DNA from: a phage | Length of the DNA: 64,000 bases | Strand: one strand, 5' to 3' | Sequence record: PZ445442.1 | In this document: in pieces, positions 1 through 64,000 of the stretch | Layout: every line of letters begins with the position of its first letter | Position numbering within the stretch: the first letter of the stretch is position 1 | Notes under the pieces: model-generated | What the model was told of the DNA's origin: nothing | What the model saw: the letters and a program-made list of their open reading frames with translations, nothing else | The model's database searches: none | Translations under genes and position numbers: made by a program

Positions 1-1
1 A

Positions 2-1435
2 ATCGTTGAAACTAAGCAAAGCCTGATCCGTGCTTTTGGCGAAAACTTCAACGTACAGAGTAACTCCGTTGCAGATAAGCTGACCACTATCTTCAACGAG
101 CGAGAGTATCAACTTATTCTTATGGCAGCATCTGTATACGCATCACAGACGCTGTACGGGGCAGAAGGTATTTACCTGGATGAGCTTCTTGGAAGACAGG
201 GTATTTACCGAAGAGGCCGTTCTAAATCATCAGGTACTTGCCAGTTGACAATCAACACAACTGTGCCGTACAATATGATTTATGATTCCAAAACTTATAC
301 GCTGGACAGTGGCAACTTTGTTCTTAGCAACGATGTGCAAGTAGCAGGGAATCTTATTGCTCACAGAATAAATGCTCCAGACCTAAGGATTGGGAAATAC
401 AACTTCCAAATTACCAACCAGACAGATGGAAGTATCAAAACAAAAAGCCTGGTTTTAACAGATAAGTCTCTGGACTCTTCTGATTTGCCAAGCTTTTACG
501 GAGAGATTAAGCAATTCATTGTCGATAATACAACCCTGTTGAACGACGATTTGATTCAGATCGATATGTTGACAGGAACGTTGTGGATAGGGTACAATTC
601 GAATCTTGATCAAGTTGGACTTAACAGCAGGGTAGATTTCAGAGTATCCCCGATTGTAGGGGAAAGAACTATCACACTGGATGTTATCGCTAACGAGGCT
701 GGTGAGCTGTCAAGAGAGGCAGAAACCGTGACAACAATGTCACCTACTCCCAGTGGATTTATCAAGCTTACCAACCGAGAAAGATTCAATGAGGGCAGGG
801 ATGTTGAGAAAGACTCAGAGTATCGCTTAAGAGCTTCCAGCACAAAACAGTTAACATCGAAGGCTACCCGTCCTGCAATCCTTAGCGCTGTAAGCGAGGT
901 GAAAGGTGTTGAGAAAGTGAGAGTGTTTTCCAACAACACTGATAAAACTGATGCTAAAGGTATACCTCCTTACAAGTTCCAAGTGGTTGTGTTTGGTGGT
1001 GCAACGGAGGACATTTGCCAAGCACTTTACCAAACTATAGCCTGTACGAACAGGACTTATGGTAATATTTTCTACGATGTCACTACATCTGACGGTCAAA
1101 CTGAAAGAATTTATTACTCCAAGGCAAATACCTACCGCTTGGATGTGAGAATTACCTACTCCGGTGCTGCGCTTTCCACAACCGAAAAAGATGCCATTGT
1201 AGAGGCTCTTTTGCAGGTTGTTAACGGACTGGATGTTGCAGATACGTTATACAATATCCAATTGGTCGGTGCTGCATCCGCTGCTGTGTCAATAGGCAGA
1301 TTTAATAGACTGGTAATTCAAGTTAAATCCGTAGGAGCTTCTGATGAAGCTTACACTACAAACGATATTGTTGCGAACATGACCGAGGTGTTTGACCTCG
1401 ACGAAAGTAATATAACTTTCCAACAAACTATTTAA
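2..1435 (+). CDS. virion structural protein, 5'-partial (ORF open to window start)
   Basis: Frame of the 122..1435 ORF stays open back to position 2 with no stop; sits in the late module upstream of the tail fibre genes. Confidence 0.55.
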   Translation: MVETKQSLIRAFGENFNVQSNSVADKLTTIFNEREYQLILMAASVYASQTLYGAEGIYLDELLGRQGIYRRGRSKSSGTCQLTINTTVPYNMIYDSKTYTLDSGNFVLSNDVQVAGNLIAHRINAPDLRIGKYNFQITNQTDGSIKTKSLVLTDKSLDSSDLPSFYGEIKQFIVDNTTLLNDDLIQIDMLTGTLWIGYNSNLDQVGLNSRVDFRVSPIVGERTITLDVIANEAGELSREAETVTTMSPTPSGFIKLTNRERFNEGRDVEKDSEYRLRASSTKQLTSKATRPAILSAVSEVKGVEKVRVFSNNTDKTDAKGIPPYKFQVVVFGGATEDICQALYQTIACTNRTYGNIFYDVTTSDGQTERIYYSKANTYRLDVRITYSGAALSTTEKDAIVEALLQVVNGLDVADTLYNIQLVGAASAAVSIGRFNRLVIQVKSVGASDEAYTTNDIVANMTEVFDLDESNITFQQTI

Positions 1436-1446
1436 GGCGGCGAGAT

Positions 1447-2133
1447 ATGGCAGAGATTAAGTCGGATGTTAACCACATCCACACTCTGCCAGATTTTGTT
1501 CAGGGAGGTCTTGACTACCTACCTGGAGATTTTCTGGCTGAGAAGGTTAATTTAGTCACATTCTTAACCGTATACCTTAAAAGGTTGGAGGATGTTGATA
1601 AGATGCTGGTAGGTTTGGCTGAAGGAAGATTGCTTAACAATGCCAGCGGAAGATACCTCGACGAAGTTGGTAATCAACTTGGTATTCTTAGGAATGGACT
1701 TTCAGATGCTGATTTTCGTGCCACACTAATTATTCAGCAGGCCGCAGCATCAAGGGGCGGGACTCGCGAAGATGTCATCTCCACCTTGCGACAATTGTTC
1801 GGAAGAGACAATTTCGATACGTGGAAAGGAGACAACTTCAGGTTTGACATAAATATTAGAAAAACTTGCTTTGACATATTGCAGTCTATCGATCAGATCT
1901 TAGATATGCTACCATTGCCTTGTCATTTGCGTCTTACAGAATCGCAAGGGCAAGCTTTTGGTTTTGAAGGAGACTCTACAGCTCTTGGCTTCGGATCAGT
2001 GTGGGAAGAAAACCAATTCGGAGTTGGTGGGCTGGCTACTTTGCTATATGTTCCTGACGTAAGACCTGATTGGGACACCACAACCATTTATTGTGAAAGT
2101 ATTACAGTAAACGCAACTAGACAGGAGGGTTAA
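1447..2133 (+). CDS. hypothetical structural protein (baseplate/tail module)
   Basis: 228-aa ORF tightly packed in the late operon, ATGA overlap with next gene. Confidence 0.5.
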   Translation: MAEIKSDVNHIHTLPDFVQGGLDYLPGDFLAEKVNLVTFLTVYLKRLEDVDKMLVGLAEGRLLNNASGRYLDEVGNQLGILRNGLSDADFRATLIIQQAAASRGGTREDVISTLRQLFGRDNFDTWKGDNFRFDINIRKTCFDILQSIDQILDMLPLPCHLRLTESQGQAFGFEGDSTALGFGSVWEENQFGVGGLATLLYVPDVRPDWDTTTIYCESITVNATRQEG

Positions 2134-4205
2134 TGGCAACAGCTGTTTTTAAACCTTACCGTGATTACTCTACAATGGCTGCACAGTTTCATTACCGAAC
2201 AGTTCAGGATACTGCCGTTCCTGGTAGAGATTATAATCATGTTGAGGGCGATGTAACTATCCCAATTGGGGCAACCAGTATTGAGATCCCAGTGGAAATT
2301 GTTGACAAATTACCCAACAGGTTACCAAGAAGCTTCTTTATGGAGTTTTCATCAAAATCTCAAGGGGTGATGATTGGGACACAAAGGGCGAAATGTACAA
2401 TAGTTTCAGATGAGAATCTTGACAGGATATCTTGGGATACTGTCGAGGAGAGAATGTTTCACCCAAGATATTGGGTTACAACTACTCAGCAGACTGAAAG
2501 TACTTGTATTGTTGCAGATAATAACTGTTGTATTAACCGTTTAGTGTCAAGAACATATGGAGGTATGGCTGGATGCATTTGGGAAACAGTTGACAAGTAT
2601 GACCATTTCGGTATTGGGTTTGATGATCACTATGAGATGAGAAACACCAAGCTTTGGTTCAGAATGTCAATAACCAACGCCAGCAACTTCTCCACTCCTG
2701 AAAAGATGATTATGACTGTAGACCTTGTTGATGGCACAATCATCTATGTTCCTTTAGCTCAATATGCTGTCAGCATCTCAGAGGATAAGAATGTTGCAGA
2801 AATTCATATTGATTTTGAGGACTGCGTCGGGATGGACCAGAACAACAACATGATGGGTGTTGATCCTCGGCAGGTGAGAAGGATTTTAATACCGCTCATG
2901 CCTAAAGACTGGGTAAGTAATAGCACAGACCCGAGAACGGAAAATGTAGAGTGTGAGTTGCGCCTAGATTTGCTTCAGCCAGACACAGGCTGGAAAATGA
3001 TGCAACTTAACAATATTCAGGTGAGAGAGCACGACGTTGGGATCTGCACCGCATATGACGATATGTGGAACGTATCTCCTTTAAGGGTGTTGAACAATAT
3101 CAAGCGTCTGGGCTATACCGGAACCATAAACCATTATGTTGGTATGAGTCATTATTATGACTACACATGGTCAGGAACCCAATGGTCTATAAACAGAACA
3201 GGAGCGCTAAACGCTGCAGCTTATAAATGGCATGATGATTTTATGTACAATGCCAAACGACATAACTTCGACGTTATGCAATCTGTAAGTTTTGAGCTTT
3301 TCAGCGATGCCTGCCCGTTGGAATGGACCCAAAGAGACTGGAACGATAACTACGCTAAAACAGGGTATACACCTTGTAGCTACCTCCTGTCTCCAACCAT
3401 TGAAGAGGGTATGAATTTCCTTACTGCAGTATTTAAGAATTTTGCATCAGCCGCTATGAGAAACAACCTGCCAGTGATTATGCAGGTTGGTGAACCGTGG
3501 TGGTGGTACAATACCGATACTCGTAAACCTTGTATTTATGATTACCCTACAAAACAGGCGTTTTATGATGAGACAGGCGAGTATGCATTAGATATTGGGA
3601 CTATTGACGATCCTAAAACTGGCGGTGTTTACGACAAGTATGTAGCATTTTGTCGTGGTAAGCTTGGCGCTCGTATTGCGGCTATTTCAAAGGCAATAAA
3701 GGCACACGCTGCATCAGCTCAGATGACAGCTTTGCTATTTTTCCCAACTATTATGGAAACCGAGCTTACGCAAAAGCTGAACCTTGCTGACCAATATAAA
3801 AAGGAAGCCGGAGCTCTTGATTTCTTCTGCACTGAGTGCTACGATTGGGTGATGCAGGGAGGTATTGAAAAGGCAAAAGAGTCTGTAAACATACCTATCG
3901 TTAAGTTAGGTTGGCAACCGTCTGAAATACAATACCTTGCAGGGTTCGTTCCTAGTAAAGAGCTTGCTCCGGTATATGGCTACGACCCAACTAGGAATTA
4001 CCAAGAATTTTTATGGAGATGTATTTGCGGAAACATGGCAACTATAGAGTATAGATACCCTGAGGTAAAACAGTATGTGTGGGCATACCCGCAAGTAATG
4101 TCTGACAGCATCACTGTTACCGCTAGAGATTCTACCGTGCTTCATATGGGGCAGGTTGCTCTGAAAGGGTATGTAGAAGATGTTGTCCCGCCAGACTTCT
4201 CATAA
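2133..4205 (+). CDS. hypothetical large structural protein (baseplate/tail)
   Basis: 690-aa ORF, translationally coupled to upstream gene, immediately upstream of tail fibre. Confidence 0.5.
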   Translation: MATAVFKPYRDYSTMAAQFHYRTVQDTAVPGRDYNHVEGDVTIPIGATSIEIPVEIVDKLPNRLPRSFFMEFSSKSQGVMIGTQRAKCTIVSDENLDRISWDTVEERMFHPRYWVTTTQQTESTCIVADNNCCINRLVSRTYGGMAGCIWETVDKYDHFGIGFDDHYEMRNTKLWFRMSITNASNFSTPEKMIMTVDLVDGTIIYVPLAQYAVSISEDKNVAEIHIDFEDCVGMDQNNNMMGVDPRQVRRILIPLMPKDWVSNSTDPRTENVECELRLDLLQPDTGWKMMQLNNIQVREHDVGICTAYDDMWNVSPLRVLNNIKRLGYTGTINHYVGMSHYYDYTWSGTQWSINRTGALNAAAYKWHDDFMYNAKRHNFDVMQSVSFELFSDACPLEWTQRDWNDNYAKTGYTPCSYLLSPTIEEGMNFLTAVFKNFASAAMRNNLPVIMQVGEPWWWYNTDTRKPCIYDYPTKQAFYDETGEYALDIGTIDDPKTGGVYDKYVAFCRGKLGARIAAISKAIKAHAASAQMTALLFFPTIMETELTQKLNLADQYKKEAGALDFFCTECYDWVMQGGIEKAKESVNIPIVKLGWQPSEIQYLAGFVPSKELAPVYGYDPTRNYQEFLWRCICGNMATIEYRYPEVKQYVWAYPQVMSDSITVTARDSTVLHMGQVALKGYVEDVVPPDFS

Positions 4206-4217
4206 TCAGGAGATAAA

Positions 4218-5258
4218 ATGTCAAAACCTAGTTTTCCATTAGAGATTTGGGCAGAGGAGGATCAGGTTCTGCCTAACACCCACAGACAGAACAGGCTACG
4301 CCCGATTGATGATTTGTGGAGAAAAGGTTGGGATCTTGGTCAAAAGCCCTCATGTGAAGAGCTTAACTATATTTTCAATATGCTCGGAACTTGGGCAAAA
4401 TACATTGCTGACGAGCAGATCCCCGCTCAAGAAGGCCGTTATCTGGTACGTGATAATAACTTGAGTGATCTTTTGAACATTCCTGTTGCCCGTAGAAACC
4501 TTGGGATTATTACTAAGGAAGAGGCAGACGACAGGTATGTAAAAGTTACAGGTGATACAATGACAGGCCCATTGGGTTTGCAACGTATCAACTTTAAAGC
4601 TGCCGAGACAGATAAGGCTTGGATAGAGACAACTGTTGGCCCGGATAAGACAACTCTCGACTTTGGGTTAAGTGATAATATTGGGTCGTTTGATGATGGT
4701 GGTACATCTACAGTAGATGCGTTTCGTTGGAGATTCCAGCCAACTCAGCCGGATATTAATCCAGAGTTCACTTTGATGTACCTTAACGCGATCACGGCTA
4801 ACCGTGCGCTGTTGAAAGTGGTAGGCAATGTTGAAGTTGTCGATAACATGAGGTGTAATAACCTTACTATCAGTAATACAGCAACATTCACCAACTGTAA
4901 TGTGGCTAGTCAGTTGACGGCTGGGTCAGTATATGTTAATGATGGTGCAAGTTGTGACAGTATGGTTGTAAGAAGCCAGCACTGTGTTGTCGGTAACAGA
5001 AATGTGGTGCGCTCCGTGAATGGAGTGACGGCTAACGGTAACGGTGATGTAACGATCACTATCCCTCAGACAGGTGTGCAAGACATCAGAATCGGTGCAA
5101 GACTTGTGGACGGCGTTTCTGAATCTCCAATCCGCAACGGCTACGTTGTCACAGGCTGGCATTTCGGTGACAAAAAAGAGATGCGTGGTTCAACCTACTG
5201 GGCAGGACCTTTACAAAAACTTGTAAATGGTCAATGGATCACTGTTAATTATGCATAG
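4218..5258 (+). CDS. tail fibre / receptor-binding protein, paralog 1
   Basis: 346 aa; N-terminus (PLEIWAEEDQVL..GWD) and C-terminus (LQKLVNGQWITVNYA) shared with 6270..7316; followed by Tfa-like chaperone; RBS AGGAGA. Confidence 0.6.
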   Translation: MSKPSFPLEIWAEEDQVLPNTHRQNRLRPIDDLWRKGWDLGQKPSCEELNYIFNMLGTWAKYIADEQIPAQEGRYLVRDNNLSDLLNIPVARRNLGIITKEEADDRYVKVTGDTMTGPLGLQRINFKAAETDKAWIETTVGPDKTTLDFGLSDNIGSFDDGGTSTVDAFRWRFQPTQPDINPEFTLMYLNAITANRALLKVVGNVEVVDNMRCNNLTISNTATFTNCNVASQLTAGSVYVNDGASCDSMVVRSQHCVVGNRNVVRSVNGVTANGNGDVTITIPQTGVQDIRIGARLVDGVSESPIRNGYVVTGWHFGDKKEMRGSTYWAGPLQKLVNGQWITVNYA

Positions 5259-5272
5259 ATCGGAGGACTAGC

Positions 5273-5857
5273 ATGAAAATACTTCAAGAGTTTAAACTTT
5301 ACCAACCGGGATCTGGCGAATACCACGCCAACAAGGAAACCAAGGAGCTGACCCCTCAAGAGGTTGAGGATTACACCGCATACACTGGGTATTTTTTACG
5401 TAATGATGATGGCGATTGGTATGTGCAGTCACGAACATTACGACAAGAAAATCCGGGTTGTATCTTCCTACTTGTTGACGAGAAGGGAATTCTTAAGACA
5501 TCTACAGAAGAACCTGATGCCTTATGGCCTGCTCCAGGTCTTCGTGTGGTTATCGCCAAAAAAGAAGAGGTACCAGAAAACATTATGCTTCACCACGACG
5601 CTTTGCGTTTAGTTGGTGATGAATTTGTCACAGATAATGAATTCTTTGTTCAACAGGCAGAGGGTGTCATAGAGACAGAACTTGCTTGGGCTACTGCTAG
5701 AATTGGTGCCTATCAAGACATGATTGACCTTGAATATGATCTTACTGATGACCAGAAACGTAACATCAGAGATTTGAAAATGTACAGGGTAAAACTTCTT
5801 GAAATAGATACATCTAAAGCCCCTGACATTTTCTTCCCGGAGCGACCTACCCTCTAA
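5273..5857 (+). CDS. tail fibre assembly chaperone (Tfa-like)
   Basis: 194 aa; C-terminal LLEIDTSKAPDIFFPERP resembles the DTS.APDI.WP motif of phage tail fibre assembly proteins; directly downstream of fibre gene. Confidence 0.55.
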   Translation: MKILQEFKLYQPGSGEYHANKETKELTPQEVEDYTAYTGYFLRNDDGDWYVQSRTLRQENPGCIFLLVDEKGILKTSTEEPDALWPAPGLRVVIAKKEEVPENIMLHHDALRLVGDEFVTDNEFFVQQAEGVIETELAWATARIGAYQDMIDLEYDLTDDQKRNIRDLKMYRVKLLEIDTSKAPDIFFPERPTL

Positions 5858-5868
5858 GAGGAGGTGTT

Positions 5869-6183
5869 GTGGAGTTGGATTTGGCGGCATTGTACGGTAT
5901 CTGCATGGGTACCGTTGTCCCGATCTGTGTATGGGCTTTCAACCAGTGGCACACCAAATGGAAAGGCATTTCCAAGAGGTTGGATGAACTGGAGAAAGAC
6001 CTCATCTTAGTGAAAAACAGTATGGTTACAAAAGATAAACTTGATTCCGTTATCGAGACCCGGTTAAGCAAGCTAGAGGCCGATATTAACGACCTTAAGC
6101 AGGATGTCAGGACAGATGTCTCCGGTATCCGAGCTGATGTACAAAAGATTTTGCACATGCTCGTAGAGCATAGTAAAAGGTAA
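5869..6183 (+). CDS. hypothetical membrane-anchored coiled-coil protein
   Basis: 104 aa; N-terminal hydrophobic segment then charged coiled-coil-like region; RBS AGGAGG. Confidence 0.4.
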   Translation: MELDLAALYGICMGTVVPICVWAFNQWHTKWKGISKRLDELEKDLILVKNSMVTKDKLDSVIETRLSKLEADINDLKQDVRTDVSGIRADVQKILHMLVEHSKR

Positions 6184-6192
6184 ACAAAGGTC

Positions 6193-6225
6193 AGAACGGA
6201 AAGGACTCCGTTCTTGCATTTTGTT
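6193..6225 (+). terminator. Rho-independent terminator
   Basis: Perfect 8-bp stem AGAACGGA/TCCGTTCT followed by T-rich tract, just after stop of 5869..6183. Confidence 0.55.
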
Positions 6226-6269
6226 CTCTAAAGTGTTAAAATAGTCCTAAGGAATTTTCTCAGGAGAAC

Positions 6270-7316
6270 GTGATGACTAAACCAGTTATCCCTCTTGATA
6301 TTTGGGCCAATCAGGATGTTGTGCTTGAAAATACGGGAGAGTTGAATAAGTCTCAACCAAAAAAAGAAGATAGATTGAAAGGTTGGGATATGACACAAAG
6401 AATGGCATGTGAAGTTGTTAACTTTGAACTTCACATGCTTTCTGCGTGGTTAAAGCATCTAACAGAAGATGTTGTCCCAGGATGGGATAATAGATTCTTA
6501 AGGGTCACTAATAATCTAGCAGACGTTCCAGACAAAGCTGCTGCACGTCAAGTTCTCAATGTATACTCGCCTGAAGAAATGGACGATCTGTATGTTGACA
6601 AGTCTGGAGACATAATGACTCAGACTCAAACTTTAGGTCTTCAAAGAATCGAGTTTGCATCTGCGTCAACAGACAATGCGGCAATATATACCACCATAAC
6701 TCCAGACAAGACGACGATGGATTTCTGGATTATGGACAACATCGGTGGTGCTGACGGCACAGACCTTGATGATCCTTCCCACCAAATAGACGGGTTCCGT
6801 TGGAGATTTCAACCTTCTGGTGGGCAGCCTGTGTTTTCGGCTATGAAGCTCAATGCTATAACTGCCAATCGTGCAAGACTGGCCATCCAAGGAAATCTTG
6901 AATGCAACGATGCAAAAAGTTCCTCTGCAAATGCCAATGCGGTCACGATACCAAGAGCCACTGTTAATGGACAACAATCCTGCGGAAGCGCTCAAATAGG
7001 TGGAAGAGTTGATTGTAACGATGAAACCGTCAGGGGCCAATATGCAACAGTTGGTGGAAGAAACGTGGTCCGCAGGGTAAATGGTAACAGCGCAGACAGT
7101 AGCGGTAACCTTACTATCCCTATTCCTAGCAGAGGGGTTGATGATGTAAGGATAGCAAACCGTTTTAAAACCACCTACAGAGAGTCAAGAGTCTACCCTG
7201 GACATGTGATGTGCTCTGGCAACTACGCTTATAAACACCCTTATCAAGGTGATTACTGGACAGGTGCTATCCAAAAACTTGTAAATGGTCAATGGATCAC
7301 TATATCTTATGCTTAA
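6270..7316 (+). CDS. tail fibre / receptor-binding protein, paralog 2
   Basis: 348 aa; conserved N-terminus (PLDIWANQDVVL..GWD), central FRWRFQP block and C-terminus IQKLVNGQWITISYA shared with 4218..5258. Confidence 0.6.
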   Translation: MMTKPVIPLDIWANQDVVLENTGELNKSQPKKEDRLKGWDMTQRMACEVVNFELHMLSAWLKHLTEDVVPGWDNRFLRVTNNLADVPDKAAARQVLNVYSPEEMDDLYVDKSGDIMTQTQTLGLQRIEFASASTDNAAIYTTITPDKTTMDFWIMDNIGGADGTDLDDPSHQIDGFRWRFQPSGGQPVFSAMKLNAITANRARLAIQGNLECNDAKSSSANANAVTIPRATVNGQQSCGSAQIGGRVDCNDETVRGQYATVGGRNVVRRVNGNSADSSGNLTIPIPSRGVDDVRIANRFKTTYRESRVYPGHVMCSGNYAYKHPYQGDYWTGAIQKLVNGQWITISYA

Positions 7317-7327
7317 AAAGAGGGTAA

Positions 7328-7594
7328 ATGAAACTAACTCAGTTTTTATGGGGACTGGTTGCGGCATCTGATGACCCTACGAAAGTGTCCCAATCTAAGC
7401 TATGGTCGAACATAGGCATGGCGGTGATGACTGGGGTGTTTATTCATATGGGGTATAATGATACGCTTCCTGAATGGTATGCGTGGATATACGCGCCTTC
7501 AGTAGCTTGCCCCCAGCTTATTAGCAAATTCATCTCGCTCCGGTGGGGTTGCCAGCACCCTGACCACGTTAAAAACGAAGAGCAAAAAGCTTAA
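7328..7594 (+). CDS. hypothetical small membrane protein
   Basis: 88 aa with hydrophobic segments; RBS-like AGAGGG upstream. Confidence 0.35.
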   Translation: MKLTQFLWGLVAASDDPTKVSQSKLWSNIGMAVMTGVFIHMGYNDTLPEWYAWIYAPSVACPQLISKFISLRWGCQHPDHVKNEEQKA

Positions 7595-7603
7595 GGAGAA
7601 ATC

Positions 7604-9349
7604 ATGGCGCAAGACATGACAAGCTTTGAGCAGGCGGTAGATCAAGTAATTGTTGATTCTGAACGTTTGCACCTGATTGTCAACGGTAACGCTGTGGATG
7701 AAGTTGTCGTAGAGGATGGGACCACCATCCCTACGGTACGAAAAGCCATGCTTGACACCCTTTATTTTAAAACGCCACCGATCCCTTGGGCGTATGGTGC
7801 ATCCACAACAGTTTTTAACCAGCTGTACGAGTTTAAAGGGGACACAGGCCCTCAGTGGTGGTACGCTCCCGCAGCATCAAAATCTAACCCGGTTAGAATG
7901 CCAGCAGATCCTTCACAATCTCCAAACTGGAGATTATATACCGATTCTGCAGTAATGGCAAAATACTACGCAAAACTTAACAGTCCGAGGTTTGAAGGTG
8001 ACCCGCGAGTACCTACGCCTCCAATGGACGACAAATCAGAGTCTATAGCAAACACAGAGTTTGTTGTTGACTATGTGGATAGCATATTTGAAGCCATGGA
8101 GGGAATGAAAGTTACTGTAGGGTCTTTGGTGGTAAAAGGTCTTACAGAACTTGCTAACACCATAGTTGGTGGCACACTCACCTTACATGGGCCTGTTAAT
8201 GGAGCAGATTCTACTGCACGCTTCAGGAACCTAATCCTCACGGCAAATACTTCTACACTTACTTTTGCGTGGAGTGATCCTAAGCATGCAGACTGGAGAA
8301 GCACAGAGCTGCAACCTTATGAAGTGTCCACCCACAGGGTTATAGCTGACACTATAACTTCTGGGAAACCAGTGGCTAATAATAACGATGTGCATTTTGA
8401 TGGTCTAGGTAATAACTTTTTTGACTACGTGTACATTCGTGGTAATGCCATGAAGGCAGCAACCGAACCGACATTGCAGGTAGATGGGACCACCAGGGTT
8501 AAGAACCTTGAGGTGACAGGTACTGTTACAGGGATAACCTACTCTGTCGATGGCACCATGATCTACCCTAGCTATATTGAAAGCACGGGGGACGCATTAA
8601 TAAATGGTGATTTAGAAGTTGGCGGATCTGTAGTTATTCGAGGTACAGCCTCTATCCAAAACATAGCTCTGAATACCTTAAGAGTCAATGAACGTGCAAC
8701 TTTTGAAGGAGAAGGACTTACAGCCAACAAAGGTGTAATTACCGAGCTGACAACCACCACTTTAACTGCAACAACTGCAAACTCTGAAAACTGCAACGTT
8801 ACCAGAAACTTGCAGGTAAATGGAGATGTTAGTTTAAACGCAGCAGGTACGGGCACCACCTACCTTCACAACCTTGAAATATCCGGCACAGTGACTGGGT
8901 GGCTGCCAGACTTCTCTAATGTCAACTTTGTTTGTAATGGCATTAACTCCAGTGGTAAGATAACTACCTCTCAAGAAATTGAGGCGGGTAAAACCATTAC
9001 TGCCCCTACTTTCCACGCAGGAAAGGTAGATTTTGATTTAGAGGAGGTTGACGCGTCCAGTGGGACATGGACACCCAACGGGCAGGCCAGCATGTATGTT
9101 GTCCACGCGAAAGGGGATTTTACAATAGGACAATGGCCTGGTACATCAGCGGAAGATAAACCTTATCCATTTACTGCAGTTATCTATGTCATTCAGGATG
9201 CTGTAGGTCACAACGTGACTTTGCACGATAAGTATGCTATCCTGTCGGCAACACCTGTTATTAACAACAAGGCTAACAGTGTTACCCTGCTGCAATTAAC
9301 ATATTGTGGTGTTGGTGATATCGTAGACGTAGTAATTGCACAACGTTAA
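7604..9349 (+). CDS. tail fibre / tailspike-like protein
   Basis: 581 aa, Thr/Gly/Asn/Val-rich repetitive beta-type sequence typical of fibre shafts; RBS AAGGAGA. Confidence 0.5.
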   Translation: MAQDMTSFEQAVDQVIVDSERLHLIVNGNAVDEVVVEDGTTIPTVRKAMLDTLYFKTPPIPWAYGASTTVFNQLYEFKGDTGPQWWYAPAASKSNPVRMPADPSQSPNWRLYTDSAVMAKYYAKLNSPRFEGDPRVPTPPMDDKSESIANTEFVVDYVDSIFEAMEGMKVTVGSLVVKGLTELANTIVGGTLTLHGPVNGADSTARFRNLILTANTSTLTFAWSDPKHADWRSTELQPYEVSTHRVIADTITSGKPVANNNDVHFDGLGNNFFDYVYIRGNAMKAATEPTLQVDGTTRVKNLEVTGTVTGITYSVDGTMIYPSYIESTGDALINGDLEVGGSVVIRGTASIQNIALNTLRVNERATFEGEGLTANKGVITELTTTTLTATTANSENCNVTRNLQVNGDVSLNAAGTGTTYLHNLEISGTVTGWLPDFSNVNFVCNGINSSGKITTSQEIEAGKTITAPTFHAGKVDFDLEEVDASSGTWTPNGQASMYVVHAKGDFTIGQWPGTSAEDKPYPFTAVIYVIQDAVGHNVTLHDKYAILSATPVINNKANSVTLLQLTYCGVGDIVDVVIAQR

Positions 9350-9356
9350 TATATCT

Positions 9357-9385
9357 AACCGCTCCTGACGGGGCGGTTTTCTTAT
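9357..9385 (+). terminator. Rho-independent terminator
   Basis: GC stem (AACCGCTCC..GGGGCGGTT) followed by TTTTCTT after stop of 7604..9349. Confidence 0.5.
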
Positions 9386-9397
9386 CTGGAGAACACA

Positions 9398-12300
9398 ATG
9401 CTTCCAATCCCTTTGCTAAAACTTGGTCGTCATTTCCTCGATAAGAGGGGTGGAATTAAGGAACTTGCTGTTCTGTCATACCCAATAGACAACAGTGATG
9501 GTACAAGCAACACAGTATCCTATGTAAATAGCTTAGCTATACTTTTTGATGATGGTCAACTTAATATCACGGGCTATAACAGGTTCGGAGAGTGCCGCAC
9601 TGGGGATCTTGACACGATAAACTATCCCAACGAGGCTGCCTGGAACGTTGATCATGTGTGGAGAGCAGACCGTGCGTTTGTGATCCGAACTTTTGATAAC
9701 CAGTTTTTCTACATCGGCTGCACTGCAGGGCTTATTGGGTCTGATGCTGCAGGCGGTAATGATGTTTGTGTAAGAGAGTGGACACCTCTTCCTGAACAGA
9801 TCGTTAAAGGATTGCACCTTGACACCCACCCAGAGCGCCTTATTGAGGTGATGGGTGGTATTAACAACACTGTCTGGGTTATTGCAGAGGCAGAAGGCAC
9901 TGGCATACTTAACCTGTATGGGTCTGGTAACAACACCTACGGATCTTTGCATGTAGATAAAAATCAGCATGCAACCCCTGTAAAGATTGGTGAGACATCG
10001 GAAAATCCTGAAACAGGCCCTTGGAAAAACCCAAGCATCAACTGCGAGGTGCATGACAACTCTGTTATTTTCGGTGGTCCTAGGGGTTTCTGGATTGCTG
10101 GATACGACTTTCTGAGAAATAACAGTAGAAACGACCTTGTTTGGCCTCCTGTGCAGATCACTCGTAACGATTTGAGGGGCATTCCTGCAGATGAGGAGTG
10201 GAAAGGGTTTATGTGTGGTCCTAACGGGGCAATAATTGCCACACAGAGGATGCATAGACCCGATGACCAGCAGCTTGTTAACGTATTCTACGGGCAAGAC
10301 GTTTGGGGAGATGACACATGGCGTTCCTTAAATATCACCTACACCCATGAGGTAATAATGGCTCGTGGGTACGGCACAAGTGGCATTTTCTTCAATAATG
10401 GCACTAAGCAGTATCGTGGATTCTCTCGCAACTTGTGTAATGATATTGGCGCACAATCTGCAAACAATAGCCCTAGGGCCAATTTTATCCACTATCAAGC
10501 TCTTGCTACAGCTAAATATGTTGAGCAACGCCTGCCAGTTAGCTGGACAGAGAGTGTTTATTTCCAAGGCATCCACAGGGAAGGTTTCTTAGGAACCTTT
10601 ACTGTTGTTAATGGTAAACTTTGGTGGTCAGGCATCCCAAGGGGGAGTTTTGCAGGCTCTAACAACCTGTTTGGCGGCAGACTTAATAGTCAGGGGTTCA
10701 CAGAGGTTCCTGAGAATTGGTATAAAAATGTCCCAGTAGACAGTTGGGGTGTTGATGATATTTTCGACGTTAACGGTGTTAGCAGCGTTAGCAATATTTA
10801 CATTGGTGACACGGTCAAGATGAAATTGAAGCCTCAGCCAGAAGGGGCTACGTTCATTATTGACAAGATTGAACTGGTAAATGCTGCAGGCACGGTTGTT
10901 ACAGATGCAAATTACCAATTCTCCACCAACTGGAACCACGGCGGGGCCAATGAAGTTGTTGTTACCCAGTATAACAGAAATGTTAACAGACGTGGCCTGT
11001 ACTCTGTAAAAATAACTTATCATGACAAGCATGGCACAGGCAGAACCCATACGACAAGGACTTTGAACTGGAACACCATAGTTCCTGCGTATCCGTCTAA
11101 CGGCAAGTGGCATACCGTTGGTAGAAACAAGCAGTTCCATGTTAACGATACTGTATACTTTGGGCTGAATGGTACTCAGCCTGCAGTAGAAGGTGATACA
11201 TCATATATGGTCCGACTCCACAGAATGGATGCTGGATCAGTCACTTACGATGTTACCCAAGAGATTTATGATCAGAGAAGAAATACCTACAACAACTTGG
11301 TGCAGACACAGGCCGTATGGGAGTTCAACCCTAACGGCAGAGGTGGTAAAATGTTGCAGGTTAACGAGCAAAACGGAACGTCGTTAACTGTCCACGAACA
11401 CCCAGACCCTTGGCCTGATCCTGGAAAACCTCACCCAGGCGCTCGTACGCTGAAAATTGTCAGCCATGATGTAGGATATTTCGGAATACGCTGGGAAGCT
11501 ACAGTAAGGTATGCCGACGGGACAACAAACAACATAGGGATTACACTTGGGGGCACCAGTGAGGATAACTCGCTGAAAATTGCCTACACTCCTAGAGGTA
11601 TTTCTATTGATAATATGGATGTTGTTCGCAACGGTTACGGGGATGTGAACATCAAAGTTACTCTTGGTGAACATCTTGGCGGGGAAAGGATCATCATGTA
11701 CGCCTTTGATCACGACCCACGCACTGACGGAACCTATGCAGACCAAGCGTGGAGCTACCTGATAAGCGCACCTGAGCCAAATACCAAAGAATTCTACTAC
11801 GGTATGAAACGGGATGTGTGCAAGAAAACAGGGACACATGACTGGATTGCAATCTGCGTTAAAGATGAACGTACCGCTTGGGACGAGCCTGTTAACAGAT
11901 GGTTCATAGGAATTCCCACTCGAAGTGATAAATACGTTGAAGAATATATTGTATGCATGGGCGGCACCAACCTCAACATGTGTTGGAACGAGGATGCAAA
12001 CAAATACTCTGATTATGATTATATGAGGGATTACTCTTGCAATCAATGGTTTAACCAAACCGGGTATGCTAATCGACAGTCAAGAGTAAACCCTGCAATC
12101 TTTACAGATACGCAGGTTTTCTTGACAAAACAGGCCAACGAGGTTCAGACCTTCAAGAACAAATACGACCCTAACAAGTGGTTTTATAACTGTTATGGCG
12201 CATTTTTCTGGGGGCCAGGGGAACTGCCTAACGGGGGATCTTGCTTCGAGGCTGCAACTTACGCCAGTGATTACATCATGGGGCAGGTTAAGAAGTATAA

Positions 12301-15031
12301 GATAATTCCAGGGCCTGAAACTCTTGGTAATGCCGTTGATCCTTATATCATCATGACTGCGCTGAGATCAAACATGGACGGGACATCTATGTCTATGCAG
12401 ATCCCAGTAACAAATGGGTACAAACGTGTTGTGATGATTATTAAGTGTGACTTAATAGGTAAACAAGTCCTTGCAGAAAACGGGACCTCCACACATCCTT
12501 TTGAAATTGCTCTGTACTATCAGTTTGCTGACTCACCTTTTTCAGGAGATAAGAGAATATCTGATACAGATGCGCAGCGTTGTAAGAAGGTATTGTTGGG
12601 TGCAGGTTGGTGGTGGTATGAATTTGATTTAACAGACAAATTCACCGACACGTCAAAAGTTGTAACAGGACTTCGTCTAGACCTTGGCGAGAACATGCAC
12701 AAAGCTGTTTGTGATGGCACCTATGGTGACCCTACAGTATATCTGAAGTATGTCTCTTTTGAGCATCCGGAAGATGTTGTTTACGGTCCAAAACTGAGAT
12801 TGTTTGGCAGTTGGATTGCAAAAGACAGGGTAGGCATGGGTAAAAAGGTAAGAGGGTTCTTGGTTGATGCAGGAACAGAAGACATGCTGGTTAATGCAGT
12901 GTGGCCTGAATTACCTGGGACTCAGTGGGATAACTCAGCCAAGTCTATAAACTGGTTCAACATTCACAGAGCTATGTGGACCACTAACTGCTATTTGTGG
13001 AGAGAGCTTAACGATCAGGCTTTTGGCTTCAGTAACGGCAGAAGGATGGCGATCATTTGCTGGACAACGCTGCAAAGATGTTATGACCATGACTACGAGA
13101 TTGGGGGCAGGGCATGGAAAAACATCAGGGATAGAATCATAACCAATTTTGCAGACGACAACGGCGGTGGAGCACATAACTTCGGCACAAGTAGACTTAT
13201 TCACTTGAATGGGTCATCCGCGTATAAGAAAGAGGGTTACTCCGGATCCATGATCGAGTGGGGTCTGGTGAAAGATGCTCGCGTATTGATGGGTCAACAA
13301 CTTGCTGCTGCAATAGGCCCTAACGCAGTGCAGTCTGTTAAGCCAGCGTGGTTCGATATACCAATATGGTCATCTGGAACACCGGGAACTGCGGCAATCA
13401 ACCCTACCACGGGGGATTTGGAAATCTCTTGGGAGGACTTAAAGCAGGTTGGTGGCTGGGATAAGACAGGGTACCAGGTACAATGGTGGAGATCTGACGG
13501 ATCGTTAGCAGCTGATGAGTTTGTTAAGGACAATTTCTACACTATGTCCTCTGCAAAAGCCCAGCAATTGTTTGGTCAGGCCACTCCGTCAACAATCACC
13601 ATGTCTATGTGTTGTAAAGACAACAGAACTGGAGCTTTGGGACCAAGGGTTGCTAAAGTTTTCTCAGGTATTAAATGGAATCTCCCTGTTCAAAGTGTTT
13701 CATGGAAGCAAATAGGTGATAACAAGCTACTGGTTACTCCTGCCTGCCAGTTCAACGCAACCCTCAACGTTGATCCGGCTGTTGCAGCAAACTCAGCTAA
13801 AGCTTCTGACTTCTCTGTGTCTAACACTGCCATGGCAGATGTGAGAAAGATTGATACACTGAATGCCAGAATTACCTGTAAAAACACTTATGGCACATTC
13901 CAGATCATCAACAACTTCACAGATGCTGATTCTAAGGTAGTGAGAACAGCAAGCCAGACTATGCAGTTGGGAACTCTGGCATACTCTGCCTTGATCACTG
14001 AACAATCTCCTACCCTTCAGGGTGGGGGTGTTGGTAAGTTGATCACAACACCTGTGTGGAAGCCAAATGAGTGGGTTGTGTTTGATTTGACTGTAGACTT
14101 CTCCAGTGACAATAACTGGACATGGGTAAGGAATTGCTTGTCACAGTTGATGGGTGGTCCAAGCTCTGTTAGTGATAGCCACGACTCTACTGACCCGAGC
14201 GTGTTCCAGGTGGGTAAAACTCACCCAGAAACTGGGGCACAGTTGCCTGACAGGAAGTATGCTTTGGTTTGCATCTCCAACGGCAAGGCAGATGTAACCT
14301 TCTCAGGGACACACGCATATAACGGCACTTACAACTTCTCTAAAAAGTACAGCCTCAAGGCAGGTAACATTGTAGATGAAGTTGGTGCGTTGTATAATCC
14401 AGGTAACGGCATAGGGATTGTGGGCGGTAAACTGCAGATGCAGGAACCTTCTATTACCCCTTCCAATGTGCCAGGGATTAGAAAGACTTGGGAAAGTAGT
14501 AATACTAACATTGCAACAGTGGATGCTACCACAGGATTGGTAACATTTAAAGCCCCTGGTAATGTCACTATAAAGTTTGTAGTTACGGATGATGCAGGCC
14601 GCAAAACGTCTTCAACATCTTTCACTGTCAGACAGATGGCACCTCAGTGGAGAATGTGGATAGGCACAGCAACAAACGGGGCATACCCTAATCCGGCAGG
14701 GACTTCTGGTATGAAGACTTTCTCTACAAGCAAGCCGATGGAGTACGGCAGCGGTCCTAAGGTAGGGCAGATGGTGTACTTTGGTGCATATATTCCTGAA
14801 ATTATAGGGCTTCCGAGAAGTCAGCTTCAGTTGCTGTTTGGAGCTGGTGTTGACGAGCTTGCCACTTTTGGGTATAGCGACAACATCGAGGCTGCAAGGA
14901 GTTCCGGATGGGTAGGGTTCAGAATGGAGTCTGGAAAGGAAGGCAGGATTCTAGGGACAGCCTCTATAGGTGTTATGTTCCCTGGTGACCAGCAGTATCG
15001 TCTGGGAGCCTACGCGACTTTCTCTCTTTAA
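9398..15031 (+). CDS. giant virion protein (1877 aa) with BIG2-like Ig domain, probable adhesin/tail protein
   Basis: Single uninterrupted 5.6-kb ORF; C-terminal region around 14430-14640 resembles a bacterial Ig-like group 2 domain (ATVDATTGLVTFKAPGNVTI); RBS GGAG. Confidence 0.6.
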   Translation: MLPIPLLKLGRHFLDKRGGIKELAVLSYPIDNSDGTSNTVSYVNSLAILFDDGQLNITGYNRFGECRTGDLDTINYPNEAAWNVDHVWRADRAFVIRTFDNQFFYIGCTAGLIGSDAAGGNDVCVREWTPLPEQIVKGLHLDTHPERLIEVMGGINNTVWVIAEAEGTGILNLYGSGNNTYGSLHVDKNQHATPVKIGETSENPETGPWKNPSINCEVHDNSVIFGGPRGFWIAGYDFLRNNSRNDLVWPPVQITRNDLRGIPADEEWKGFMCGPNGAIIATQRMHRPDDQQLVNVFYGQDVWGDDTWRSLNITYTHEVIMARGYGTSGIFFNNGTKQYRGFSRNLCNDIGAQSANNSPRANFIHYQALATAKYVEQRLPVSWTESVYFQGIHREGFLGTFTVVNGKLWWSGIPRGSFAGSNNLFGGRLNSQGFTEVPENWYKNVPVDSWGVDDIFDVNGVSSVSNIYIGDTVKMKLKPQPEGATFIIDKIELVNAAGTVVTDANYQFSTNWNHGGANEVVVTQYNRNVNRRGLYSVKITYHDKHGTGRTHTTRTLNWNTIVPAYPSNGKWHTVGRNKQFHVNDTVYFGLNGTQPAVEGDTSYMVRLHRMDAGSVTYDVTQEIYDQRRNTYNNLVQTQAVWEFNPNGRGGKMLQVNEQNGTSLTVHEHPDPWPDPGKPHPGARTLKIVSHDVGYFGIRWEATVRYADGTTNNIGITLGGTSEDNSLKIAYTPRGISIDNMDVVRNGYGDVNIKVTLGEHLGGERIIMYAFDHDPRTDGTYADQAWSYLISAPEPNTKEFYYGMKRDVCKKTGTHDWIAICVKDERTAWDEPVNRWFIGIPTRSDKYVEEYIVCMGGTNLNMCWNEDANKYSDYDYMRDYSCNQWFNQTGYANRQSRVNPAIFTDTQVFLTKQANEVQTFKNKYDPNKWFYNCYGAFFWGPGELPNGGSCFEAATYASDYIMGQVKKYKIIPGPETLGNAVDPYIIMTALRSNMDGTSMSMQIPVTNGYKRVVMIIKCDLIGKQVLAENGTSTHPFEIALYYQFADSPFSGDKRISDTDAQRCKKVLLGAGWWWYEFDLTDKFTDTSKVVTGLRLDLGENMHKAVCDGTYGDPTVYLKYVSFEHPEDVVYGPKLRLFGSWIAKDRVGMGKKVRGFLVDAGTEDMLVNAVWPELPGTQWDNSAKSINWFNIHRAMWTTNCYLWRELNDQAFGFSNGRRMAIICWTTLQRCYDHDYEIGGRAWKNIRDRIITNFADDNGGGAHNFGTSRLIHLNGSSAYKKEGYSGSMIEWGLVKDARVLMGQQLAAAIGPNAVQSVKPAWFDIPIWSSGTPGTAAINPTTGDLEISWEDLKQVGGWDKTGYQVQWWRSDGSLAADEFVKDNFYTMSSAKAQQLFGQATPSTITMSMCCKDNRTGALGPRVAKVFSGIKWNLPVQSVSWKQIGDNKLLVTPACQFNATLNVDPAVAANSAKASDFSVSNTAMADVRKIDTLNARITCKNTYGTFQIINNFTDADSKVVRTASQTMQLGTLAYSALITEQSPTLQGGGVGKLITTPVWKPNEWVVFDLTVDFSSDNNWTWVRNCLSQLMGGPSSVSDSHDSTDPSVFQVGKTHPETGAQLPDRKYALVCISNGKADVTFSGTHAYNGTYNFSKKYSLKAGNIVDEVGALYNPGNGIGIVGGKLQMQEPSITPSNVPGIRKTWESSNTNIATVDATTGLVTFKAPGNVTIKFVVTDDAGRKTSSTSFTVRQMAPQWRMWIGTATNGAYPNPAGTSGMKTFSTSKPMEYGSGPKVGQMVYFGAYIPEIIGLPRSQLQLLFGAGVDELATFGYSDNIEAARSSGWVGFRMESGKEGRILGTASIGVMFPGDQQYRLGAYATFSL

Positions 15032-15044
15032 CAAGTAGTAGATA

Positions 15045-15075
15045 AAAAAGGGCCATTTGGCCCCTTTCTTTTTAT
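15045..15075. terminator. bidirectional Rho-independent terminator between convergent genes
   Basis: AAAAAGGGCC-ATTT-GGCCCCTTTCTTTTT: GC stem flanked by A-run and T-run, between + gene end 15031 and - gene end 15078. Confidence 0.65.
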
Positions 15076-15077
15076 AG

Positions 15078-15278
15078 TTAGTAATACTCCCAACATGCCC
15101 CATCTTCAGACGGCTTGACGCGCTTACCTTTATGGTCAACATAGGTATAGCCACAACCTTCACAAATAACAGGTGCCGCATAACCTTCCTTCCACTGGTC
15201 TTCTGTGATCAGTCCTTCCAGATCTCTGCAGTCAAAACCAAACAACTCTTCAGAACAATCTTTGCAAAAATCAGCCAT
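15078..15278 (-). CDS. zinc-ribbon protein
   Basis: 66 aa with CxxC...CxxC pairs (CKDC, CEGC). Confidence 0.45.
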   Translation of the reverse strand: MADFCKDCSEELFGFDCRDLEGLITEDQWKEGYAAPVICEGCGYTYVDHKGKRVKPSEDGACWEYY

Positions 15279-15281
15279 TTC

Positions 15282-15746
15282 TCAGTCCTCGCATTTAACA
15301 AATTTTTCTACAGATCCACCAAGCACAGCTTGTTGTTTGATGGCACTTACTTCATCATAGTGGATAGACTTATGTTCCGTACCTCCGAACTTACCTGTGT
15401 GGAAGGTGTGCACCCAAATCTCTTTAGGAAGGGATTTATTCTCTTCCTCCACCAACTCCCACATACCCCACAAGTGATCTGTGATATCTCTGATGAAATA
15501 TCCCTCGCCGAGGTTTGTATTCACACTGTAAGCTGATTCGTGATCTCCGCAAATATAACGGAAGGCAGTGTACTCTTTACCTGGTGTGAAGTGAGTATCC
15601 ATTAGTATGGCTGTTAAAGAATAAGGGTCTCGAAAGCCCAAGAACTTTAGTTTAACAATTTCGACATTTACATCTGCAAGATTATCCATGACGATCTCCT
15701 CTGTTTGGTTGGTGAGAATTATATATAGATCTGGTGGTGGTGTCAA
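15282..15746 (-). CDS. hypothetical protein (weak phosphoesterase-like GDHE motif)
   Basis: 154-aa ORF; only a GDHE and a later His-rich patch, so function is unassigned. Confidence 0.4.
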   Translation of the reverse strand: MTPPPDLYIILTNQTEEIVMDNLADVNVEIVKLKFLGFRDPYSLTAILMDTHFTPGKEYTAFRYICGDHESAYSVNTNLGEGYFIRDITDHLWGMWELVEEENKSLPKEIWVHTFHTGKFGGTEHKSIHYDEVSAIKQQAVLGGSVEKFVKCED

Positions 15747-15850
15747 GCTTAATTTTAAGAGATCTGAGAGGGTATTTTATTCAGGAAGGCAATCGCACAG
15801 GGTGGGGAAATTTATGAAGGCACAGGCCTCGTTTGAGGCCTTAAATTCTA

Positions 15851-16231
15851 TTATGACACTTTGACATAGCGCTCTGACAAAGCTGGGAAGCCAAAAGTAG
15901 TGCCTATACTACCGTACGCTATCCACCATTGAAGTTCATCGTGACACCATTTTCCGATCAGAAAGGTGCTGGGGTAGCGGGTCAGTATTTTGGCATAAGC
16001 TTTAGGATCTGCATCTTCTGGGATAATGATGCTTGGAATATCTTTGTTATGACCACAGCAGCAGTTTAGCGTTTTCAAACCTGCTGCCCACAAACTCATG
16101 ATAGGCTTAGCCATACACTTATCAAGGCACACACGTTTTTTGCCGTCACGAAGATTTTTAGGCACATCAACGATAACATTTGGATGCTTGGCACCTTTCA
16201 CTTTCCAATTATAGGATTTACACTTGCACAT
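15851..16231 (-). CDS. hypothetical Cys-rich protein
   Basis: 126 aa with many Cys (CKCK, CCCGH, WCH); likely metal-binding. Confidence 0.4.
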   Translation of the reverse strand: MCKCKSYNWKVKGAKHPNVIVDVPKNLRDGKKRVCLDKCMAKPIMSLWAAGLKTLNCCCGHNKDIPSIIIPEDADPKAYAKILTRYPSTFLIGKWCHDELQWWIAYGSIGTTFGFPALSERYVKVS

Positions 16232-16457
16232 TTAATCAGTCTCCGTCTAGAAAGCCGCACTATACGTTTTTGAGGTATACTTTACTTAAAGTCTTTATCA
16301 CCTGCCACGATTGCATGAATCCACTCATTGTGATGCTCAATAGCGGTGAGATGTAACATGATGTAGTGATCGTCATTGCCAAACATGGTATGATAGGCTT
16401 TGGCAGCATTTTGATATAACTTCCACATCAGGTAGTGATATCTTCGCCTCATGGCTC

Positions 16458-16928
16458 TTACTCCGGTTCAGGATCTGGGTAATCTTCAATAATAAAGGGC
16501 CATCCGTTCCGCTTAGCCTCAGACTTATACTCAATCTCCTTCATTGCAAACTCTAACTGATTCTTAGCCGGAATACATGCCGGAGAATCATCAATCCAGA
16601 TATCTGGGTAGATATCAAACTGCGCCAGGTAGGCTGCCTTCTGAACACCACCTGTGTAGAACACACCAACATCGAGCTCCTTGCGCCAATACTCAATGTC
16701 TACATTGTCTTGAGTAATGAATCGGAAAGTCACAAGGTAGACTGTCCACCCCTCCTTCTTCAGATCCCTGATCAGGCGGGAGAAGATGAAAGGGCTCGCA
16801 TTAAACGTTCCATCAAAGTCGATGGCAATGATGTGCGTGCCGTGGCGAGTCTCATATGGATTGCTCGTGGTAAGATTGCTGTAATTAAAAGGGACTTCTT
16901 CCCCGCAGTAGCTGTAGTCCATATTCAC
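16458..16928 (-). CDS. HAD-superfamily phosphatase (nucleotidase-like)
   Basis: 156 aa with HAD motif I IIAIDFDGTF, conserved Thr (YLVTF), Lys and terminal IWIDD. Confidence 0.55.
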   Translation of the reverse strand: MNMDYSYCGEEVPFNYSNLTTSNPYETRHGTHIIAIDFDGTFNASPFIFSRLIRDLKKEGWTVYLVTFRFITQDNVDIEYWRKELDVGVFYTGGVQKAAYLAQFDIYPDIWIDDSPACIPAKNQLEFAMKEIEYKSEAKRNGWPFIIEDYPDPEPE

Positions 16929-17200
16929 ACCTTCTCGTTGATAAATTTACGGGCGGTTTGGTGAGTTGTTTCTGCTGTCTTCAGAATGATATTAATTTTA
17001 TCGTCAAGATCATTCATCTCGGCAGTTAATTCAGGAATCTCTCCGGCATGCATGGTGAAATCATACATAGACATGCCCAAGATCTCATTGATGCGGCGGT
17101 TGCATTCTGCAGCACGCTGGTTCATTTTCCAAGCTAACACCAAAGCCTCCTGCGTAGCCTCTAGTGCAAAATCTAATACGTCGGCCTCTTCTTTCGTCAT
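16925..17200 (-). CDS. hypothetical protein
   Basis: 91-aa ORF, 4-nt overlap with downstream gene (coupled). Confidence 0.4.
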   Translation of the reverse strand: MTKEEADVLDFALEATQEALVLAWKMNQRAAECNRRINEILGMSMYDFTMHAGEIPELTAEMNDLDDKINIILKTAETTHQTARKFINEKV

Positions 17201-17257
17201 CTTAGTCTCTCCTGTTGTATTGTTGGTAGGTGTATGAATACCTTATAACTCACCTTT

Positions 17258-17824
17258 TTATTCAAACTGCAATAGTAAGTCCACCACCGCGCTAGGTCTG
17301 TCAACAAATTCCCCAGGTCCACATGCCCACAGAGGGTATCCGTCTACATACCGCCAAATCCAACCTGCAGTGTGGAGTTCGAGCAGGGCAGTACCGTCCT
17401 TACTGTCAACCACTCTTTCCCACAGTGTCGGGCAGCGAAGCTTGAGGATCGGATCCCCTCCCTTATACCCATCCATGTAGATACCCATTGCAAAGTTCAG
17501 TATCATCTTTTTGTGCACTGATCTTTTACTGAGGGTACTCATCACTTCCTCTTTGTGAATGTTTGTAAGCTTCTCCTTGGCTACCCGCAGATCGTTGCAA
17601 CCATTGTTCAGCAGATCTTCCAGACACTTGATCCGAAGGTCGTGAATGTCTTTGTCGTGTACCGTTGGCACAGGGTCGTAGCGGTATAGCACTGTTGATA
17701 CAAGGTTGCTCGGGTGTGGGTCTGACAGCAACCCATAACCCCAATACTCTTCTGTATCTGAAAGGACAAGACACCCAATGTCTCTGTCAAGCTTTCCTGT
17801 GTTGTAAGCCACATTGACCGCCAT
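17258..17824 (-). CDS. hypothetical protein
   Basis: 188-aa ORF in minus-strand accessory block. Confidence 0.45.
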   Translation of the reverse strand: MAVNVAYNTGKLDRDIGCLVLSDTEEYWGYGLLSDPHPSNLVSTVLYRYDPVPTVHDKDIHDLRIKCLEDLLNNGCNDLRVAKEKLTNIHKEEVMSTLSKRSVHKKMILNFAMGIYMDGYKGGDPILKLRCPTLWERVVDSKDGTALLELHTAGWIWRYVDGYPLWACGPGEFVDRPSAVVDLLLQFE

Positions 17825-17826
17825 GA

Positions 17827-18072
17827 CTATAGCTCCACTAGCAAAGTGCTTTCAAAGTGACGTTCATGCAGACCGTTGTAAGGGACCACTTCCACAACGC
17901 CATCACGGACATATGGGGCCATCATGGTGGTATAATCTCCAAACGGGTTGGTATTGTCACTAACCACAACCACCTTCTGCCCTTCCTTGGCAGAGTGCCA
18001 AATAGATCTGCACTTCATCAGGTGTTCGAGAGCCCCAGGTAAAATTTTGTTACGTTCTTTACGGGTCTTCAT
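17827..18072 (-). CDS. hypothetical protein
   Basis: 81-aa ORF, tightly packed. Confidence 0.4.
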   Translation of the reverse strand: MKTRKERNKILPGALEHLMKCRSIWHSAKEGQKVVVVSDNTNPFGDYTTMMAPYVRDGVVEVVPYNGLHERHFESTLLVEL

Positions 18073-18518
18073 AACAGGTATAGCTCCTTATGAAAGTGAT
18101 CTTTTAATTTCTCACTGAGAAACTTCTTGATACCTTCCTCTAAAGTGTTTTCGATGTAGTCCAGCTTAACTGCTTCGATGGACATATCATAGATCGCCAG
18201 CTCTAAGCTGTCAAGTCCCATCATAGCATGAACCATAAGATTTTCATCTTCAGATACATTCAGGGGACTTCCTATAACATCTGGAGGCAGAATAGTTTCC
18301 CAATTATTCTGGGTGGTAGTTCTCCCTCCCTCTACTTTACGGCGCAGTTCGAATGTGTTCTTAGTGTAGAACACTTCATAAGAAACGATACGACTGTCGC
18401 TCTCGTAATAAACGAAGTTCAGGTAGGAGCCTAGCCGCAGTCGGCAAACTTCTACCCCAAACCATTGTTTCTTATAAGAATTCAGGCTAATGCTGTCGCA
18501 TTCACGTTTGCTCAACAC
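18069..18518 (-). CDS. hypothetical protein
   Basis: 149-aa ORF, 4-nt overlap with downstream gene. Confidence 0.45.
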   Translation of the reverse strand: MLSKRECDSISLNSYKKQWFGVEVCRLRLGSYLNFVYYESDSRIVSYEVFYTKNTFELRRKVEGGRTTTQNNWETILPPDVIGSPLNVSEDENLMVHAMMGLDSLELAIYDMSIEAVKLDYIENTLEEGIKKFLSEKLKDHFHKELYLL

Positions 18519-18534
18519 GGCTCTCTCCTTTTTG

Positions 18535-18771
18535 TTAATCTTCGTAAATCAGGATTTCTGCTTTAGGTTTTCGTGCTTTCATGTCCAGCTCTATCCAGTG
18601 CACCATAGCTGTTTCAAGAAAAACAGCCTGGATGCATCCGTCCTCAGCAGCGTGTCCTAGCAGCATAACAAGATCTTCTCCTTCGTCATCTGCATCACGA
18701 ACATACAGAATCTCCCCGGGTTCAAAATCTTTAACAACCTGATTGTTGGATAATTTACGAATTTTCGCCAT
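18535..18771 (-). CDS. small protein, member of tandem paralog family A
   Basis: 78 aa; shares the PGE/GTVV...hydrophobic core...E.D pattern with the three upstream 87-aa paralogs. Confidence 0.45.
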   Translation of the reverse strand: MAKIRKLSNNQVVKDFEPGEILYVRDADDEGEDLVMLLGHAAEDGCIQAVFLETAMVHWIELDMKARKPKAEILIYED

Positions 18772-18772
18772 A

Positions 18773-19036
18773 TCAGAAACCCTCTAAAAAGCTCTTGTAG
18801 AAAACAATCTCAGTATCCACACCAGTCACAATCTTGTCGTTCCTGATTTCATCGGTAAGATAGGTGTCAAAACGCAGAACCTGTGTGGTGTTGTCACACA
18901 TCCACTCAGCTGTGACCATTGCGAAAATCTTAGCATCTTCATTATCTGGTGTGAATGTTACCACCTCACCGCACTTAAACTTTTCGATAGGCTGAGTGTT
19001 AGCTTTCGGTTCTGCGATAGTGATTTTTGTGGTCAT
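18773..19036 (-). CDS. small protein, tandem paralog family A
   Basis: 87 aa; CGEVVTF...VTGVDTEIVF resembles neighbours. Confidence 0.5.
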   Translation of the reverse strand: MTTKITIAEPKANTQPIEKFKCGEVVTFTPDNEDAKIFAMVTAEWMCDNTTQVLRFDTYLTDEIRNDKIVTGVDTEIVFYKSFLEGF

Positions 19037-19299
19037 TATTCTCCTCCTTCTTTTGAATAGCTTGTCTCTCCAAGGATGGTAATTTTGGTGTCAAGCTCTG
19101 TAACTTTCATGTTTGGCGGCAGATCGTACAACTCATTATTTTCTAAATCGAACCCCCACACACAATGTTCTCCTGTTTTGACAATCATAACTATGTTTTG
19201 AATGCCGTCTCCGTCGCAACTTACCACGGTCCCACACGGAAAACTGTCTGCACGCTTTTTGTTCTTCACCTTAGAATTGAATACAATGCTGGTAGCCAT
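19036..19299 (-). CDS. small protein, tandem paralog family A
   Basis: 87 aa; PCGTVVSC...VTELDTKITILGE resembles neighbours. Confidence 0.5.
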   Translation of the reverse strand: MATSIVFNSKVKNKKRADSFPCGTVVSCDGDGIQNIVMIVKTGEHCVWGFDLENNELYDLPPNMKVTELDTKITILGETSYSKEGGE

Positions 19300-19562
19300 T
19301 ATTGTTCCTCCACCATAACTTCGCCAAGAATTTCTATGCAGGCATCCATTTCTGTAACAACCAAACTGTGAGGCAGTTCTACAAACACCTTTCTGAACAG
19401 GTCAAATACCCCAACATATATGTTTGCAGGATGTGATTTTACAACAAGTGCTGTATTCACATCCCCAAGTTCATCAACAAACATCACCACAGTGCCTGGA
19501 GCTACTGAGGACAGATACTTCTTAGTTTTACGGTTTGATGCAAATTTTAACTCTGTTGCCAT
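19299..19562 (-). CDS. small protein, tandem paralog family A
   Basis: 87 aa; APGTVVMF...VTEMDACIEILGE resembles neighbours; start and stop overlap neighbours. Confidence 0.5.
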   Translation of the reverse strand: MATELKFASNRKTKKYLSSVAPGTVVMFVDELGDVNTALVVKSHPANIYVGVFDLFRKVFVELPHSLVVTEMDACIEILGEVMVEEQ

Positions 19563-19577
19563 AAATAACCTCCTCTC

Positions 19578-21059
19578 TTACTTAGCGTACTCGATTAATT
19601 CCACAGTTTTCCCAAAGCTCGGGATATAATTTTTATTATACCCCTCAGTGAGGACCCATAGAGTATCGTACTTTTTCCACTTGTTGTCAACAACCTTTTG
19701 TTCAAAGTTATGCTCAAAGTATAGGTCGGTCAGGACGATGACATCTTTTGCATTAGGTATGTTGGCATCCAGATACTCGAACACGCAAGCAGCTGTTGTG
19801 CCCCATGTTGAGTGGACCTCATAGTTGACCATCTCGTCTATGTTGCCGCGAGTGTATACTTTAACCTCTCCAACCTCAGTTGACCAACAGAACATTGTAA
19901 CCTTAAACTCTTTATACAGATTGCACAATCCGGTGATTTCATTGAACATTTTCTTTAAAGTTCTTTGAGAGATCGAGCCAGAAACGTCTAAAGCCACCAC
20001 AATATCTATAGTGTTTTCCGGATTACGACCAGGAACAATAACGTGCTGGTTCTTGTTTATAGTCCCAACTTTTCGCATTGTGCTGGTCAAAGACCCAGAT
20101 CGGCGACCAGGTTTTCTGTAGGTCAGTTCGGCCTTTCTTTTAGACAACATACGTTGCTTAATGATGTCTATATAGTTGATTACAGGCCTACCTCTGTTCT
20201 TGACAAACTCACGCACCGCCTCAGGGCAACGGCCTCCGGACGCTTGCATTGCTGCCTCCAGCATATCACCAGAGTCCTGCATGGCCTGATCTTTATCAGA
20301 TTGGCTGATTACAGGTTGTGGCTGATCATACCCCATAGCCTTTCCAAGATTATCACTGGTGCCACCGTTCCCACTCATGTGATCATCGGTTTGTCGCTTA
20401 TCACTTTGAGAGTTCTCACCTTTACCGTTCTTACTTTTACCGTTATTCTGATCTCTTTGCTTATCAAGAACTGCATAAACGTTCTCAGCAATCCATCCAT
20501 GAAACTTCATGTCGCAGTAGCAGCTGGCTAAGAAGCCAAAAGGCTTACCTTTCATGAACGTAGTGCTTTTCCCCTTCGGGAAGAAAACACAAGGAGGTTT
20601 GCTAAAGTCAACCACAAGGCCTGTGTTGATAACGTGATCACAAGCAATATTGAACAGTTCCGGCTCAAAGCTTTTACCACGGACTAGGTGATCACAGATA
20701 ATATGCCCCACCTCATGTGACAGAAGAAAGGCCACCTCTTTCACAGATTTTGGGGAATAGAAAACCTCAGCCATCTCAAACTGCTTGTCAGTCAGAGATG
20801 CTTTAAGAATGGTTTTACGCTCATCTGCCAACCCCATAATGAACTCAGGGCTGTAGTAGATGCGTTTATGGTCTGTTGCCATAGTGGAGCACCATGTGTG
20901 GTTTTCTACGAACTGCAACCCTGACAACAGTGTGCCATAAAACGGCAGCTTTTCAAGAAGGTACATGCGAGCGGCCTGCAGCATTCGCAAGGCATCATCT
21001 TTTTGTGCGGTAATGATTTCTGAACTTCTGCTATCCATTAAAACTCCAGAAGGGGCCAT
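19578..21059 (-). CDS. vWA-domain protein with HExxH metallopeptidase-like N-terminal domain
   Basis: 493 aa; HEVGHIICDH (HExxH) in N-terminal half and MIDAS-like VVALDVSGSIS (DxSxS) in C-terminal half; start may be the downstream Met (MDSRSS) because the first ATG lies within a GC hairpin. Confidence 0.6.
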   Translation of the reverse strand: MAPSGVLMDSRSSEIITAQKDDALRMLQAARMYLLEKLPFYGTLLSGLQFVENHTWCSTMATDHKRIYYSPEFIMGLADERKTILKASLTDKQFEMAEVFYSPKSVKEVAFLLSHEVGHIICDHLVRGKSFEPELFNIACDHVINTGLVVDFSKPPCVFFPKGKSTTFMKGKPFGFLASCYCDMKFHGWIAENVYAVLDKQRDQNNGKSKNGKGENSQSDKRQTDDHMSGNGGTSDNLGKAMGYDQPQPVISQSDKDQAMQDSGDMLEAAMQASGGRCPEAVREFVKNRGRPVINYIDIIKQRMLSKRKAELTYRKPGRRSGSLTSTMRKVGTINKNQHVIVPGRNPENTIDIVVALDVSGSISQRTLKKMFNEITGLCNLYKEFKVTMFCWSTEVGEVKVYTRGNIDEMVNYEVHSTWGTTAACVFEYLDANIPNAKDVIVLTDLYFEHNFEQKVVDNKWKKYDTLWVLTEGYNKNYIPSFGKTVELIEYAK

Positions 21060-21066
21060 TGGCCCC
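21046..21066 (-). terminator. GC stem-loop between tandem minus-strand genes
   Basis: GGGGCC-loop-GGCCCC hairpin immediately downstream of stop of 21072..22061. Confidence 0.4.
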
Positions 21067-21071
21067 TGTCA

Positions 21072-22061
21072 TTATTTAACGTGCTTGAAAATACCAGCCA
21101 CCTCGGTCATTGTCATGCGAGTGGTCTTCATAAGGTCTGTCATAGCCTTCTCCATGATTGGAGATACTACCATGAAGTTACCTTTGGTGAAACCTTTGTT
21201 CCAGTCGGTAACTAATAGGGGTTTAAGTCCGGCACCGAGACGTTCACCAGTTAAAGCACAACATTTTCGAATGTATGTGCTCTTAAACTGGCTGAATGAC
21301 AGATCAACTTTCATACCTGCATCGTAGAACGTCTGGCAATAGAAAGTGTAAGCTTTGGCAATCTCAACATCGTCAGGCAGTGCAGGAACCTCTTCTGTAA
21401 GCTCTTCTTCGACTCCTTGAGGCTCTTTTTCCTCTTCGTAAGCCTGTTGCGTCATCTCTTCAATCTCCTCTACTACAGGCTCGTTTACAATGTCAGAAAT
21501 GTGCTTGTTGGCTCCACGATTAGCCATGAAGTTTTTAAAATCCTGCATTGGTGACATATCTTCCTCCCATTCTTCGTCAAAGAGTGCTAGTTTATCCTCT
21601 TCCGTTCCATATTGCAAGATGAAATCTTCAAAAGTGTAATCACCTTTCAATTTCTCCATACGCTCTTCGCTCAGGTGGAGCATCATCTGCTGGACAATTT
21701 TTCGATCAGTTTTGTCTTTAATCAAGACTGCGGTCTTTTTATCTACCAGACAGTCCTTTAGAGAGTTGCATCTCAATCCCACCACACAACAGTTATCAAC
21801 CGCATAAGGACCTTCATCATCTATCCGCTCTAGAGATGGGTAGAAAGGATTTCCCAGTCCGTTTTCATCTGTGTGCATGTCGAAAGGTATAAGGGTATAG
21901 TCGCATACTCCCTCTCCTAAAAGTTTTTTACCAAATAGGAGATATTCTTCCCATGACAGGTTGAACTCTATATCTCGTTTCCGTGCATTATTCTGTTTGC
22001 GTCTGTATTTTTTGAGCAAGCGCTCTAACTCTTCTGGTGCATAATATTTTTCAAGATTCAT
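21072..22061 (-). CDS. hypothetical protein with HNH-like N-terminal motif
   Basis: N-terminal SLERIDDEGPY..DN..VV resembles the DRID..GY..N motif of the HNH ORF at 45972; start moved to Met23 because a TTGACA-17-TAAGAT promoter lies inside the track's longer ORF. Confidence 0.45.
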   Translation of the reverse strand: MNLEKYYAPEELERLLKKYRRKQNNARKRDIEFNLSWEEYLLFGKKLLGEGVCDYTLIPFDMHTDENGLGNPFYPSLERIDDEGPYAVDNCCVVGLRCNSLKDCLVDKKTAVLIKDKTDRKIVQQMMLHLSEERMEKLKGDYTFEDFILQYGTEEDKLALFDEEWEEDMSPMQDFKNFMANRGANKHISDIVNEPVVEEIEEMTQQAYEEEKEPQGVEEELTEEVPALPDDVEIAKAYTFYCQTFYDAGMKVDLSFSQFKSTYIRKCCALTGERLGAGLKPLLVTDWNKGFTKGNFMVVSPIMEKAMTDLMKTTRMTMTEVAGIFKHVK

Positions 22062-22092
22062 GAGTTGTCTCTTGTTCTCTGTGGGTGGAGAA

Positions 22093-22121
22093 ATCTTACC
22101 AAGCGCCTGGGGAGATGTCAA
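22093..22121 (-). promoter_or_regulatory. sigma70-like promoter for minus-strand accessory block
   Basis: On minus strand TTGACA-17nt-TAAGAT, upstream of ATG at 22061. Confidence 0.45.
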
Positions 22122-22134
22122 CCTCAAAAACGCG

Positions 22135-22163
22135 TTGACTTTACTTTAAATCTCCGATATAGT
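22135..22163 (+). promoter_or_regulatory. sigma70-like promoter for plus-strand gene block
   Basis: TTGACT-17nt-TATAGT about 40 nt upstream of the 22204 start; back-to-back with the minus promoter. Confidence 0.45.
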
Positions 22164-22203
22164 GCACCCATTCGAAAGAAAACTAACATAGGAGCACTTA
22201 TTC

Positions 22204-23103
22204 ATGGCAAATCTTAACAGTTTTAGCACCAGGTGGCAACAGGATATAACAACCAATCTTTCAGCTGGAGATATCCTTTCTGCAATTTACGAGGCTTTGG
22301 ATGATAAAGCTACTTCAAGATCGGTTTGTACTAATCCGCTAATTCCTATGGTGATGAAGGTAATTGAGCGGAGGTTGGTATCCGGGTCTGATAAGTGGAC
22401 ATACCTTGATAATGGAGGGCATACTTACTCCAACGGATACGTTGATATAAAAGTAGAATACGCAGTATCATACCGCCGGAGCGGTTCTGTAACTTTCAAC
22501 TTCTCTGGAGGTTTTCGATCTCTGGCTACTTCACCTTTTGTTTCCTCAGAGGAGAAGTATGAGCTGCCATTTCTTTGGATGATGGCTAACGCGACAGGAA
22601 AAACCCCCGTTAGCATCCGAGTAAAATACAACTACAACGGATCTAGTAAGATCTATGCCGAAAGTGTTTCAGCAAGTTTTTATTTTGTGATGGGGGATGG
22701 AATCCTCAAACATATAAAGATGTGCGATATGCATGATGTTATAAATGAAGTGACTGATAAGAATGTTCTAGTGAAAGACCTCAATAATTTTTATACACCT
22801 GGAGACTATTACGTCAACCGTCCACTGTGCATCTTTAATGCCGCACACCCTTTGGGTGAGTATTTGATCGCTAATAGCGATATTGCCAATAACCGCTTCG
22901 AGGTGGCAAGAGTACAGAATGAGGTATTGACATCTTGCAAGAGCGGTGATAAGTTTACCGAAGAAGAGATGGGTGTTTTAGAGATGATGGGATATAAGTG
23001 TAGCCTTTGGGTAGATGAGGTGTTTAATGACTGCATCTATGGACAGGATATTTACCCGTTAAAGAAGTATACTGATTCCAGTTTAATTTACGCGGAGATT
23101 TGA
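22204..23103 (+). CDS. hypothetical protein
   Basis: 299-aa ORF with RBS AGGAG upstream. Confidence 0.5.
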   Translation: MANLNSFSTRWQQDITTNLSAGDILSAIYEALDDKATSRSVCTNPLIPMVMKVIERRLVSGSDKWTYLDNGGHTYSNGYVDIKVEYAVSYRRSGSVTFNFSGGFRSLATSPFVSSEEKYELPFLWMMANATGKTPVSIRVKYNYNGSSKIYAESVSASFYFVMGDGILKHIKMCDMHDVINEVTDKNVLVKDLNNFYTPGDYYVNRPLCIFNAAHPLGEYLIANSDIANNRFEVARVQNEVLTSCKSGDKFTEEEMGVLEMMGYKCSLWVDEVFNDCIYGQDIYPLKKYTDSSLIYAEI

Positions 23104-23378
23104 CTATGATGAAGTCATGTGGTAGTGTATATTATGTTGGTGAGAATGTTCAGGCAGATAGTGTGTGGAAATCCATTAAGTCCACCACCGATGATGCCTT
23201 CTTGAGCGGGTTATGTTTCCCCAATCCAGGGGACATCCTCCCTCACCCTGGAGATTTTGTTGTTAACAAGATGGACGGTTATACCGTGTGCCTGATGGTT
23301 GAAAAAATCTTTTTAGACACTAGACACAATCACCGTCTTGTGTTAAAATTTCAAGAATGTAAAATGACAATTGCCTAA
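23100..23378 (+). CDS. hypothetical protein
   Basis: 92-aa ORF overlapping upstream stop. Confidence 0.4.
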   Translation: MTMMKSCGSVYYVGENVQADSVWKSIKSTTDDAFLSGLCFPNPGDILPHPGDFVVNKMDGYTVCLMVEKIFLDTRHNHRLVLKFQECKMTIA

Positions 23379-23748
23379 GGAGGCCTTACCGATGTCTAAA
23401 GCTACTTATCGTGCAGCTATTTACTGCAATGAACACCCCATCAATAATGATGGTCACTGCCTTTTTAAAGAAAATCAGTTGGGCTGTATTGTCCTACCTG
23501 ATGAAGGGAAAGGTTATCTGATTGCATTGACAGGGTTCGAGCCTGAAGCTTTGGAAGCCAATCTGGACTATCTGGTAGAAGAGGGTGCTGCAGACCTGGT
23601 TTCCAATGGCCTCGCCATAAGCCTTGACGAGGTGGAGCGCTTCATGGGCAATTACCGTGTAGTGCGTGAGTTTACTATCGAGGTGGAAACTCCAGAGTGG
23701 GGTAGCACTGAAACTAACGCCGAAGAAAAAGAAGAGGAGGCAGAATAA
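23371..23748 (+). CDS. hypothetical protein
   Basis: 125-aa ORF, RBS AAGGAGG. Confidence 0.45.
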   Translation: MPKEALPMSKATYRAAIYCNEHPINNDGHCLFKENQLGCIVLPDEGKGYLIALTGFEPEALEANLDYLVEEGAADLVSNGLAISLDEVERFMGNYRVVREFTIEVETPEWGSTETNAEEKEEEAE

Positions 23749-24005
23749 TGAAAGTGCAGATCTTGACTAATGCCGAGAAGATGTTTATTGAAGATACACC
23801 TTTTGAAGCTGGTGAGCTACAGTTCGTTTATTTTGTTGACTTAGATAAGGTGTTCCCTGCACTGAATCTGGGTCTGGATGAAGTCCCTCATAAAGTTTTG
23901 TGCCAAGTTGTTCGTGCCTTAGCGGCAGATGGGGATTTCCACACCCTTGAAGATATCCAGACCTACGGGTATCTTGAACTGCAACGAGAAGAAGAGGTGG
24001 ACTGA
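23748..24005 (+). CDS. hypothetical protein
   Basis: 85-aa ORF, ATGA-type overlap. Confidence 0.45.
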   Translation: MKVQILTNAEKMFIEDTPFEAGELQFVYFVDLDKVFPALNLGLDEVPHKVLCQVVRALAADGDFHTLEDIQTYGYLELQREEEVD

Positions 24006-24007
24006 TA

Positions 24008-24388
24008 ATGGCCCGGTGGAAGACAACAGTTGACCTTCATGATCAGTGGTTAGGACGCATCGCTGAAGACGGGAAACTAGTAGAGTGGGACAATAAGCAT
24101 GTTAGCGAGTTGGCAAGCATTGTGGCTGGCAAGTTACGCTCCAAGTTCCCTGAACAACTGGATCCTGATAATTCAAAGTTCGATCCTGAGTTGGAGGATG
24201 TTGTATACTACTTCGATACCGTGGATGACTACGATGCGTGGCTTGCAGCACGGGAGCTTTACCCACAAGGCTCTGCTATGCGCCAGATGGAAGAAGATTA
24301 TCCTCCGTGTGAGCAATTCAATAGCGCAATGACTTGCCTCTATGATTGGGCAGATAAGAACCTTGTCTGGATTCGGACTGCATTTTAG
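24008..24388 (+). CDS. hypothetical protein
   Basis: 126-aa ORF. Confidence 0.45.
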   Translation: MARWKTTVDLHDQWLGRIAEDGKLVEWDNKHVSELASIVAGKLRSKFPEQLDPDNSKFDPELEDVVYYFDTVDDYDAWLAARELYPQGSAMRQMEEDYPPCEQFNSAMTCLYDWADKNLVWIRTAF

Positions 24389-24432
24389 TGGGCAGGAATG
24401 GCGGCAAGGATGCCGCTTAAGGAGTAGTAGAG

Positions 24433-24702
24433 ATGTTATACCAGCAATATGAACTTCGTGCAGAAAAAGAGTTAAATTTTGACAAAGATATTCACAGATA
24501 TTATTATGGGAAAGTTAGAGGGCAAGCAAGAAAGTGTACTCCAACACTCTTTTATGCCAGCAGACGACTAGCGCCAGAAGAGGCAACAGCAGAAAGGGTT
24601 GCGTACAACTGGAGAGTCACGTATGATATTGACAGATTCGATGTGATATCTGTTTTGGAAAACTTTGAAAACACTTACACACAAGTAGAGGACTTTTACT
24701 AA
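24433..24702 (+). CDS. hypothetical protein
   Basis: 89-aa ORF, RBS AAGGAG. Confidence 0.45.
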   Translation: MLYQQYELRAEKELNFDKDIHRYYYGKVRGQARKCTPTLFYASRRLAPEEATAERVAYNWRVTYDIDRFDVISVLENFENTYTQVEDFY

Positions 24703-25886
24703 TGTCAAGAAACGTATTCGAAAGTGGTCAAATCACTGTCCGTGAGTTGCCAGCTATTATTCAGTTTGCCCAACGTCATAGCCGATCTGTCCTAATTTTG
24801 GGACCAATGGGTGTGGGTAAAAGCCAGGTGATGAAGCAGATCGCTGATAATATGTTCGGTGAGCGAGATGACAACCTTGTTGACGTGCGACTGTCAGATA
24901 AAGATCCTGCCGACTTATCTGGGCTACCTATCCCTGTAGAAGCGGATGGAACTACACGTACAGTGTTTGCAATTCCAGAATTTTGGCCTGCGGATCCTGA
25001 CTGGAGCGGAATTATCTTTCTGGATGAGCTCACTCATGCAGATAACTACCTGCAAAAGGTTGCAATGCAAATTATGCTTGACCACAAGTGCGGCACCTAT
25101 GCATTCCCTAAGGGTTCTGTTTTTGTGGCTGCGGGTAACCGTTCTACAGATGGTGCGGTTCTTTCGGCGCTCGAAGCCCCTCTGGCTAACCGTTTTATCA
25201 TTGTAGAGGTTACAAGCAATGCAGAGGTGTTTATTGAGGACTACGCATTCCTCAACGGGGTTCACTCCTCTGTAATTGGGTATCTGAAAAGAGTTCCATC
25301 AGCTATTGATAATTATGAGGCTATGGCTGAGATTAATTGTCCATCTTTTGCCACACCACGATCTTGGGTTGCTGCATCTGACATCTTGCACGATTTTGAC
25401 AGCGGTATTATTTCTGACGCTATGGCCCGTGTTCTTCTGCAAGGTGCTATTGGTCACACTGCAGCGGTAGAGATCTGGACATACCACACCAAGAAACGCA
25501 ATTTACCGGAAATCGGTCGGATTATGGCAGGTGGCTGCAAAGAATACGTAGGTCCTAAGCAGCCAGACATTTTGTGGATTCTTGGATCTGAAGGTTGTAT
25601 CGCTATTCGTAATATGATGGAAAATGCAAGTATCTCAGACGAAGATCTTGTCAGCTGTGTGGCAAACTTCCTCGATTTCCTTTGGGAAAACTTCAAGGAC
25701 GAGAACCGAGATTTTGTATTCTCAGTCTTTATGGCGATGATGAAACCTAATGCCTTAGGAAATGCCTTGCTTATCGGTAAAGGGCGTGACAAGATTGTTG
25801 CTCAGCTGATCAAAGCATACCCAAACCTGATGAAGATTGTAAAAGAGTTTGGTGAAGAGTTTAGCGCCATTTTGGCTAAAGCTTAA
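24702..25886 (+). CDS. MoxR-like AAA ATPase
   Basis: 394 aa; Walker A LILGPMGVGKSQ and Walker B IIFLDELTHAD. Confidence 0.6.
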   Translation: MSRNVFESGQITVRELPAIIQFAQRHSRSVLILGPMGVGKSQVMKQIADNMFGERDDNLVDVRLSDKDPADLSGLPIPVEADGTTRTVFAIPEFWPADPDWSGIIFLDELTHADNYLQKVAMQIMLDHKCGTYAFPKGSVFVAAGNRSTDGAVLSALEAPLANRFIIVEVTSNAEVFIEDYAFLNGVHSSVIGYLKRVPSAIDNYEAMAEINCPSFATPRSWVAASDILHDFDSGIISDAMARVLLQGAIGHTAAVEIWTYHTKKRNLPEIGRIMAGGCKEYVGPKQPDILWILGSEGCIAIRNMMENASISDEDLVSCVANFLDFLWENFKDENRDFVFSVFMAMMKPNALGNALLIGKGRDKIVAQLIKAYPNLMKIVKEFGEEFSAILAKA

Positions 25887-25896
25887 GGGGGGTTGT

Positions 25897-26277
25897 ATGG
25901 CTAAAGTAGGTAAGCGGGGAAACTACCTGGTGGTATTGACCGAGGAGCCGGAGAAGGAGTACGAATGCAGCTCCACTTGCGTGATCGATATCCGAGAAAA
26001 AGATGTAGATGAAATCTGGTTTAAAATATTGGACGCTTGCGATAGCAGTGATTATTTCTTCATTTATGTCAACGATAAGGCTGGATTCTTCCATGACGAC
26101 GGAGAGTTGCCGTATGAAATCTATGAACTTGTAGAGGCTTGCCATCGTGGAGATGCGGAGTTGTTTGGCCTACGGCTGAAAAGCGGTAAATTCTTCTATC
26201 AAGATGAGTGCATGAATCTTCATAACTTTGTAGAGGGAACTTGCAACGATGGAGAGATTTTGGCACACTACGATTAA
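25897..26277 (+). CDS. hypothetical protein
   Basis: 126 aa from ATG at 25897 (RBS AAGGGGGG); the track's longer ORF begins inside the previous gene. Confidence 0.45.
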   Translation: MAKVGKRGNYLVVLTEEPEKEYECSSTCVIDIREKDVDEIWFKILDACDSSDYFFIYVNDKAGFFHDDGELPYEIYELVEACHRGDAELFGLRLKSGKFFYQDECMNLHNFVEGTCNDGEILAHYD

Positions 26278-26288
26278 TTTCTAAGACC

Positions 26289-26317
26289 TCCCCCGCTTCG
26301 GCGGGGATTTTCTATTT
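26289..26317 (+). terminator. Rho-independent terminator
   Basis: CCCCGC-TTCG-GCGGGG stem-loop followed by ATTTTCTATTT. Confidence 0.6.
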
Positions 26318-26326
26318 GGAGTCATT

Positions 26327-26827
26327 GTGAAAATTAAGATCTTTGCTATTATTTTGAGCGCACTTTTATCGCTGCCTGTTGTTGCAGCACCAAAACAAAA
26401 AGTATATCATACTTGCAAGCCCTCAGATACTAAGGAAAACATTCTGGCATGCAATATCTACAGGGAGGCTAGAGGGGATGGCACGATGGGTATGCTGGCA
26501 TCAGGGTTTGCCACACTAAACAGGAAATCTCACCCCAAATACCCAGACACTATAAGAAAGATTGTCTACCAACCTAACCAGTTTTCGTGGACAAACCACG
26601 GCAAAACTTTTAAGGTGACAGAAAAAGATTCATGGGATCACGCTAAAAGTCTTGCAAAGATGCTTCTAAAGGTCTATAATAACAACCATGTTGCATACAT
26701 GGCTATGGACATAACAGGTGGAGCAACACACTACCATACAACCAAAGTACGACCGAAATGGGCAAAAAAGATGCAGAGGACAGCTCAATTCGGGAGTCAT
26801 ATCTACTACAAGGAGCGCAATAAATGA
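26327..26827 (+). CDS. secreted cell-wall hydrolase (SleB-like), candidate endolysin
   Basis: 166 aa; N-terminal signal peptide (ILSALLSLPVVAAP); CNIYREARGDG...ATLNR resembles the SleB/Hydrolase_2 family; GTG start. Confidence 0.55.
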   Translation: MKIKIFAIILSALLSLPVVAAPKQKVYHTCKPSDTKENILACNIYREARGDGTMGMLASGFATLNRKSHPKYPDTIRKIVYQPNQFSWTNHGKTFKVTEKDSWDHAKSLAKMLLKVYNNNHVAYMAMDITGGATHYHTTKVRPKWAKKMQRTAQFGSHIYYKERNK

Positions 26828-28806
26828 TTGTAAACAGTAATGAAACTAAAGCAGTACTAACCGGAAATATGGAGGTCACCAGGGGCTCAATTTCTCTGAA
26901 CAAAGAGACTTTTGGGCTAATCATTAAAGGGATTTACGAAGATAAGGTGCTGGCAAGCTGCCGTGAACCAATCTTCAATGCTGTGGACTCCCATGTTGAG
27001 TCTGGACGGGGTGATGTACCTATCATCATTCACTCTCCTACAGACCTTGAACCATACTTCTTTGTGCAGGACGTTGGATTGGGCATGTCAGAAGAGATGG
27101 TCCGCAACACTTTCATGAATCTCGGGGAGTCAACCAAGCGCAACAGCAACGCTCTGGTAGGTAATAAAGGTGTTGGTTCAAAGGCTCCGTTCAGTATGGT
27201 GGACACTTTCGATGTTATCAGTGTGCACAATGGTGTTGAAAGCACATATCTATTGTTCTTGGATCAGGGTATCCCAAACGTTACCAAGATCCGCGAGCGA
27301 AAGACTGAAGAGCACAACGGGGTAAAAGTTCAGTTCCATGTTAAGAAAGAGCATGTTCTGAAATATCGCACTGCTATTGCGTCATGCCTACGCTATGCAA
27401 AGTTTCCGTTTACCGTTACCGACCCTATGACCAGTAAGATGCTGGAAGGTGACAAGGTTGAGGCGCAGTATCGCTACGAGAAAGATGGTTGGAAAATGAC
27501 TATCCTGAAAGGTTATACCAGCTCTGATGAGAGCCGTGTGGTGATGGGACACCAACCTTACCGCTCTAAGTTTCTGGAAACATTGACAGACTACCCTGCA
27601 ATCTGTGTAGAGATCCCTATCGGGGATTGCAATATTAACCCTGGGCGCGAATGGACCATAGAGGGGCACGACGATGGTGGATTCCAGGATCGCCTGGAGG
27701 CCTTTGTCAAAGAAGGTATACGTCTTCGTGGGGCAGAAGTTGTTGCGGAATTGGAGACAGCAAAAACATCCTCAGAAGCACGTGAGATGATGAAGAACAG
27801 TGGAGTGTTCGGACACATCTTCGGCAAAAACTTTATGTGGAACCGTTGGGAAGAAACAGGGCTTGGCGACTTAGGCGATTGTGAAATTTTCGCTGGCGGC
27901 TTAAATAAAGGCCGCATAGGCTATGCTCGTTACGGAAAGTCGGAGTTCTTACGAGGTGTATACCTTGTATTTAACGACGGAGACGGCAAATATAACCGAA
28001 ATAAGTGTAACTACTTAAGCGAGATCACCGGACGCAACGTTTTCTATTGCCGTAACACGGATCTGATGGAAGAGTTTAAAGAAGCGGCACACCACCCGTT
28101 CTTTGCAGATACGGTCAAATTGTTATCAGAGCTCCCTCGCCGTCCTGTAAAGAAAGGTGAAACAAAAACTCACTATGAGCCAGGGTATTGGGTTAAAAAA
28201 CTTGAGAAAGATGGTTACTTCCGTCGTGAGCGTATTACTAAGGCAGAGTTCAAGAAGATTAAGCACTGCATTCCTTATGAGGGTGATATCCAACGTGGAA
28301 GTTGTTGGCTGGGACAGCTAAGTAACATCTACCAGCAAAATTATGACCGTGTGCGTGCGGCACTCAAGATTCCTGAAGGGGAAGATCTGTACCTGGTATC
28401 AGAATCTCGTCTGCTTTGGACTGATCCTGATTGCCAGTATGTTACAGAGAAAAATGTGGAACATTTGTTGAAAGAGGACGCCTGGAAATTCTTACTGACT
28501 CGCGCAGCAAATGAAACTTCATATGACAGCCTGTATAGACAATTAGGGAAAATTATCCCCATGCAAGATTTTGGAAATTATCGGCCACATTTCCACAAGT
28601 GGGAAGGTAACACCGCGTGGAAGCACAGTGAGCTAAATCATCGTGCCAAAATCTTAATCGCCAACCGAGTCAAGTGCGGGAAGGCCTATATTGCAAGATT
28701 GGAAAAGAAATATCCACTTTTGAAGCATGTGGGCTTGAAATATTGGGACACTCCTGCTATGATTGAATACCGTGAACTGATCGACGCAAAGAATAACACC
28801 AAATAA
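26824..28806 (+). CDS. GHKL-type ATPase (Bergerat fold) protein
   Basis: 660 aa; N-box EPIFNAVDS, G1 box VQDVGLGMS, G2 box GNKGVGSKAPF in the N-terminal 150 aa. Confidence 0.5.
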   Translation: MIVNSNETKAVLTGNMEVTRGSISLNKETFGLIIKGIYEDKVLASCREPIFNAVDSHVESGRGDVPIIIHSPTDLEPYFFVQDVGLGMSEEMVRNTFMNLGESTKRNSNALVGNKGVGSKAPFSMVDTFDVISVHNGVESTYLLFLDQGIPNVTKIRERKTEEHNGVKVQFHVKKEHVLKYRTAIASCLRYAKFPFTVTDPMTSKMLEGDKVEAQYRYEKDGWKMTILKGYTSSDESRVVMGHQPYRSKFLETLTDYPAICVEIPIGDCNINPGREWTIEGHDDGGFQDRLEAFVKEGIRLRGAEVVAELETAKTSSEAREMMKNSGVFGHIFGKNFMWNRWEETGLGDLGDCEIFAGGLNKGRIGYARYGKSEFLRGVYLVFNDGDGKYNRNKCNYLSEITGRNVFYCRNTDLMEEFKEAAHHPFFADTVKLLSELPRRPVKKGETKTHYEPGYWVKKLEKDGYFRRERITKAEFKKIKHCIPYEGDIQRGSCWLGQLSNIYQQNYDRVRAALKIPEGEDLYLVSESRLLWTDPDCQYVTEKNVEHLLKEDAWKFLLTRAANETSYDSLYRQLGKIIPMQDFGNYRPHFHKWEGNTAWKHSELNHRAKILIANRVKCGKAYIARLEKKYPLLKHVGLKYWDTPAMIEYRELIDAKNNTK

Positions 28807-28816
28807 GGAGACAGCT

Positions 28817-30022
28817 ATGATTTTCATCTACGAACATTTCAAAACTCGTAAAGAAGCACGCGACCGCCGTGCAGAACTTGAGAAGAAGGGTTTCACATGT
28901 GCTATTGAGAAAGGTACTACAACATGGACACTGGCAGTAGGTGCCCCAGAGCTGTTTGATCCTGACCGAGACAGTGTCTGCTATACCCGTGAGGATTTTG
29001 AAACCCGCGAAGAGGCCCGTTTATTCCGCTACGGACTGGAAGACAACGGTAAGTACGCCATGATCTTAGATTCAGGTGAAGGTTCCGTTAAACGTTGGGG
29101 CGTGGTATACCCACTGTGTGTTGTTCACGGTGTGGGGGTCACTGGGGTAGCAATCAAGTCAGAAGAACCTTTAGTAGAAGTCAAAGATCCGGTGCTGGAA
29201 GTGGTGAGCAGTGTGTCTCAGCAACAGTCTCGAAGCATCGAGCCTTTGGTAGTTATTTGCGGGGAACTCCTCCAGATCACCTGCAACGAAGGCATTTTTG
29301 AAATTCGCCGCAGCGAAAGTGAGGAAGTTTACCAGAAAGTCTTCGACCATATTTCTGTTCAGGAATATGATGAGGCAATTGGTGAAATCCTTGTCTGGCT
29401 GGAACGCAAGAATGAGTTCACCACACTTGCAGACAACCTGATCATGAAAGATGGTAAGCTCTACTACTACGGTGTAGAGATGCGATCCACCATTGCAAAG
29501 AAAATTGAGGAAGATTATGTAGATGGAACACTGGACGACCGATATGTTAAATTCCTTGTCCGTCTGCTACGCAACCCGTCTGCAAAATCTGTGAACATGC
29601 TCTACGATTTCATGCAGGCTAATGACATCCAGGTTGCAGAAGATGGTCGAATCATTTGCTATAAGGGGGTTCAGTTTAACGGGAGCAGGTGGGTGGATTG
29701 GCACAGTGGTAAAGTTCCACAATACCAGGGTGCTTTTGTGTCCATGCCTCGTGACTTTGTAGAAGATGATCCGGAAGCTGCGTGTTCTTATGGCCTGCAC
29801 TGCGCCAGCAAAGAGTATGCAGCGGGCTATGGCACTGTAATGATGGTTATGGTTGACCCTGCGGATGTGGTTAGTGTGCCATACCAACACAACAGTGCTA
29901 AGTGCCGTGCATGCCGCTACGAAATCGTAGCAGCACCGGAATCACGCAAAGATGGCGATCCGATTGAATACGTAGTTGACCGTGATGGTAACATCATCGA
30001 CATTATCTACGAGGAGGCGTAA
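28817..30022 (+). CDS. hypothetical protein (between GHKL ATPase and helicase)
   Basis: 401-aa ORF with two N-terminal repeats (FKTRKEARDRRAELEKKGF / FETREEARLFRYGLEDNGKY). Confidence 0.5.
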   Translation: MIFIYEHFKTRKEARDRRAELEKKGFTCAIEKGTTTWTLAVGAPELFDPDRDSVCYTREDFETREEARLFRYGLEDNGKYAMILDSGEGSVKRWGVVYPLCVVHGVGVTGVAIKSEEPLVEVKDPVLEVVSSVSQQQSRSIEPLVVICGELLQITCNEGIFEIRRSESEEVYQKVFDHISVQEYDEAIGEILVWLERKNEFTTLADNLIMKDGKLYYYGVEMRSTIAKKIEEDYVDGTLDDRYVKFLVRLLRNPSAKSVNMLYDFMQANDIQVAEDGRIICYKGVQFNGSRWVDWHSGKVPQYQGAFVSMPRDFVEDDPEAACSYGLHCASKEYAAGYGTVMMVMVDPADVVSVPYQHNSAKCRACRYEIVAAPESRKDGDPIEYVVDRDGNIIDIIYEEA

Positions 30023-31392
30023 TGGAAAAAGGGCAGTATGACGTAGGCACAGATGCTGCCCTCATTGCAATCATGAGTGGTGAGAATGTCTTCGTTTCAG
30101 GACCTGCAGGTTGTGGGAAGACGTATCTCATCAACATGATCCAGTCAATGTATGGAGACTCTTGCATAACGGTTGCCCCGACAGGGGTAGCCGCTTTAAA
30201 CGTTAATGGAGCAACAGCACACCGAACATTCGATCTTGCAGCAGGTGTGAGCATGGAGTCGGACTGGACCGCAATAAGGGCAAAAACAGCAAAGCCTTTG
30301 AAAAGCAAGGCATTTACCATCCTAATTATCGATGAAATCTCTATGATCCGTGCTGATAAGTTTATAGAGATGGATAGGAAACTCCGCTTCCTTCGAAAAA
30401 ATGACAAACCTTTCGGAGGCATACAGGTCATATTGTTTGGCGATTTTTACCAGGCACCTCCTGTTGTCTCTTCTATGGAGAAGGAAGCCTACTTCAACTT
30501 CTACCATACGGACCTGTGTTGCTACACCGAATCTTGGAAAGAGCTTGACCTCCACAACATAGCCCTAATAGATCAGTTCCGACAGGAGTCTATTCGATTT
30601 GCCACAATGCTCAACTGTGTTCGTGAGGGTCGTCGCATAAAAGAGGTTGTAGCAGAACTTAATGCTCGCTGTTACAAAGGCGGTGTACCAACAGACGCTC
30701 TCACAATTTGCGCCACCAACAAACAAGCAGAGGAAGTGAACAGAAGGTTCTATGATGCCATCAACGCCCCAGAGAAGGTATACACTGGTGAAATGAAGGG
30801 TAAGTTTCCCTCCACCCTGCCAGTTGAGCAGGAGATGAAGTTGAAAATTGGCATGAAAGTTATGATAACTGCCAACGATGTTGACCCGACGCACAAAGTA
30901 CCTTATTATGTTAACGGAACACGTGCCACAATTGTTAAATTTAAGAACAAGGCGGTGGTGGTAGAGCTTGAAGATGGAACACAGGTTGACATAGAGCAGA
31001 GGTTGTGGGAAAATAACGAGTATAAGCCCTCTCAGAGATACAACATTGCAGAAAGGAAGATGGAGAAGTTTATAGAGAGGGTAGTGATTGGGTCATACAA
31101 GCAACTTCCTCTGAAATCTGGGTACGCCGTAACATCTCATAAAAGTCAAGGACTTACGCTAGATTGTTACAACCTAGACCTTGGAAAGAACGGAGCTTTC
31201 TCTCCTGGGATGACGTATGTCGCTTTGAGTAGAGTTAAGACAATACAAGGAATAAACTTGTTGCGTCCCCTAAGAGAAGTTGACATTATTGTTGACCCGC
31301 GAGTAGTAGAGTTTTACAATACAACATTCCCTGACTTAGACAAAATTGTCAGGAAAGATTTTGAAACCAGAGCAGAAGAGGGGGACGTATGA
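30022..31392 (+). CDS. Dda/RecD/Pif1-like SF1 DNA helicase
   Basis: 456 aa; Walker A VSGPAGCGKT, Walker B IIDEISM, motif III GDFYQAPPV, motif TSHKSQGLT. Confidence 0.7.
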   Translation: MEKGQYDVGTDAALIAIMSGENVFVSGPAGCGKTYLINMIQSMYGDSCITVAPTGVAALNVNGATAHRTFDLAAGVSMESDWTAIRAKTAKPLKSKAFTILIIDEISMIRADKFIEMDRKLRFLRKNDKPFGGIQVILFGDFYQAPPVVSSMEKEAYFNFYHTDLCCYTESWKELDLHNIALIDQFRQESIRFATMLNCVREGRRIKEVVAELNARCYKGGVPTDALTICATNKQAEEVNRRFYDAINAPEKVYTGEMKGKFPSTLPVEQEMKLKIGMKVMITANDVDPTHKVPYYVNGTRATIVKFKNKAVVVELEDGTQVDIEQRLWENNEYKPSQRYNIAERKMEKFIERVVIGSYKQLPLKSGYAVTSHKSQGLTLDCYNLDLGKNGAFSPGMTYVALSRVKTIQGINLLRPLREVDIIVDPRVVEFYNTTFPDLDKIVRKDFETRAEEGDV

Positions 31393-31730
31393 GTTTGTGG
31401 AGAAATATCGTTAACTACGTGTGTGGCAATCCGACTCCTGAAGAGAAGGATGTTGTGATTCACGATTTTACTAAAAGATCTCGTGAAAAAGATCTACTGC
31501 TAACAAAGGTGACTGATAAAGATCCTGCAGTAGGGGACTGGGCAGGTTTTGCGTTTACATCGGACAAATACACCTTTAACAAAGGTGACTACCTTGTTGT
31601 GGATTTTAACGAAGACATTGAGGGTGCTGAACCTTACTATCAAACCCTTATTGTTGCAGGGTGTGTTAATCTCTCTGCAGGTATGCACAGTTTGATTCTT
31701 TTTGAGCTTGACTCTGAAGACCTTGAGTAG
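31389..31730 (+). CDS. hypothetical protein
   Basis: 113-aa ORF overlapping helicase stop. Confidence 0.4.
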   Translation: MSLWRNIVNYVCGNPTPEEKDVVIHDFTKRSREKDLLLTKVTDKDPAVGDWAGFAFTSDKYTFNKGDYLVVDFNEDIEGAEPYYQTLIVAGCVNLSAGMHSLILFELDSEDLE

Positions 31731-31736
31731 TAAGAT
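31708..31736 (+). promoter_or_regulatory. sigma70-like promoter upstream of methyltransferase gene
   Basis: TTGACT-17nt-TAAGAT, followed by 5' stem-loop GGGGAGG-CACT-CCTCCCC (31748-31765) and RBS AAGGAGA. Confidence 0.45.
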
Positions 31737-31791
31737 GTGAGTATAAAGGGGAGGCACTCCTCCCCACAAAAACTAAGGAGAGCACCAAACG

Positions 31792-33118
31792 ATGAGTAAA
31801 ACCAAATTAGAACTAACCTGGATAGGTAAAAACGAGCGCAAAAAGTTAGAGCCACACATTTTGTTAGAAGATTCTAGCAAGTCTTACCACAGCCAGAAAG
31901 TGACCGAAAACGATATTTTTTGATAATAAACTGATTTTTGGAGATAACTTATTAGCATTGAAGGCGCTAGAGCAAGAGTATGCAGGCAAAGTGAAGTGTG
32001 TTTACATAGACCCACCATTCAATACTGGAAGGGCTTTTGAGCACTACGATGATAGCCTTGAGCATTCCATTTGGCTGGGCTTAATGAGGGATAGGTTAGA
32101 AATAATTCGTAATCTTCTAAGTGATGATGGGGTAATATTCGTTCACTTAGATGATTGCGAAATGGCGTATTTAAAAGTTTTGATGGACGAGATTTTTGGT
32201 CGTGCAAATCAGTTAAATACCATATCGATGACCACAAATTCCCCTTCGGGATTTAAGGCAACAGGAGCCACAGTTTTCTCCACAGCAAACTTTTTGCTTG
32301 TATATGCAAAAGATCACACCCAGAAACCGCTTAACAAAATCTATATACCTAAAGGGTACGATACAGGATATAACAAATACCTATTAAACCCGGATGACCA
32401 TTATAAAAATTGGACGTGGTGCAGTATTGCCGATGCGTTTGCAAAGGCCAATGGCTATAAGGATGCAAAAGAAGCCAAGAAAAAACTACCTGACACATTC
32501 GATGATGAATTAGCACAATTCGCAATTGATAATGCAGAACGTGTATTTCAATCTGTTGCAATTGGTGGTGGTGCTAAAATAAAGAGAAAAGAAACTATCG
32601 AGAAGTCAAAGAAAGATAGGGATAAGGTTTATGTACATCCAAATGAGGATGTTGAAGGATTTTATATCGCAAATGGTAGGCAAATGGTCTTTTACTCCAA
32701 TAGGCTTTTGGAAATTGACGGTGAGATGCAACCTGCGGAACTAATAACTGATGTTTGGACAGACATTGGTTGGAATGGAATAGCAAATGAAGGCGGCGTT
32801 AGTTTCAAAAATGGGAAAAAACCAGAAGCGCTTTTGAAGCGGATTTTCGAAATGTGCACGCGAGAAGGCGATTTGGTATTGGATTCATTCGGTGGTTCGG
32901 GAACTACTGCTGCTGTAGCTCATAAGATGAAAAGACGCTGGATCTCAATCGAGCTAGGTGATCATTGTCATACCCATATTATTCCGCGCTTGGAAAAAGT
33001 GATCGATGGCGAAGATCAAGGTGGTATTTCTAAGTCTGTAAACTGGCAAGGTGGTGGTGGCTTCCGTTATTACAAACTTGCCCCGGCCTTAGTTGCGAAA
33101 GATAAGTCTGATCAATAA
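31792..33118 (+). CDS. N6-adenine DNA methyltransferase (Mod-like), interrupted by +1 frameshift at T6 tract 31916-31921
   Basis: N-terminal 43 codons (MSKTKLELTWIGK..ENDIF) stop at TGA 31921; the +1 frame continues FFDNKLIFGDNLLALKALEQ..VKCVYIDPPFNTG (DPPF motif IV) to 33118; removing one T restores a single ORF. Confidence 0.6.
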
Positions 33119-33131
33119 AGAGTACAATCAA

Positions 33132-33437
33132 ATGATGAAACGTTATAAACCATACACTTTTGAAATCGATTTTGAACTTGACGATATGTTCACTGTGGAA
33201 GCTCAGGCAGTTGTCCAGTTGCCAGACCCAGAGTGTCGTGATTCTGATGTTGACTATTATGGATTTAGACAGATCACTGATGTGCATGTTTACCACAACG
33301 GTGAAGAGGTGGACTTCCACAAACTGCCAAACGATATGCGCCACTCAATTTACAAACGTGCAGCCCGTGAACTAGAGTCCTATCTTGATGCAGCGACGAC
33401 AGCAGCTGCATTTGCCGAAGAAGTGGGAGGTTTCTGA
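33132..33437 (+). CDS. hypothetical protein
   Basis: 101 aa from ATG 33132; upstream part of the track ORF overlaps the methyltransferase. Confidence 0.4.
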   Translation: MMKRYKPYTFEIDFELDDMFTVEAQAVVQLPDPECRDSDVDYYGFRQITDVHVYHNGEEVDFHKLPNDMRHSIYKRAARELESYLDAATTAAAFAEEVGGF

Positions 33438-33832
33438 TGATTACAGATGTGAAGATTGTCCAATACCACTTAACCAAGTTGGAAGATGCTGAGAAAGAGC
33501 TTGCAGAAGTTCTGAATAGTGGATATACTTTGCTATCATGCGCCTGCTCAGACACCTACGCTGTGTGGACACTTATCAGGAAGGAAGAGCCTGCAGGGAT
33601 CTTGGTGCCAAACCCTAAGATTATTAGTGAGGTGGATGACTACCCCCAGGACGGCCTGCCAGAAGGCTGGGAAGTATGGGAAGGTGGTGAAAACCCTGCA
33701 CCAGGTAAGTGGGTAAAATACAAACTACGTAGTGGTGCACAGTACGCTGACTACTCTGATGACCTAGACTGGAGTCATTCTTCACCAGGATCATCTGCAA
33801 GTTCATATGATATCGTTGCTTTTCAGGAATAA
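33437..33832 (+). CDS. hypothetical protein
   Basis: 131-aa ORF, ATGA overlap. Confidence 0.45.
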   Translation: MITDVKIVQYHLTKLEDAEKELAEVLNSGYTLLSCACSDTYAVWTLIRKEEPAGILVPNPKIISEVDDYPQDGLPEGWEVWEGGENPAPGKWVKYKLRSGAQYADYSDDLDWSHSSPGSSASSYDIVAFQE

Positions 33833-33844
33833 GGAGAGGGTGTT

Positions 33845-34327
33845 ATGTCAGATTTTATGTGGAAAGTAGGCTATGCCACTCCTGAAATGTGCGAGGCTTG
33901 CTTTGTGAAAATAGGCCGCGAGGATATCGACAAAGTGATCCTTAAGTTTCGTGATGTGGCTGTGATCGGCAACCGAGTGCTTAAGCACTTAAAGAATCTG
34001 AAGCTCACCAAAAAGAAGTTCTTCGGGCTTTTCGAAGAGAAAGTTGATGCTTGGACCCATTGCATTCAGGAAGCTAAATCTCACTACAGTGCTATCGTTA
34101 CTCCAGAACGGGTAGCTAAGATGGAAGGATTCATTAACAGCACAGAATTTGAGTGTCTGAAAGCTGCACTCGATAGTTATCCGAAATGCCTTAAGCACTT
34201 GGACAAGTATGCAGAAAAGGATGGGGAAATGTATCTAACCCTGGACGCATATTATGAGATGCAAGAAATTTTAAATTTAGATTTGACATTGGTATCCACC
34301 GAGTATACAATAGGTATCCGGGTTTAA
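33845..34327 (+). CDS. hypothetical protein
   Basis: 160-aa ORF, RBS AAGGAGAGGG. Confidence 0.45.
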   Translation: MSDFMWKVGYATPEMCEACFVKIGREDIDKVILKFRDVAVIGNRVLKHLKNLKLTKKKFFGLFEEKVDAWTHCIQEAKSHYSAIVTPERVAKMEGFINSTEFECLKAALDSYPKCLKHLDKYAEKDGEMYLTLDAYYEMQEILNLDLTLVSTEYTIGIRV

Positions 34328-34333
34328 CACTAG

Positions 34334-34360
34334 GCCCTGCCCGAAAGGGTGGGGCTTTTT
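34334..34360 (+). terminator. Rho-independent terminator (copy 1 of a duplicated terminator)
   Basis: GCCCTGCCC-GAAA-GGGTGGGGC then TTTTT; same hairpin recurs at 46611. Confidence 0.6.
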
Positions 34361-34378
34361 GCATTAGGAGACAGCAAA

Positions 34379-35140
34379 TTGAAATTTATCTACAAAGAAC
34401 ACTACCACAAAGGTGTTGTGTGGAGTCTATTTGACGGGTCTGGTGGTGCAGTCATTGACTGGGCAAAAGCTGGGTACCTGTGCCTGTGCTTTAATGCAGA
34501 AGGCGCTGATCACGGCAGTTATGCAGAGGTGATCACCGATCATCCCAACATTCACTATGTGGACTATTGGATTGACCCGTGGTTCCCTCAGGAAACTTTT
34601 TGCATGTATCCGGCTCCAGATTTTATTCTTGCATTTCCTCCGTGCACGCATTTAGCGGTATCAGGTGCTGCACATTTTAAGAAAAAGCTGGCTAAGGACC
34701 CCATGATCCAAATTAATGCTGTAAAGGATGCTCGGGTTGCGGAAGAGCTGGGAGAGATTTACGATTGCCCGTGGCATGTAGAGAATCCTGTGGGTGTTAT
34801 GTCCACACTGTGGCGCAAACCTGATTACCGTTTTCACCCTTCGGATTATGGCGGGTATTTACCGGAAGATGATGTAAACCCATGGTTTCCTGAATTTATA
34901 GCTCCACGTGATGCCTATCCAAAAATAACTTGCGGCTGGATAGGTAATGGATTTATAATCCCAGCCACAAAACCTGTCCCGCAAATAGTTGACGCGGTTA
35001 GTGGGTACTCCATGCAACACGCTAAGCTGGGTGGAAAGAGTGCAAGAACGAAGATGATCCGAAGCCTCACACCACGTGGCTGGGCAAAAGCTGTATTCTT
35101 AGCAAACGAGCCTGTAGTAAGGAGAAGGGCCAATGGTTGA
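34379..35140 (+). CDS. DNA (cytosine-5)-methyltransferase-like protein
   Basis: Motif I SLFDGSGG, motif IV-like FPPCTHLAVSG (PC dipeptide), motif VI-like HVENPVG; probable TTG start at 34379 after RBS AGGAG (track ORF starts 34349). Confidence 0.5.
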   Translation: MKFIYKEHYHKGVVWSLFDGSGGAVIDWAKAGYLCLCFNAEGADHGSYAEVITDHPNIHYVDYWIDPWFPQETFCMYPAPDFILAFPPCTHLAVSGAAHFKKKLAKDPMIQINAVKDARVAEELGEIYDCPWHVENPVGVMSTLWRKPDYRFHPSDYGGYLPEDDVNPWFPEFIAPRDAYPKITCGWIGNGFIIPATKPVPQIVDAVSGYSMQHAKLGGKSARTKMIRSLTPRGWAKAVFLANEPVVRRRANG

Positions 35141-35804
35141 CTGGAGCAAGTATTTCACCTACAGTGACGGCAAACTGTTCTGGGCGTACACTGCAAAAGC
35201 CGGAAGGGGCAGGGTTATACATTACGCAGGTGAGGAGGCCACAGGCACAGATAAAAATGGCTATAGAGTGATATATGTGTCAGGTGTTGGGAGTGTTCGT
35301 AGGCATAGAATAGTTTGGGAGATGCATTACGGGGAGATACCTGAGGGACTTGTTGTGCGGCACAAGAACGACATAGCGGGCGATGATAGGGTAGAGAACT
35401 TAGTCCTAGGTACACAGGGCGATAATGCACGAGACATGATCTACAGTGACAAACTGAGCATTAACAATACCTCAGGGTGTAGAGGTGTACGCTACCATAG
35501 AGGCATAAAAAGATGGATTGCATCTGTTGGAGATATATACTTAGGGTGTTTTAAGACAAAAGAGGCTGCAATTGAATGCAGAAAGTTATGGGAGAAGGGA
35601 AAATTCGTCCCGCAAGAGTTGGATGTTAGAAACACTAGCGGTGTAACAGGGGTGTTCTATGTGCCGAGCTCTGGAAGGTGGAGAGTCAGAGTGCAAAGCG
35701 GCAAAAAGAGAAAGAGCTATGGCACTTACAATACTTTAGAAGAAGCAAAAACTGTAAGGGATAGAGTGATGAAAGAGATTGAGGAGTTTAAAGATGGGGA
35801 ATAA
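35133..35804 (+). CDS. HNH homing endonuclease with AP2-type DNA-binding repeats
   Basis: 223 aa; HNH region RHRIVWEMHYGEIPEGLVVRHKNDIAGDDRVENL; two AP2-like repeats (GCRGVRYHRGIKRWIASV, SGVTGVFYVPSSGRWRVRV). Confidence 0.6.
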   Translation: MVDWSKYFTYSDGKLFWAYTAKAGRGRVIHYAGEEATGTDKNGYRVIYVSGVGSVRRHRIVWEMHYGEIPEGLVVRHKNDIAGDDRVENLVLGTQGDNARDMIYSDKLSINNTSGCRGVRYHRGIKRWIASVGDIYLGCFKTKEAAIECRKLWEKGKFVPQELDVRNTSGVTGVFYVPSSGRWRVRVQSGKKRKSYGTYNTLEEAKTVRDRVMKEIEEFKDGE

Positions 35805-37872
35805 GTTTATATCCTCTGCATATAGCCGCTATGGAGAACCTAACCCAGTTGCAACAAGATACAAAAGTGGGGGTAGTATGAAACGAGACTATCGTGATGA
35901 AAAAGAGGTTGAAACTGTAGAGACTGTTTTAGAAAATACTAAAATTGTCCCTGTCCCACAACAAAATATCGGTCTGATGGCTGCACAATATTTTGGTGTG
36001 CGATCAGCATTGTCCCAAGAAGACGGTGTGACAGTCACTGCAACATATTTCCCATATTACGACCGATACGGAAATCTGTCCGGTTTCAAAAAGCGTGACT
36101 GGTCTAAGCCGAAAGAGCAGAAAGGGCACTGGTCTGTAGTAGGCATCGTAAAGGCCAACTCCCAGATGTTTGGTCAAAAGCTGTGTGCATCTTCCAACAA
36201 CCGTAAGCAGATCAACGTTTGTGAGGGAGAAGGTGATGTTATTGCAGCATGGCAGGCTGCATATCAGATACAAGTAAAAGGGATTCTCACCAATGCTAAA
36301 GCCCCGGCAAAGGTGAAGCAGTGGGCTAAAGAGGTCCAGGACGGGATCGATGCAGTTATCAACGGCGGTGATCTGGCAGGAAAACCCTGCCTGCCTTTTG
36401 TTGGAATTAACTGTGGATGTGCAAACGCAGTAGATACTTTTGCAAACAATGAGAAGTTTATCCGTAGCTATGGAACAGTTGTGCTGGCAATGGATAACGA
36501 TGCAGCTAACGAGGTAGAGAAGCAAAAACACGTCATTAAAGGTGTTGAGGCCACGCACAATATCGCAGCATTTTTAATGGCTGATAACGTTTACCACGTA
36601 GAATACCCTGGTGAAGTAAACGACCCTGACGGTGTAAAAGATATCCGAGACATGCTGAAGGCTAAAAAGCTGGAAGATATTGTCAACATGTTCCGGCATC
36701 CTGTTAAATATGTGCCTGATGCTGTGTCGGATTTAGAAGACTTCTCTATCGAGTCTTTGCGGAAAAAGACTTCCAACGGGGTAGATATCAGTGCAGAGTT
36801 CCCAAAACTGCAAAAAATGCTAAAAGGCTTGCACAAAGGGACACTCGTAATGCTTACAGGTCCATCAGGCGGCGGTAAAACAACCGTGGCTAAAAAACTG
36901 GAACACTGTATTGCAAGATACCTAATGGATCCGACATGCCAGAAGGCTGATGACTATGAAGAGGATGATCGTCTATGTATGATCCATCTTGAGGAGGACC
37001 CAGAGGAAGCAATTAACTCCTTGTATGCAAACCAGTTAGGGTTTGATGTTAAAGAGTTTGTTGAAGATCCTAGCCAGTTTTTAACTGATCAAGAACACGC
37101 AGAGATTCACCAATCATGGGCAAAAGCTGGAAAAATCAAAGTGTTCAAACATTTCGGGTCTATTCCGGTGGACGAGTTGATTACCAAGCTTAAGCAAATG
37201 GTTTGCCTGTACCATTGTCGTTATATTGTGCTGGATCACCTATCCATGGTAATTTCAGGGCTTAATGTTAAGGATGAGCGAAAAGAACTGGACATAGCTA
37301 TGACTCAGCTGGCTGCGTTTTGTAAGCAGTTTAATGTGTTTATCTTGGTGATCGCTCACCTCAAACGTACAGAGATTGTGCCTCCTAAGGACAAGGATGG
37401 TAACCCGTTACCTTTCTGGTATCCTGTGCGAAAAGAGAATTTGCGAGGATCGGCTGGGCTTGAGCAGTTGAGTTGGGTAGTCATAGGTGTCGAGGCCGAA
37501 GAAATGGTGGATCGTTCTCGTGGGCGTGTCCGTCTGGTAGGTCTTAAAAACCGTCCAGCAAAAACTTTAGGTATTGCTGACACTTTAGTTATGGACCCAC
37601 ACACAGGTAAGTTCCATGATGCCAGTAATTGGTACTGGGACAAAGAAATGCAAATGTTTACAGACGGAGAAGGTGGGGAGGTTGTTTGGAGACCTCAGGC
37701 TATGTTTGAGGATCAGGAGCATGCAGTTGTAGAAACACCTATGGGCAAGGTTGTGGCTGATAAGGTTGTAACTCCTACTGTTAAGTCTGTTGACACGCAG
37801 GAAGACCTCCAGTACGATGATCCATCCTCTGACCCGGTCCCCGGTTTTGAGGATGATGAAACGCCTTTTTAA
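35794..37872 (+). CDS. primase-helicase (T7 gp4-like: Toprim primase + DnaB-family helicase)
   Basis: Toprim-like CEGEGDVIAAW; Walker A LTGPSGGGKTT; Walker B YIVLDHLSMV; start ATG 35794 after RBS GAGGAG. Confidence 0.65.
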   Translation: MGNKFISSAYSRYGEPNPVATRYKSGGSMKRDYRDEKEVETVETVLENTKIVPVPQQNIGLMAAQYFGVRSALSQEDGVTVTATYFPYYDRYGNLSGFKKRDWSKPKEQKGHWSVVGIVKANSQMFGQKLCASSNNRKQINVCEGEGDVIAAWQAAYQIQVKGILTNAKAPAKVKQWAKEVQDGIDAVINGGDLAGKPCLPFVGINCGCANAVDTFANNEKFIRSYGTVVLAMDNDAANEVEKQKHVIKGVEATHNIAAFLMADNVYHVEYPGEVNDPDGVKDIRDMLKAKKLEDIVNMFRHPVKYVPDAVSDLEDFSIESLRKKTSNGVDISAEFPKLQKMLKGLHKGTLVMLTGPSGGGKTTVAKKLEHCIARYLMDPTCQKADDYEEDDRLCMIHLEEDPEEAINSLYANQLGFDVKEFVEDPSQFLTDQEHAEIHQSWAKAGKIKVFKHFGSIPVDELITKLKQMVCLYHCRYIVLDHLSMVISGLNVKDERKELDIAMTQLAAFCKQFNVFILVIAHLKRTEIVPPKDKDGNPLPFWYPVRKENLRGSAGLEQLSWVVIGVEAEEMVDRSRGRVRLVGLKNRPAKTLGIADTLVMDPHTGKFHDASNWYWDKEMQMFTDGEGGEVVWRPQAMFEDQEHAVVETPMGKVVADKVVTPTVKSVDTQEDLQYDDPSSDPVPGFEDDETPF

Positions 37873-37930
37873 TGTTTAACAAAGAGTGGGAGGGGTAGTA
37901 CAACCGCCTCCCCTTTAAGGAGAACTGTAT

Positions 37931-40321
37931 ATGAGTATGTGGTCGTTCGATTTTGAGTCATCCGGTTTGCTGGAAGACCCAGATCTTTATTATCACTGCG
38001 GTCTGTTTAAAGAGCTGAATAAGAACCGTTTTATGCTGTTCCTTCCTCTAAATGACCGCACACACTACTCCGAGGAGGATATAGAAAAGGCTAAGAACTT
38101 CATTCTGGCAAAGAAAACTCTTTATAAAGATTTTGAAGTTCGCATAGCAGATTTTTCGGAGTTGGAAGGTTGGCTTACAGGCAATTCTGACTGGTCACCA
38201 ACAGCTTTGAACTGCCATAACTGCTACAGTTATGACTTTATGCTGATGGAAAGATTATCCGGTATTCATTTTGATATGTTCCGTGATCCTAAATGCATGG
38301 GGACTATCAACGATCACCAGGTTAACCTGTTTGATACGTTGGCGATGAGCCGAATCTTGTGGCCTGATCGCCCTTTACCAAAAGGTTGTCCGGACTCTGT
38401 ATTCAACCCGGTTACTAAGAAAATGCAGCCTGTTGGTCCCCACGGCCTTATGGCATGGGGCTACGCCCTTGGTAACCAGAAAGTTCAAATTGATGACTGG
38501 CGCGATCTTCCGTTGTGGAAGTATGTGGATCGTGTATTCGAGGACGTTATCATCCAGGAGCTGCTCTGGAAAGAGCTGGTAGCGGAATCAAAAGGTGTAT
38601 TCTACGGCAAATCTGACATGCAGAACTTTATGTACGATCCTGCCAAAGAGAAGCCGAAAGGGTTCAAGAAGATCACCTGGAAGAACGCATTACGCCGAGG
38701 CATGCTGCAGCACTTCCTGATGGAGCTGCAGGCCCGTCAGGGTGTGTATTTTGACATAGATGGAGCTATTGCTTTACGTGACCGTTGCGATGCGTGGATG
38801 AAAGAAATCGCTGATCGTGTTGAACCACAACTACCTTTAAAAGAGTTGTCAATGTCTCAGCGGCCCAAGTTCCCTGAAAAGCCGTTTAACCAAGATGGGA
38901 CAATCTCCAATAATGGTTGGAAATGGTTAAAAGATAAGCTTGGCTATCCTGTAGATATGAGCGCTTTAGAGTTCAAAGCCCCGCCTAAGCGAGCATTTAC
39001 CTCCACAGGGGATGTCAGCAAGATGGGGATAAAATGGTGTGAAGAGATGGGCTGCAAAGACCCTGATAAGATGGCTGATTTCTTGAGAGGCTATATTAAG
39101 GGCACTTCCACACCACAACCTTTACCTAAAGAGCTGATGGATCAGGCAATAAGTGATCTGCAGCAGAAGCGAATGCCTGACTGCAAGATACCTATGAAAA
39201 TCAGCAATCAGGACGACATTAAGCGGTATCTGATCAGTGCTGGCTGGCTCCCGACGATGTGGAGAACTAAGGATGTAACTAAAGACAGCAAGAAGAAAGC
39301 CCTACCTGATGCAGATGTTGATGCACGAGTATATGCATATATGGACGAGCTTTTAGAGTCAGAGTATTGTGATCTGATTATCAACTTCTGGAACAAAACT
39401 GATGCTAAGTTCCAGACAACCGTGCACAAGTTCCGAAGCTTTCCTAACTCCGAAAGGATTAAAAAGGAAGTATTCGGGAAAATACGTAGAAAAGCTAGGG
39501 CACTTATTACTTCTCCGCAACTGAAAGATACGTTTGGACACCTATGCCCGAATCTTGAAAAATTGAACGGAGAGATGGCTAAAGATATCGTCTTGTGGTT
39601 ATCTTTGCGAAACCGCAGATCGGTACTTGATCCAATCAAGGAGGATAAGGTTGATACTGGTCTTCTTAATCACCCACGTTTGAAGATTGACCATAAGCTT
39701 CCTGCTAAAAGCTCTGGATTAACAAACACTTCCAGACAGAAACACAGTATTTGTGCAAACATGCCTAAACCATCTCCTAAAGTGGTCATGGGTAAAGAGA
39801 TGCGTAGTCTGTGGGGTGTTCCTCCAGGATACTTTGAGATCGGTATTGACGGGTCCAACTTAGAGCAGCTTATCGGGGCTTGGGGTGCCTTTGAGTTCGA
39901 CAACGGATTGTATTATGATGTTGTAAGTAACGGGGACGCACACCAAAACAATGCTGAAGCATATACAAAAGTGGCAGGCAGAGAGGTGTCTCGTAACGAC
40001 GGTAAACCTATCACGTATGGGGTTATGTATGGGGCACAAAAAGATAAAGTTGCAGATATGCTGGACATCTCTCCAGAACTGGGGCAGAGAGTAATTGATG
40101 CTCTCTGGGATGCCAACCCAGGTCTTAAGGGGCGCAAAGAGGATCTGGAGAAATTCTGGGAAGCAACAGGTAAGAAATTTATCTACTCTTTTGACGGGCA
40201 TGCCATTTGGACCCGCTCTAAACACTCTTTGCTTAATGCATATCAGCAAAATGGCGGTGCATCGTTGTGCGACTTGGTCGGAATCCTCATGCACCACCAA
40301 ATGGTGAAGCGTGGATGGTAT
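37931..40321 (+). CDS. family A DNA polymerase, exon 1 (3'-5' exo + polymerase motifs A and B)
   Basis: Exo I FDFESSGL; motif A GIDGSNLEQLIGAW; motif B KPITYGVMYGAQ; track ORF runs 12 codons further into the intron to a stop at 40360. Confidence 0.65.
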
Positions 40322-41196
40322 GATGAAGGTGTTCGTCGTATTATTTATTACCATAAATAACATTGTGGCTTCGTGCAGTGATGCACGTCGAAAACCTCTT
40401 TAATTGACGGGAAGGCTAAGTTGACTTTTACACCTAAACATGGTAAAAGCTCAATATGCTAATCCGCAGCGAAGACTAAAGGGGTGTAGTTAAAATGGCT
40501 AGATCAGTTGATTATCACGGATATACCGTGTTTGATGATGGAACAATACCTTTATCGAAACGTGATCATACAACAATGTTCTGTTTTGATAATGGTCGAG
40601 GTTACCTTTGCGTAACCATGTTCATCGAGGGGAAGCAGTGCACAAAAGGTGTCCACCACTTGGTTGCTGAATGCTTTGTATCAAACCCTGATCCTGAAAG
40701 GCTCACATGGGTGAACCATAAGGACGGAAACAAATACAACAATGCATACTGGAACCTTGAATGGACCACCCCTGGTGGAAATATCAAACACGCTTATGAT
40801 AATGACCTCAGAGTAAGGCCAGTCGGTGAGTATAATGCCAACGCTGTACTGACCGAGGATGAGGTAACGGAGATTTGCGAACTGTTACAAAGTGGTTTAC
40901 GACAATGCGAGATTAGGGATCTTGGGTATCCTTATGAGACGGTCAGAGCCATAAAGCAAAGAAGACAGTGGAAACATATCTCTAAAAACTACACCTGGTA
41001 GTAACGTTCAGAGACTATCGAAAGCATAGCGCCAACATAAATTGGTGCGAAGAAGCGAGTAGAGTAGGCCAGCAAGTGCGGTCGAAATGGGAGGTGCCTT
41101 GGTAACAAGGTAGTGAGATAGTCCGATCCATACAGGAAACTGTATGGCTGTGCACGTAATGGTGCGGGGTAGCTTAACGACCTACCTGAACTATTG
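40322..41196 (+). mobile_element. group I intron with HNH homing endonuclease ORF, inside the DNA polymerase gene
   Basis: Elements matching the conserved P (AATTGACGGGAA, 40402-40413), Q (AATCCGCAGC, 40461-40470), R (GTTCAGAGACTATC, 41006-41019) and S (GAGATAGTCC, 41115-41124) sequences; P9-like hairpin CCATACAG-GAAA-CTGTATGG (41128-41147); U at -1 (40321) and terminal G (41196); boundaries inferred. Confidence 0.6.
40495..41001 (+). CDS. intron-encoded HNH homing endonuclease
   Basis: 168 aa; HNH region GVHHLVAECFVSNPDPERLTWVNHKDGNKYNNAYWNLEW; lies between intron Q and R elements. Confidence 0.65.
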   Translation: MARSVDYHGYTVFDDGTIPLSKRDHTTMFCFDNGRGYLCVTMFIEGKQCTKGVHHLVAECFVSNPDPERLTWVNHKDGNKYNNAYWNLEWTTPGGNIKHAYDNDLRVRPVGEYNANAVLTEDEVTEICELLQSGLRQCEIRDLGYPYETVRAIKQRRQWKHISKNYTW

Positions 41197-41550
41197 GATG
41201 AGTACCAACTTCAAGTGCCTGACACACCTAAGTATAAAACCGTATACACCTTCGACACAATTGAAGAGCTGGAAACATTTAAGGCCAAGCAGGAGGCTAA
41301 ACTTCATGTGTTCGACGGTCATAAGTACAAAAAGGCACGCAAGGATGAGGATGGAAACGAAGTGGTTGACAAGGACGGAAATACGGTGTACGATCCTATC
41401 CTGAACGATGACGGAAAGCTTGAACTTATCTGGAGCCCTGTGGGTGAAATGGTGGTGCATTGCTTCTGGCAAGCTTCTAAAATGATGGGAGTCCCGTTCC
41501 AGATCACAGGTGAATACTTGTGTGGTCGTAATTGGGGTGATTGTCACTAA
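41197..41550 (+). CDS. family A DNA polymerase, exon 2 (C-terminal region)
   Basis: Begins DEYQLQV, which joined to exon 1 gives GWY|DEYQLQV (motif C-like); ends GRNWGDCH with terminal His, as I recall for T7 gp5 and E. coli Pol I. Confidence 0.55.
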   Translation, partial: DEYQLQVPDTPKYKTVYTFDTIEELETFKAKQEAKLHVFDGHKYKKARKDEDGNEVVDKDGNTVYDPILNDDGKLELIWSPVGEMVVHCFWQASKMMGVPFQITGEYLCGRNWGDCH

Positions 41551-41599
41551 TGTAAACTATCAACACATGGAAGTGTTGTTGAGCAAAGAGGAGACTTTT

Positions 41600-41884
41600 A
41601 TGGTAGTAGAACCAACAAAAACATTTACATCCATGACTATCCCTGTTATTATGCAGGTGGAGTGTGTTCAGGTATCTCAAGTGTGGCCTGGCACCAAAAT
41701 CCCAACAGGGCCTGATTTCTTTCAGGTTGGGAAAGTGTACAATGTCTGGAAGGCACCAGATTGTTACCCTTTCATTAAAGATGACCGTGGGATGCTGTGG
41801 TACCTTGGAAATGACTTGACACTGCACCTTGGGAATACTATTATTGCAGTATTCAGACTTAACAAGAAGGAGACCGATCAATGA
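41600..41884 (+). CDS. small protein, tandem paralog family B
   Basis: 94 aa from ATG 41600 (RBS AGAGGAG); shares GK.Y.V......D..G..W core with neighbours. Confidence 0.4.
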   Translation: MVVEPTKTFTSMTIPVIMQVECVQVSQVWPGTKIPTGPDFFQVGKVYNVWKAPDCYPFIKDDRGMLWYLGNDLTLHLGNTIIAVFRLNKKETDQ

Positions 41885-42108
41885 CGACTTTGGTTAAAGC
41901 TACCTTTGTAGAAGAAAAGATGACAGACCTGTCATTCTTTAAAGAAGGAAAGACCTACGAGGTTTATTACGATAAAGCTCGTGCAAACAAAATGATTAAA
42001 GACGAGGAAGGGGTTGCCTGGTATATCTCTCACCTGGCAAACGGTGAGTATCATATCTACGGAACCACTTTGCTTGCCAAGTTTGTAGTTGTTGAAGAGG
42101 ACCTATGA
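41881..42108 (+). CDS. small protein, tandem paralog family B
   Basis: 75 aa; GKTYEVYYDK..DEEGVAWYISHLANGEYHIYG. Confidence 0.45.
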   Translation: MTTLVKATFVEEKMTDLSFFKEGKTYEVYYDKARANKMIKDEEGVAWYISHLANGEYHIYGTTLLAKFVVVEEDL

Positions 42109-42299
42109 AAGTAAAGTATCTTGCTGAAGGTATGAATAGGTATTTTACCCTTGGTGAAGAATATTGGCCCTTTACAAACAACGGCGATGTCTACGTGAAA
42201 GATAATTTCGGCACGCCGTGGTTTCTGCACTCTAATGGGCTGGGATACTCCATTTACTGCGGTGCAGTGAACAACACAACTCTTGCAGAGTTCGTTTAG
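42105..42299 (+). CDS. small protein, tandem paralog family B
   Basis: 64 aa; GEEYWPFTNNGDVYVKDNFGTPWFLHSNG. Confidence 0.45.
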   Translation: MKVKYLAEGMNRYFTLGEEYWPFTNNGDVYVKDNFGTPWFLHSNGLGYSIYCGAVNNTTLAEFV

Positions 42300-42309
42300 A
42301 GGAGGTAGG

Positions 42310-42681
42310 ATGTTAGTAAAAGGTACCCACACAGTCAAACAACGTATTGAAGTTGAGATTGATGATTGTGAGCTGAAGCATATTTTACGGTCATGCTCCA
42401 ACGTTTTGCTCCTTAGTATTCTTCAGGAGCGAGCGGAGAAAGAGTTCTTAAATGCATTGGCAGGCCGTCCCGGTGACTTCTGTGTGCGTAAGCGTGGTGA
42501 CAACAAGTCGTGGTTGTGGGAGATCGATGCCGACTGGGATTACCACAAAAATGAGGGTATAGATGAGCCTATTCGTGAACTGACGGACAAAGAGATTCAG
42601 ATGTACAATGAAGTTTGTCATTGGGCAACACGCCAACAAATTTACCTAGACCCTGTGTGGCTGATTGAAAATAGTCGTTGA
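42310..42681 (+). CDS. hypothetical protein
   Basis: 123 aa from ATG 42310 (RBS GAGGAGG). Confidence 0.45.
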   Translation: MLVKGTHTVKQRIEVEIDDCELKHILRSCSNVLLLSILQERAEKEFLNALAGRPGDFCVRKRGDNKSWLWEIDADWDYHKNEGIDEPIRELTDKEIQMYNEVCHWATRQQIYLDPVWLIENSR

Positions 42682-42757
42682 CAAGAAGTAAGGCTAGATG
42701 TAAGATACTCCCCACAAACAGAGTATTGATTGTTAAATAATTAAGGAGACCTCTAAG

Positions 42758-43012
42758 ATGAAAATCATGTTGAAACCAGAATGCGTTGCAAACGACCGAG
42801 CTTTTAAAGATTGCACACTTGGCGCTACTTATGAAGCAGAGTTTTGTGAGAACCCTTTGGTAAAAGCCCTTTTGGAAGAAGGGGCCCCTCTATCACAAGA
42901 AGAGCTTGATGAGCTGGAAAACTCAGCACAGTGCCTTACCTTTAAAGATGATGAAGGAGACTCTGTCTGGTGCACTGTTAATGAAGTAGTTTTTGTAAAA
43001 CCTGAACATTAA
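42758..43012 (+). CDS. small protein (paralog of 43076..43336)
   Basis: 84 aa; DRAFKDCTLGATYEA..DDEGDSVWCTVNEVVFV; RBS AAGGAGA. Confidence 0.45.
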   Translation: MKIMLKPECVANDRAFKDCTLGATYEAEFCENPLVKALLEEGAPLSQEELDELENSAQCLTFKDDEGDSVWCTVNEVVFVKPEH

Positions 43013-43075
43013 TACTTGACAACAGTGATGGGGCCTAATATAATGGCCCTATCAAAACGAAAGGGGACCACAGCA

Positions 43076-43336
43076 ATGACCAAACAATATCAACGAATTA
43101 AAGCCAAGGTTAAGCCAGACTATCTGGAGAAAGACTCTGCTTTTCGGGACTGCACAGCCGACAAAGTTTACACAGGGGCTGTCCTGTTGAACGATAAACT
43201 TGAAGTAGATGTGCTGGGTAAAGAGGCCGTTATCGAGGATGACAACGGTGACTGTGTTTTCTGCACCACACGAGAGCTAGAAGTCTTAGAATATTTCGGT
43301 GAAATCTTCAACTCCTTAGACGACGAGGAAGCGTGA
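43076..43336 (+). CDS. small protein (paralog of 42758..43012)
   Basis: 86 aa from ATG 43076; DSAFRDCTADKVYTGA..DDNGDCVFCTTRELEVL. Confidence 0.45.
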   Translation: MTKQYQRIKAKVKPDYLEKDSAFRDCTADKVYTGAVLLNDKLEVDVLGKEAVIEDDNGDCVFCTTRELEVLEYFGEIFNSLDDEEA

Positions 43337-43725
43337 TGAAAAATATTTGGGATATCGATATCTTTGAAGCCTCTAAGCTTGACGGTGCTGATGGAGTGAT
43401 TATGGTGTCTGATGGCAAGGCAACACTAACTTCCGGAGATATCATCTATGCCTTGGACGAGCTGGCGCTTCTGAAATCTACCGGTAACACTTTGGAGGAG
43501 CGTCTTCAAGGATTCTCTTTCAAAGAAGGTACAAATACAGCCATGATGTGCACCACACGGACAGTTCAGGTTGGTAACGGTGTCTATATGATTATTGCTG
43601 TGTGTCCTAAATTCAGCAACGTCAACAAAGATGATGCTGACGCGGTCAACGATGTGGTTGTTCTCTTCGTGGGTGACGCTATGGCAGATCTGATGAATGC
43701 AGGAGAAGCAGCAAATGAAGACTGA
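43333..43725 (+). CDS. hypothetical protein
   Basis: 130-aa ORF, ATGA overlap. Confidence 0.45.
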   Translation: MMKNIWDIDIFEASKLDGADGVIMVSDGKATLTSGDIIYALDELALLKSTGNTLEERLQGFSFKEGTNTAMMCTTRTVQVGNGVYMIIAVCPKFSNVNKDDADAVNDVVVLFVGDAMADLMNAGEAANED

Positions 43726-44017
43726 AAACATCACCCCAGCAGGGTTCTTAAAAGTATACCGTGAACTGCTATATACTACAGAGGACAGTGTTCTAGAGTA
43801 TCCAGAATATCTTTTGCTGTATAAGTATCTGCAGGAGGCTGGTGAAAATCTGCCAGTTAGTGCAGAAGGTGGTCCAAACTGGATATACAGCGCATGGAGA
43901 AAGGTTGACATTCTCCCAGACCCAGGTAAAGATATGGTAGTTTGGCAGCTTATCAACAACATCGGGATTCCAATCTTTGATGAAGCTGTTAAAATCTATT
44001 TTGAACTTGACGATTAA
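43715..44017 (+). CDS. hypothetical protein
   Basis: 100 aa from ATG 43715 (RBS AGGAGA); the track ORF starts 18 nt earlier. Confidence 0.4.
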   Translation: MKTENITPAGFLKVYRELLYTTEDSVLEYPEYLLLYKYLQEAGENLPVSAEGGPNWIYSAWRKVDILPDPGKDMVVWQLINNIGIPIFDEAVKIYFELDD

Positions 44018-44034
44018 TATCAGGAGACCTTAAG

Positions 44035-44280
44035 ATGACTGAAGCAGTTGCTCGCGCAGGACAGAAAGTACGTTGTGTTGAAGTAGGTTTTGGTGGCAAA
44101 GGGTGTCAAAACTTGACTCAAGGTAAGGAATACGCTGTTATCTCTGGGGGTGGAGACGAAAGTATTGTGTTCGAGGGCCACATCCTGGGTGCTGAAAACT
44201 TTGAAATCTTTGACGACGATGGGGACCCGATCACCTGCCTGCTGGACGGGAATTGGGGAACTTTCGAAGTGATTGGCTAA
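44035..44280 (+). CDS. small protein, family B-like
   Basis: 81 aa; QGKEYAVISGGGDESIVFEGHILG; RBS AGGAGA. Confidence 0.45.
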   Translation: MTEAVARAGQKVRCVEVGFGGKGCQNLTQGKEYAVISGGGDESIVFEGHILGAENFEIFDDDGDPITCLLDGNWGTFEVIG

Positions 44281-44363
44281 CAAATACCTATTGTAATTTA
44301 CAGAAGGGGATGCTAAAATAGTGTCTCCTTCTATGTTGTTCAAATAAAATCGGAGATTCCATA

Positions 44364-44729
44364 ATGGAACAAATGAACGATCAAGCGTCGGTTGCGATGA
44401 ACGAGCAAGAACAACCTCAAGAATTTTTCTTAGGGTTAAGTAAAGATCAAGTGTCTCTTCTGCTAGTGCTTTCTTCTTTCATGGGAAGACTTCAGGAGCT
44501 TACACAACAGCCAGAGGCTGAACAATTATTCCAGGCTCTGCGTGAAGAAGAAAAATATCGTCGTTTGGACTATGCCTTAGGTTGGGTAGCTCAACAACGA
44601 GATATGCTGATGGCCCTCTCTGGGACCACAAGTTTTGCAATGGGCCTGTTGGCTCAAGTTCAGGACAAATTAATTCAAGCAGGGTTTGCACACACGGCAA
44701 ACACTAACGAAGAACAAGGAGATAAATAA
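44364..44729 (+). CDS. hypothetical protein
   Basis: 121-aa ORF, RBS GGAGA. Confidence 0.45.
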   Translation: MEQMNDQASVAMNEQEQPQEFFLGLSKDQVSLLLVLSSFMGRLQELTQQPEAEQLFQALREEEKYRRLDYALGWVAQQRDMLMALSGTTSFAMGLLAQVQDKLIQAGFAHTANTNEEQGDK

Positions 44730-46000
44730 TGAGCGTTATTCAACAATTCGCTAACCCGATGAATCCGCGTGAAACTGTTTTACTAGCTCACGGCATGATT
44801 AAACGTGTCAGCATCAAGCCTATCAAAGGTGCTGATCCTACAACAGGTATTAAAACCACTGTGTGGCAAGGTAAGAAAATTGAATCCAGCCACACCATCT
44901 CTTTACTGATTTCTGAACTGGATTCCTCTGATAACCTACTTCAAGGTGGTGAAGAAGTTTGGATCAGTATGGGCGATAAGCTGCTTAAACCAGGTCATCA
45001 AGACTCTGTCTCTGTTAAAATTGATGACAAGTGGGAAACCGTAACGCCAGGATGGATCGTAAATATCCCTTTGAAGGCAAACGAGCATAACGGTAAGACC
45101 TACTACAAAGGCTCACTGGCTAAGATGGTTAAGCTGGGTGCAGGAGAGGCTCCAGCAGCGACTCAGCAGCAAAAACAGCAACAAGGTGCACAATCACAAG
45201 GCCAGAAGCAGAAACCTCAGCAGAATGCCAATCAGGGCGTTTTACGCATCTATGGTGATGTGACTCAGATTGTTGGCAACGTGGTTACTGTTAATGACCA
45301 CAAGATTGGCGAAGGTGCTATGGTTGTAACTGATGAGCAGCTTAAAGACCTAGTGGTAGGTGGTCGTGTTGCAGCCATTGTTGACAAAGACACCGGAAAC
45401 ATTATCAGTGGTTTCAAGGCCTATCCTCCTAAGGCAGAGAACGGTACTCAAGGCTCCGGTGGCAAGCGTAAATCCTCTTACGACCCTATTGGTGTGGAGA
45501 CGGGGCATAGCATCAATGCGTTGCAGATCATCCTGGATCGCGGGTTTAAGGTGGACGACCCACTAGGTGTGGCTAAAACACTGCACGTAGTCACCATTGA
45601 GCTTAAGAAAGAGTATGCTCAAGCCACCAACCGAACTGAAGATGAAGTAGGTGCCAGTGTCGGTAATGCGGTGTTGAACGCTTGTCGCCGTATTGACAAG
45701 AAAACGAAAGTTGATGATTTTGCAGCGGCAATTACTGCAGAAGCAAAAGATGTCTTGACTAATCTGGCTGAGCCGTTGTACGATTGGATCAAGAACGGTG
45801 CTGAGTCCACTGACCATCAAGAACCTCAAGCTGCCAAACAGGAAGCCGCTCCACAGCAAAACACTGTAGACGCACCTCCTGTAAATGATGAGGAAGATGA
45901 CCCGATGGGTCAGAATCCGGCGCAGTATGACTTCTGTGATGACATACCTTTCGCTCCGGTAGGTTTGCAATATGGCAAAAGTAGAATCCACGCATTGTAA
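44729..46000 (+). CDS. putative ssDNA-binding protein (SSB-like acidic tail with DDIPF)
   Basis: 423 aa; Gln-rich linker and acidic C-terminal region ending ..[22 protein letters not shown] plus a 17-aa extension that overlaps the next gene. Confidence 0.45.
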
Positions 46001-46595
46001 GAGGTGCATCAAGTGCGGAGAGGTGAAAGACATCTCCGAGTTCTACAAACACCCAAAGATGTCTGACGGTCATCTTAATAAGTGCAAAGAGTGTTGCAAG
46101 AAGGCCAGCAGGGAGGCTGACCAATTTTCCCACGACTCTTCAGAAAAAGGTGTAATACGCGTGCTGTACAAGGCTCAAAAGTGCAACAGCAAGCAAAGAG
46201 GTCACCCGCCTCCGACTTACACCAAAAAAGAGTTTAAGGAGTGGCTATACCTAAACGGTTACAAAGAGTTGTATGATCAGTGGGTAGCCAGCGGATACGA
46301 CAAAAGGAAAAAGCCTTCTTGTGACAGGATAGATGATTTCAAAGGGTACTCTTTTGATAATATCCGTTTAACGACTTGGGGAGAAAATAAAGACAAGCAG
46401 ACAGAGGATATTCTGTTGCATAGAAGCACCAGCGGTAGACGGTGTAAAAATGTAAGGAGGCTGGACATGAATGGCAACGTTCTTAAAGAATGGGTATCCC
46501 ACAATTCTTGTAGAAGAGAAACCGGAATATGTGTTGATTACTACATTCATGAAAAAATTCCAGCCCCAGATGGATACCTCTACGAATACTTTTAG
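45972..46595 (+). CDS. HNH-type homing endonuclease with N-terminal zinc finger
   Basis: 207 aa; CKRCIKCG...CKECCKK zinc-finger-like; [23 protein letters not shown] nuclease motif; overlaps the 3' end of the SSB-like gene. Confidence 0.5.
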
Positions 46596-46610
46596 CACCT
46601 AACTAACATA

Positions 46611-46638
46611 GCCCTGCCCGAAAGGGTGGGGCATTTTT
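46611..46638 (+). terminator. Rho-independent terminator (copy 2 of duplicated terminator)
   Basis: Same GCCCTGCCC-GAAA-GGGTGGGGC hairpin as at 34334, followed by ATTTTT. Confidence 0.6.
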
Positions 46639-46657
46639 GTATAAGGAGATCTGAAAA

Positions 46658-47074
46658 ATGACATTAGAAGATATCATTGTTAAACCTGAGAACTATGACC
46701 AATACAACCTGTCAACTCAATCTGTAGACCTTGGATGCGCCACAGTTAGTGCGTGGCTGGTTAACGGAAAAGAGCTGGACAAGTGCTTAGAAGCTCACAT
46801 GTCTGTTAACAAGTTTCTGGATGAAAATACTCACTGGCTGGAAGGTGCAGGCGTATATGCTTCATGGTTGGAGAGCATGGGCTTTGACTATCAATCTGAT
46901 GAAGGGTGGTGGAGCTATCTAGCTATCTGTCCAGAAACACTGCAATGCTTCATGAAATACTCTGAAGATCTTGAGTACCGAGCGGTGGTTGATAGTGCTA
47001 TTGCCCGTTATAGCCGTAAACCTTTTTCCCACGACATTAAAACTGTGGAAGAGTTTGTTGAAGTTTTCTGTTGA
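46658..47074 (+). CDS. hypothetical protein
   Basis: 138-aa ORF, RBS AAGGAGA. Confidence 0.45.
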   Translation: MTLEDIIVKPENYDQYNLSTQSVDLGCATVSAWLVNGKELDKCLEAHMSVNKFLDENTHWLEGAGVYASWLESMGFDYQSDEGWWSYLAICPETLQCFMKYSEDLEYRAVVDSAIARYSRKPFSHDIKTVEEFVEVFC

Positions 47075-47169
47075 CACAGGTTGAAAGGTGTGCAATTATA
47101 ACTTCATAGACGGGAGGACGTGATGAACGAAGAAAACTGGGATGTATAACTAACAGGAGGCCACTGCCC

Positions 47170-47367
47170 ATGATTTATCGAATCCGTGTAAGAGAAGATG
47201 CACCAGGCTGTTACTTTGACTGGCGTGGGTGGTGGTTTCTCCACCCAATGGATGGACTCACAGATAGAATGCTGGATGCTGCCCTTTATACAGATACCGA
47301 TATAGAATATAATCTCTATCTGAAGGACGGTATAGATAACGGCCTGTTTGAAGCAATTCCTGTGTAA
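47170..47367 (+). CDS. hypothetical protein
   Basis: 65-aa ORF, RBS AGGAGG. Confidence 0.4.
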   Translation: MIYRIRVREDAPGCYFDWRGWWFLHPMDGLTDRMLDAALYTDTDIEYNLYLKDGIDNGLFEAIPV

Positions 47368-47435
47368 GAGGCTGTGATAGCTATGTTTTATGATCTTCCT
47401 GTAGCACCACCACCTGTTGAACCCGGAGAACTAAG

Positions 47436-47861
47436 ATGATCTATGAAATGCCAAAACTGATTCGCGACGATGCCCAAAACGCTCACACCATTATTATGGG
47501 CAAACGCATGGATATTATTTGTCATAGAGATTTCTGGGAAGGAAGTTACTTCACAGAGTATTTTGGTAAACTGGACAATGGTCTGCTGATCCAGTTCTAC
47601 ACCGATGCGGAAAACAACATTCCCTGGGAGTTCGAAACTGAAGATGTCCATAAACTTTTCACCTTCCTCGGTATTAAGGTTAAGGCCAAGTTTGAAGAAG
47701 GTGAGTGCGACGATTGTGGATTTTATGAGGTAACAGATTTCTACCTTCCTAGCGGTAAGAACCTTTACTATGAAAGCCACTTCGGTAACTCCAATATGCC
47801 ACAGTGCTGGACTGAGTTTTTTGAAATTGCGGAAGAGGAGCTGGCTTACCGTGATTATTGA
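47436..47861 (+). CDS. hypothetical protein
   Basis: 141-aa ORF directly upstream of and overlapping the macro-domain gene. Confidence 0.45.
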   Translation: MIYEMPKLIRDDAQNAHTIIMGKRMDIICHRDFWEGSYFTEYFGKLDNGLLIQFYTDAENNIPWEFETEDVHKLFTFLGIKVKAKFEEGECDDCGFYEVTDFYLPSGKNLYYESHFGNSNMPQCWTEFFEIAEEELAYRDY

Positions 47862-48309
47862 TACTGTAGAGGGAGATTTAATCTCCCTTTTTAAGGGCGG
47901 TGCTGGTCACCTGATCCACGGTTGTAACTGCTTCCACACAATGGGCAAGGGTATAGCAAAACAGATTGCCCGTGAGTTTCCTCAAGCACTGTCAGCCGAC
48001 AAAGAGACTAGATACGGTTGCCTAAGTAAACTGGGTGCGTTCTCCCGATGGGAGCACTTATCTCCGATAGGTATTGTCTACGGAATCAATCTATATACCC
48101 AGTTCTACCCAGGACCTAATGCTGAGTATTTCTCAATCCTGAAAGGCTTTGAGCTAGTCAATGAAGTATTCAGCGGATCGACTTTACCATTCTACATCCC
48201 TAAGATCGGGTGCGGCATAGGCGGTTTGAAGTGGGAACACGTAGAGGACGTTATTAACCTTGCCACTTTCGACATAGATATTGTCGTGGTGGAGTACAAA
48301 AAGTGTTGA
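47851..48309 (+). CDS. macro-domain protein (ADP-ribose binding/hydrolase-like)
   Basis: GGAGHLIHGCNCFHTMGKGIAKQI and later IPKIGCGIGGL resemble the two glycine-rich macro-domain motifs; probable GTG start 47851 after RBS GAGGAG. Confidence 0.5.
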   Translation: MIIDTVEGDLISLFKGGAGHLIHGCNCFHTMGKGIAKQIAREFPQALSADKETRYGCLSKLGAFSRWEHLSPIGIVYGINLYTQFYPGPNAEYFSILKGFELVNEVFSGSTLPFYIPKIGCGIGGLKWEHVEDVINLATFDIDIVVVEYKKC

Positions 48310-48560
48310 CGACCATCTTCTGAGGTGATATAGTTTCCACGACAACTAAGAGAGGAGAGCACTGTGGAGACTAAAATCTTAATTCTTGCTGTGGTAGATA
48401 CAACCGAAGGAGCTATATTCGAATCTGCAGGAGGGTATTTCTACCTACCATACGGAAAAAGAACTTCCGAGCCAAGTAAAGATTCAATCCTCAAAGTGTT
48501 CCCGTGTGCTTTCTGGCTGGAGATTTTGGTATAAGATTGCAGAGGATTTGGGAGAGAATT

Positions 48561-48755
48561 ATGAGAAACAAGAAAGAACTTTACTCCGGTGAGTGGATCA
48601 ACGATCAACAGGTGGGAGAGGTAACCTGCTTCCGATGTTTTACCAGGTACAATCTTAAAACTGCACCAAAAAGTGTTCCAAAGACTGACGGTTACTACAT
48701 AAAAGAACCTCATTGCCCAAAATGTAAATGCCGATTGTACTGGAGCAATCTGTAA
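48561..48755 (+). CDS. zinc-ribbon protein
   Basis: 64 aa from ATG 48561 (RBS GGGAGAG); CFRC...CPKCKC. Confidence 0.4.
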   Translation: MRNKKELYSGEWINDQQVGEVTCFRCFTRYNLKTAPKSVPKTDGYYIKEPHCPKCKCRLYWSNL

Positions 48756-48818
48756 GAGGTTGACATCTGAAAACTGCAGTGTATAATATACGCATAAACT
48801 AACAGAGGGTGATGTATT

Positions 48819-49010
48819 ATGGTAATTTTTAACCGGGATGGTATCATAGTTAGACAGCACCCGTTCCTTGAATACTATCAAATTGAGCAATGGTGCTACG
48901 GGGATTGCAGTCACTCCTATGGGCAAAGTTGGGGATATCGTACAGTTTTTGAATCCACAGACCTTGACAAAGTAAAACAGAAAGTTTTAGAACTTCTTAA
49001 CAACAAGTGA
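48819..49010 (+). CDS. hypothetical protein
   Basis: 63-aa ORF. Confidence 0.35.
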   Translation: MVIFNRDGIIVRQHPFLEYYQIEQWCYGDCSHSYGQSWGYRTVFESTDLDKVKQKVLELLNNK

Positions 49011-49020
49011 GTATCGTGCC

Positions 49021-49353
49021 ATGGTAACATTGGAAAGACGTAAAGCTATTGCCGCCACACTGGCAGACATCTTTTGGGATTGTAATTTAAAATCTACCCG
49101 AAATTGTGGTGCATCTGTAGATGTATTATTCCCACGGCCTACTATTGTTGCAATGGGCAACCTGCTCGATGTGGTATATGGAGCATGGGACAAGGAAGGT
49201 GGATTCTATATCTGGCAACCTGACTACGGGACTTGGAAAGAGGTTAGTGGTTCTTCGGACTTCACTCCTGCAGTGGCTAAAATGGATGGCTGGAAAATCT
49301 ATGTCGGTAACGACATGGAACTGAAAGGCGAAATTGTTTACTGGTTACCTTAA
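49021..49353 (+). CDS. hypothetical protein
   Basis: 110-aa ORF. Confidence 0.4.
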   Translation: MVTLERRKAIAATLADIFWDCNLKSTRNCGASVDVLFPRPTIVAMGNLLDVVYGAWDKEGGFYIWQPDYGTWKEVSGSSDFTPAVAKMDGWKIYVGNDMELKGEIVYWLP

Positions 49354-49374
49354 GAAAGTCCAGGAGATAAAGTT

Positions 49375-49620
49375 ATGAACAAAGGGTGGACATTTGTAGA
49401 CGGCGTTAAAAACATGCCTCTAGGAAAGTATATTGTAGCCATGGCAGATGAGAATGGCAAGGTTGATTTCGGAGTTTGCGAGGTTGTTCTTGCAGGATCT
49501 GGTGACTATGCTCACAAAACTGGGATAATTAACGGTCATTTCTACTTTGATTACAACCCTGTTGTGGCGTATATGGCTATGCCAGAGTTCGAGCTCCCAA
49601 AGGAAGGTGCAGATGTTTAA
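49375..49620 (+). CDS. hypothetical protein
   Basis: 81-aa ORF, RBS AGGAGA. Confidence 0.45.
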   Translation: MNKGWTFVDGVKNMPLGKYIVAMADENGKVDFGVCEVVLAGSGDYAHKTGIINGHFYFDYNPVVAYMAMPEFELPKEGADV

Positions 49621-49810
49621 GCTTAAATCTGCATGGAACATCGCTGTGGGGGACGAGATCCGTATCCCAGGTGGAAAGACCATTATGAAAATATCTCGTA
49701 TCGAGTACGAAGGTGATCGTGTATTTCATATCTTTGCAGAAGATGGTCGAGAAATTTATATACAGGCAGGCTCTCACATCTATATTCGTAAGAAAGGGGA
49801 GGACAAATGA
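49613..49810 (+). CDS. hypothetical protein
   Basis: 65 aa from ATG 49613 (RBS AAGGAAGG), start overlaps upstream stop. Confidence 0.4.
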   Translation: MFKLKSAWNIAVGDEIRIPGGKTIMKISRIEYEGDRVFHIFAEDGREIYIQAGSHIYIRKKGEDK

Positions 49811-50136
49811 CAGAGATCATCATTTCAACTGCAGGGTATGTATTCCTGACAATCATTGCGCTGACTATTCTGGTGGCGGTGTATGGATTTGTTATCCTTC
49901 CTATTCTTGAGACATTTAGTTTGTGTCGGTGTTGGAGAAAAGCTTACGGTCCACAACCATGGAAGGACTGGCCCCACCTGGTGCGCTTAGCGTTCTCTTA
50001 TGCTTACGATCACTCCAGTAGTGCATGCATAACCGGATACCACGCCCACAACTGGAGCTGGGAAGGGTTGAGGAAATGGAATGTTACAAAGACCATACCT
50101 CTGCGCATGTACAAACCTAAAAACAAAGACAACTGA
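49807..50136 (+). CDS. hypothetical membrane protein
   Basis: 109 aa with N-terminal hydrophobic segments; ATGA overlap with upstream gene. Confidence 0.45.
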   Translation: MTEIIISTAGYVFLTIIALTILVAVYGFVILPILETFSLCRCWRKAYGPQPWKDWPHLVRLAFSYAYDHSSSACITGYHAHNWSWEGLRKWNVTKTIPLRMYKPKNKDN

Positions 50137-50439
50137 TACTTGAAAATTCCTGGCATATCAAGTATAAGGGGGATTTCTAAAATGGATTTCCTCCTTTTGA
50201 TATTTCACCGGGCTGGATATTTTAAAATTCTTAGAAAATCAGAAAATGGATCGAAAACTAAAATGGATTTTTCAGAGTAGGCGCGACAAGCTGAATAGCT
50301 CATCCTATCGTTTGCACCATATTCCAGACCACCATTATAGATTTCCCACACATGCTAACCTCCCTCTACTAGAACTTCCTCCACTTACCCTTGACCTTCT
50401 ATGGTAACAATCTAACCACTATCTTGAAGTTGCGGTGCA

Positions 50440-50640
50440 GCTTTCCAGGTACTCGATCTACTTTTCATTTCAGGGCTTGGATTTTCTGAAAATTTTTCTC
50501 GATAAATTTCTCAGTACTCGATCTGTTTTTCGTTTTCTGAATCGGATTTTCTGGAAATCGTTCCGGATCTCGACCTGAAATTTTTGGGGACGAAATCTAT
50601 TTTTCGTTTTCAGAAATGGATTTTTAAAATTTCTATATGG
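50440..50640. repeat. iteron-like imperfect tandem direct repeats in non-coding region
   Basis: Three units of roughly 55-65 bp each containing GTACTCGATCT / TTTTCGTTTTC / GGATTTTCTG; AAAATGGAT recurs at about 50180, 50243, 50260, 50613. Confidence 0.5.
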
Positions 50641-50770
50641 GAATATTTTATGGGGCACTGTTTTATAGGAAATTGTTACGGAGGGTAATTAGCATGCTAA
50701 TTAAATTTATTAAATGCGAGGGATTCTTATTTAGAATTTTGAATGATAATTATTCTCGTTTGCAGAATAA

Positions 50771-50812
50771 CGGGCAGGCCCGGTGATTGTCTCCCGGCCC
50801 CTGCTGCCCCGG
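50771..50812. repeat. GC-rich palindromic element (copy 1)
   Basis: GGCAGGCCCGGTGATTGTCTCC core; inverted copy at 60344-60389. Confidence 0.45.
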
Positions 50813-50908
50813 CTTGTTATTATAGTATCACACAGGACAAAGAAGGCAAGGATTTTTTGCATAAATTTTTAAATGATAATGATAACCGTTCTCATTTTAT
50901 GAAGCGCC

Positions 50909-50950
50909 CATCCCCGGTGGTTGTCTCCCCCGTCACCGGTGCCTGCCGTC
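50909..50950. repeat. GC-rich palindromic element (copy 2, divergent)
   Basis: CCCCGGTGGTTGTCTCCCCCGTCACCGGTGCCTGCC, related to copy 1. Confidence 0.4.
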
Positions 50951-51101
50951 CTTTCGATAGGTATATTATGCCGCCTGGCGGGGCCGCTGTCAACACTTTT
51001 CAAAAAATTTTTCTAACCTGATGCGCTAACCGTTGCAACCTGGCGGGGCCAGCCTGGCAGGTCCGCACTATAAAGTAAACAGCTACAGAAGAGGTACAAA
51101 A

Positions 51102-51227
51102 ATGAAAGGTAATGCTACTCGCCTGGGAAATGTAGTGATTAATGATACGGAAGCTATCGCCCTGGTTGAAAAGGTTATGGCGGGAGCGTTGGAACATAAA
51201 GAAGAGTACGAAAAAAATGGTGGTTAA
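51102..51227 (+). CDS. small early protein
   Basis: 41 aa from ATG 51102 with RBS AGAGG; the track ORF upstream overlaps repeats. Confidence 0.35.
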   Translation: MKGNATRLGNVVINDTEAIALVEKVMAGALEHKEEYEKNGG

Positions 51228-51280
51228 CCTGGCGGGGGGCGGCAGGTGGATTCTATCATAAAAATAATTTAAAATAGTCG

Positions 51281-51308
51281 TTGACAACAAGGTTAATCAT
51301 GGTATTAT
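51281..51308 (+). promoter_or_regulatory. sigma70-like promoter
   Basis: TTGACA-16nt-TATTAT upstream of 51359 gene. Confidence 0.5.
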
Positions 51309-51358
51309 TACCCTACAAGGTGAACAACACCGCACTAACCAGTAAAGAGGATAAATTT

Positions 51359-51556
51359 ATGAACGCATACGGGATCAAAGTACGTCGCAACACTCGCCAG
51401 GTGGTCACCAATCAAGTGATTTGCCGGGTGGATGTAACCATCAACAACGGGCAAGGCCTTTATAAATTTCGTCGCGGCCATAGCTATACCCTGCAACAGC
51501 TTAATCGTTGCGCCCTGACAAAAGGTCAGATCAACCACTGGTTTAATAAAAAATAA
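51359..51556 (+). CDS. small early protein
   Basis: 65 aa from ATG 51359 (RBS AAAGAGGA); the track ORF start coincides with the promoter -35. Confidence 0.45.
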   Translation: MNAYGIKVRRNTRQVVTNQVICRVDVTINNGQGLYKFRRGHSYTLQQLNRCALTKGQINHWFNKK

Positions 51557-51559
51557 GTA

Positions 51560-51588
51560 TTGACATACAGTCCGACACCAAATACACT
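51560..51588 (+). promoter_or_regulatory. sigma70-like promoter
   Basis: TTGACA-17nt-TACACT upstream of 51621 gene. Confidence 0.5.
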
Positions 51589-51620
51589 AAAAGCACAAAA
51601 GACACTAAGAGGATAAAATC

Positions 51621-52019
51621 ATGAAAACCACTACCTTTAATTTTGATAATGCAGACTTTTCTTTTTCTGATGTCAAGAACTGCCGCCGTGATCGTGGATT
51701 TTACAAGGCTTATAATCTGGTGGGCCTGGACGATGACAATAATTTGCACGAAGTAGCTGAGATCCGGTATTATGCCGCCGCCAGCGGGAACACTCACTAC
51801 TGCGTGTTTTGGATTCACGACAACAAGAACAATAAGTACGGTTATACTGGCGGCAAGGCGAGCGGTCACGGTTACGATAAAGCTAACGCAGCACTTGAGA
51901 GCGCATTAAATGCTATGGGGATCACTGCCGACGGCTGGATCTACGAAGAAGAGTTTTTGTCGGCACTTGCTGACCACCTGGGCTATAAAAAACACATTGT
52001 AACATGCGCCCACGAATAA
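51621..52019 (+). CDS. hypothetical early protein
   Basis: 132-aa ORF, RBS AAGAGGA. Confidence 0.5.
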   Translation: MKTTTFNFDNADFSFSDVKNCRRDRGFYKAYNLVGLDDDNNLHEVAEIRYYAAASGNTHYCVFWIHDNKNNKYGYTGGKASGHGYDKANAALESALNAMGITADGWIYEEEFLSALADHLGYKKHIVTCAHE

Positions 52020-52025
52020 AAATCA

Positions 52026-52053
52026 TTGACACGCTGCAAAATTTAAGTAAACT
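52026..52053 (+). promoter_or_regulatory. sigma70-like promoter
   Basis: TTGACA-16nt-TAAACT; followed by stem-loop 52064-52082. Confidence 0.45.
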
Positions 52054-52063
52054 AGACACAAAA

Positions 52064-52082
52064 GGCGGGAATGTTTCCCGCC
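52064..52082 (+). other. 5'-UTR GC stem-loop (GGCGGGAA-TGT-TTCCCGCC)
   Basis: Perfect 8-bp stem, 3-nt loop, no downstream T-tract; between promoter and RBS of 52102 gene. Confidence 0.5.
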
Positions 52083-52101
52083 AGCACAAAGGAAAAAGAT
52101 C

Positions 52102-52497
52102 ATGAATAAGAACGTACGCCGCATCATGAACGAACTGGCAAACGATGAAAAAATTATTGATATGCATTTGGTCAACATTTGCCGCCGTTGTGTAACATAT
52201 AACAACCGCGCCGCAAAAGCGCGTGAGATGAACGCAAAAGGCACCTTAAAGCCCTTTCAGGTGGTTGTAAAATCTATAACTAGCGCAGCAGGCCAGGCGC
52301 AGGACCACAACAACGAGAGCGCTAATATTGATCCGTCTTACGTAATGAAACGGATCCGGACTTGCAAGAATAAAGAGCAGGTATATAACGTCATAGATTG
52401 GCTGGACTCCCTGGGCGATGTGGTTTACAATAGGTTTTCTGCAGCTATCGAGATCCAGCTTGACAGATTGGACGGGAAAGTACTAAAAACTTATTGA
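52102..52497 (+). CDS. hypothetical early protein
   Basis: 131-aa ORF, RBS AAAGGAAAAAG. Confidence 0.5.
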   Translation: MNKNVRRIMNELANDEKIIDMHLVNICRRCVTYNNRAAKAREMNAKGTLKPFQVVVKSITSAAGQAQDHNNESANIDPSYVMKRIRTCKNKEQVYNVIDWLDSLGDVVYNRFSAAIEIQLDRLDGKVLKTY

Positions 52498-52499
52498 GT

Positions 52500-52545
52500 T
52501 TATTTTTAGATGGCCTTGACACCAGGGCCATCAATAAAGTAAACT
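52500..52545 (+). promoter_or_regulatory. repeated palindrome-containing promoter cassette, copy 1
   Basis: TTATTTTTAGATGGCCTTGACACCAGGGCCATCAATAAAGTAAACT; TTGACA flanked by inverted repeat GATGGCC/GGCCATC; near-identical copies at 53120 and 56853. Confidence 0.5.
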
Positions 52546-52576
52546 AACCACAGTTGAGCGGAAAGGGGGCTTAAAG

Positions 52577-52696
52577 ATGAGCACTACACGCCAGCACACA
52601 AAGGTAACCATCATCGTTTGCATCATTGGGTACATCCTGGCGCAAATGTTGATGGGTAGCGCCAACGGTGTCGCAAAATTTTTCTTAAACTTTTAA
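52577..52696 (+). CDS. small hydrophobic peptide (39 aa)
   Basis: MSTTRQHTKVTIIVCIIGYILAQMLMGSANGVAKFFLNF; RBS AAAGGGGG; below the 60-aa track cutoff. Confidence 0.4.
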   Translation: MSTTRQHTKVTIIVCIIGYILAQMLMGSANGVAKFFLNF

Positions 52697-52724
52697 TTGA
52701 CAAGCTAACTTAAATCGATATAAT
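52697..52724 (+). promoter_or_regulatory. sigma70-like promoter
   Basis: TTGACA-16nt-TATAAT; followed by stem-loop GGGAA-AAC-TTCCC (52737-52749). Confidence 0.55.
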
Positions 52725-52775
52725 AAGCACATAAACGGGAAAACTTCCCAGAACACACAAAAGGAGAAAAACACC

Positions 52776-53117
52776 ATGACTACTATGACCGCCTCAGAAA
52801 AAGCTATGCAGATCGCTGAACTGAAAAAACAGATCGCAGACCTTGAGAATAAGATCGATAACTTTGAAATCGACGAGGACAAGTACGACGAAAACTATGA
52901 TGAATGGTTAGACGAGATCTACGGCGAAATTATGATCGGAAACATTTCTTTTCTTCCGTCGCGTATCCTCAAGGAGCTAGATCCTATCGCTTACCGCTGC
53001 GGATTTAGCGACTACATCGACAGCCTGGATATTGAGGACGATGAAGAATACCAGGAATTACAGACAGAGTTAGAAGAAGCAAAAGAAGAGCTTGCGGAGC
53101 TGGAAGAAAACGAGTAA
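52776..53117 (+). CDS. highly acidic early protein
   Basis: 113 aa, very Asp/Glu-rich with coiled-coil-like N-terminus; RBS AAAGGAGAAA. Confidence 0.5.
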   Translation: MTTMTASEKAMQIAELKKQIADLENKIDNFEIDEDKYDENYDEWLDEIYGEIMIGNISFLPSRILKELDPIAYRCGFSDYIDSLDIEDDEEYQELQTELEEAKEELAELEENE

Positions 53118-53119
53118 GC

Positions 53120-53165
53120 TTATTTTTAGATGGCCTTGACACCAGGGCCATCAATAAAGTAAACT
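53120..53165 (+). promoter_or_regulatory. repeated palindrome-containing promoter cassette, copy 2
   Basis: Identical 46-bp element to 52500-52545. Confidence 0.5.
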
Positions 53166-53206
53166 TTATACTGTTAACACTGAACTAATGCATAGGAGTT
53201 AAAACC

Positions 53207-53452
53207 ATGGCAGCACTAATCACCAAATATTATGCCCCTACCAACACCAAAAGCGCCCGTATCATGGTAAAAGGCTTCGGACGTAAAAAGGTGTACACCT
53301 GGGATTATGCCTTAGACACGGAAGACAACTACACCAACGCAATGACCGATTTTATTAATGAACTAAATAAGCAGATCTTGACAAGTTATAAAGTGACCGA
53401 TATTGCTTATATAGGTGAAGGCGGGATCTGTTTTGTAGGCATTGTGAAATAG
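53207..53452 (+). CDS. hypothetical early protein
   Basis: 81-aa ORF, RBS AGGAG. Confidence 0.45.
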   Translation: MAALITKYYAPTNTKSARIMVKGFGRKKVYTWDYALDTEDNYTNAMTDFINELNKQILTSYKVTDIAYIGEGGICFVGIVK

Positions 53453-53500
53453 TTATTTTTTCGGTGGTCCTGGTTGCAGGGCCATCTATAAAGATAATTT
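53453..53500 (+). promoter_or_regulatory. degenerate copy of the repeated promoter cassette
   Basis: TTATTTTTTCGGTGGTCCTGGTTGCAGGGCCATCTATAAAGATAAT: same layout with substitutions. Confidence 0.4.
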
Positions 53501-53526
53501 ATTAACACCATGAAAGGAGAAAGTAC

Positions 53527-54066
53527 ATGATCAGCGGGGCAAGTTTTATTATTGGCGCTATTGCTACGGCTTTAATTGTAAATAAGATCCAGGATAAAAA
53601 GGAAAGAGGAAGTACCGCCCTTGCAGAATATCCATTTTGGGCATTCAACGATAACGAAGATTATATTATAAAGTATAAAAATAAAGAAGGTGACCAAGTA
53701 ACACCGCGACCGATCCCGGCTTACAAAATGCAGGAAACACTATACCGCCTGGAGGCGGGAGGCGCAAAAATTGTAGACTTTTGGGGATACGACCACACAG
53801 ATCAGGAAGTTATAAAGCGCCGTATCCGGGCTATTCAGGCCAATATTGAAGTTAGCAAGGGGGAATATATGAAAATTAATTTCGAGAAAATTGTAAAGCG
53901 CCCTCATGATTCCGAAGAGCTGCCAGAACGCCGCCAGCGTAACAATAAACTGAATAAGCCAAAAAGGTTTGGGAAGATCTGGCGTAATCATTATGATCGT
54001 AAATTGCCCGGCCTACTTTTGGAACGTGAACGACAGGCAGAACGATACCGCCATAAAGACAAATAA
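53527..54066 (+). CDS. hypothetical membrane-anchored early protein
   Basis: 179 aa; N-terminal hydrophobic helix then basic C-terminus; RBS AAAGGAGAAAG. Confidence 0.5.
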   Translation: MISGASFIIGAIATALIVNKIQDKKERGSTALAEYPFWAFNDNEDYIIKYKNKEGDQVTPRPIPAYKMQETLYRLEAGGAKIVDFWGYDHTDQEVIKRRIRAIQANIEVSKGEYMKINFEKIVKRPHDSEELPERRQRNNKLNKPKRFGKIWRNHYDRKLPGLLLERERQAERYRHKDK

Positions 54067-54074
54067 CAACCAAC

Positions 54075-54100
54075 GCCCCGCCATTGTGCGGGGCTTTTTA
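54075..54100 (+). terminator. Rho-independent terminator
   Basis: GCCCCGC-CATTGT-GCGGGGC followed by TTTTTATTT. Confidence 0.65.
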
Positions 54101-54307
54101 TTTCTATCCTACGAATAGCGCCCCTGGTTGGCCCCACAAACGCCACAAAAGCCCCTACCTATGCAATCCCCTTTCTTGACCTGAAAACAACGTCTAGGGC
54201 CGTTTTATGGCGTTAAAAATATTATTGACAGTGATTTTATTCAAAGCTTGACACCTTGGAATAGTCCGGATATACTAACCACATCAAAGCAAGAAGGAGT
54301 AAACGCC

Positions 54308-54568
54308 ATGCGTAAATTAAAAAATTTTGATAAAGTAGATGTTGTCCTGAATAATTTTTACTACTGCAATAATAAAGCCGTTTGGTGGCGTGATAGCTCC
54401 ACCGATAAAGTTAAAGCGCGCTTTCTCCAGGGGCACTGGCAAGGCCGCCCAGTGATTAAAATCTTAGGGCAATTGGTAGCGTTTAAAAATTGCCACCGTG
54501 TTGACGACGTTGAAGATATTTTGAACATTTTACGCCACAATAATTTAAAAAATAGTGTTGACAAGTAA
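54308..54568 (+). CDS. hypothetical early protein
   Basis: 86 aa from ATG 54308 (RBS AAGGAG); promoter TTGACA-17-TATACT upstream at about 54208-54236. Confidence 0.45.
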   Translation: MRKLKNFDKVDVVLNNFYYCNNKAVWWRDSSTDKVKARFLQGHWQGRPVIKILGQLVAFKNCHRVDDVEDILNILRHNNLKNSVDK

Positions 54569-54585
54569 GCCTCAATAAGTATACT
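54558..54585 (+). promoter_or_regulatory. sigma70-like promoter
   Basis: TTGACA-16nt-TATACT; followed by stem-loop GGCGGGAA-AAC-TTCCCGCC (54596-54614). Confidence 0.55.
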
Positions 54586-54642
54586 TAAACACACAGGCGG
54601 GAAAACTTCCCGCCACTAACAAAGAAAATAGGAGAAAATATC

Positions 54643-55266
54643 ATGACCACCGTTAACATTACTACAGGTTACAATTTATCTTTCGACGTGCTGACCGACG
54701 AACAAAAAGAAAAAGCCGTTGAAATGGTCCGCGAAAGAGAAGAACACAGCGGGGATAATTTTTTTGCAGAAAGTGTAATTGAATACTATAAAGAATATGT
54801 TTTTCCAGAGTATGGCCTTGAAGATACCGAAGTACATTGGTCAGGCTTTTGGTGCCAGGGTGACGGCGCGTCAATCAGTGCGGAAAACGTGGATTTAGAA
54901 AAATTCTTGCGTAAAGTAAAGGCCCTGACCAAGTTCCGATCAATTCGTCACTTGTTCGGCACAATGCACGATGGCGAGCTATCCGCAAGTGTTGAGCGTG
55001 ATCCATATAGCCGCTATAGTCACGAAAACACTGTAAGCGGGTACATCGATACTACATGGCTAGACCTGACCGCCAAACAAGAAAATAAAGTGGAAGATCT
55101 GGAAGAGCTGATCACCGAGACGGTACGGGAGCTATCCCGCAAGGTTTACGTAGACCTGGAGGAGGCCTATCTTGAGCAATTTACCGCCGAAAACTTGATC
55201 GGCCTTATCGAGGCAAATGATTGGCGGTTTGATGTGGATGAGCATGGCGAGATGAGTTTTTCATAA
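54643..55266 (+). CDS. hypothetical acidic early protein
   Basis: 207-aa ORF, RBS AGGAGAAAA. Confidence 0.5.
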   Translation: MTTVNITTGYNLSFDVLTDEQKEKAVEMVREREEHSGDNFFAESVIEYYKEYVFPEYGLEDTEVHWSGFWCQGDGASISAENVDLEKFLRKVKALTKFRSIRHLFGTMHDGELSASVERDPYSRYSHENTVSGYIDTTWLDLTAKQENKVEDLEELITETVRELSRKVYVDLEEAYLEQFTAENLIGLIEANDWRFDVDEHGEMSFS

Positions 55267-55311
55267 ATAAAGTGTTGCAATAATCTAAAAACCTGCTATA
55301 TTAAAACTCAA

Positions 55312-55330
55312 GGGGCAAGACGTTTGCCCC
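55312..55330 (+). other. 5'-UTR GC stem-loop
   Basis: GGGGCAA-GACG-TTGCCCC between a TTGCAA/TATATT promoter-like element and the RBS of 55356. Confidence 0.45.
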
Positions 55331-55355
55331 CACACAAAACAAAGAGGAAAACATC

Positions 55356-55736
55356 ATGAAAAACACTACTAAAGCTATTGACACCGTCATGTTTAACCTG
55401 GTTACATTCCGTGAAGATATGAAAGATCTTCCTCGTGAAACAGTGTGCGACCATATCGAAAACTATCGCAAACTAATCAAAGAGTTGCCTTTAAAACGTG
55501 ATCAATATGCGGCTAACGCCATGCTTAATGCCATGATCAAAAAGATGATCCAGTGTGATTTAACCCTGGCCTATGATTATGCAGGCGGTCGTTTTGCAGT
55601 ATACAATCAGCCCGTGCCCGGTATGAGCACCACCGAAGAATTGCACGCGCTCAATCTAAAACAAGACGTGTGGGATAGTATGCCTCGCGTGGTGGTATGG
55701 GTAGAAAGCGGAAAGATTTACGGCGATAATTTTTAA
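55356..55736 (+). CDS. hypothetical early protein
   Basis: 126-aa ORF, RBS AAGAGGAAAA. Confidence 0.5.
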   Translation: MKNTTKAIDTVMFNLVTFREDMKDLPRETVCDHIENYRKLIKELPLKRDQYAANAMLNAMIKKMIQCDLTLAYDYAGGRFAVYNQPVPGMSTTEELHALNLKQDVWDSMPRVVVWVESGKIYGDNF

Positions 55737-55743
55737 TCAGGTA

Positions 55744-55770
55744 GCAGGCGGCATATTTGCCGCCTTATTG
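55744..55770 (+). terminator. Rho-independent terminator
   Basis: AGGCGGCA-TATT-TGCCGCCT followed by TATTGTT. Confidence 0.5.
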
Positions 55771-55800
55771 TTAATCAGAACTGTAAAAGAGGTACATAGA

Positions 55801-56172
55801 ATGGAATTTATTATTTTGGCTGTATTTGTTGCCTTGTTCAACGCCTGGATCGCTGGCAAGATGGGTAGATCCGCCTTTTTATGGTTTATTATATCTATTT
55901 TCCTGGGGGTGGTTGCAACTATTGTACTTGTTATCCTTGCAATTGTTGACAAGGGGAATAATAGAAAGGGTAAAGTATTTTCAGACCTGTACGACGCTCA
56001 AACGTTTGTCAACGCCTATTATAGTGATCTTCCAGTCTCCCTACGCTGCAGCCTGGCACAACAAGTTTTCGATGAGGCTAAAACCAGAGATCAAGCCCAT
56101 GAGATATGTTTAACTGAGGCGGATCGCCTATTTGAGAGGAATAGAAAATATGTGGGCCAACCGTTTAAATAA
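55801..56172 (+). CDS. small membrane protein
   Basis: 123 aa from ATG 55801 (RBS AAGAGG); two predicted TM helices in the N-terminal half. Confidence 0.45.
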   Translation: MEFIILAVFVALFNAWIAGKMGRSAFLWFIISIFLGVVATIVLVILAIVDKGNNRKGKVFSDLYDAQTFVNAYYSDLPVSLRCSLAQQVFDEAKTRDQAHEICLTEADRLFERNRKYVGQPFK

Positions 56173-56371
56173 TGCCACATTAATTAATCCCTTTAGTGAA
56201 GATTTGAAGCCAGCCGCCTGGCGTGATGGATTCAATAACGAACGCTTTATTTTCAAGCCTGATCTTGAGGAATTTTATAACAATGGATCGAACAACGACA
56301 GAGATAATTTTTCTTGTGGTGTGCGTAGTGATGGTACTCCTGGGGGCCATTGTAAACCACGTCACTACTAA
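56150..56371 (+). CDS. hypothetical early protein
   Basis: 73 aa from ATG 56150 (RBS GAGAGGAA). Confidence 0.4.
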   Translation: MWANRLNNATLINPFSEDLKPAAWRDGFNNERFIFKPDLEEFYNNGSNNDRDNFSCGVRSDGTPGGHCKPRHY

Positions 56372-56391
56372 CAGGGGGAAAGGGGGAGACG

Positions 56392-56511
56392 ATGACACCC
56401 AAGGATAAGCCCCGCACCGATAAGGCGCGCCGTGTTATGGTATGGCTTGAGATCATCGCCCTTGAAATATTGTTAGGGGTAGGGATGTACTTTATCGCTG
56501 TAAGTAACTAA
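56392..56511 (+). CDS. small hydrophobic peptide (39 aa)
   Basis: MTPKDKPRTDKARRVMVWLEIIALEILLGVGMYFIAVSN; RBS AAGGGGGAG; followed by terminator. Confidence 0.4.
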   Translation: MTPKDKPRTDKARRVMVWLEIIALEILLGVGMYFIAVSN

Positions 56512-56514
56512 GAA

Positions 56515-56545
56515 CGGCCCCCCGATCATGGGGGCCTATCTTTTA
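56515..56545 (+). terminator. Rho-independent terminator
   Basis: GGCCCCC-CGATCAT-GGGGGCC followed by TATCTTTT. Confidence 0.55.
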
Positions 56546-56602
56546 AAAAAATTCTTCCGGGGTGTTGCAATCCGGTCCGGAATGTGGATAATAACAATCA
56601 AC

Positions 56603-56617
56603 GGGGAGCTAATCCCC
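56603..56617 (+). other. 5'-UTR GC stem-loop
   Basis: GGGGA-GCTAA-TCCCC downstream of a TTGCAA...GATAAT promoter-like element, upstream of RBS of 56649. Confidence 0.4.
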
Positions 56618-56648
56618 ACCACCACAAAAACCAGAAAGGAGAAACAAA

Positions 56649-56849
56649 ATGAGCAACAATATCCGCGTTATTAACTTCAAAAAAGAAGAAAAAATTGCCG
56701 TGCTGATTGACGGTCAAGAAATCTTCAAGGGCGACTATGAAGATCATCAAACGGCGATTAGTATCACTCGCGTGATTGGTTACCATAATTTTTACCCCCA
56801 AGGCGCTGAGGCAGCGGTTAAACGAATCAAAGAGATTGTAGGCCTGTAA
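56649..56849 (+). CDS. hypothetical early protein
   Basis: 66-aa ORF, RBS AAAGGAGAAA. Confidence 0.45.
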   Translation: MSNNIRVINFKKEEKIAVLIDGQEIFKGDYEDHQTAISITRVIGYHNFYPQGAEAAVKRIKEIVGL

Positions 56850-56852
56850 AAT

Positions 56853-56897
56853 TTATTTTTAGATGGCCTTGACTCCAGGGCCATCAATAAAGTAAAT
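56853..56897 (+). promoter_or_regulatory. repeated palindrome-containing promoter cassette, copy 3
   Basis: TTATTTTTAGATGGCCTTGACTCCAGGGCCATCAATAAAGTAAAT, two substitutions relative to copies 1-2. Confidence 0.5.
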
Positions 56898-56943
56898 TTA
56901 AACCCTGTTAAAAATACCACGCAGTTAACAAGGAGTGATAGAC

Positions 56944-57243
56944 ATGTTTATCCAGGCTAATAATCTTTATTTCTTTGATGGTCAGATCGTAGACGGCGTG
57001 GAGGTGGAAATCACCGGGTGCCCTAGCGGTCAGGTTATGACTTTTCGGAATAATGCCTTTGATGATTCTCATATCGTTATGAGAATGGAAGTTAGTAAGC
57101 TGGATGACAAGAAAACACTTATCGACTATTCCGTCAAAGATCATCCAGACTACCACATGATCTATGGTGATTTGTGCATTGTTGACCGTGACAAGGTTGG
57201 CGGCATTGTGATCGCTATTGTGAACGATGTTTTCTCAAACTAA
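56944..57243 (+). CDS. hypothetical early protein
   Basis: 99 aa from ATG 56944 (RBS AAGGAG). Confidence 0.45.
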   Translation: MFIQANNLYFFDGQIVDGVEVEITGCPSGQVMTFRNNAFDDSHIVMRMEVSKLDDKKTLIDYSVKDHPDYHMIYGDLCIVDRDKVGGIVIAIVNDVFSN

Positions 57244-57260
57244 TTTCAGCAGGTAATTTT

Positions 57261-57611
57261 ATGAAAGTAAAACTATATTACCTTAATGAGCTTAACCCCC
57301 TTGCCCAGGTCCGCGCCCTGGCTAATACCTTGATTTGTGAGAAATCTGTATATTGTGTTGAGCTTAACGCCATGCGTGAACGTCTCAAAGGTGGTTACTT
57401 TGACATCCATGCTGCAATCAACGGCCTGAATATAGAATTTATCCGCTTACGTAACAGCCGCCAGAATCTGGCAAGAATGGAACAAGATCCGGCCCACCTT
57501 CGTAAGCTGGTTATTGAAAATCATCTGATGTTTAATGCCGATGGTGATTATTACCATTTTCACCGTAAACGCTGGTACCGTAGCGGCAATATAGGAAAGA
57601 ATGCAAAATAA
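57261..57611 (+). CDS. hypothetical early protein
   Basis: 116-aa ORF. Confidence 0.45.
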   Translation: MKVKLYYLNELNPLAQVRALANTLICEKSVYCVELNAMRERLKGGYFDIHAAINGLNIEFIRLRNSRQNLARMEQDPAHLRKLVIENHLMFNADGDYYHFHRKRWYRSGNIGKNAK

Positions 57612-57647
57612 GGCCCCTGGCAGGGCCTGCAGCGATATAATCACATA

Positions 57648-57680
57648 AAGGCTATGCGGTTGCATAGCCTTTATTATTTT
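57648..57680 (+). terminator. Rho-independent terminator
   Basis: AAAGGCTATGC-GGT-TGCATAGCCTTT followed by ATTATTTT. Confidence 0.6.
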
Positions 57681-57820
57681 GGCGTTACAGCGGCCCCCAA
57701 GGCGCTTAAAAAATTTTTAAAGAAGTACTTGCATCAAGTCCTACAATATGGATAATAAAGGGTGTCGGGGGGGGGCGGTGAGGCCTCCAATCATTAACCG
57801 GATAGATAGGAGTTAAAACC

Positions 57821-58105
57821 ATGGCTATTGTTACCGTTGGCGATGTAGTGGAAATGGAAGCAAAATACTTAAAAGCGGGTATGCATATCCTACGCAACGA
57901 TCTTGAACTAGTCCTGACAATGGTTGACTATAACCCAGGGCAAGATTATCCAAGCATCGACTACTTTTTTGAGTATGTTGATGAAGAGTTGAAAGAGGAT
58001 GAGGCCTATTGCGGTGAGTTCTGCAATTTCTTTTGTCCTGATGAGGTTGTAAAGGTTATCTATCAACCTGGCGTACCTTTCCCGCTGCACGCTATCAATA
58101 AATAA
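57821..58105 (+). CDS. hypothetical early protein
   Basis: 94-aa ORF, RBS AGGAG. Confidence 0.45.
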   Translation: MAIVTVGDVVEMEAKYLKAGMHILRNDLELVLTMVDYNPGQDYPSIDYFFEYVDEELKEDEAYCGEFCNFFCPDEVVKVIYQPGVPFPLHAINK

Positions 58106-58168
58106 ACCTGGTGGGGCCGAAAAGGCCCCCTCCTGAAACTATGAAAAAATAAAGAGAGGTAAATCATC

Positions 58169-58402
58169 ATGATGGAACAAATTAAACGCGCTGAGTCTAT
58201 TAATGGCAATGTGATCTATTTTGTCAGCAAAAACGAAAAAGGCGTACCATATGCGGCGGTAATAGTACAACCTGACGGCGATTATTGGTTTACTGTATAC
58301 GGATCTTATTCTTTCGGGCGTCCGGTTCATGATAGAATTTTGAAAGTAGCAAATCCGACCGGGAAAAATATCACAGCAGAAAAATTTTTTGAAAATAGTT
58401 GA
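58169..58402 (+). CDS. hypothetical early protein
   Basis: 77-aa ORF, RBS AAGAGAGG. Confidence 0.45.
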   Translation: MMEQIKRAESINGNVIYFVSKNEKGVPYAAVIVQPDGDYWFTVYGSYSFGRPVHDRILKVANPTGKNITAEKFFENS

Positions 58403-58426
58403 CATGACCATATAAGACTGTAATAT
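58399..58426 (+). promoter_or_regulatory. sigma70-like promoter
   Basis: TTGACA-16nt-TAATAT; followed by stem-loop about 58437-58453. Confidence 0.5.
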
Positions 58427-58478
58427 ATAAATCAAAGGGGGGCAACAAGCCCCACCAACCACAAAGAGGATAAAAATC

Positions 58479-58658
58479 ATGGCTATTATTGCAAAGACTG
58501 AGATCGTAGGCTTAGATTCTATTCTCCTCGCATATGAGGAAGCTATAGAAATGTATGTGGTTTCCTATGGTGAGTATATTCGTGAATATAAATCTATTGA
58601 TCTGGCTTTTGAATGTTATATTCGCCAGGTAAATAAAGCATATGATGATTATCGTTAA
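58479..58658 (+). CDS. small early protein (59 aa)
   Basis: MAIIAKTEIVGLDSILLAYEEAIEMYVVSYGEY...; RBS AAAGAGGA; just below the track cutoff. Confidence 0.4.
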   Translation: MAIIAKTEIVGLDSILLAYEEAIEMYVVSYGEYIREYKSIDLAFECYIRQVNKAYDDYR

Positions 58659-58664
58659 AATAGT

Positions 58665-58692
58665 TTGACAACAATTACAAATCGGGTAGAAT
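58665..58692 (+). promoter_or_regulatory. sigma70-like promoter
   Basis: TTGACA-16nt-TAGAAT; followed by conserved GTATTTCGTAGGGCGG and stem-loop 58705-58720. Confidence 0.5.
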
Positions 58693-58743
58693 GTATTTCG
58701 TAGGGCGGCAATGATGCCGCTCACAACTAAAAGAGAGATCATC

Positions 58744-58938
58744 ATGGCGCTTAAAAAACTAACAAGCAATACTCGTTGGGATGAAATCGACGGGGAAGTT
58801 TACATTTTTGCCCGTAAACCAGGGGATCAAAAATGGTCAAAGGCTTTTACTTGCCATCCTGCAACAATAGATCTGATAAAAAGTCAAGGACTACGTGAAG
58901 CAGTAGCAAGAAGTTTACTGATCCCTTGTAAAAATTAG
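58744..58938 (+). CDS. small early protein
   Basis: 64 aa from ATG 58744 (RBS AAAAGAGAG). Confidence 0.4.
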   Translation: MALKKLTSNTRWDEIDGEVYIFARKPGDQKWSKAFTCHPATIDLIKSQGLREAVARSLLIPCKN

Positions 58939-58939
58939 T

Positions 58940-58967
58940 TTGACAACAGTCAACAATCTGGTAAAGT
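58940..58967 (+). promoter_or_regulatory. sigma70-like promoter
   Basis: TTGACA-16nt-TAAAGT; followed by stem-loop GCGGGAA-TAC-TTCCCGC (58980-58996). Confidence 0.45.
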
Positions 58968-59015
58968 GTACTACATAGCGCGGGAATACTTCCCGCCATT
59001 AATGAGGGTAATTTA

Positions 59016-59153
59016 ATGAAAACTTTCAACGCAACAGCCTCGACAATTGGTTATATTATTACAGTACAAGCCGTGGATCTGGTAGCAGCAGCAAACAAGA
59101 TTAAAAAGATGATTCCGCCAGGTAGTGAATTTTCCGTTTGGGAAGTAAAATAA
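59016..59153 (+). CDS. small early protein (45 aa)
   Basis: MKTFNATASTIGYIITVQAVDLVAAANKIKKMIPPGSEFSVWEVK; RBS-like GAGGG upstream. Confidence 0.35.
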   Translation: MKTFNATASTIGYIITVQAVDLVAAANKIKKMIPPGSEFSVWEVK

Positions 59154-59236
59154 ATCTTGACAATAGTTTATTACTTGATAGACTGTATTTCGTAGGGCGG
59201 GGCAATAAGGCAACGCCCATTAATGAGGGTAGAATC

Positions 59237-59341
59237 ATGTTAGAGAAAATTTTCACGGTTGTAGTAGTTGGCCTGGCATTATCGGTTGGAGTGGTTGCAA
59301 CTATGGCTAACATGATCCTATCTTCCCACGGTATCGGTTAA
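59237..59341 (+). CDS. small hydrophobic peptide (34 aa)
   Basis: MLEKIFTVVVVGLALSVGVVATMANMILSSHGIG: single TM helix; RBS GAGGG; the track's longer ORF spans the promoter. Confidence 0.35.
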   Translation: MLEKIFTVVVVGLALSVGVVATMANMILSSHGIG

Positions 59342-59342
59342 G

Positions 59343-59567
59343 GTGAATCAAATGATCACGAATAAGACAGGTAAAACAGAATTTTTACGCGGCTTGCAAA
59401 TAGGTAAGCCTGAGATCTGGCATTGCACTAAAACACCACGTGACGAAATGAAAGACTTCACCGCCACGCTGCAACGGGTAAAGATATCCATCACGCAGAA
59501 AAAGGCCTTGATAGTGGTGGAAGGTGAGATCCCTCAAACCGTTGTTATAGTTGAGCGTACAGCATAG
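59343..59567 (+). CDS. hypothetical early protein
   Basis: 74-aa ORF. Confidence 0.4.
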   Translation: MNQMITNKTGKTEFLRGLQIGKPEIWHCTKTPRDEMKDFTATLQRVKISITQKKALIVVEGEIPQTVVIVERTA

Positions 59568-59658
59568 TTTAATTTATAGCGATACCTGAAAATTAACCAA
59601 TAAATCATAAACAGGCGGTTACCGCCGCCTTAAACGTAGCAGAAAGAGGCTAGACACA

Positions 59659-59943
59659 ATGAAAAAGATGATCGCAGTAGTTGCCCTGGTTGTTGGACTT
59701 AATGCGCCTGTAATGGCTAAAGAGCTGGCAAAAGAGGTTAATCTAACGGATATCCATGCCGTCAATCAAATCGGGGTTACTTATCGCTTATGCCTTGCCG
59801 CTAAAACTTTTAATGACGGCACAACAGAGTACTACGGATTCGAGGGTATCCGGTGCGGTAAGCTTGCTCGCGACCTTAAGGAAGATCCAGACCTGGAAGA
59901 TCTGCCCATCACCGTAAACGGTAAAGCTTACGTAAACCGTTAA
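59659..59943 (+). CDS. small secreted/periplasmic protein
   Basis: 94 aa with signal peptide MKKMIAVVALVVGLNAPVMA; RBS AAAGAGG. Confidence 0.45.
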   Translation: MKKMIAVVALVVGLNAPVMAKELAKEVNLTDIHAVNQIGVTYRLCLAAKTFNDGTTEYYGFEGIRCGKLARDLKEDPDLEDLPITVNGKAYVNR

Positions 59944-59945
59944 CC

Positions 59946-60080
59946 ATGAGAAAGATAATCATCACCTTGGGGATTGTGGCTGGATCGCTGGCGCTCTTTC
60001 CCCTTATGGTTAGGTATGTGCTGATCAGTATTGTCCTGGTAGTCAGTGATCTATTGGGAACGGTTGGCACCTTGTTTTAA
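59946..60080 (+). CDS. small hydrophobic peptide (44 aa)
   Basis: MRKIIITLGIVAGSLALFPLMVRYVLISIVLVVSDLLGTVGTLF; start 3 nt after upstream stop. Confidence 0.35.
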   Translation: MRKIIITLGIVAGSLALFPLMVRYVLISIVLVVSDLLGTVGTLF

Positions 60081-60092
60081 AGAGCGATAAAA

Positions 60093-60284
60093 ATGAATAT
60101 CGAACAAGTTAGAAAGGTATTGGCGGTACTGCGTTATCATAATCATAGAAAGGTTATAGACGATCCTGATTATGTTGATTCAAGTCTGGAAGGGGATACA
60201 CTGCAAGCCATAAGCAACATGCAAGAATTGCTCAAGCGCATGACAGAGAAAAACCGACCGGACTACATAGGCGAAAAAATATAA
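60093..60284 (+). CDS. hypothetical early protein
   Basis: 63-aa ORF. Confidence 0.4.
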   Translation: MNIEQVRKVLAVLRYHNHRKVIDDPDYVDSSLEGDTLQAISNMQELLKRMTEKNRPDYIGEKI

Positions 60285-60300
60285 TCCTTATAAACTACAA

Positions 60301-60330
60301 AACAGGGCTTGCAATGGTCCTGTTTTTTGT
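60301..60330 (+). terminator. Rho-independent terminator
   Basis: AACAGG...CCTGTT stem followed by TTTTTG. Confidence 0.45.
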
Positions 60331-60343
60331 TATACTTGTTTCA

Positions 60344-60389
60344 CGGCAGGCACCTGGCGACGGGTGGAGACAATCACCGGGCCTGCCTG
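60344..60389. repeat. GC-rich palindromic element (inverted copy)
   Basis: GGCAGGCACCTGGCGACGGGTGGAGACAATCACCGGGCCTGCC; reverse complement matches the 50771 core. Confidence 0.45.
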
Positions 60390-60412
60390 TCATATAAGAA
60401 CTATAAAAACCG

Positions 60413-60441
60413 TTGACATCTGCCAGGTGGTGGGGTAACAT
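60413..60441 (+). promoter_or_regulatory. sigma70-like promoter
   Basis: TTGACA-17nt-TAACAT; followed by stem-loop GGGCA-AAAG-TGCCC (60453-60466). Confidence 0.5.
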
Positions 60442-60495
60442 TTATCTTGAAGGGGCAAAAGTGCCCACACAACAACCAGAAGAGAGGAAAACATT

Positions 60496-60768
60496 ATGTC
60501 AAGCTGGATTAATCAAGAAGTCGAATCACGTTTTAATGCTATTTGGGATCTCATCGAAAAAGAGGACGGAACATCAAGCCCTTATCTCAATAATCTTGAA
60601 TTCCATTTCGTGGAAGCGATGAACGCAGAACATGATCACGAAGGTGGTGCGGATGAGTTCGCTAAAGGGTATGGCTTCAACAATGCCAACGAAATGATCG
60701 AGGCGGTTGTACTCCAGGCTGAGGAAGATTATCAATTAAAAACGCTTGAATTCTGCCGCCGTAAGTAA
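60496..60768 (+). CDS. hypothetical acidic early protein
   Basis: 90-aa ORF, RBS AGAGAGGAAAA. Confidence 0.45.
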   Translation: MSSWINQEVESRFNAIWDLIEKEDGTSSPYLNNLEFHFVEAMNAEHDHEGGADEFAKGYGFNNANEMIEAVVLQAEEDYQLKTLEFCRRK

Positions 60769-60782
60769 TAAGATAATGACAC

Positions 60783-60796
60783 GGGCCAAAAGGCCC
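60783..60796 (+). other. 5'-UTR GC stem-loop
   Basis: GGGCC-AAAA-GGCCC upstream of RBS of 60829 gene. Confidence 0.4.
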
Positions 60797-60828
60797 ACTA
60801 ATCAGAACCACACAAAGAGAGAAAGAAA

Positions 60829-61047
60829 ATGACAACCCGTAAAATTAAAGTTGTTTGCATTGAATCGACTGGGGGCGCTTTTGTAGTTGGTCAGGAATAT
60901 AATGCGGTTTTAATGGGTACGGATTGGAAGGTTAAAGGCCTTAATGGTTACGAGTACGGCACTACTTGCGGCTTGCGTGGTCGAATCGGATACGTGAGTT
61001 TAGACAACAAAGAAAAATTTGTTTTCGACACCGTTGTGAGTAAATAG
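60829..61047 (+). CDS. hypothetical early protein
   Basis: 72-aa ORF, RBS AAAGAGAGAAAG. Confidence 0.45.
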   Translation: MTTRKIKVVCIESTGGAFVVGQEYNAVLMGTDWKVKGLNGYEYGTTCGLRGRIGYVSLDNKEKFVFDTVVSK

Positions 61048-61125
61048 CATGAATTGCTAAAGACTGATCTGCGAACTGCTGTATTATCAACTAATCAAAA
61101 CGAACCGCATAAAGAGGAAAACATC

Positions 61126-61389
61126 ATGAAACGTCTGGATCAGCTTAAATTAGTTCAGTACATGGCCTACAGAATTCTTGAAGTCCAAAAAGGTAGCAAA
61201 AAAGAGGTTTGCGAGAAAGCTTATAAGATCTTTACTCGCAAAAAAGATGACTGGATGCTACGCCAGACCAAAAAATCCGATATCCTGGGGTACCTGGAAG
61301 AAGAGATCCGGCTTGAAGAACAAGAAGAGATCCGCCGCAGTGAGGCAGATTATCAGGCAGCTTGGGAAAACTGGATGAGCAACAAATAA
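61126..61389 (+). CDS. hypothetical early protein
   Basis: 87 aa from ATG 61126 (RBS AAAGAGGAAAA). Confidence 0.45.
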   Translation: MKRLDQLKLVQYMAYRILEVQKGSKKEVCEKAYKIFTRKKDDWMLRQTKKSDILGYLEEEIRLEEQEEIRRSEADYQAAWENWMSNK

Positions 61390-61533
61390 TACAACAAGTT
61401 ACGGTCAGGGGGGTAATAAAGCCCCTTGATCACATAAAAATTATGCTATCCCTGGTTGACAGGGATCGGCAGTTTTGCTATATTCTTTTTTGAAGGGGAG
61501 TTGTAAGAAAATTAACTAAGAGGTAAAAACACC

Positions 61534-61953
61534 ATGAACATTAAATCTAATAATCCGGCATATAGCTTTGATAACGCTTTTTGTCACGGTCCGGCGGCGA
61601 AAGGATTCGAAATCGATGGTAAACTAATTATTGTCAATGTTGACGGGGAAGAGGTTGCAGTATATCCGGTGGCAGACGTTAAAAGCCGTCTACAATGCCG
61701 CATGGATGTTACCGCCTATCAGCTTGATCCGGTCCGCATAGTTGCCCTGGTCCTGGAAGAAGAAATTAAAGCCATGCACCATAGCAACAGATTTATTGGT
61801 GACGCGCAGGATAATATGAAAGTATGCCGCCATAAAGTTAATGAAGTGCTTAAAGAGTACGGCTATAAAGATCTTATGATCAAACGCGAGGAAAAATTCC
61901 GCTACCGTAACGACCTGGCAAATCGGATTTTTGAAATATACGAATCATTATAA
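61534..61953 (+). CDS. hypothetical early protein
   Basis: 139-aa ORF, RBS AAGAGG; TTGACA-17-TATATT promoter at about 61449-61477. Confidence 0.5.
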   Translation: MNIKSNNPAYSFDNAFCHGPAAKGFEIDGKLIIVNVDGEEVAVYPVADVKSRLQCRMDVTAYQLDPVRIVALVLEEEIKAMHHSNRFIGDAQDNMKVCRHKVNEVLKEYGYKDLMIKREEKFRYRNDLANRIFEIYESL

Positions 61954-61971
61954 TTTTTTAACTGAATTATC

Positions 61972-61996
61972 AAGGGGCTTAGGCCCCTTTCTTTTT
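61972..61996 (+). terminator. Rho-independent terminator
   Basis: AAGGGGC-TTAG-GCCCCTT followed by TCTTTTT; last clear signal before the non-coding repeat region. Confidence 0.65.
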
Positions 61997-62599
61997 GTCT
62001 GCTCTTCCCCCTACCATAAACGGCCCTACCTGGCAAGTGGAATAATTGACGAGCCATCAATCCCACACACTGTACAAACATACATATAAAATAACTATTG
62101 CATAATTTTTCATTGTGTGGTAGCAGGGCCATTTTTACACATTTTTCCTTCCAAAATTGCACGTAATGCAGCATTTGCACAAAATTTAACCTGATGCATA
62201 TATTCAATAGCTTGTCAACAACTAAAAATCTTTATAAGTCATACACTTACATAACTACAAAAGCGTTTTCTACGTGAAAAATCGAGTATAACTATAGCCG
62301 CCAGATCTCAGAATTTACGTACGCTCGCCATTCTATAGCCTGCTAAGCATTTATTCCAACCATAGAATAACGGAATAGTCAATACCTGCATAAAATAATT
62401 ATTCGTGTAAACTGCATAACATAAATCGGCCCAGGTGTCAACATTTTTCGTAAACAGTCTGGAATTGTCACGTTAGGTTACCATAAGCAGAGAAATCTTT
62501 AGTCGTCTAATGTTTACTGTACGTTACTATATTAACTGAAATCATTAGATGACTAATAGAAAGATAAGAAATAATTAACAATACAATTATTTTATCTGT

Positions 62600-62835
62600 A
62601 ACAATAAGGCAACTATGCAAACGAATGGCATGGCGCGACGGAGTCGCGACATAATATAAAAGCAGTAACCATCACCCCCGTGATAGTTTGTCTGCAAACT
62701 ATTAATCAGATCATAGTTGCCTTGTATTTAGTTAATCATGACATAACAAGCAAGGCAACTATAGATCTTCTAATAGTTGCCCTGCTTTTATATTATGTCA
62801 TAAATTATTAACATGCAAACGAATGGCATGGCTTA
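62600..62835. repeat. cluster of direct and inverted repeats in AT-rich non-coding DNA
   Basis: GGCAACTAT/ATAGTTGCC four times in alternating orientation (about 62608, 62713, 62754, 62774); 20-bp direct repeat ATGCAAACGAATGGCATGGC at about 62615 and 62812; 18-bp inverted repeat GACATAATATAAAAGCAG at about 62648 and 62782. Confidence 0.5.
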
Positions 62836-63542
62836 TAATTTTTGAGAAAATAGTCTATACGTGAACAGTAAGGCATGCAATAGTAACAATTGTTATTGTA
62901 TCCAGTGTGTTGAGTATGCCCAGTATGTCACCATTGTGTCCAGTATGTCAGACAAGTTTTCCTCCTCTTTGTCAAGTGCTGCATGAAAAATTTACAAACT
63001 GGTATGGTAGCATTTTTGCGGCCCTGTTTACATTCAGTAATGTATGTATAATCCTTGTTGTGTGGGCGTTTAGACGTCTAGACGGTTGGAAGTCTACAGG
63101 TCAATATCTAATCTATTGGCTGCTAACTATATCCCACACAAATAGTAAGAAATATGATTGTTATATGCGTAAACTGTAACTCATGTTATCAATCCCTGTA
63201 TGTATCACCAGTGGTGCGCATAATGGGTATTATGTTAAATTGCCCGTAATGATAACTATTCTCACAATGATAGGTATTCTCATTCACCCCAACAAAATAG
63301 GTTGCAAATGTTGTGCCACTGTGTGAACGGCCTCACCTATTAATTTGCCTCACTGCCTCGATATTTGAGAATTATTATAAAAATGAGAAGTATTCCCATT
63401 CCGTCCGCCTGGCAGCACTCCAGTCGCTACGGCTCCTGACAGGGCAGCACTCCTGTAGGTCAGGTCAAAATCGGGGTAGAACTGGACCTGTTCAGATATT
63501 TCTGGCTGACTCTTCAGGTCTGTGTGGGAAAAGCCAACCTCT

Positions 63543-63703
63543 CCGGCGGGGCAGGGGAGGTAAATTAAAAAATTTACGTGGTGTATGAAGAGCCCTTCAG
63601 GTAAGGCATGTATTATAGGATGAAACCCTCTTCAGGCATGATATTTGTGGGTGTGATATTTGCTGGAAAGCCAGATATGACGGGACTCCCGGCGGGGCAG
63701 GGG
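63543..63703. repeat. direct repeats CCGGCGGGGCAGGGG about 145 bp apart
   Basis: CTCCGGCGGGGCAGGGGAGG at about 63541 and ACTCCCGGCGGGGCAGGGGTAG at about 63686, with CTTCAGG.ATG repeats between. Confidence 0.4.
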
Positions 63704-64000
63704 TAGTACAGACGGGGAAATATGGGGATGTAGTTGGGGAAATTGATCAGGCAGGTGGGGTATAGGATATGTTACAAGTATGTTAAATATGGAGGTTGAA
63801 TATCTGTAGGATTTGTGTGTAAAATCAAAGACTTAAGTGGTGTTGTGGTATTTTCTATAAATAATTCAAGTTTAATAGGTAATATTTGCCTCTATCCACT
63901 TTGTGTGGTAAACAGATTCAGATGAGATTAGTTTACAAGTGTATACATAATATACAAATTAAAGATACAGGAAACCCCCCTCCCCCTTCGGCTACCATTC

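Follow-up and report, generated by a model that had tools for sequence, protein, structure and literature searches.

What is the function of a gap of about 1 kb in a phage genome in which no convincing open reading frame (ORF) was seen? We analysed the 64-kb stretch of DNA that contains this gap, referred to here as the window. The source phage is a Vequintavirus (an rV5-like myophage), and the gap region is 100% identical to the corresponding regions of phages naswa, magaca, and EmilHeitz. An earlier reading of the sequence alone (the sequence-only reading) had proposed a replication origin or another protein-binding array at this position. The origin of rV5 had been sought by skew analysis, which failed and gave no signal in this region (PMC3606486).

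Borders and composition of the gap

The gene limits bear out a gap that begins at 50137: the upstream + strand gene stops at 50136, and the next convincing + strand gene runs from 51103. The claim that the window is otherwise tightly packed did not hold, because a larger non-coding region, with the terminal repeat, extends from 61960 to beyond 64000. The G+C content is 34–42% in the 200-nt sliding windows covering 50100–50899 and 49–55% in those covering 50800–51099, and it is 38–50% in the 3 kb before the gap.

We propose that a composite cis-acting region of about 50171–51060 occupies the gap, and that the three repeats are an iteron array within this composite (Table 1). The right-hand edge of the control region is marked by the + strand promoter at 51281. 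The sequence-only reading had covered a small part of the element and had missed the operators, the G+C box, the minus-strand promoters, and the motifs shared with the terminus.

Table 1. Features of the gap region and related features elsewhere in the window
Feature	Position	Strand	Description
Module A, short repeats	50171–50280	+	Directly 3′ of the stop codon of the upstream gene
Module B, variable spacer	50281–50445	+	C-rich and G-poor; C/G 2.4, GC skew −0.41
Iteron-like unit 1	50447–50511	+	GTACTCGATCT, TTTTC, TTGGATTTTCTG, GAAAATTTTTC
Iteron-like unit 2	50512–50585	+	Additional partial box GGATCTCGACC at 50564
Iteron-like unit 3	50586–50640	+	Diverged box A, GGACGAAATCT
A+T-rich, least stable stretch	50612–50712		Between iterons and operators; candidate unwinding/initiation zone
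Two palindromic operators	50713–50731, 50742–50760		Type AATGAKAAT-N-ATTCTCATT; 29 bp apart
G+C box, copy 1	50766–50812	−	GGAGACAATCACCGG on the minus strand, just downstream of P(−)1
P(−)1, sigma-70-like promoter	50819–50849	−	TTGCCT-19-TATAAT; score 10/12
Operator 3	50878–50896		AATGATAACCGTTCTCATT; an overlapping 19-mer at 50875 agrees with the classical Fur box at 16/19 positions
G+C box, copy 2	50900–50950	−	GGAGACAACCACCGG on the minus strand, downstream of P(−)2; 134-bp spacing
P(−)2 promoter	50965–50993	−	TTGACA-17-CATAAT; score 11/12
Strong + strand promoter	51281–51308	+	TTGACA-16-TATTAT, extended TG; serves downstream early-type genes
G+C box, copy 3	60340–60395	+	Oriented to its own promoter (TTGCAA-16-TATACT) as copies 1 and 2 are to theirs
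Homologue of the 459-bp direct terminal repeat	62951–63409		Maps from EdH4

Tandem units and short repeats

A repeat search returned three copies (50439–50485, 50504–50550, and 50578–50624) with 70–77% identity over 47 nt. Box A, i.e. GTACTCGATCT or GGACGAAATCT, starts at 50449, 50514, and 50588, so that the units are spaced by 65 and 74 bp and not by the 55–65 bp given in the sequence-only reading. The three imperfect tandem units themselves are real: the ungapped self-alignment score was 20 at offsets 65 and 74, compared with a mean of 9.0 and a maximum of 14 for 300 dinucleotide shuffles, none of which scored as high as the observed sequence. Tandem Repeats Finder did not detect the array because the unit copies are too diverged.

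The array thus contains three direct repeats of a specific sequence above chance, as is expected of an iteron origin, and it adjoins A+T-rich DNA of low stability. Duplex stability in the region is lowest for the 40-mers starting at 50612 (−41.1 kcal/mol) and 50676, both beyond the threshold of −44.1 that delimits the least stable 1% of the window (window-wide mean −52.2). Enrichment of Dam sites was considered and rejected; the four GATC in the gap represent the expected density, although three of the four sit in box A.

Module A contains GATATTT at 50199 and 50216 as well as runs of GAAAAT/GAAAAC. Four copies of one motif had been reported in the gap; three are exact copies of AAAATGGAT (50179, 50243, and 50260), and the fourth, at 50614, is the variant AAATGGAT. 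The + strand of the whole 64 kb has four AAAATGGAT in total. The skew of module B falls within the lowest 0.13% of 165-bp windows. The spacer is also C-rich in ChuuTotoro and W70, is more weakly so in three other genera, and is reversed in KPP-1.

Coding capacity and RNA

A single ORF on the minus strand (50470–50658) had been listed for the gap. We found several ORFs of 30–90 aa on both strands, and the GenBank annotation is inconsistent among records. None of these ORFs behaves as coding. A premature stop interrupts the frame 50584–50688 in EPFV3, YP6, and HMD6; the frames 50435–50578 and 50743–51021 are frameshifted in YP6 and EdH4, respectively; and the frame 50694–50786 has a stop in EdH4 and an altered ribosome-binding box in three phages. 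Codon changes in the gap ORFs are about seven non-synonymous to one synonymous, and no candidate frame combines an intact ORF with mainly synonymous change.

It is extremely improbable that the gap consists of small protein-coding genes, namely those of an “essential” 34-aa protein (bas54_0101) and a 92-aa protein (bas54_0102). ORFs of 30–92 aa are indeed present and are annotated in several records and in a transposon study, and ORF 50694–50786 has a GGAGGG box 7 nt upstream. However, every candidate frame is broken in some viable relative, annotators differ over which ORFs to call, and other genera have no equivalent ORFs though the DNA layout is kept.

No tRNA or known RNA was found in the gap, and Rfam gave no match at E values of up to 10 in the window and of up to 1 in GAP31. 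Folding was no better than that of shuffled sequences (z = −1.7 for the + strand and −0.8 for the minus strand). Neither a known RNA family in the gap nor a covarying structure in its G+C box was detected. Several more specific candidates were rejected. In a long-range pairing of 50351–50380 with 50667–50696, changes in the variable arm are not compensated in the other arm, which is invariant. A CsrA-type GGA sponge RNA was discarded on the grounds that other genera carry ATCGTATTTT in place of GGATTTT. N4-like hairpin promoters at CCTGGCGGGGCCAG were dropped upon identification of the phage as a Vequintavirus, because Vequintaviruses have, to our knowledge, no virion RNA polymerase.

Minus-strand promoters and G+C boxes

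P(−)1 can alternatively be read as TTGCCT-16-TACTAT with an extended TG. Transcription from the two promoters is predicted to start near 50812 and 50958. At the equivalent position, GAP31, KPP-1, PcCB7V, and ChuuTotoro have a promoter scoring at least 9/12, and W70 and ukendt have a weaker equivalent (about 8/12, as judged by eye). P(−)2 is conserved in GAP31, KPP-1, ChuuTotoro, W70, and ukendt, and the tandem promoter pair as a whole is conserved in six of seven lineages. Both promoters point at the A+T-rich stretch (50612–50712), an arrangement of tandem promoters of the T7 type that is built from host-type promoters. The nearest minus-strand ORFs of at least 150 aa, which are candidate genes, lie more than 4 kb to the left of the promoters (43426–43962, 39860–40363, and 36004–36558).

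The G+C box directly follows three different promoters, and its orientation relative to transcription is constant. Copy 1 is the sole part of the gap with blastn matches in other genera (76–86% identity). Among 10 sequences of the box, neither a conserved RNA fold nor covariation was found (consensus −0.89 kcal/mol, three pairs), and a role as a terminator or structured leader was therefore rejected. In addition, the copy at 60378 is part of a 5′ leader, through which transcription has to continue.

Operators and their likeness to the Fur box

The window contains six operator sites, which are confined to the gap and the terminal repeat. The 29-bp spacing is kept in five of the six other lineages scanned, i.e. 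in those with at least two operators; W70 has one.

The Fur box is common to the Enterobacterales, and the hosts of all these phages are Enterobacterales. The phage operators are near matches to this box, given as GATAATGATAATCATTATC or as the 7-1-7 core TGATAAT-N-ATTATCA. They agree with the extended Fur palindrome AATGATAAT-N-ATTATCATT at 15–18 of 19 positions (17/19 for the site at 50742) and with the classical Fur box at 14–16 of 19 positions, the best 19-mer being that at 50875 (16/19). At the sequence level, the operators thus resemble Fur boxes. In contrast to the Fur box, at least one half-site is nearly always GAGAA/TTCTC in place of GATAA/TTATC, and the 29-bp spacing differs from the 6-bp register of Fur arrays. 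The symmetric and consistent departure to GAGAA/TTCTC suggests a specificity that is different or altered compared with that of Fur.

We infer the identity of every binding protein from the DNA sites. Because the operators and the G+C box hardly differ between genera, a host factor is their probable binder, with Fur as the closest match. The iteron boxes differ between genera, so that a phage-encoded protein is their probable binder. The near-Fur-box palindromes stand between the putative origin promoters and the iterons, and again inside the terminal repeat. The Vequintavirinae and Phapecoctavirus, which are virulent phages of Enterobacterales, may wire a host metal-sensing repressor (Fur or a Fur-like 7-1-7 factor) into origin firing and the genome ends, a speculative and rather unlikely proposal.

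Conservation across relatives

Relatives of the window phage have the same elements in a fixed order, i.e. GATATTT/GAAAAT repeats, a variable spacer, three units, an A+T-rich stretch, operators, the G+C box, and promoters. The survey comprised at least seven lineages, represented by GAP31, PVP-SE1, PcCB7V, CR3, KaOmega, KPP-1, ChuuTotoro, W70, and Phapecoctavirus ukendt, and every IMG/VR contig with the operator core (11 in number). There are three units of about 65–75 bp each and one to four operators, which are exactly 29 bp apart if there are several. An equivalent of module A, i.e. two to four copies of GATATTTG with GAAAT-type repeats, is present at the same position in eight relatives (GAP31, PcCB7V, KPP-1, ChuuTotoro, W70, PVP-SE1, CR3, and KaOmega). 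The three-unit layout was found in every related genus examined. The unit sequences are alike inside one genome and unlike between genera (GTACTCGATC, GGTCTCGATC, and GAGAACTTGAGAGG), which points to concerted evolution as expected of iterons.

Among 10 Vequintavirus phages, the array (50446–50640) has 87% invariant columns and zero indel columns. The value for module A is 86% in nine Vequintaviruses when YP6 is left out, and 68% with YP6. Conservation within the gap is lowest in module B (43% invariant columns); the value for the upstream gene is 75%. Between genera, conservation is limited to the repeated DNA boxes and their spacing and does not extend to a continuous RNA sequence. These results support the view that the repeats are a functional, selected array and not an artefact.

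Insertions in the related phage Bas54

Transposon-insertion data have been published for MaxBurger Bas54 (10.1101/2025.11.20.689424, Extended Data Tables 2 and 8), which is about 92% identical to the window phage in this region. The counts for the gap are those of the annotated pseudo-ORFs bas54_0100–0102. For bas54_0101 (window 50584–50688), none of 11 TA sites was hit, and it was called “Essential”. One of three TA sites was hit in bas54_0100 (window 50432–50578) and five of 15 in bas54_0102 (window 50743–51016), the latter with about 13 reads per site compared with 150–600 in its neighbours (10.1101/2025.11.20.689424). The gap pseudo-ORFs thus total six hits at 29 TA sites, versus 348 of 376 in the flanking genes (227/250 in bas54_0088–0099 and 121/126 in bas54_0103–0109). 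Polar effects are excluded, because the flanking genes on both sides are dispensable. The insertion-free stretch bas54_0101 coincides with the DNA of lowest stability in the region. Around the terminal repeat, there is a second non-coding region that took no insertions. We conclude that bas54_0101 and bas54_0102 are most likely parts of a DNA element and not genes.

The same zone of intolerance would be expected if the gap encoded an essential non-coding RNA or served as a transcription-control hub. Minus-strand transcripts of about 600–700 nt or shorter would then regulate the early-to-middle switch, either by binding to a protein or by interfering with + strand transcription in an antisense or convergent manner. 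Regulators bound at the repeats and operators would determine the transcript level. The conserved minus-strand promoters fit this idea in that they have no ORF to express (none of at least 150 aa within 4 kb); so do the position of the operators downstream of them, as for a roadblock, and the constant orientation of the G+C box right after its promoters. The C-rich spacer would double as a Rho-loading site for + strand read-through. Against an RNA stand the absence of Rfam matches, the folding no better than shuffles, and the lack of covariation in the G+C box, as well as the restriction of between-genus conservation to DNA boxes and spacing. Moreover, misregulation of the genes on both sides should not be lethal, because these genes are dispensable. 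Overall, we regard this explanation as possible but unlikely.

Replication genes and the search for an initiator

The location of the gap downstream of primase-helicase, polymerase, and SSB genes was confirmed. The primase-helicase (35779–37872) matches phrog_239 and DnaB_C. The family A polymerase (37931–40360) matches phrog_17 (E = 1e-90), and its DNA_pol_A score of 27.9 bits is under the Pfam cut-off of 34.3. The phage thus has the gp4-type primase-helicase and the family A polymerase of a T7-like replisome. The essential 423-aa neighbour (44729–46000) was considered as an initiator and rejected: the C-terminus of its family is the SSB tail DFDDDIPF, which identifies the protein as SSB-like.

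No initiator or Rep gene was found beside the array. The flanking proteins belong to families without assigned function, and searches of Pfam and PHROGs gave no DNA-binding or Rep domain. The upstream neighbour varies among phages and is an HNH endonuclease, a NADAR domain protein, or a protein of no known function. DnaA boxes (TTWTNCACA) are absent from 50137–51102, and the whole window has four versus 8.8 expected. A gene with a T7 gp1.1 domain (PF08200) is located 2.4 kb downstream of the gap. Of the proposed origin or protein-binding array, a selected array that is intolerant of insertions in Bas54 was thus upheld, while neither an initiator nor DnaA boxes were found.

The terminal repeat region

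Direct terminal repeats have been reported (PMC6563267, PMC7471380). The 459-bp repeat of EdH4 maps 12 kb away from the gap, and the idea that the gap is the genome terminus in a permuted assembly was rejected. The terminal repeat contains the only other operators of the window (63248, 63266, and 63382), the last of which ends 9 bp from the physical end. GATATTT occurs beside the repeat (63360, 63495, 63640, and 63655), and the iteron box is absent from the terminal region. The distance from the gap to the physical end is 12.3–13.3 kb, about 9–9.6% of the genome of about 138 kb.

The shared motifs would be compatible with an accessory site for packaging or concatemer processing that acts together with the terminal repeat, as a second platform for the terminase or an end-binding protein. 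The restriction of the operator palindrome to the gap and the terminal repeat, the recurrence of GATATTT, and the absence or paucity of insertions in Bas54 at the terminal repeat and the gap, respectively, would agree with such a site. However, exact terminal repeats of 459 bp imply that the DNA is cut at their boundaries, about 12 kb off, and the known packaging signals of terminal-repeat phages are at the concatemer junction. The iteron box, in addition, has no counterpart at the terminus. We thus consider a packaging role to be very improbable.

The distance to the end also recalls the injection stop signal of T5, which is Repeat Region 3 of the left terminal repeat. In a T5-like scheme, the terminal-repeat end would enter first and pause at the array, to which a protein of the host or the phage would be bound, about 11 kb of small early genes would be expressed during the pause, and the inward-facing promoters would then help to draw in the remainder. 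Both regions are conserved, untranslated, repeat-dense stretches of about 1 kb, located 8–9% from an end and better conserved than the neighbouring ORFs, and each has motifs in common with another repeat region closer to the end. The small genes between the gap and the end are transcribed towards the end. The first-step transfer of T5 comprises 7.9% of the genome (10.1101/866236). High sensitivity to daunorubicin has been reported for both Vequintaviruses and T5-like phages (PMC13250531), which is a correlation only. In contrast to the gap, the iss region has DnaA boxes that are conserved in each of 25 T5-like phages compared and that, in T5, are paired and inside inverted repeats (Davison, 10.1101/866236). 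Furthermore, the terminal repeat has 459 bp and not about 10 kb, so that the array is outside the repeat, in unique DNA, and the two phages differ in virus family and tail type. We know of no report of two-step injection for these contractile-tailed phages. A genome-entry site is thus improbable.

A proposed transcription-activated, iteron-type origin

The gap holds a conserved, non-coding element of defined anatomy that is essential in a relative. The real repeats, the conserved control region, and the lack of tolerated disruption in Bas54 suggest that it is most likely a replication origin. We infer that it is the main origin of Vequintavirus and its relatives, i.e. a transcription-activated, iteron-type origin for a T7-like replisome, with a probability of about 0.5. 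Host RNA polymerase would start at the tandem promoters P(−)2 and P(−)1 and transcribe leftward across the G+C boxes and the palindromic operators, which could gate origin firing. Transcription would then reach the easily melted A+T-rich stretch and the three units, which are predicted to be bent and protein-bound, and would open or prime the DNA for the T7-like primase-helicase and the family A polymerase. The spacer transcript of this phage would be G-rich on a C-rich template, which would favour R-loops.

Several points speak against an origin, among them the absence of an initiator gene beside the array and of DnaA boxes from the gap, the lack of a skew signal here in rV5, and the origin of the insertion data in a relative instead of this phage. 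The C-rich spacer behind the R-loop idea is not kept in every genus and is reversed in KPP-1. Replication could instead start in the terminal-repeat region, which is insertion-free and has operators and GATATTT. The insertion pattern would be the same for an essential non-coding RNA.

In the primary origin of T7, which lies upstream of gene 1.1, the tandem promoters phi1.1A and phi1.1B precede an A+T-rich segment. The gap resembles it in having two tandem promoters directed into an easily melted A+T-rich stretch, a replisome of the same type, an internal position about 9% from an end that bears a short direct terminal repeat, and a gp1.1-domain gene downstream. In contrast, the gap promoters are of the host sigma-70 type and those of T7 of the phage-polymerase type, T7 has neither iterons nor palindromic operators, and the two share no sequence similarity; priming by transcription in the gap is a prediction.

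With the iteron origins lambda ori, P1 oriR, F, RK2, pPS10, and SPP1 oriL, the gap shares direct repeats, an adjoining A+T-rich unwinding region, and then inverted-repeat operators at a promoter, as well as concerted evolution among the repeats of one genome. By eye, there is a loose likeness between box A (T[T/A]CTCG) and the operator half-site TTCTCA, comparable to that between Rep iterons and Rep operators. In contrast to these origins, the units have 65–75 bp instead of 17–22 bp and are only three in number, an adjacent initiator gene and DnaA boxes are absent, and there is no rep gene under the control of the promoters. The R-loop-primed origins T4 oriF/oriG and ColE1 likewise have a promoter followed by an unwinding element, and the gap of this phage also has a template stretch for a G-rich transcript; however, the skew of the gap is not conserved in all genera, and an R-loop is here a prediction.

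Implications

Cocktails for therapy and biocontrol often include rV5-like phages. Neither the origin nor the early control circuits of these phages had previously been defined, and a candidate element can now be named: a conserved cis element of 0.6–0.9 kb with a defined parts list, which is experimentally indispensable in Bas54. The published essentiality map is corrected in that two “essential or strong-defect hypothetical proteins” are reread as most likely part of a DNA element, and the gap region should be avoided as an insertion site in phage engineering. The analysis also raises the possibility that host Fur is connected with phage replication; if gating of the Fur type is true, phage DNA replication and early transcription would follow the iron status of the host.

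Repeats and conservation of the gap

The gap is bounded by the upstream gene, which stops at 50136, and by the next convincing gene, which begins at 51103. Three imperfect direct repeats within the gap have box starts at 50449, 50514, and 50588, i.e. spacings of 65 and 74 bp, and are 70–77% identical over 47 nt. Their self-alignment score was 20 at both offsets, versus a maximum of 14 in 300 dinucleotide-preserving shuffles, so that the three tandem units proposed in the sequence-only reading were borne out, albeit with lengths of 65–74 bp instead of 55–65 bp. Three of the four same-strand copies of AAAATGGAT in the 64 kb are found within 90 bp (50179, 50243, and 50260); the fourth copy that had been claimed for the gap, at 50614, is one base shorter.

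A phage database comparison showed that Escherichia phages naswa, magaca, and EmilHeitz (Bas49) are 100% identical to 50100–51150, and about 115 further Vequintavirus (rV5-like) genomes are 85–97% identical. Sixteen matching records carry a “Campylobacter phage” label (host C. jejuni) and are 94–97% identical to this region of the E. coli phage; the labels look like contamination or mislabelled deposits. In an alignment of ten Vequintaviruses, the constraint across the gap is a mosaic (see the table). This comparison, which had been recommended as a check, spoke for the three units.

Features of the gap and its surroundings. Fractions give TA sites hit; these counts and the quoted classifications for Bas54 ORFs are from 10.1101/2025.11.20.689424; gap ORFs were placed on the window by alignment
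Feature	Position	Strand	Observation
Primase-helicase, T7 gp4-type	35779–37872	same (all three)	upstream of gap
Family A DNA polymerase	37931–40360	same (all three)	upstream of gap
SSB-like protein, 423 aa	44729–46000	same (all three)	upstream of gap; phrog_4477 (family of unknown function)
Upstream gene			75% invariant columns (YP6 omitted)
Module A (short repeats)	50171–50280		86% invariant columns (YP6 omitted)
Spacer	50281–50445		43% invariant columns
Three units	50446–50640		87% invariant columns, zero indel columns
Segment	50701–50965		86–90% invariant columns
First downstream gene			52% invariant columns
bas54_0088–0099	upstream flank		TA sites 227/250; “non-essential or reduced fitness”
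bas54_0100	50432–50578		TA sites 1/3; not classified
bas54_0101	50584–50688		TA sites 0/11; “Essential”
bas54_0102	50743–51016		TA sites 5/15, ~13 reads/site; “Strong fitness defect”
bas54_0103–0109	downstream flank		TA sites 121/126; “non-essential”, bas54_0103 intermediate
Operators in gap	50713, 50742, 50878
P(-)1	50849 to 50819	-	TTGCCT-19-TATAAT, score 10/12
P(-)2	50993 to 50965	-	TTGACA-17-CATAAT, score 11/12
Third G+C box copy (GGAGACAATCACCGG)	60340–60395	+	transcript leader; same orientation relative to promoter
Homologue of 459-bp direct terminal repeat	62951–63409		EdH4 ends map here
Operators in terminal repeat	63248, 63266, 63382

A layout shared across genera

Sensitive blastn searches against other genera yielded matches solely at 50700–50836 (76–86% identity), where nothing is annotated. 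We therefore read the loci directly in GAP31 and PVP-SE1 (Seunavirus), PcCB7V, CR3, and KaOmega (Certrevirus), KPP-1 (Mydovirus), Serratia phage ChuuTotoro, W70, and Phapecoctavirus ukendt. All have one layout, regardless of whether the upstream gene encodes an HNH endonuclease, a NADAR protein, or an unknown product: (A) two to four copies of GATATTTG with GAAAT-type short repeats; (B) a variable spacer of 160–200 bp; (C) three units of 58–78 bp, each comprising box A, a TTTTTC tract, and box B (as ATCGTATTTT or TGGATTTTC), most with a GAAAAAATTTTT bend as well; (D) an A+T-rich stretch of 60–90 bp; (E) palindromic operators, AATGAKAAT-N-ATTCTCATT, numbering one to four and, if more than one, exactly 29 bp apart; (F) a conserved G+C box; and (G) minus-strand sigma-70 promoters. 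In phage YP-6 (slice positions 761–1405), an HNH endonuclease replaces the gene upstream of the gap, yet the layout begins at module A just as elsewhere, so the control region does not depend on which gene lies upstream. An IMG/VR scan for the operator plus G+C core retrieved 11 contigs of 83–152 kb, all 11 with tandem units at offsets of 63–78 bp.

The sequence of box A varies with the lineage (GTACTCGATC, GGTCTCGATC, GAGAACTTGAGAGG, or GACTTGAGRGG) and is uniform inside each genome, the kind of concerted evolution typically seen in iterons whose binding protein co-evolves with them. Because the iteron boxes are lineage-specific, their sequences suggest binding by a phage factor.

Beyond this layout, the other genera have a highly conserved element (...CTACCGGCGATCCACCTTCC...GTTAGCCCCGCCTTTWCGCCGTGGGGTGGCG...), located at 2660–2765 of the GAP31 slice and present also in KPP-1, ChuuTotoro, W70, ukendt, PVP-SE1, CR3, and KaOmega. 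The second minus-strand promoter lies upstream of it, except in PcCB7V, where that promoter is absent. GAP31, KPP-1, ChuuTotoro, W70, and PVP-SE1 have a small annotated minus-strand gene (DUF7170 in GAP31, phrog_19316 in W70). Both the element and the gene are absent from the window, and Rfam matches none.

The gap is non-coding and, in Bas54, intolerant of insertions

A published transposon-insertion map of the Vequintavirus Bas54 (MaxBurger) annotates three ORFs in the homologous gap (10.1101/2025.11.20.689424), which could be taken to indicate small genes. The minus-strand ORF 50470–50658 is also not the sole ORF of the gap, as had been claimed; several small ones are present. However, each candidate frame is broken in some viable relative. 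Stops in EPFV3, YP6, and HMD6 interrupt both 50584–50688 and the minus frame 50658–50470, which had rightly been considered non-coding; 50435–50578 has a frameshift in YP6, and 50743–51021 one in EdH4. Frame 50694–50786 has a stop in EdH4, a ribosome-binding box changed in three phages, and about seven non-synonymous codon changes to one synonymous. Judged by these broken frames, the gap ORFs are most probably not genes, and small genes are a very remote explanation.

The neighbouring Bas54 genes have 150–600 reads per site (10.1101/2025.11.20.689424). Polarity cannot account for the insertion gap because insertions just downstream are tolerated, and, since these ORFs most probably encode no proteins, what is required would act in cis, as DNA or as transcript. 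The insertion-free stretch coincides with the least stable DNA of the gap region.

Operators and promoters

The operator palindrome occurs at six sites in the 64 kb versus 0.4 expected, and is confined to the gap and the terminal repeat (63248–63284 and 63382–63400). The operators agree with the extended Fur palindrome at 15–18 of 19 positions and deviate consistently in a GAGAA/TTCTC half-site. Because operators and G+C box are near-identical across genera whose proteins diverged, this similarity suggests binding by a host factor.

The tandem promoters P(-)1 and P(-)2 are both aimed at the array. Downstream of each comes one G+C box copy, which reads GGAGACAAYCACCGG along the transcript, with operators beyond it. 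Equivalents scoring at least 9/12 were found in four other lineages for P(-)1, with weaker ones, by eye, in W70 and ukendt, and in five for P(-)2. The third G+C box copy lies just beyond a + strand promoter, TTGCAA-16-TATACT, and just after the terminator-like hairpin (60304–60330) that overlaps it. CCTGGCGGGG occurs three times exactly on the + strand (50974, 51039, and 51228); one copy makes a CTGGC-GGG-GCCAG hairpin and another lies inside the P(-)2 spacer. Segment 51039–51100 is indel-rich among relatives.

The nearest minus-strand ORFs of at least 150 aa (not assessed as genes) to the left of these promoters are >4 kb away. The promoters, together with the Bas54 insertion pattern, could reflect an essential non-coding RNA or a transcription hub, which we consider rather unlikely. 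Shuffled sequences fold as well as the gap RNA of either strand, no conserved RNA fold was found for the G+C box, and Rfam has zero matches within the 3.5-kb stretch 49000–52500.

The genome end

Vequintaviruses have direct terminal repeats of 458–459 bp (PMC6563267, PMC7471380). The EdH4 record begins and ends with the same 459 bp, which map to 63409–62951, so that the gap is internal and is ruled out as the genome end. The physical end lies at 63409, after ...CCGTCCGCC, and the last operator stops 9 bp short of it. The terminal repeat is embedded in a second, larger non-coding region of >2 kb (61960 to beyond 64000), contradicting the view that the window is otherwise tightly packed. This region contains two copies each of ATGCAAACGAATGGCATGGC and CCGGCGGGGCAGGGG, a perfect 18-bp inverted repeat (62648/62782), and GATATTT(G) repeats resembling module A (63360, 63495, 63640, and 63655). 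It is the counterpart of a stretch of ~2 kb between bas54_0134 and bas54_0135 that took no insertions, to which the authors of the map limited their comment (10.1101/2025.11.20.689424).

The shared motifs might indicate a packaging accessory site, which is highly improbable. The gap is 12.3–13.3 kb (about 9–9.6%) away from the physical end; small + strand genes occupy ~11 kb of the intervening DNA. Its position and conservation pattern are reminiscent of the injection stop of T5, but defining features of that site fail here, making a T5-like stop site highly improbable.

A candidate replication origin

We propose the gap element as a candidate transcription-activated, iteron-type replication origin, with a probability of about one half. 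This reading is favoured because the region is non-coding and, according to the Bas54 data, indispensable, because three co-evolving repeats, an unwinding-prone stretch, operators, and tandem promoters without anything to express are combined, because a T7-type replisome is encoded, and because no origin has yet been mapped for this phage group. The strong C bias of the spacer in this phage, which is not universal among relatives, would favour an R-loop for leftward transcripts. Against an origin at the gap counts the terminal region, which has motifs in common with it and is likewise indispensable. The gap contains no DnaA boxes, no initiator gene for the array was found, and a skew analysis of rV5 gave no origin signal (PMC3606486).

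Family matches confirmed the proposed gene context of primase-helicase, polymerase, and SSB. The phrog_4477 consensus terminates in DFDDDIPF, the C-terminal tip of bacterial SSB, and gene order and TA-site count make bas54_0087, essential in Bas54, its likely counterpart. The following ORF (45972–46595, 207 aa) has an EmilHeitz (Bas49) counterpart annotated as a putative homing endonuclease. An RIIA-like protein (phrog_612) is encoded at 26824–28806, and tRNA genes are absent from the 64-kb window. The T7 gene 1.1 protein family (PF08200) matches the C-terminal part of a 179-aa protein (53527–54066), the counterpart of which, by gene order, would be bas54_0110, called essential in Bas54. T7 gene 1.1 sits directly downstream of the T7 primary origin.

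The rV5 genome paper marks the gap merely as a “non-coding” box, and the element is described neither there nor in the Bas54 study (10.1101/2025.11.20.689424). A literature search yielded no reported origin for this subfamily and no reported Fur-box-like sites in virulent phages. If the element is an origin, it would unite iterons with a T7-like layout of promoters plus AT-rich DNA and with Fur-like operators that recur at the genome end.

Follow-up and report, generated by a model that had tools for sequence, protein, structure and literature searches.

GC-rich hairpin elements in the early regions of rV5-like coliphages and their relatives: an apparently undescribed family, most likely of short structured RNAs

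What are the GC-rich palindromes that share a 22-bp sequence, in inverted orientation, at both ends of the block of early genes in an rV5-like coliphage? The window analysed here, a stretch of 64,000 nt, is 100% identical to Escherichia phage EmilHeitz (Bas49, MZ501062.1, Vequintavirus, 139,980 bp), and a position in the window is the position in that record minus 32,682. Two of the elements, E1 and E2, lie within 50137-51100, about 1 kb in which no gene is credible. On the left this stretch adjoins plus-strand genes that include the DNA polymerase, and on the right an array of small plus-strand early genes, most of which have their own sigma70 promoter and terminator. The third, E3, lies 9.6 kb away. 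The initial annotation offered two possibilities for these sequences, regulator binding sites or structured RNA elements; the second fits the evidence assembled below, while the first fits it less well. The palindromes belong to an apparently undescribed non-coding family of hairpin elements of about 55 nt in the early regions of rV5-like coliphages and their relatives, and short structured RNA, not a site for protein binding, is their most likely identity.

The two inverted 22-bp copies reported initially are readily recovered. The 22-mer GGCAGGCCCGGTGATTGTCTCC occurs exactly at 50773-50794 on the plus strand and at 60366-60387 on the minus strand, with zero matches in shuffled sequences, and the inverted repeat around it reaches 28 nt at 93% identity (50767-50794 and 60366-60393). 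The diverged copy placed at 50909-50950 is also confirmed. The common core CCGGTGRTTGTCTCC has its third perfect match there, as CCGGTGGTTGTCTCC at 50914-50928, and the family covariance model gives this copy 53 bits at 50899-50952, a score from a model built mainly on E3-type copies that has the window's E2 among its 14 training sequences. E1 and E2 are parts of a tandem duplication of about 134 bp, in which a neighbouring AT-rich palindrome is duplicated too. Pattern searches and the covariance model find no further copy in the 139,980 bp of the EmilHeitz genome, which has three in total (Table 1).

Table 1. Elements, promoters and neighbouring repeats, in window coordinates
Feature	Position	Strand	Evidence or remark
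Three tandem repeats, 65-74 bp	50439..50624		iteron-like GGTACTCGAT motifs at 50448, 50494, 50513, 50565
Fur-box-like palindrome TTGAATGATAATTATTCTC	50739..50757		14/19 to Fur consensus; downstream of E1 (sense)
E1 element	50765..50816	-	exact 22-mer; covariance model 37.5 bits; fold z -1.6
E1 promoter, TTGCCT (50849-50844), 19-nt spacer, TATAAT (50824-50819)	50819..50849	-	score 11.8
Fur-box-like site GATAATGATAACCGTTCTC	50875..50893		16/19; downstream of E2
E2 element	50899..50952	-	covariance model 53.1 bits (training sequence); fold z -0.9; alignment
E2 promoter, TTGACA-17-CATAAT	50965..50993	-	11/12 consensus matches; score 13.5
CCTGGCGGGG copy 1	50974..50983	+	inside E2 promoter spacer
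CCTGGCGGGG copy 2	51039..51048	+	directly after TTGCAA (51033-51038)
CCTGGCGGGG copy 3	51228..51237	+	directly after stop codon of 41-aa ORF (51102-51227)
E3 promoter P1, TTGCAA-16-TGtTATACT	60309-60336	+	promoter/terminator scan
E3 element	60340..60395	+	exact 22-mer; covariance model 70.7 bits (training sequence); fold z -2.7; pair counts
Promoter P2, TTGACA-17-TAACAT	60413..60441	+	scan; serves next early gene (ATG 60497)

Although the coordinates given initially are right, the strand and the relation to promoters are wrong for two of the three copies. The elements were said to lie upstream of early promoters, which is true of E3 only (P2, the promoter named at the time, which the Gotham record also annotates). 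All three have a sigma70-type promoter of their own upstream of them. Because the promoters of E1 and E2 face leftward, these two copies are read on the minus strand and away from the early genes, and neither has a gene downstream in the sense direction. E3 is read to the right and comes before the gene promoter at 60413. The 19-nt spacer of the E1 promoter is suboptimal. In P1, a terminator-like stem-loop (60299-60326) holds the -35 TTGCAA (60309-60314) in its loop, the -10 is of the extended type (60331-60336), and the same arrangement is seen in relatives.

The three copies also differ in how well they fold. The initial annotation had assigned a long GC stem to each. This is so for E3 (-23.9 kcal/mol, z -2.7 against shuffles, with z -3.2 on the opposite strand) and moderately so for E1; it does not hold for E2, whose fold is no better than shuffles because the closing 3′ arm is absent. 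The predicted E3 RNA, starting from about 60343, has a closing helix formed by GGCAGGCA and UGCCUGUC, an inner hairpin CCUG-GCGA-CGGG, and the core GAGACAATCACCG (60367-60379) carried on a 3′ bulge. In E1 the core (50781-50793) is enclosed as a loop by the helices GGGCA/UGCCC and GGCC/GGCC, while E2 combines a core at 50915-50927 with an E3-like 5′ half (GGCAGGCACCGGUGACGGGGGAGAC).

A shorter sequence was said to recur three times near E2. The 10-mer CCTGGCGGGG does occur exactly three times, always on the plus strand and within 264 bp; the 11-mer with a leading A is present only twice, the first copy being preceded by G. With one mismatch allowed there are nine matches, compared with 1.8 expected. 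The first copy lies on the strand opposite to the E2 promoter, the second within CUGGC/GCCAG/CUGGC repeats upstream of a TATAAA and the 41-aa ORF, and the third forms a hairpin, ACCUG...CAGGU. All three belong to this regulatory region, as GC-rich sequence of promoter spacers or hairpins. Motifs of the CGCCAGG type recur at the equivalent promoters of ESCO13, PVP-SE1, DU_PP_IV and PAK_P3.

Several familiar identities can be set aside. The lack of a U-tract noted initially stands: 1-5 U, mostly 3-5, are found in the 9-nt window that begins 9 nt past the core, about where the helix ends, the terminator scan calls none of the elements, and a run of four U after the element is seen only in PAK_P3 and one uncultured copy. 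Hence the elements are not intrinsic terminators. A search of 49500-61500 against Rfam at E <= 10 gives a single overlap, a chance snoRNA match at 27 bits against a threshold of 58. Nor are they bacterial or REP/BIME-like elements: the core pattern has 38 matches in 185,579 species genomes, all GC-rich coding coincidences in unrelated bacteria and none enterobacterial. Likenesses to CRISPR repeats, the T7-type primase site (TTGTC), CsrA sites (GGA) and RegB sites (GGAG) were considered by eye, and the bases concerned are not conserved in all copies, the core exceptions being CGAGAC in PVP-SE1 and ESCO13 and TTATC in the phAPEC8 group. The searchable literature holds no description of the motif and nothing relevant on the core sequence or on Vequintavirus transcriptomes.

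The ORFs annotated over the elements are likewise judged not to be coding. One of them, bas49_0104, spans E1 and E2; its substitutions are spread 18:14:19 over the codon positions, it has in-frame stops in contig L028 and frameshifts in contig L040, no Pfam family matches it, and its PHROG family, phrog_14993, just mirrors the same ORF call in close relatives. The other, bas49_0131 (29 aa), spans E3, has no Pfam or PHROG family match, and is probably non-coding as well.

Absence from relatives had been named initially as grounds for dismissing the elements, and they are conserved in two phage subfamilies and in Pseudomonas phages. In Vequintavirinae and Stephanstirmvirinae the syntenic copies form a pair that faces outward, with 7-10 kb between them. 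The spacing between the E1-type and E3-type copies is about 9.5-9.6 kb in EmilHeitz, about 8.7 kb in Gotham, 9.8 kb in ESCO13, 7.0 kb in CB7 and, with a weakly matching pair, 7.0 kb in KB57. In low-stringency BLAST comparisons, nothing of the region but the left half of E1 and the palindrome beside it is kept in Phapecoctavirus, Mydovirus, Seunavirus, Certrevirus and Cronobacter phages, and Phapecoctavirus, Justusliebigvirus and Certrevirus retain E3 together with the promoter upstream of it. The core is kept, while the flanks diverge, in Vequintavirus, Seunavirus, Certrevirus, Phapecoctavirus, Justusliebigvirus and the Pseudomonas Nankokuvirus; diverged versions of it are found in Mydovirus (KB57) and the Phapecoctavirus group. 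PVP-SE1 and PAK_P3 have the E1-type copy only. Nankokuvirus members such as PAK_P3 and Ab03 carry a single copy, which matches coliphage ESCO13 perfectly over 23 nt of core and 3′ flank, and a search of PAK_P3 for a second, inverted copy finds none. Pattern scans of IMG/VR add more copies, some of them in contigs without DNA similarity to cultured phages, as is the case for the multi-copy uncultured contigs. One of these, IMGVR_UViG_3300027123_000194, has six copies, each with its own promoter, and two of the six share the layout of E3: terminator, promoter, element, second promoter and gene.

An outward-facing pair of inverted copies 9.6 kb apart that brackets small early genes, as in T5, could be thought to mark the ends of a long terminal repeat, or sites for terminase, and one public record does end a few bases past E2. 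The mapped termini of close relatives lie elsewhere, however. Terminal repeats of Vequintavirus are 458-459 bp long (PMC7471380, PMC6563267), and the one annotated at 1-459 in Gotham maps to about 62951-63409, 2.5 kb beyond E3, which leaves this explanation with practically no chance of being right.

When the copies are aligned on the core, a sigma70-type promoter is observed at a fixed distance on the strand reading GGAGACAAnCACCG. Among 31 distinct copies, the best upstream sigma70 score has a mean of 10.3 on the GGAGACAA strand; the opposite strand gives 6.0 and random windows give 5.0. Of these copies, 61% reach the 95th percentile of the background. The distance from the end of the -10 to the core is 21-40 nt, with a mode of 30. 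Since a host sigma70-type promoter lies this close to the core, the GC-rich sequence begins no later than about nucleotide 10 of the predicted transcript. What the members have in common is thus a GC-rich stem-loop of about 55 nt, starting between about +1 and +10, that displays a nearly invariant segment of 13-14 nt. Promoter placement, orientation, conservation, synteny and the capacity to fold are direct observations.

In E3-type copies the predicted RNA begins 2-4 nt ahead of the closing helix, which in relatives is, for example, GCGGGCA/UGCCCGC. It continues with an inner hairpin (CCUG, a loop of 3-4 nt, CAGG; the loops are GCGA, GGGA, GCAA, GGAG, GAAG, GUAG and AUG), the unpaired core (G)GAGACAAnCACCG, the 3′ strand of the closing helix and a UAUUC-like sequence. 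In 14 close E3-type sequences, 81.5% of the cells pair, compared with 37-52% when the partners are slid, and there is almost no covariation. The covariance model made from these 14 finds family matches on the sense strand only, apart from one marginal match, and they include all syntenic copies. In 48 distinct sequences, 79% of the cells pair (35-49% with slid partners), the covariation score is 0.143 as against 0.105 in shuffles, none of 500 of which reaches it, and changes on both sides are seen in 21 cells where 10.4 are expected. This modest covariation is supportive rather than conclusive, because the alignment was fitted to the model and the sequences are related. Pairing is also preserved through G-U wobbles, as in CUUG/CAGG of DU_PP_IV and CCUG/CGGG of E3 and uncultured copies, and in KB57 three repeated segments have changed together, to CUCC/GGAG/CUCC. 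Such a triple segment, whose middle part can pair with either of two identical flanks, is present in 11 of 28 copies (2.6 expected), so a switch between the two pairings would be allowed. The closing helix is not universal; it is absent in E2 and in several distant copies, and a swap test gives p ~0.014.

Taken alone, the 13-nt invariant core could equally be a DNA site. Together with the flanking inverted repeats it might form an operator or a cruciform, and a protein bound there could shut off the early promoters from about +25 to +40. That the core is far more strongly conserved than the helices would suit such a role, as would the lack of a clear sense-strand preference in folding energy (18 copies against 11) and the density of palindromes and repeats in the surrounding regulatory DNA. 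The arms, however, change and yet stay complementary, in part through G-U wobbles that are A-C mismatches on the other strand. The core is asymmetric, and a fixed position on one strand after a promoter, kept in unrelated phages, is not required of a DNA site. A site acting as DNA is accordingly rather improbable.

We tentatively favour, at somewhat less than an even chance, a cis-acting element at the 5′ end of nascent early transcripts, which would control whether polymerase stops or proceeds at a weak hairpin and whose core would be a binding platform. Each element would be the start of a very short early transcription unit, predicted to be made from a host sigma70-type promoter, and its sequence can fold as a closed stem-loop of about 50-55 nt that leaves the nearly invariant core of 13-14 nt as a 3′ bulge or loop. 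We infer that this RNA is made and that it acts as RNA. The nascent RNA may serve in cis as a leader that determines, at the weak and U-poor hairpin, whether early transcription by the host RNA polymerase ends or goes on, in the manner of an attenuator or of the put sites of HK022. The core may be the platform for a partner, either the polymerase or a phage or host protein, and the repeated CCUG, CAGG and CCUG segments could provide two mutually exclusive pairings. E3 might then govern read-through from P1 into the next early genes, while E1 and E2, firing away from the early block, might govern transcription through the Fur-box-like sites into the iteron array. Some observations speak against this reading. 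A search for plus-strand terminators between E3 and 61972 found none, and antitermination is therefore not evidently needed there. E1 and E2 lack a downstream gene, E2 lacks the closing helix, folding energy does not clearly single out the sense strand, and in the PAK_P3 record no RNA is annotated at the family copy.

The same short transcript might instead work in trans, as a stable, stand-alone small RNA. It would be about 55-65 nt long, a helix would enclose its 5′ end, and its exposed core would bind and titrate a conserved partner, either a protein or an RNA (for instance a host factor or part of a defence system), the number of copies setting the dose. Closure of the hairpin from about +1 points this way, as do the lack of a downstream gene at E1, at E2 and at the PAK_P3 copy, the terminator-like end of that copy (GCGCGC, then UUUUC) and the six copies of the uncultured phage, each with its own promoter. 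An RNA decoy has a precedent in an rV5-like phage: PhiTE uses a non-coding RNA, pseudo-ToxI, at a different locus (PMC3475682), and the elements, whose sequence is unrelated to it, are not copies of that RNA. Against action in trans, the enterobacterial copies have just 1-5 U in the 9-nt window past the element, and efficient formation of a 3′ end there is therefore doubtful. No complementary target is apparent: in the phage genome there is no other site within 3 mismatches of the core on the relevant strand, and in the E. coli 16S, 23S and 5S rRNAs and rrn spacers nothing exceeds shuffled cores, the longest complement being 9 nt. The GGA of the core is not universal, being lost in the CGAGAC versions, which argues against binding of the CsrA type. 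A trans-acting RNA is thus unlikely, if worth keeping in mind.

The three tandem repeats of Table 1 lie downstream of E1 and E2 in the sense direction, and the E1-type syntenic copy always faces a tandem repeat array, 100-400 bp away. The 10-mer GGTWCTCGAY occurs 3-7 times in the arrays of Vequintavirus, KB57, PVP-SE1, CB7 and PAK_P3; ESCO13 has different repeats at the corresponding place. Between the element and the repeats, enterobacterial phages have one to four Fur-box-like palindromes, which match at most 16 of the 19 consensus positions. The palindrome beside E1 overlaps a weak plus-strand promoter-like site, TTGAAT-18-CAGAAT, and is conserved in PVP-SE1, KB57, CB7 and ESCO13, the last of which has such palindromes in tandem arrays with a spacing of about 30 bp. 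The Pseudomonas phage copy has no Fur-box-like sites.

This geometry might mean that the E1-type promoter drives transcription into the iterons and so opens or primes an origin, the E3-type and multi-copy elements being secondary uses of the cassette. Such an origin-associated transcript best explains the arrangement of the E1-type copy, which always faces an array with a shared iteron and is the sole copy conserved in all groups; it does not explain the core or the other copies. The conserved core is given no role by it, no iterons are found near E3 or near the copies of the six-copy phage, and Fur-box-like sites intervene between promoter and iterons. An origin in these phages is putative, and the only skew changes found in rV5 are linked to transcription (PMC3606486). 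As the explanation of the family as a whole, it is quite doubtful.

If the leader favoured above is extended to its boldest form, the family would be a new nascent-RNA regulator, put-like in action and structurally unrelated to put. It would act directly on gammaproteobacterial RNA polymerase, with or without a factor, and be shared by virulent myoviruses that infect Escherichia, Salmonella, Klebsiella, Pectobacterium and Pseudomonas. The role of the ancestral copy would be to permit transcription into an iteron-type origin, and in enterobacterial phages host Fur would gate this transcription, tying the early programme or the start of replication to iron status. We regard this full picture as speculative and, as a whole, not likely to be correct.

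Some features of the locus could point to movement and exchange. The PeSL cassettes of T4-type phages, ascribed to Arbiol et al. (2010), reportedly have a promoter whose -35 lies in a stem-loop that is followed by a T-run. The E3 promoter has its -35 in such a stem-loop, followed by a T-run, and similar cassettes are present in the window at 52497, 53117, 53451 and 56850. E2 is a chimera with an E3-like 5′ half, and the tandem copies of contig L040 are both E1-like, which indicates exchange between copies. The elements could accordingly be mobile or recombination-prone cassettes of promoter and stem-loop with no dedicated function, and the core simply inherited cassette sequence. Two syntenic positions are nevertheless kept across subfamilies that share little DNA identity elsewhere, and the core is retained even where its flanks can no longer be aligned, a Pseudomonas phage included. 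A cassette without function is for these reasons very improbable.

If the nascent-RNA reading holds, a conserved non-coding RNA motif is present in widespread, therapeutically used phages (rV5-like, phAPEC8-like and PAK_P3-like), one that is absent from Rfam and that GenBank annotates as hypothetical proteins; the covariance model could correct the annotation of several hundred phage genomes. Its position at both borders of the early block, beside an apparent replication origin, would offer a handle on the organisation of early transcription and on the start of replication. The 13-nt core, common to coliphages and Pseudomonas phages, predicts a conserved binding partner, and the adjoining Fur-box-like arrays raise the possibility of a phage programme that responds to iron status. 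The family would be worth more if the link to polymerase, to the origin or to iron is true.

Each of the known systems that the elements resemble shares some features with them and differs in others. The candidate Fur sites, which adjoin the elements and are not part of them, match 14-16 of the 19 positions of GATAATGATAATCATTATC with TGATAAT half-sites, and they lie downstream of the sense promoters, not over them. PeSL cassettes are likewise repeated modules of promoter and stem-loop between small early ORFs with signs of copy exchange; the arrangement that defines them, an early sigma70 promoter fused to a terminator-like stem-loop, is seen at the E3 promoter (stem-loop 60299-60326) and in family D1, and not at the E1 and E2 promoters. 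The stem-loop of a PeSL is a terminator-like hairpin around the promoter, whereas here a second hairpin follows, predicted to be transcribed and carrying the invariant 13-nt core. The PeSL definition does not include such a conserved transcribed hairpin, and, unlike a PeSL, the hairpin here occupies conserved syntenic positions in different subfamilies and in phages of different host genera. In lambda oop and T4 oriE, a short early transcript made by host polymerase lies beside origin repeats and points into them. E1 is similar in that its predicted short transcript starts beside an iteron array and is directed into it; the conserved core has no counterpart in these systems, and the phages considered here have extra copies away from iterons.

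Among regulators of elongation, the nut sites of lambdoid phages are also promoter-proximal RNA with a small hairpin, often with a loop of the GNRA type (here GCGA, GGGA, GCAA, GUGA or GAAA). The elements are not nut sites, as neither boxA CGCTCTTA (1 mismatch) nor the rrn boxA (3 mismatches) is found on the sense strand within 200-400 nt. The setting also resembles that of putL and putR of HK022, which are two related copies facing outward in a phage relying on host RNA polymerase, downstream of early sigma70 promoters and at the start of the transcript, within its first nucleotides in the case of putL; the corresponding RNA is predicted here. In putL, a -10-like sequence NANNAT is found at +23 to +28 (PMC9378689), and about half of the family copies have GACAAT or GATAAT at a similar distance. 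The put RNA binds the beta′ zinc-binding domain and suppresses pausing and terminators, an action on polymerase that is conjectural for the elements. A put site is about 70 nt long with two long stem-loops and a triplex, while the elements measure about 55 nt and consist of a single closing helix, a short inner hairpin and the conserved bulge. In the HK022 region 24000-34000, searched with filters off, the best score of the family covariance model is 6.6 bits (E > 2), so that by score as well as by size and architecture the elements are not members of the put group. The kind of element is therefore a known one, a promoter-proximal structured RNA of phage early regions, while the family itself is apparently undescribed.

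The hairpin elements E1 and E2, which form a tandem pair of GC-rich stems downstream of their own predicted promoters, do not keep the same sequence type in all phages. In EmilHeitz-type phages the 5′ half of E2 (50899-50952) resembles E3, the distant third member of the family, while in IMG/VR contig 3300045988_140627 (positions 1149-1199, compared with E2) both tandem copies are E1-like. Together, these sequence patterns indicate recombination or gene conversion between element copies. The Vequintavirus record MG065655.1, deposited under the name Campylobacter phage C2, ends at the equivalent of about 50955, a few bases past E2, where the E2 transcript is predicted to begin. This end point may be coincidental, or the assembly may have broken off at the GC-rich repeat.

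Two GenBank ORFs overlie the elements. With no coding signature and a reading frame that is broken in relatives, bas49_0104 has probably been annotated in error. For bas49_0131, the sole mark against coding is that it has no protein-family match. A 41-aa ORF at 51102-51227, absent from the annotation, has a good ribosome-binding site and matches PHROG 21957 (E 2e-21). The record probably omits a genuine small early gene here.

Features accompanying the hairpin elements (window positions unless a related-phage record, L-number, is named)
Feature	Position	Remark
Tandem repeats, three of 65-74 bp	50439-50624	contain iteron-like 10-mer GGTACTCGAT
Iteron-like 10-mer GGTACTCGAT	50448, 50494, 50513, 50565	inside the 65-74 bp repeats
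Fur-box-like palindromes	50739-50757, 50875-50893	beside E1/E2
Fur-box-like palindromes	63250-63264, 63268-63282, 63366-63380	within putative terminal repeat
bas49_0104, 92 aa, PHROG 14993	50743-51021	overlies E1/E2
bas49_0131, 29 aa	60327-60416	overlies E3
49-nt repeats	52497-52545, 53117-53165, 53451-53499, 56850-56898	GC stem-loop and promoter
Conserved block, ~150 nt	L046 20140-20320; L045 19140-19300; L080 17400-17530

The GGTACTCGAT array near E1 and E2 is a candidate replication origin or site for a conserved DNA-binding protein. Four other phages, Klebsiella KB57, Salmonella PVP-SE1, Pectobacterium CB7 and Pseudomonas PAK_P3, have arrays of this 10-mer at the syntenic position. A perfect 18-bp palindrome, TAATTAGCATGCTAATTA, lies at 50686-50703, flanked by the iterons and a Fur-box-like site. 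The Fur-box-like palindromes, which cluster at two places (beside E1/E2 and within the putative terminal repeat), share as many as 16 of 19 positions with the Fur consensus of E. coli, and TGATAATnATTATCA, allowing three mismatches, occurs at 16 sites in the window against 5.8 in shuffles. In ESCO13, four such palindromes stand in tandem at a spacing of about 30 bp (L046 19951-20060).

A small minus-strand gene and an extra conserved non-coding block, the latter containing CTTTACAA repeats, CTACCGGCGATC and GTTAGCCCCGCCTTTTCGCCGTGGGGTGGCG, are common to Phapecoctavirus, Seunavirus and Mydovirus, where they lie downstream of the E1-type promoter region; EmilHeitz has neither.

Judged by homology with phage Gotham, the genome has its physical end, with a direct terminal repeat of 459 bp, at about 62951-63409. 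This falls in an unannotated AT-rich stretch of 2.4 kb (61953-64000 region; GC 0.35 at 62-63 kb) that has direct and inverted repeats of its own at 62648-62799.

Stem-loops are also combined with promoters elsewhere in the window. In the 49-nt repeats, the -35 box TTGACA occupies the loop of a GC stem-loop (GATGGCC...GGCCATC) and is followed by the -10 box. These repeats resemble the PeSL promoter/stem-loop cassettes of T4-type phages, in which a stem-loop is likewise fused to a promoter.

What the first reader, a model, noticed from the sequence alone, without database searches (positions are those of the whole stretch)
51000..62000. Early region: one sigma70-like promoter and one short GC stem-loop per small gene
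Across about 11 kb roughly 30 small ORFs (34-207 aa) are each preceded by a TTGACA -35 hexamer, a 16-18 nt spacer and a TAnnnT -10, then a 5-8 bp GC stem-loop with a 3-5 nt loop (for example GGCGGGAA-TGT-TTCCCGCC) and a strong RBS. The stem-loops lack a 3' U-tract, so they are not intrinsic terminators. They sit about 5-15 nt downstream of the -10, which would place them at the extreme 5' end of each transcript. The same layout occurs upstream of the methyltransferase gene at 31748. Possible roles are mRNA stabilisation, a recognition element for a phage RNA-binding or processing factor, or a conserved promoter-proximal regulatory site.
Basis: seen in the sequence. Interest (0 to 1): 0.6.

Follow-up and report, generated by a model that had tools for sequence, protein, structure and literature searches.

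The report
Promoter-plus-hairpin cassettes in rV5-like phage
About a third of the small early genes in this rV5-like coliphage sit behind a repeated cassette (a strong host-type promoter, then a GC hairpin about 10 bases later) that resembles the "PeSL" cassettes of T4-like phages, probably forms a 5' hairpin on each mRNA, and marks the points where small genes are gained, lost and swapped between phages.

Summary
The window is Escherichia phage EmilHeitz (Bas49, Vequintavirus). The layout is real but overstated. Of about 31 small ORFs in 51000-62000, about 17 have a sigma70-like promoter. Only 10 (plus one at 31708) have a GC hairpin, which starts 9-12 nt after the -10.

This is far from chance: 6 strict cases against 0.41 expected, P=3e-6. 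Every hairpin within 45 nt of a promoter starts at offset 9-14 in four phage genera.

The hairpins have no U-tract (0.7 T in 8 nt, against 5.7 for true terminators). Stems are conserved while loops drift. The Shine-Dalgarno sequence stays unpaired.

The cassette recurs 13-18 times per locus in phi92-like and Phapecoctavirus phages. Gene gains and losses between relatives join inside the cassettes. One cassette-gene-cassette module is shared across subfamilies.

The closest known kind is the PeSL (promoter-early stem-loop) of T4-like phages. There, however, the stem-loop lies upstream of or inside the promoter and is said to terminate. Here it lies downstream of the predicted start.

Best reading: PeSL-like mobile cassettes whose hairpin is the 5'-terminal stem-loop of each early mRNA, probably a stabiliser. 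Start sites are unmapped. I rate it a new variant of a known kind, of moderate interest.

The parts
31708..31765 (+). Cassette outside the stated region: -35 TTGACT 31708-13, -10 TAAGAT 31731-36, 11-nt gap, hairpin GGGGAGG-CACT-CCTCCCC 31748-65; ATG 31792 (N-terminal fragment of the N6-adenine methyltransferase)
   Evidence: (dG -14.6, z -2.7)
52026..52082 (+). Cassette: -35 TTGACA 52026-31, -10 TAAACT 52048-53, 10-nt gap, hairpin GGCGGGAA-TGT-TTCCCGCC 52064-82; ATG 52102
   Evidence: dG -14.6, z -3.4; identical in rV5; loop flipped to ACA in L010
52697..52749 (+). Cassette: -35 TTGACA, -10 TATAAT 52719-24 (12/12), 12-nt gap, weak hairpin GGGAA-AAC-TTCCC 52737-49; ATG 52776
   Evidence: dG -5.5, z -1.7: the weakest member
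54558..54614 (+). Cassette: -35 TTGACA, -10 TATACT 54580-85, 10-nt gap, hairpin GGCGGGAA-AAC-TTCCCGCC 54596-614; ATG 54643
   Evidence: z -4.5; the L010 ortholog has a C>T change that keeps a G.U pair, and a changed loop
55275..55330 (+). Cassette: -35 TTGCAA, -10 TATATT 55297-302, 9-nt gap, hairpin GGGGCAA-GACGT-TTGCCCC 55312-30; ATG 55356
   Evidence: (z -2.7)
56565..56617 (+). Cassette: -35 TTGCAA, -10 GATAAT 56587-92, 10-nt gap, hairpin GGGGA-GCTAA-TCCCC 56603-17; ATG 56649. A separate T-tailed terminator (56516-36) lies just upstream of this promoter
   Evidence: (z -2.5)
58399..58456 (+). Cassette: -35 TTGACA, -10 TAATAT 58421-26, 10-nt gap, hairpin GGGGGGC-AACAA-GCCCCACC 58437-56; ATG 58479
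   Evidence: z -3.3. The orthologous hairpin in the EdH4 record is annotated 'putative terminator'
58665..58722 (+). Cassette of the phi92-like type: -35 TTGACA, -10 TAGAAT 58687-92, gap GTATTTCGTA, hairpin GGGCGGCA-ATGA-TGCCGCTC 58703-22 (one G.U pair); ATG 58744 (64-aa ORF not annotated in GenBank)
   Evidence: (z -3.2). Nearly identical cassette plus gene in Justusliebigvirus alia (L007 8897-9254, 90.5%); absent from rV5, EdH4 and L009
58940..58996 (+). Cassette: -35 TTGACA, -10 TAAAGT 58962-67, 12-nt gap, hairpin GCGGGAA-TAC-TTCCCGC 58980-96; ATG 59016
   Evidence: EdH4 has a single chimeric cassette: left flank of 58665, remainder of 58940
59157..59218 (+). Cassette: -35 TTGACA, -10 TAGACT 59179-84, gap GTATTTCGTA, interrupted hairpin GGGCG(GGGCAATAAGGCAA)CGCCC 59195-218; ATG 59237
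   Evidence: (dG -16.8, z -3.8). Same hairpin in alia, L011, L013 and L010
60413..60466 (+). Cassette: -35 TTGACA, -10 TAACAT 60436-41, 11-nt gap, hairpin GGGCA-AAAG-TGCCC 60453-66; ATG 60496. A T-tailed terminator at 60299-326 lies upstream of the promoter
   Evidence: (z -1.8)
57729..57788 (+). Possible weak member: TTGCAT-16-GATAAT (57751-56), hairpin GGGGGCGGTGAGGCCTCC 57771-88 at offset 14; ATG 57821
   Evidence: The -35 matches only 3/6, so this is not counted among the 11
60772..60796 (+). Possible degraded ('half') cassette: GATAAT 60772-77, hairpin GGGCC-AAAA-GGCCC 60783-96 at offset 5, no convincing -35; ATG 60829
   Evidence: The gene 60829-61047 is an indel relative to EdH4 and L010
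52509..52545 (+). Second composite class: hairpin GATGGCC-TTGACACCAG-GGCCATC with TTGACA (52516-21) in the loop, then AATAAAGTAAACT (18-nt spacer to TAAACT 52540-45)
   Evidence: dG -16.3
53129..53165 (+). Second composite class, copy 2 (identical hairpin 53129-52; TTGACA 53136-41; TAAACT 53160-65)
   Evidence: copies cross-match at 94-98%
56862..56898 (+). Second composite class, copy 3 (hairpin 56862-85; TTGACT 56869-74; TAAATT 56893-98)
53463..53497 (+). Variant of the second class: GGTGGTCCTGGTTGCAGGGCCATC plus TATAAAGATAAT; no sigma70-compatible spacing
60299..60336 (+). Composite terminator/promoter: T-tailed hairpin AAAACAGGGCTTGCAATGGTCCTGTTTT with TTGCAA (60309-14) in the loop and TATACT 16 nt later
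   Evidence: listed both as a terminator and as a promoter
61448..61484 (+). Promoter 61456 (TTGACA-17-TATATT) with hairpin ATCCCTGGTTGACAGGGAT around its -35; no downstream hairpin
54075..54094 (+). Genuine T-tailed intrinsic terminator, given for contrast. The others are at 55746-65, 56516-36, 57645-74 and 61972-89
   Evidence: 5-7 T in the 8 nt after the stem

Best explanation
These are PeSL-like regulatory cassettes of the variable early-gene region of an rV5-like phage.

Each cassette runs in this order: AT-rich upstream tract, near-consensus sigma70 promoter (spacer mostly 16 nt), initial transcribed segment of about 10 nt, GC-rich stem-loop, unstructured A/C-rich leader, strong Shine-Dalgarno sequence, and a small gene of unknown function.

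Inferred mechanism, three parts:
(a) Host RNA polymerase starts about 7 nt after the -10. The hairpin is then the first structure of the mRNA, 3-6 nt from its 5' end. There it most likely hinders 5'-end-dependent decay (RppH and the 5' sensor of RNase E), as shown for ompA-type and synthetic 5'-terminal stem-loops.
(b) In read-through RNA from the upstream unit, the same hairpin can serve as a 3' barrier or segment boundary.
(c) At the DNA level, the repeated cassette supplies short homology at which single promoter-gene units are inserted, deleted and exchanged, even between phage subfamilies.

What is shown: the anatomy, its non-randomness, stem conservation, absence of a U-tract, and indel junctions inside cassettes.
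What is inferred: the start site, and therefore the 5'-terminal position, and the stabilising effect.

My confidence that these are repeated PeSL-like cassettes tied to gene turnover is about 0.75. My confidence in the 5'-stabiliser role specifically is about 0.4.
For: - Position. Whenever a stable hairpin lies within 45 nt of a strong promoter, it starts 9-14 nt after the -10. Counts are 6/6 in the window, 13/13 in Phapecoctavirus tuntematon, 10/10 in Justusliebigvirus alia and 4/4 in Avunavirus Av-05.
- The spacing holds across cassettes whose intervening sequences are unrelated, for example AGACACAAAA, AACAATCAAC, TTATCTTGAAG and GTATTTCGTA.
- The distance from hairpin to ATG is looser, 17-31 nt.
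- Folding. In all 11 predicted leaders the hairpin is the dominant structure, starting at nt 4-7. The SD and AUG are unpaired in nearly all.
- Not terminators. The 3' flanks hold 0.7 T per 8 nt, against 5.7 for the true terminators. At 56516/56565/56603 and 60299/60413/60453 a canonical terminator already precedes the promoter.
- Selection on pairing. Between EmilHeitz and an ortholog about 85% identical (L010), there is 1 change in 90 stem nt, and it is G.U-preserving. Loops show 9 changes in 31 nt (Fisher P = 1.5e-5).
- Sense-strand bias. G.U pairs make the + strand fold more stable in 45 of 68 unique cassettes, against 21 for the other strand. The copies are not independent.
- Cassette behaviour. 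The 64-aa gene 58744-58938 is missing in EdH4 and L009, and the alignments overlap by 56 nt, which is one cassette. EdH4's single cassette is a chimera whose crossover lies in AAAATAGTTTGACAACA.
- Window 58657-59010 (cassette-gene-cassette) is 90.5% identical to alia, a phage of another subfamily, and is absent from rV5.
- Further indels are bounded by repeated leader or cassette sequence or by hairpins: 59010-59217, 60824-61090 and 61427-61973.
- Hairpin type is homogenised within genomes: CAATGGTG in tuntematon against CAATAGTG in alia.
- Precedents. PeSLs are described in PMC2839356 and PMC4122927. The stabilising effect of 5'-terminal stem-loops (Emory 1992) is cited in PMC7509114.
Against: - No transcription start site is mapped for any rV5-like or phi92-like phage in the searchable literature.
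- With the usual 7-nt rule, the unpaired 5' tail is 3-6 nt. From my own recollection of Emory et al. 1992, not verified here, stabilisation falls off once more than about 2-4 nt are unpaired. Several cassettes are therefore borderline.
- Many equally strong early promoters in the same phage have no hairpin (51560, 54248, 41816-48760). The hairpin is thus not a general requirement for early expression, and its restriction to the variable region fits a mobility-linked origin.
- Constant spacing in the phi92-like copies could partly reflect common descent or gene conversion rather than selection.
- The published PeSL stem-loop acted as a strong terminator in a lacZ assay.
- The observed crossover lay in the -35/UP segment, not in the hairpin. 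The hairpin itself is therefore not shown to matter for recombination.
Confidence: 0.5

Rival explanations
1. Attenuator or terminator, the original PeSL reading. The hairpins stop or dampen transcription arriving from the upstream unit, so each small gene is expressed only from its own promoter.
For: - Arbiol et al. 2010 report that one RB49 PeSL stem-loop lowered downstream lacZ as much as rrnB T1.
- Annotators of phage EdH4 labelled two of the orthologous hairpins 'putative transcriptional terminator'.
- A dense tandem array of strong promoters would benefit from insulation.
Against: - There is no U-tract: 0-1 T in the 8 nt after 9 of 11 stems, against 5-7 for the region's true terminators.
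- The hairpin lies downstream of the predicted start, so an efficient terminator would also abort the cassette's own transcripts.
- In RB49 and in PST and nt-1 the stem-loop lies inside or upstream of the promoter, which avoids that conflict. Only 1 of 36 RB49 promoter-like sites has a downstream hairpin.
- Canonical terminators already precede two of the cassettes (56516, 60299).
Confidence: 0.15
2. Hitch-hiking or DNA-level element. The hairpin is a recombination signal (a cruciform or hairpin target of a phage recombinase or endonuclease), or simply a passenger of a cassette that spreads by homologous recombination. It has no role in the RNA.
For: - The cassettes are confined to the variable region plus one plastic gene, the methyltransferase.
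- Indel junctions fall in cassettes, and a module is shared across subfamilies.
- Hairpin type shows concerted evolution within genomes.
- Arbiol et al. speculate that GGGG...CCCC may be bound by a recombination protein.
- The whole-hairpin loop flip between orthologs is what a DNA palindrome can do.
Against: - The one crossover resolved here lies in the -35/UP segment, not in the hairpin.
- Stems are kept while loops drift, and G.U (G.T) pairs are tolerated preferentially in the sense strand. This fits an RNA better than a two-strand cruciform.
- The spacing to the -10 is fixed even where the intervening sequences are unrelated, which a recombination signal would not need.
Confidence: 0.15
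3. Protein handle. A phage-encoded factor binds the nascent 5' hairpins to co-regulate the whole set of early units. This could be N/boxB-like antitermination, Nun-like arrest, or targeted shut-off or processing of early mRNAs.
For: - Short GC stems with small A-rich loops superficially resemble boxB (this is from my own knowledge, not tested here). Examples are GGGCC-AAAA-GGCCC at 60783 and GGGGCC-GAAAA-GGCCCC at 58113.
- The 5' arms are biased to GGCGG or GGGG.
- A shared tag on many early transcripts would allow coordinated control.
Against: - Loop length (3-5 nt, one interrupted stem) and loop sequence vary freely. Loops change or flip between orthologs while stems are kept.
- No boxA-like partner can fit between the start and the stem.
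- No Rfam family matches anywhere in the window.
- No candidate RNA-binding protein was found: the ORFs tested hit only PHROGs of unknown function.
Confidence: 0.12
4. Chance co-occurrence of promoter-like hexamers and GC palindromes in AT-rich intergenic DNA.
For: Consensus scans find many weak promoter-like sites: 52 against 34.7 expected in 50000-64000. Short hairpins are common, 182 start positions in 64 kb.
Against: Six cases against 0.41 expected at the fixed offset, P = 3e-6. The layout recurs with the same offset in four genera, and the stems are conserved.
Confidence: 0.02

Closest known systems
PeSLs (promoter-early stem-loops) of T4-like phages RB49/phi1, PST/T4 and nt-1/KVP40 (Arbiol et al. 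2010, PMC2839356; Comeau et al. 2014, PMC4122927)
   Same: - A near-consensus sigma70 early promoter with an AT-rich upstream tract, joined to a G-run/C-run stem-loop.
[quoted passage not shown]
- Many copies per genome.
- Indels and replacements between close relatives that join at the elements.
- The window's second class (stem-loop over the -35) and the composite terminator/promoter at 60299 match published subclasses.
   Different: - The phage lineage is unrelated (Vequintavirinae and Stephanstirmvirinae, not Straboviridae).
- In the main class the order is promoter then stem-loop. The stem starts 9-12 nt after the -10, downstream of the predicted start. In RB49 it lies between or over the hexamers, and in PST and nt-1 just upstream of the promoter.
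- There is no T-tract, so the published terminator role does not carry over on sequence grounds.
- Mini-circles were not tested.
5'-terminal stem-loop mRNA stabilisers (ompA 5' UTR and synthetic 5' hairpins, Emory, Bouvet & Belasco 1992, cited in PMC7509114; 5' stem-loops of phage T7 late transcripts such as the gene 10 leader, from my own knowledge)
   Same: A short stable hairpin within a few nucleotides of the predicted 5' end, followed by an unstructured leader and an exposed Shine-Dalgarno sequence. It is present on many transcripts of one phage, as in T7 class III transcripts.
   Different: - The 5' ends are not mapped here and no half-life data exist.
- The predicted unpaired tail (3-6 nt) is at or beyond the length that I recall as still protective.
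- The promoters are host sigma70 type, not phage RNA polymerase type.
Intrinsic (Rho-independent) terminators
   Same: A GC-rich stem of 5-8 bp with a small loop. Some orthologs are annotated as terminators in GenBank (EdH4).
   Different: There is no 3' U-tract (0.7 against 5.7 T per 8 nt), and the hairpins lie downstream of a promoter rather than after a gene end. Bona fide T-tailed terminators coexist in the same intergenic regions.
Lambda-type nut boxB hairpins (N and Nun binding), from my own knowledge
   Same: A promoter-proximal 5-bp GC stem, with an A-rich 4-5 nt loop in a few copies.
   Different: The loops are neither conserved in sequence nor in length. There is no boxA and no N-like protein was identified. 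The copy number, one per gene, is unlike nut sites.
Morons and integron-like gene cassettes (discussed in PMC2839356)
   Same: Single genes that travel with their own expression signals and are gained or lost as units.
   Different: Here the conserved promoter cassette itself provides the homology. No integrase or attC-like site is evident, and the units share the orientation of the surrounding operon.

Membership tests
PeSL (promoter-early stem-loop) cassettes | Strong sigma70-like early promoter with an AT-rich upstream region | tested here: met
   8 of 11 cassettes have a perfect TTGACA, with spacer 16-17 and TAnnnT. The 25 nt upstream are 71% AT, against 56% for the window. Promoter activity itself was not assayed.
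PeSL (promoter-early stem-loop) cassettes | Adjacent stable stem-loop, typically a G-run then a C-run | tested here: met
   Stems such as GGCGGGAA/TTCCCGCC, GGGGCAA/TTGCCCC and GGGGAGG/CCTCCCC; dG -5.5 to -16.8.
PeSL (promoter-early stem-loop) cassettes | Stem-loop placed upstream of, within or overlapping the promoter hexamers, as a composite terminator-promoter | tested here: not met
   Not met for the main class. The stem starts 9-12 nt downstream of the -10, whereas RB49 PeSLs carry it between or over the hexamers. Arbiol et al. do list a rare subclass 'downstream of the -10'. Met for the second class (52509, 53129, 56862, 61448, 60299).
PeSL (promoter-early stem-loop) cassettes | Concentrated in hyperplastic regions, upstream of small genes of unknown function | tested here: met
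   10 of 11 lie in 52-60.5 kb among ORFs that hit only PHROGs of unknown function. The strong promoters at 41.8-48.8 kb have none.
PeSL (promoter-early stem-loop) cassettes | Insertions, deletions and replacements between close relatives join at the elements | tested here: met
   Indels of genes 58744-58938 and 59016-59153 show cassette-length alignment overlaps. EdH4 has a chimeric cassette. rV5 carries a different cassette plus ORF at the same place. This rests on a few loci, not on a genome-wide statistic.
PeSL (promoter-early stem-loop) cassettes | Stem-loop acts as a transcription terminator or attenuator | not testable with these tools
   Sequence argues against an intrinsic terminator, since there is no U-tract. 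It needs in vitro transcription or Term-seq.
PeSL (promoter-early stem-loop) cassettes | Formation of cassette mini-circles | not testable with these tools
   Requires outward-facing PCR on infected-cell or virion DNA.
5'-terminal stem-loop mRNA stabiliser | Hairpin within about 2-4 unpaired nt of the real 5' end of the transcript (threshold recalled from Emory et al. 1992, not verified here) | tested here: inconclusive
   With the start assumed 7 nt after the -10, the unpaired tail is 3-6 nt. No start-site data exist.
5'-terminal stem-loop mRNA stabiliser | Structure, not sequence, is what is conserved | tested here: met
   1/90 stem changes against 9/31 loop changes between orthologs, P = 1.5e-5. 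Many different stem sequences sit at the same offset in four genera.
5'-terminal stem-loop mRNA stabiliser | Lengthens mRNA half-life in an RNase E / RppH-dependent way | not testable with these tools
   Needs rifampicin-chase half-lives with stem mutants.
Intrinsic terminator | GC-rich hairpin followed directly by a U-rich tract | tested here: not met
   T counts in the 8 nt after the stems are 0,0,0,1,0,0,0,1,3,3,0. None of the 11 is listed as a + strand terminator.
Lambda-type nut/boxB site | Conserved loop sequence and length recognised by an arginine-rich peptide, plus boxA (definition from my own knowledge) | tested here: not met
   Loops are TGT, AAC, GACGT, GCTAA, AACAA, ATGA, TAC, AAAG and CACT, and they change between orthologs. 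There is no room for boxA and no Rfam hit.

The most novel reading that the evidence does not exclude
The promoter-hairpin unit could be the working part of a dedicated, integron-like gene-cassette system of large virulent coliphages. On this reading the 5' hairpin (as RNA or as extruded DNA) is recognised by a phage factor. That factor would either mobilise single promoter-gene units between co-infecting phages of different subfamilies, or co-regulate all cassette transcripts as one regulon (coordinated protection and later shut-off). The same layout in unrelated cluster B mycobacteriophages would then point to a convergent, general phage strategy.
Probability: 0.1. Interest if true: 0.75.

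Novelty: new variant of a known kind. Interest (0 to 1): 0.4.

Why it matters
- Extension of a known element. If the reading holds, the PeSL idea (portable promoter cassettes that let phages try out small accessory genes) is not a T4-family peculiarity. It is also used by rV5-like and phi92-like phages, which are common in phage-therapy collections.
- Annotation. It gives a simple rule for the 'dark' early regions of these genomes: cassette boundaries define expression units, reveal unannotated small ORFs and flag spurious ones.
- Gene turnover. It explains where the host-takeover and anti-defence gene repertoire turns over between otherwise near-identical phages.
- A testable mechanistic point. 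The inverted order (promoter first, hairpin in the transcript) separates the 5'-protection hypothesis from the terminator hypothesis, and a handful of reporter constructs would test it.
- Tools. The cassettes would be compact, strong, self-contained expression parts for E. coli.

Tried and rejected
- Intrinsic terminators on the + strand: rejected, since the T-tract is absent.
- Terminators for antisense (minus-strand) transcription, an idea raised by the A-rich segment upstream of some stems. The consensus scan lists five of them on the minus strand. I rejected the idea because the phi92-type copies read CTATGTGA... on that strand, and because the fixed spacing to the -10 would be unexplained.
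- RNase III sites: the stems (5-8 bp) are far shorter than the roughly 20 bp needed (from my own knowledge).
- N4-type hairpin promoters for a virion RNA polymerase: considered at first sight, then dropped. The hairpins follow textbook sigma70 hexamers and the phage is an rV5-like myovirus.
- Known RNA families: no Rfam match in the whole window at gathering thresholds.
- Link to RB49 through the 90-aa protein that the rV5 record calls RB49-like: tblastn at E <= 1e-5 found no Krischvirus hit among the rows listed (40 of 148 records), so no shared cassette could be shown.
- Offsets from MFE folding of 45-nt windows were blurred by weak outer pairs. I replaced this with a GC-core hairpin definition.
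- The collection-wide pattern scan returned mostly single matches. By my rough estimate these are what chance gives for 17 specified bases in a collection of that size, so I treated only multi-copy contigs as meaningful.
- Literature: no paper in the library combines PeSLs with rV5, Vequintavirinae, phi92, Phapecoctavirus or PVP-SE1. There are no start-site data for Vequintavirus and no evident Vequintavirinae transcriptome study among the titles returned. The rV5 and Certrevirus papers describe the sigma70-like promoters but not the hairpins.

Full report
**Identity and context**

The window is 100% identical to Escherichia phage EmilHeitz (BASEL collection Bas49, MZ501062.1, genus Vequintavirus, rV5-like), record positions 32683-96682. 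The flagged stretch, 51000-62000, is the gene-dense + strand block of small proteins of unknown function. It lies downstream of the replication genes. All ORFs I tested hit only PHROGs of unknown function. The rV5 genome paper predicted 33 sigma70-type promoters and says nothing about hairpins after them. A Certrevirus paper likewise reports clustered sigma70-like promoters only.

**Checking the observation**

I re-derived the gene starts. About 31 ORFs lie in the region. Two have good Shine-Dalgarno sequences but are not in the GenBank record. I then classified every intergenic region.

Ten intergenic regions carry the described layout. Their -35 hexamers start at 52026, 52697, 54558, 55275, 56565, 58399, 58665, 58940, 59157 and 60413.

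In all eleven:
- the -35 is TTGACA (8 cases), TTGCAA (2) or TTGACT (1);
- the spacer is 16 nt (9 cases) or 17 nt (2);
- the stem has 5-8 bp and the loop 3-5 nt (one stem is interrupted);
- the first paired base lies 9-12 nt after the last base of the -10.

About 17 ORFs have a recognisable promoter. Four strong promoters in the region (51281, 51560, 54248, 61456) lack the hairpin, as do all strong promoters at 41.8-48.8 kb. A dozen ORFs are simply coupled to the gene before them.

The region also contains six real T-tailed terminators. It contains a second composite element too, a 24-nt hairpin whose loop holds TTGACA, followed by AATAAAGTAAA.

**Is it more than chance?**

I applied strict, pre-stated criteria: a promoter match of at least 10/12 with an SD and a start codon downstream, and a GC-core hairpin of dG <= -5 kcal/mol. 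The + strand of the whole window has 29 such promoter sites. Six have a hairpin within 45 nt, and all six start at offset 10-12. The window's own density of such hairpins (182 start positions in 64 kb) predicts 0.41 in a 5-nt target, so P = 3e-6.

Predicted leaders, taken from 7 nt after the -10 to the AUG, fold with the hairpin as the dominant structure:
- energies are -5.5 to -16.8 kcal/mol;
- z-scores against dinucleotide shuffles are -1.7 to -4.5;
- the SD and AUG are left unpaired in nearly all.

Leaders of five hairpin-less promoters give z = -0.9 to +0.8. Four hairpin-less leaders are about 20 nt shorter: 31-36 nt from the -10 to the ATG, against 48-57 nt. The hairpin looks like an inserted module.

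**Not terminators**

The 8 nt after the eleven stems contain on average 0.7 T. The six T-tailed terminators of the same region have 5.7. In two intergenic regions a canonical terminator already sits upstream of the promoter, at 56516-36 before 56565 and at 60299-326 before 60413. The downstream hairpin is therefore not needed for termination there. Annotators of phage EdH4 nevertheless labelled two of the orthologous hairpins 'putative transcriptional terminator'.

**The turning point: a repeated cassette shared across genera**

Scanning related loci showed the same layout, more regular still.

| Phage (locus) | Group | Cassettes seen |
|---|---|---|
| tuntematon (L005) | Phapecoctavirus, Stephanstirmvirinae | about 18 in 12 kb |
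| alia (L007) | Justusliebigvirus, phi92-like | about 13 |
| L011, L013 | IMG/VR contigs similar to alia | similar |
| Av-05 (L012) | Avunavirus | 4, with quite different stems |

The consensus in the Stephanstirmvirinae is TTGACA-16-TAnnnT-GTATCACATAG, followed by GGCGGGAA..TTCCCGCC or GGGCGGCA..TGCCGCTC. The Av-05 stems are GGGGAGAG/CTCTCCCC and GACGGGGA/TCCCCGTC.

Across these genomes, every stable hairpin found within 45 nt of a strong promoter starts at offset 9-14. The counts are 13/13, 10/10 and 4/4.

Within a genome the hairpin type is homogenised. The recurrent loop is CAATGGTG in tuntematon and CAATAGTG in alia. Orthologous sites can carry different hairpin types, for example alia 8333 against L013 13080. 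Both facts are signs of exchange between copies.

**Selection acts on the pairing**

I compared seven EmilHeitz cassettes with their orthologs in an IMG/VR relative about 85% identical (L010).
- Stems: 1 substitution in 90 nt, a C>T that keeps a G.U pair.
- Loops: 9 changes in 31 nt (Fisher P = 1.5e-5).
- One hairpin, at 52064, is the exact reverse complement of its ortholog, so the loop is flipped from TGT to ACA.

Loop identity therefore does not matter. This weighs against a loop-reading protein.

G.U pairs recur in the sense strand, for example in GGGCGGCA...TGCCGCTC. The sense strand folds better than the antisense strand in 45 of 68 unique cassettes, against 21 for the reverse (Wilcoxon P = 0.003). 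The copies are related, so this counts only as a modest hint that the RNA of the + strand is the functional form.

**Gene turnover happens at the cassettes**

blastn of the region against relatives shows the following.
- The 64-aa gene 58744-58938 is absent from EdH4 and L009. The two flanking alignments overlap by 56 nt, which is exactly one cassette.
- A five-way alignment shows EdH4's single cassette to be a chimera. It has the left flank of cassette 58665 and the remainder of cassette 58940. The crossover lies in the shared AAAATAGTTTGACAACA.
- Gene 59016-59153 is present in EmilHeitz, EdH4 and tuntematon but absent from alia and L009, again with cassette-length overlaps.
- rV5 carries a different cassette plus a different ORF at this place.
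- Window 58657-59010 (cassette-gene-cassette) is 90.5% identical to alia. That phage belongs to another subfamily, and the two genomes otherwise match only in short patches.
- Further indels (59010-59217, 60824-61090, 61427-61973) are bounded by repeated leader segments or by GC hairpins.

**Comparison with what is known**

This is the behaviour described for PeSLs (promoter-early stem-loops) of T4-like phages. PeSLs have:
- strong sigma70-like promoters with an AT-rich upstream tract, plus a G-run/C-run stem-loop;
- about 50 copies per genome, concentrated in hyperplastic regions upstream of small genes of unknown function;
- recombination between copies that shuffles those genes and releases mini-circles (PMC2839356; PMC4122927).

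I checked the RB49 elements directly. [quoted passage not shown] It is therefore not part of the cassette's own transcript. Only 1 of 36 RB49 promoter-like sites has a hairpin downstream. In PST and nt-1 the stem-loop is 'just upstream of the endogenous promoter'.

The authors read the stem-loop as a terminator or attenuator and showed this for one element in a lacZ assay. They mention a rare subclass 'downstream of the -10'.

The window's main class is thus a PeSL-like cassette with the order inverted (promoter, then stem-loop). Its second class (stem-loop over the -35 at 52509, 53129, 56862 and 61448) and the composite terminator/promoter at 60299 match the classical subclasses.

No paper in the searchable library links PeSLs with rV5, Vequintavirinae, phi92, Phapecoctavirus or PVP-SE1.

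**How it most likely works**

Shown here:
- the anatomy and its non-randomness;
- the fixed offset across unrelated intervening sequences and across four genera;
- stem conservation with free loops;
- the absence of a U-tract, and an exposed SD;
- indel junctions inside cassettes.

Inferred:
- E. coli RNA polymerase starts about 7 nt after the -10, which is standard sigma70 geometry;
- this puts the stem 3-6 nt from the 5' end.

A hairpin in that position is the classical 5'-terminal stabiliser (Emory, Bouvet & Belasco 1992, cited in PMC7509114). It hinders conversion and sensing of the 5' end by RppH and RNase E. T7 late transcripts use the same trick (from my own knowledge).

The inverted order makes a terminator role awkward, because the cassette would abort its own transcripts. 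The fixed distance to the -10, with a variable distance to the SD, is what a 5'-end function predicts. Neither a terminator nor a recombination signal needs it. In read-through RNA the hairpin could also act as a 3' barrier. At the DNA level the cassette supplies the homology for modular exchange.

One lead is speculative. The window's 'anti-sigma factor' gene (21072-22061, minus strand) weakly matches Srd/sigma70-decoy PHROGs. T4 Srd is reported to stimulate RNase E (from my own knowledge). If the same holds here, protecting the phage's own early mRNAs at their 5' ends would make sense. I did not test this.

**Weaknesses**

- No start site is mapped.
- Tails of 5-6 nt may be too long for protection.
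- Many strong early promoters do without the hairpin, so it is not a general requirement. Its restriction to the variable region also fits a mobility-linked or hitch-hiking origin.
- Spacing in the phi92-type copies may partly reflect common descent.
- The one crossover I resolved lay in the -35/UP segment, not in the hairpin.

For these reasons I separate two confidences. That these are repeated PeSL-like cassettes tied to gene turnover: about 0.75. That the hairpin's job is 5' protection: about 0.4.

**A wider pattern, as a lead only**

An exact-pattern scan of IMG/VR for TTGACA-16/17-TAnnnT-9..12-GGCGGGAA returned mostly single hits, which I take to be chance. One contig, however, had four copies in 3.6 kb, reading TTGACA-17-TAACTT-11 nt-GGCGGGAA(a/g)(a/t)ACCCGCC-SD-ATG. 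That contig is cluster-B-like Mycobacterium phage Thonko. The same architecture in an unrelated phage of a distant host suggests convergence. Because I searched for this exact pattern, it says nothing about frequency.

**Verdict**

- The feature is a new variant, in a new phage lineage, of a known kind (PeSL cassettes).
- Interest is moderate.

Noticed in passing
window 52509-52545, 53129-53165, 56862-56898; variants at 53463-53497 and 51039-51079: A second repeated element: a 24-nt hairpin GATGGCCTTGACACCAGGGCCATC with TTGACA in its loop, followed by (A/T)ATAAAG(T/A)TAA. The variants keep the hairpin and the ATAAAG box but not sigma70 spacing, so the box might be a phage-specific (middle or late?) promoter rather than a -10.
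   Followed up: partly
window 31792-32084: The N6-adenine methyltransferase appears split by a +1 frameshift in a T6 run (about 31914-31920). A 43-aa ORF (MSKTKLELTWIGK...) stops there, and the protein continues (DNKLIFGDNLLALKAL...DPPFNTG) in the next frame. GenBank annotates only 32084-33118. This could be a pseudogene, a sequencing error or slippage.
   Followed up: partly
window 62000-64000: About 2 kb without any annotated gene (the rV5 paper also shows a 'non-coding' box). It holds iteron-like direct and inverted copies of AGTTGCC(T/C)TG at 62599-62811 and a perfect 18-nt inverted repeat at 62648/62782. It may be an origin or a packaging region.
   Followed up: partly
window 50974, 51039, 51228, 58107: The motif CCTGG(C/T)GGGG recurs in intergenic or gene-end positions, three times (51039, 51228, 58107) directly after AA(C). 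Each copy starts a GC-rich imperfect hairpin without a promoter or a T-tail.
   Followed up: no
window 52064-52082 vs L010 3175-3193: The orthologous hairpin in a relative about 85% identical is the exact reverse complement (GGCGGGAATGTTTCCCGCC vs GGCGGGAAACATTCCCGCC). The loop is flipped while the flanks stay collinear.
   Followed up: partly
L028 (IMG/VR contig, Mycobacterium phage Thonko MH632120.1 at 99.5% identity), minus strand, four copies within 3.6 kb: Unrelated cluster-B-like mycobacteriophages carry a repeated TTGACA-17-TAACTT-11 nt-GGCGGGAA..CCCGCC-SD-ATG unit, the same promoter-plus-5'-hairpin layout. Related contigs (L017, L042, L045, L050, L056, L059, L080) each show at least one copy.
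   Followed up: partly
window 51102-51227, 58744-58938; 52004-52105, 60327-60416: Two ORFs with good SD sequences (41 aa and 64 aa; the second has an annotated homolog in phage alia) are missing from the GenBank record. Two annotated CDS (bas49_0107 and bas49_0131) overlap promoter, hairpin or terminator sequence and look spurious.
   Followed up: partly
window 53527-54066: This 179-aa ORF corresponds to two separate ORFs in rV5 (ORF190 and ORF189) and to two PHROGs. Its C-terminal part matches Pfam PF08200 (phage T7 gene 1.1 protein).
   Followed up: no
window 21072-22061 (minus strand): The protein annotated 'anti-sigma factor' matches PHROGs 'decoy of host sigma70' and 'Srd anti-sigma factor' only weakly (E 3e-12 and 5e-10). 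Its best PHROG is labelled HNH endonuclease (E 3e-111), and it has no Pfam hit.
   Followed up: partly
window 34283-34357: The strong promoter TTGACA-17-TACAAT upstream of the Dcm-like methyltransferase is followed at offset 21 by a long T-tailed hairpin (AGGCCCTGCCCGAAAGGGTGGGGCTT TTTGC). A near-identical hairpin recurs at 46611-46632. This looks like a promoter-proximal terminator or attenuator, different from the cassettes.
   Followed up: no
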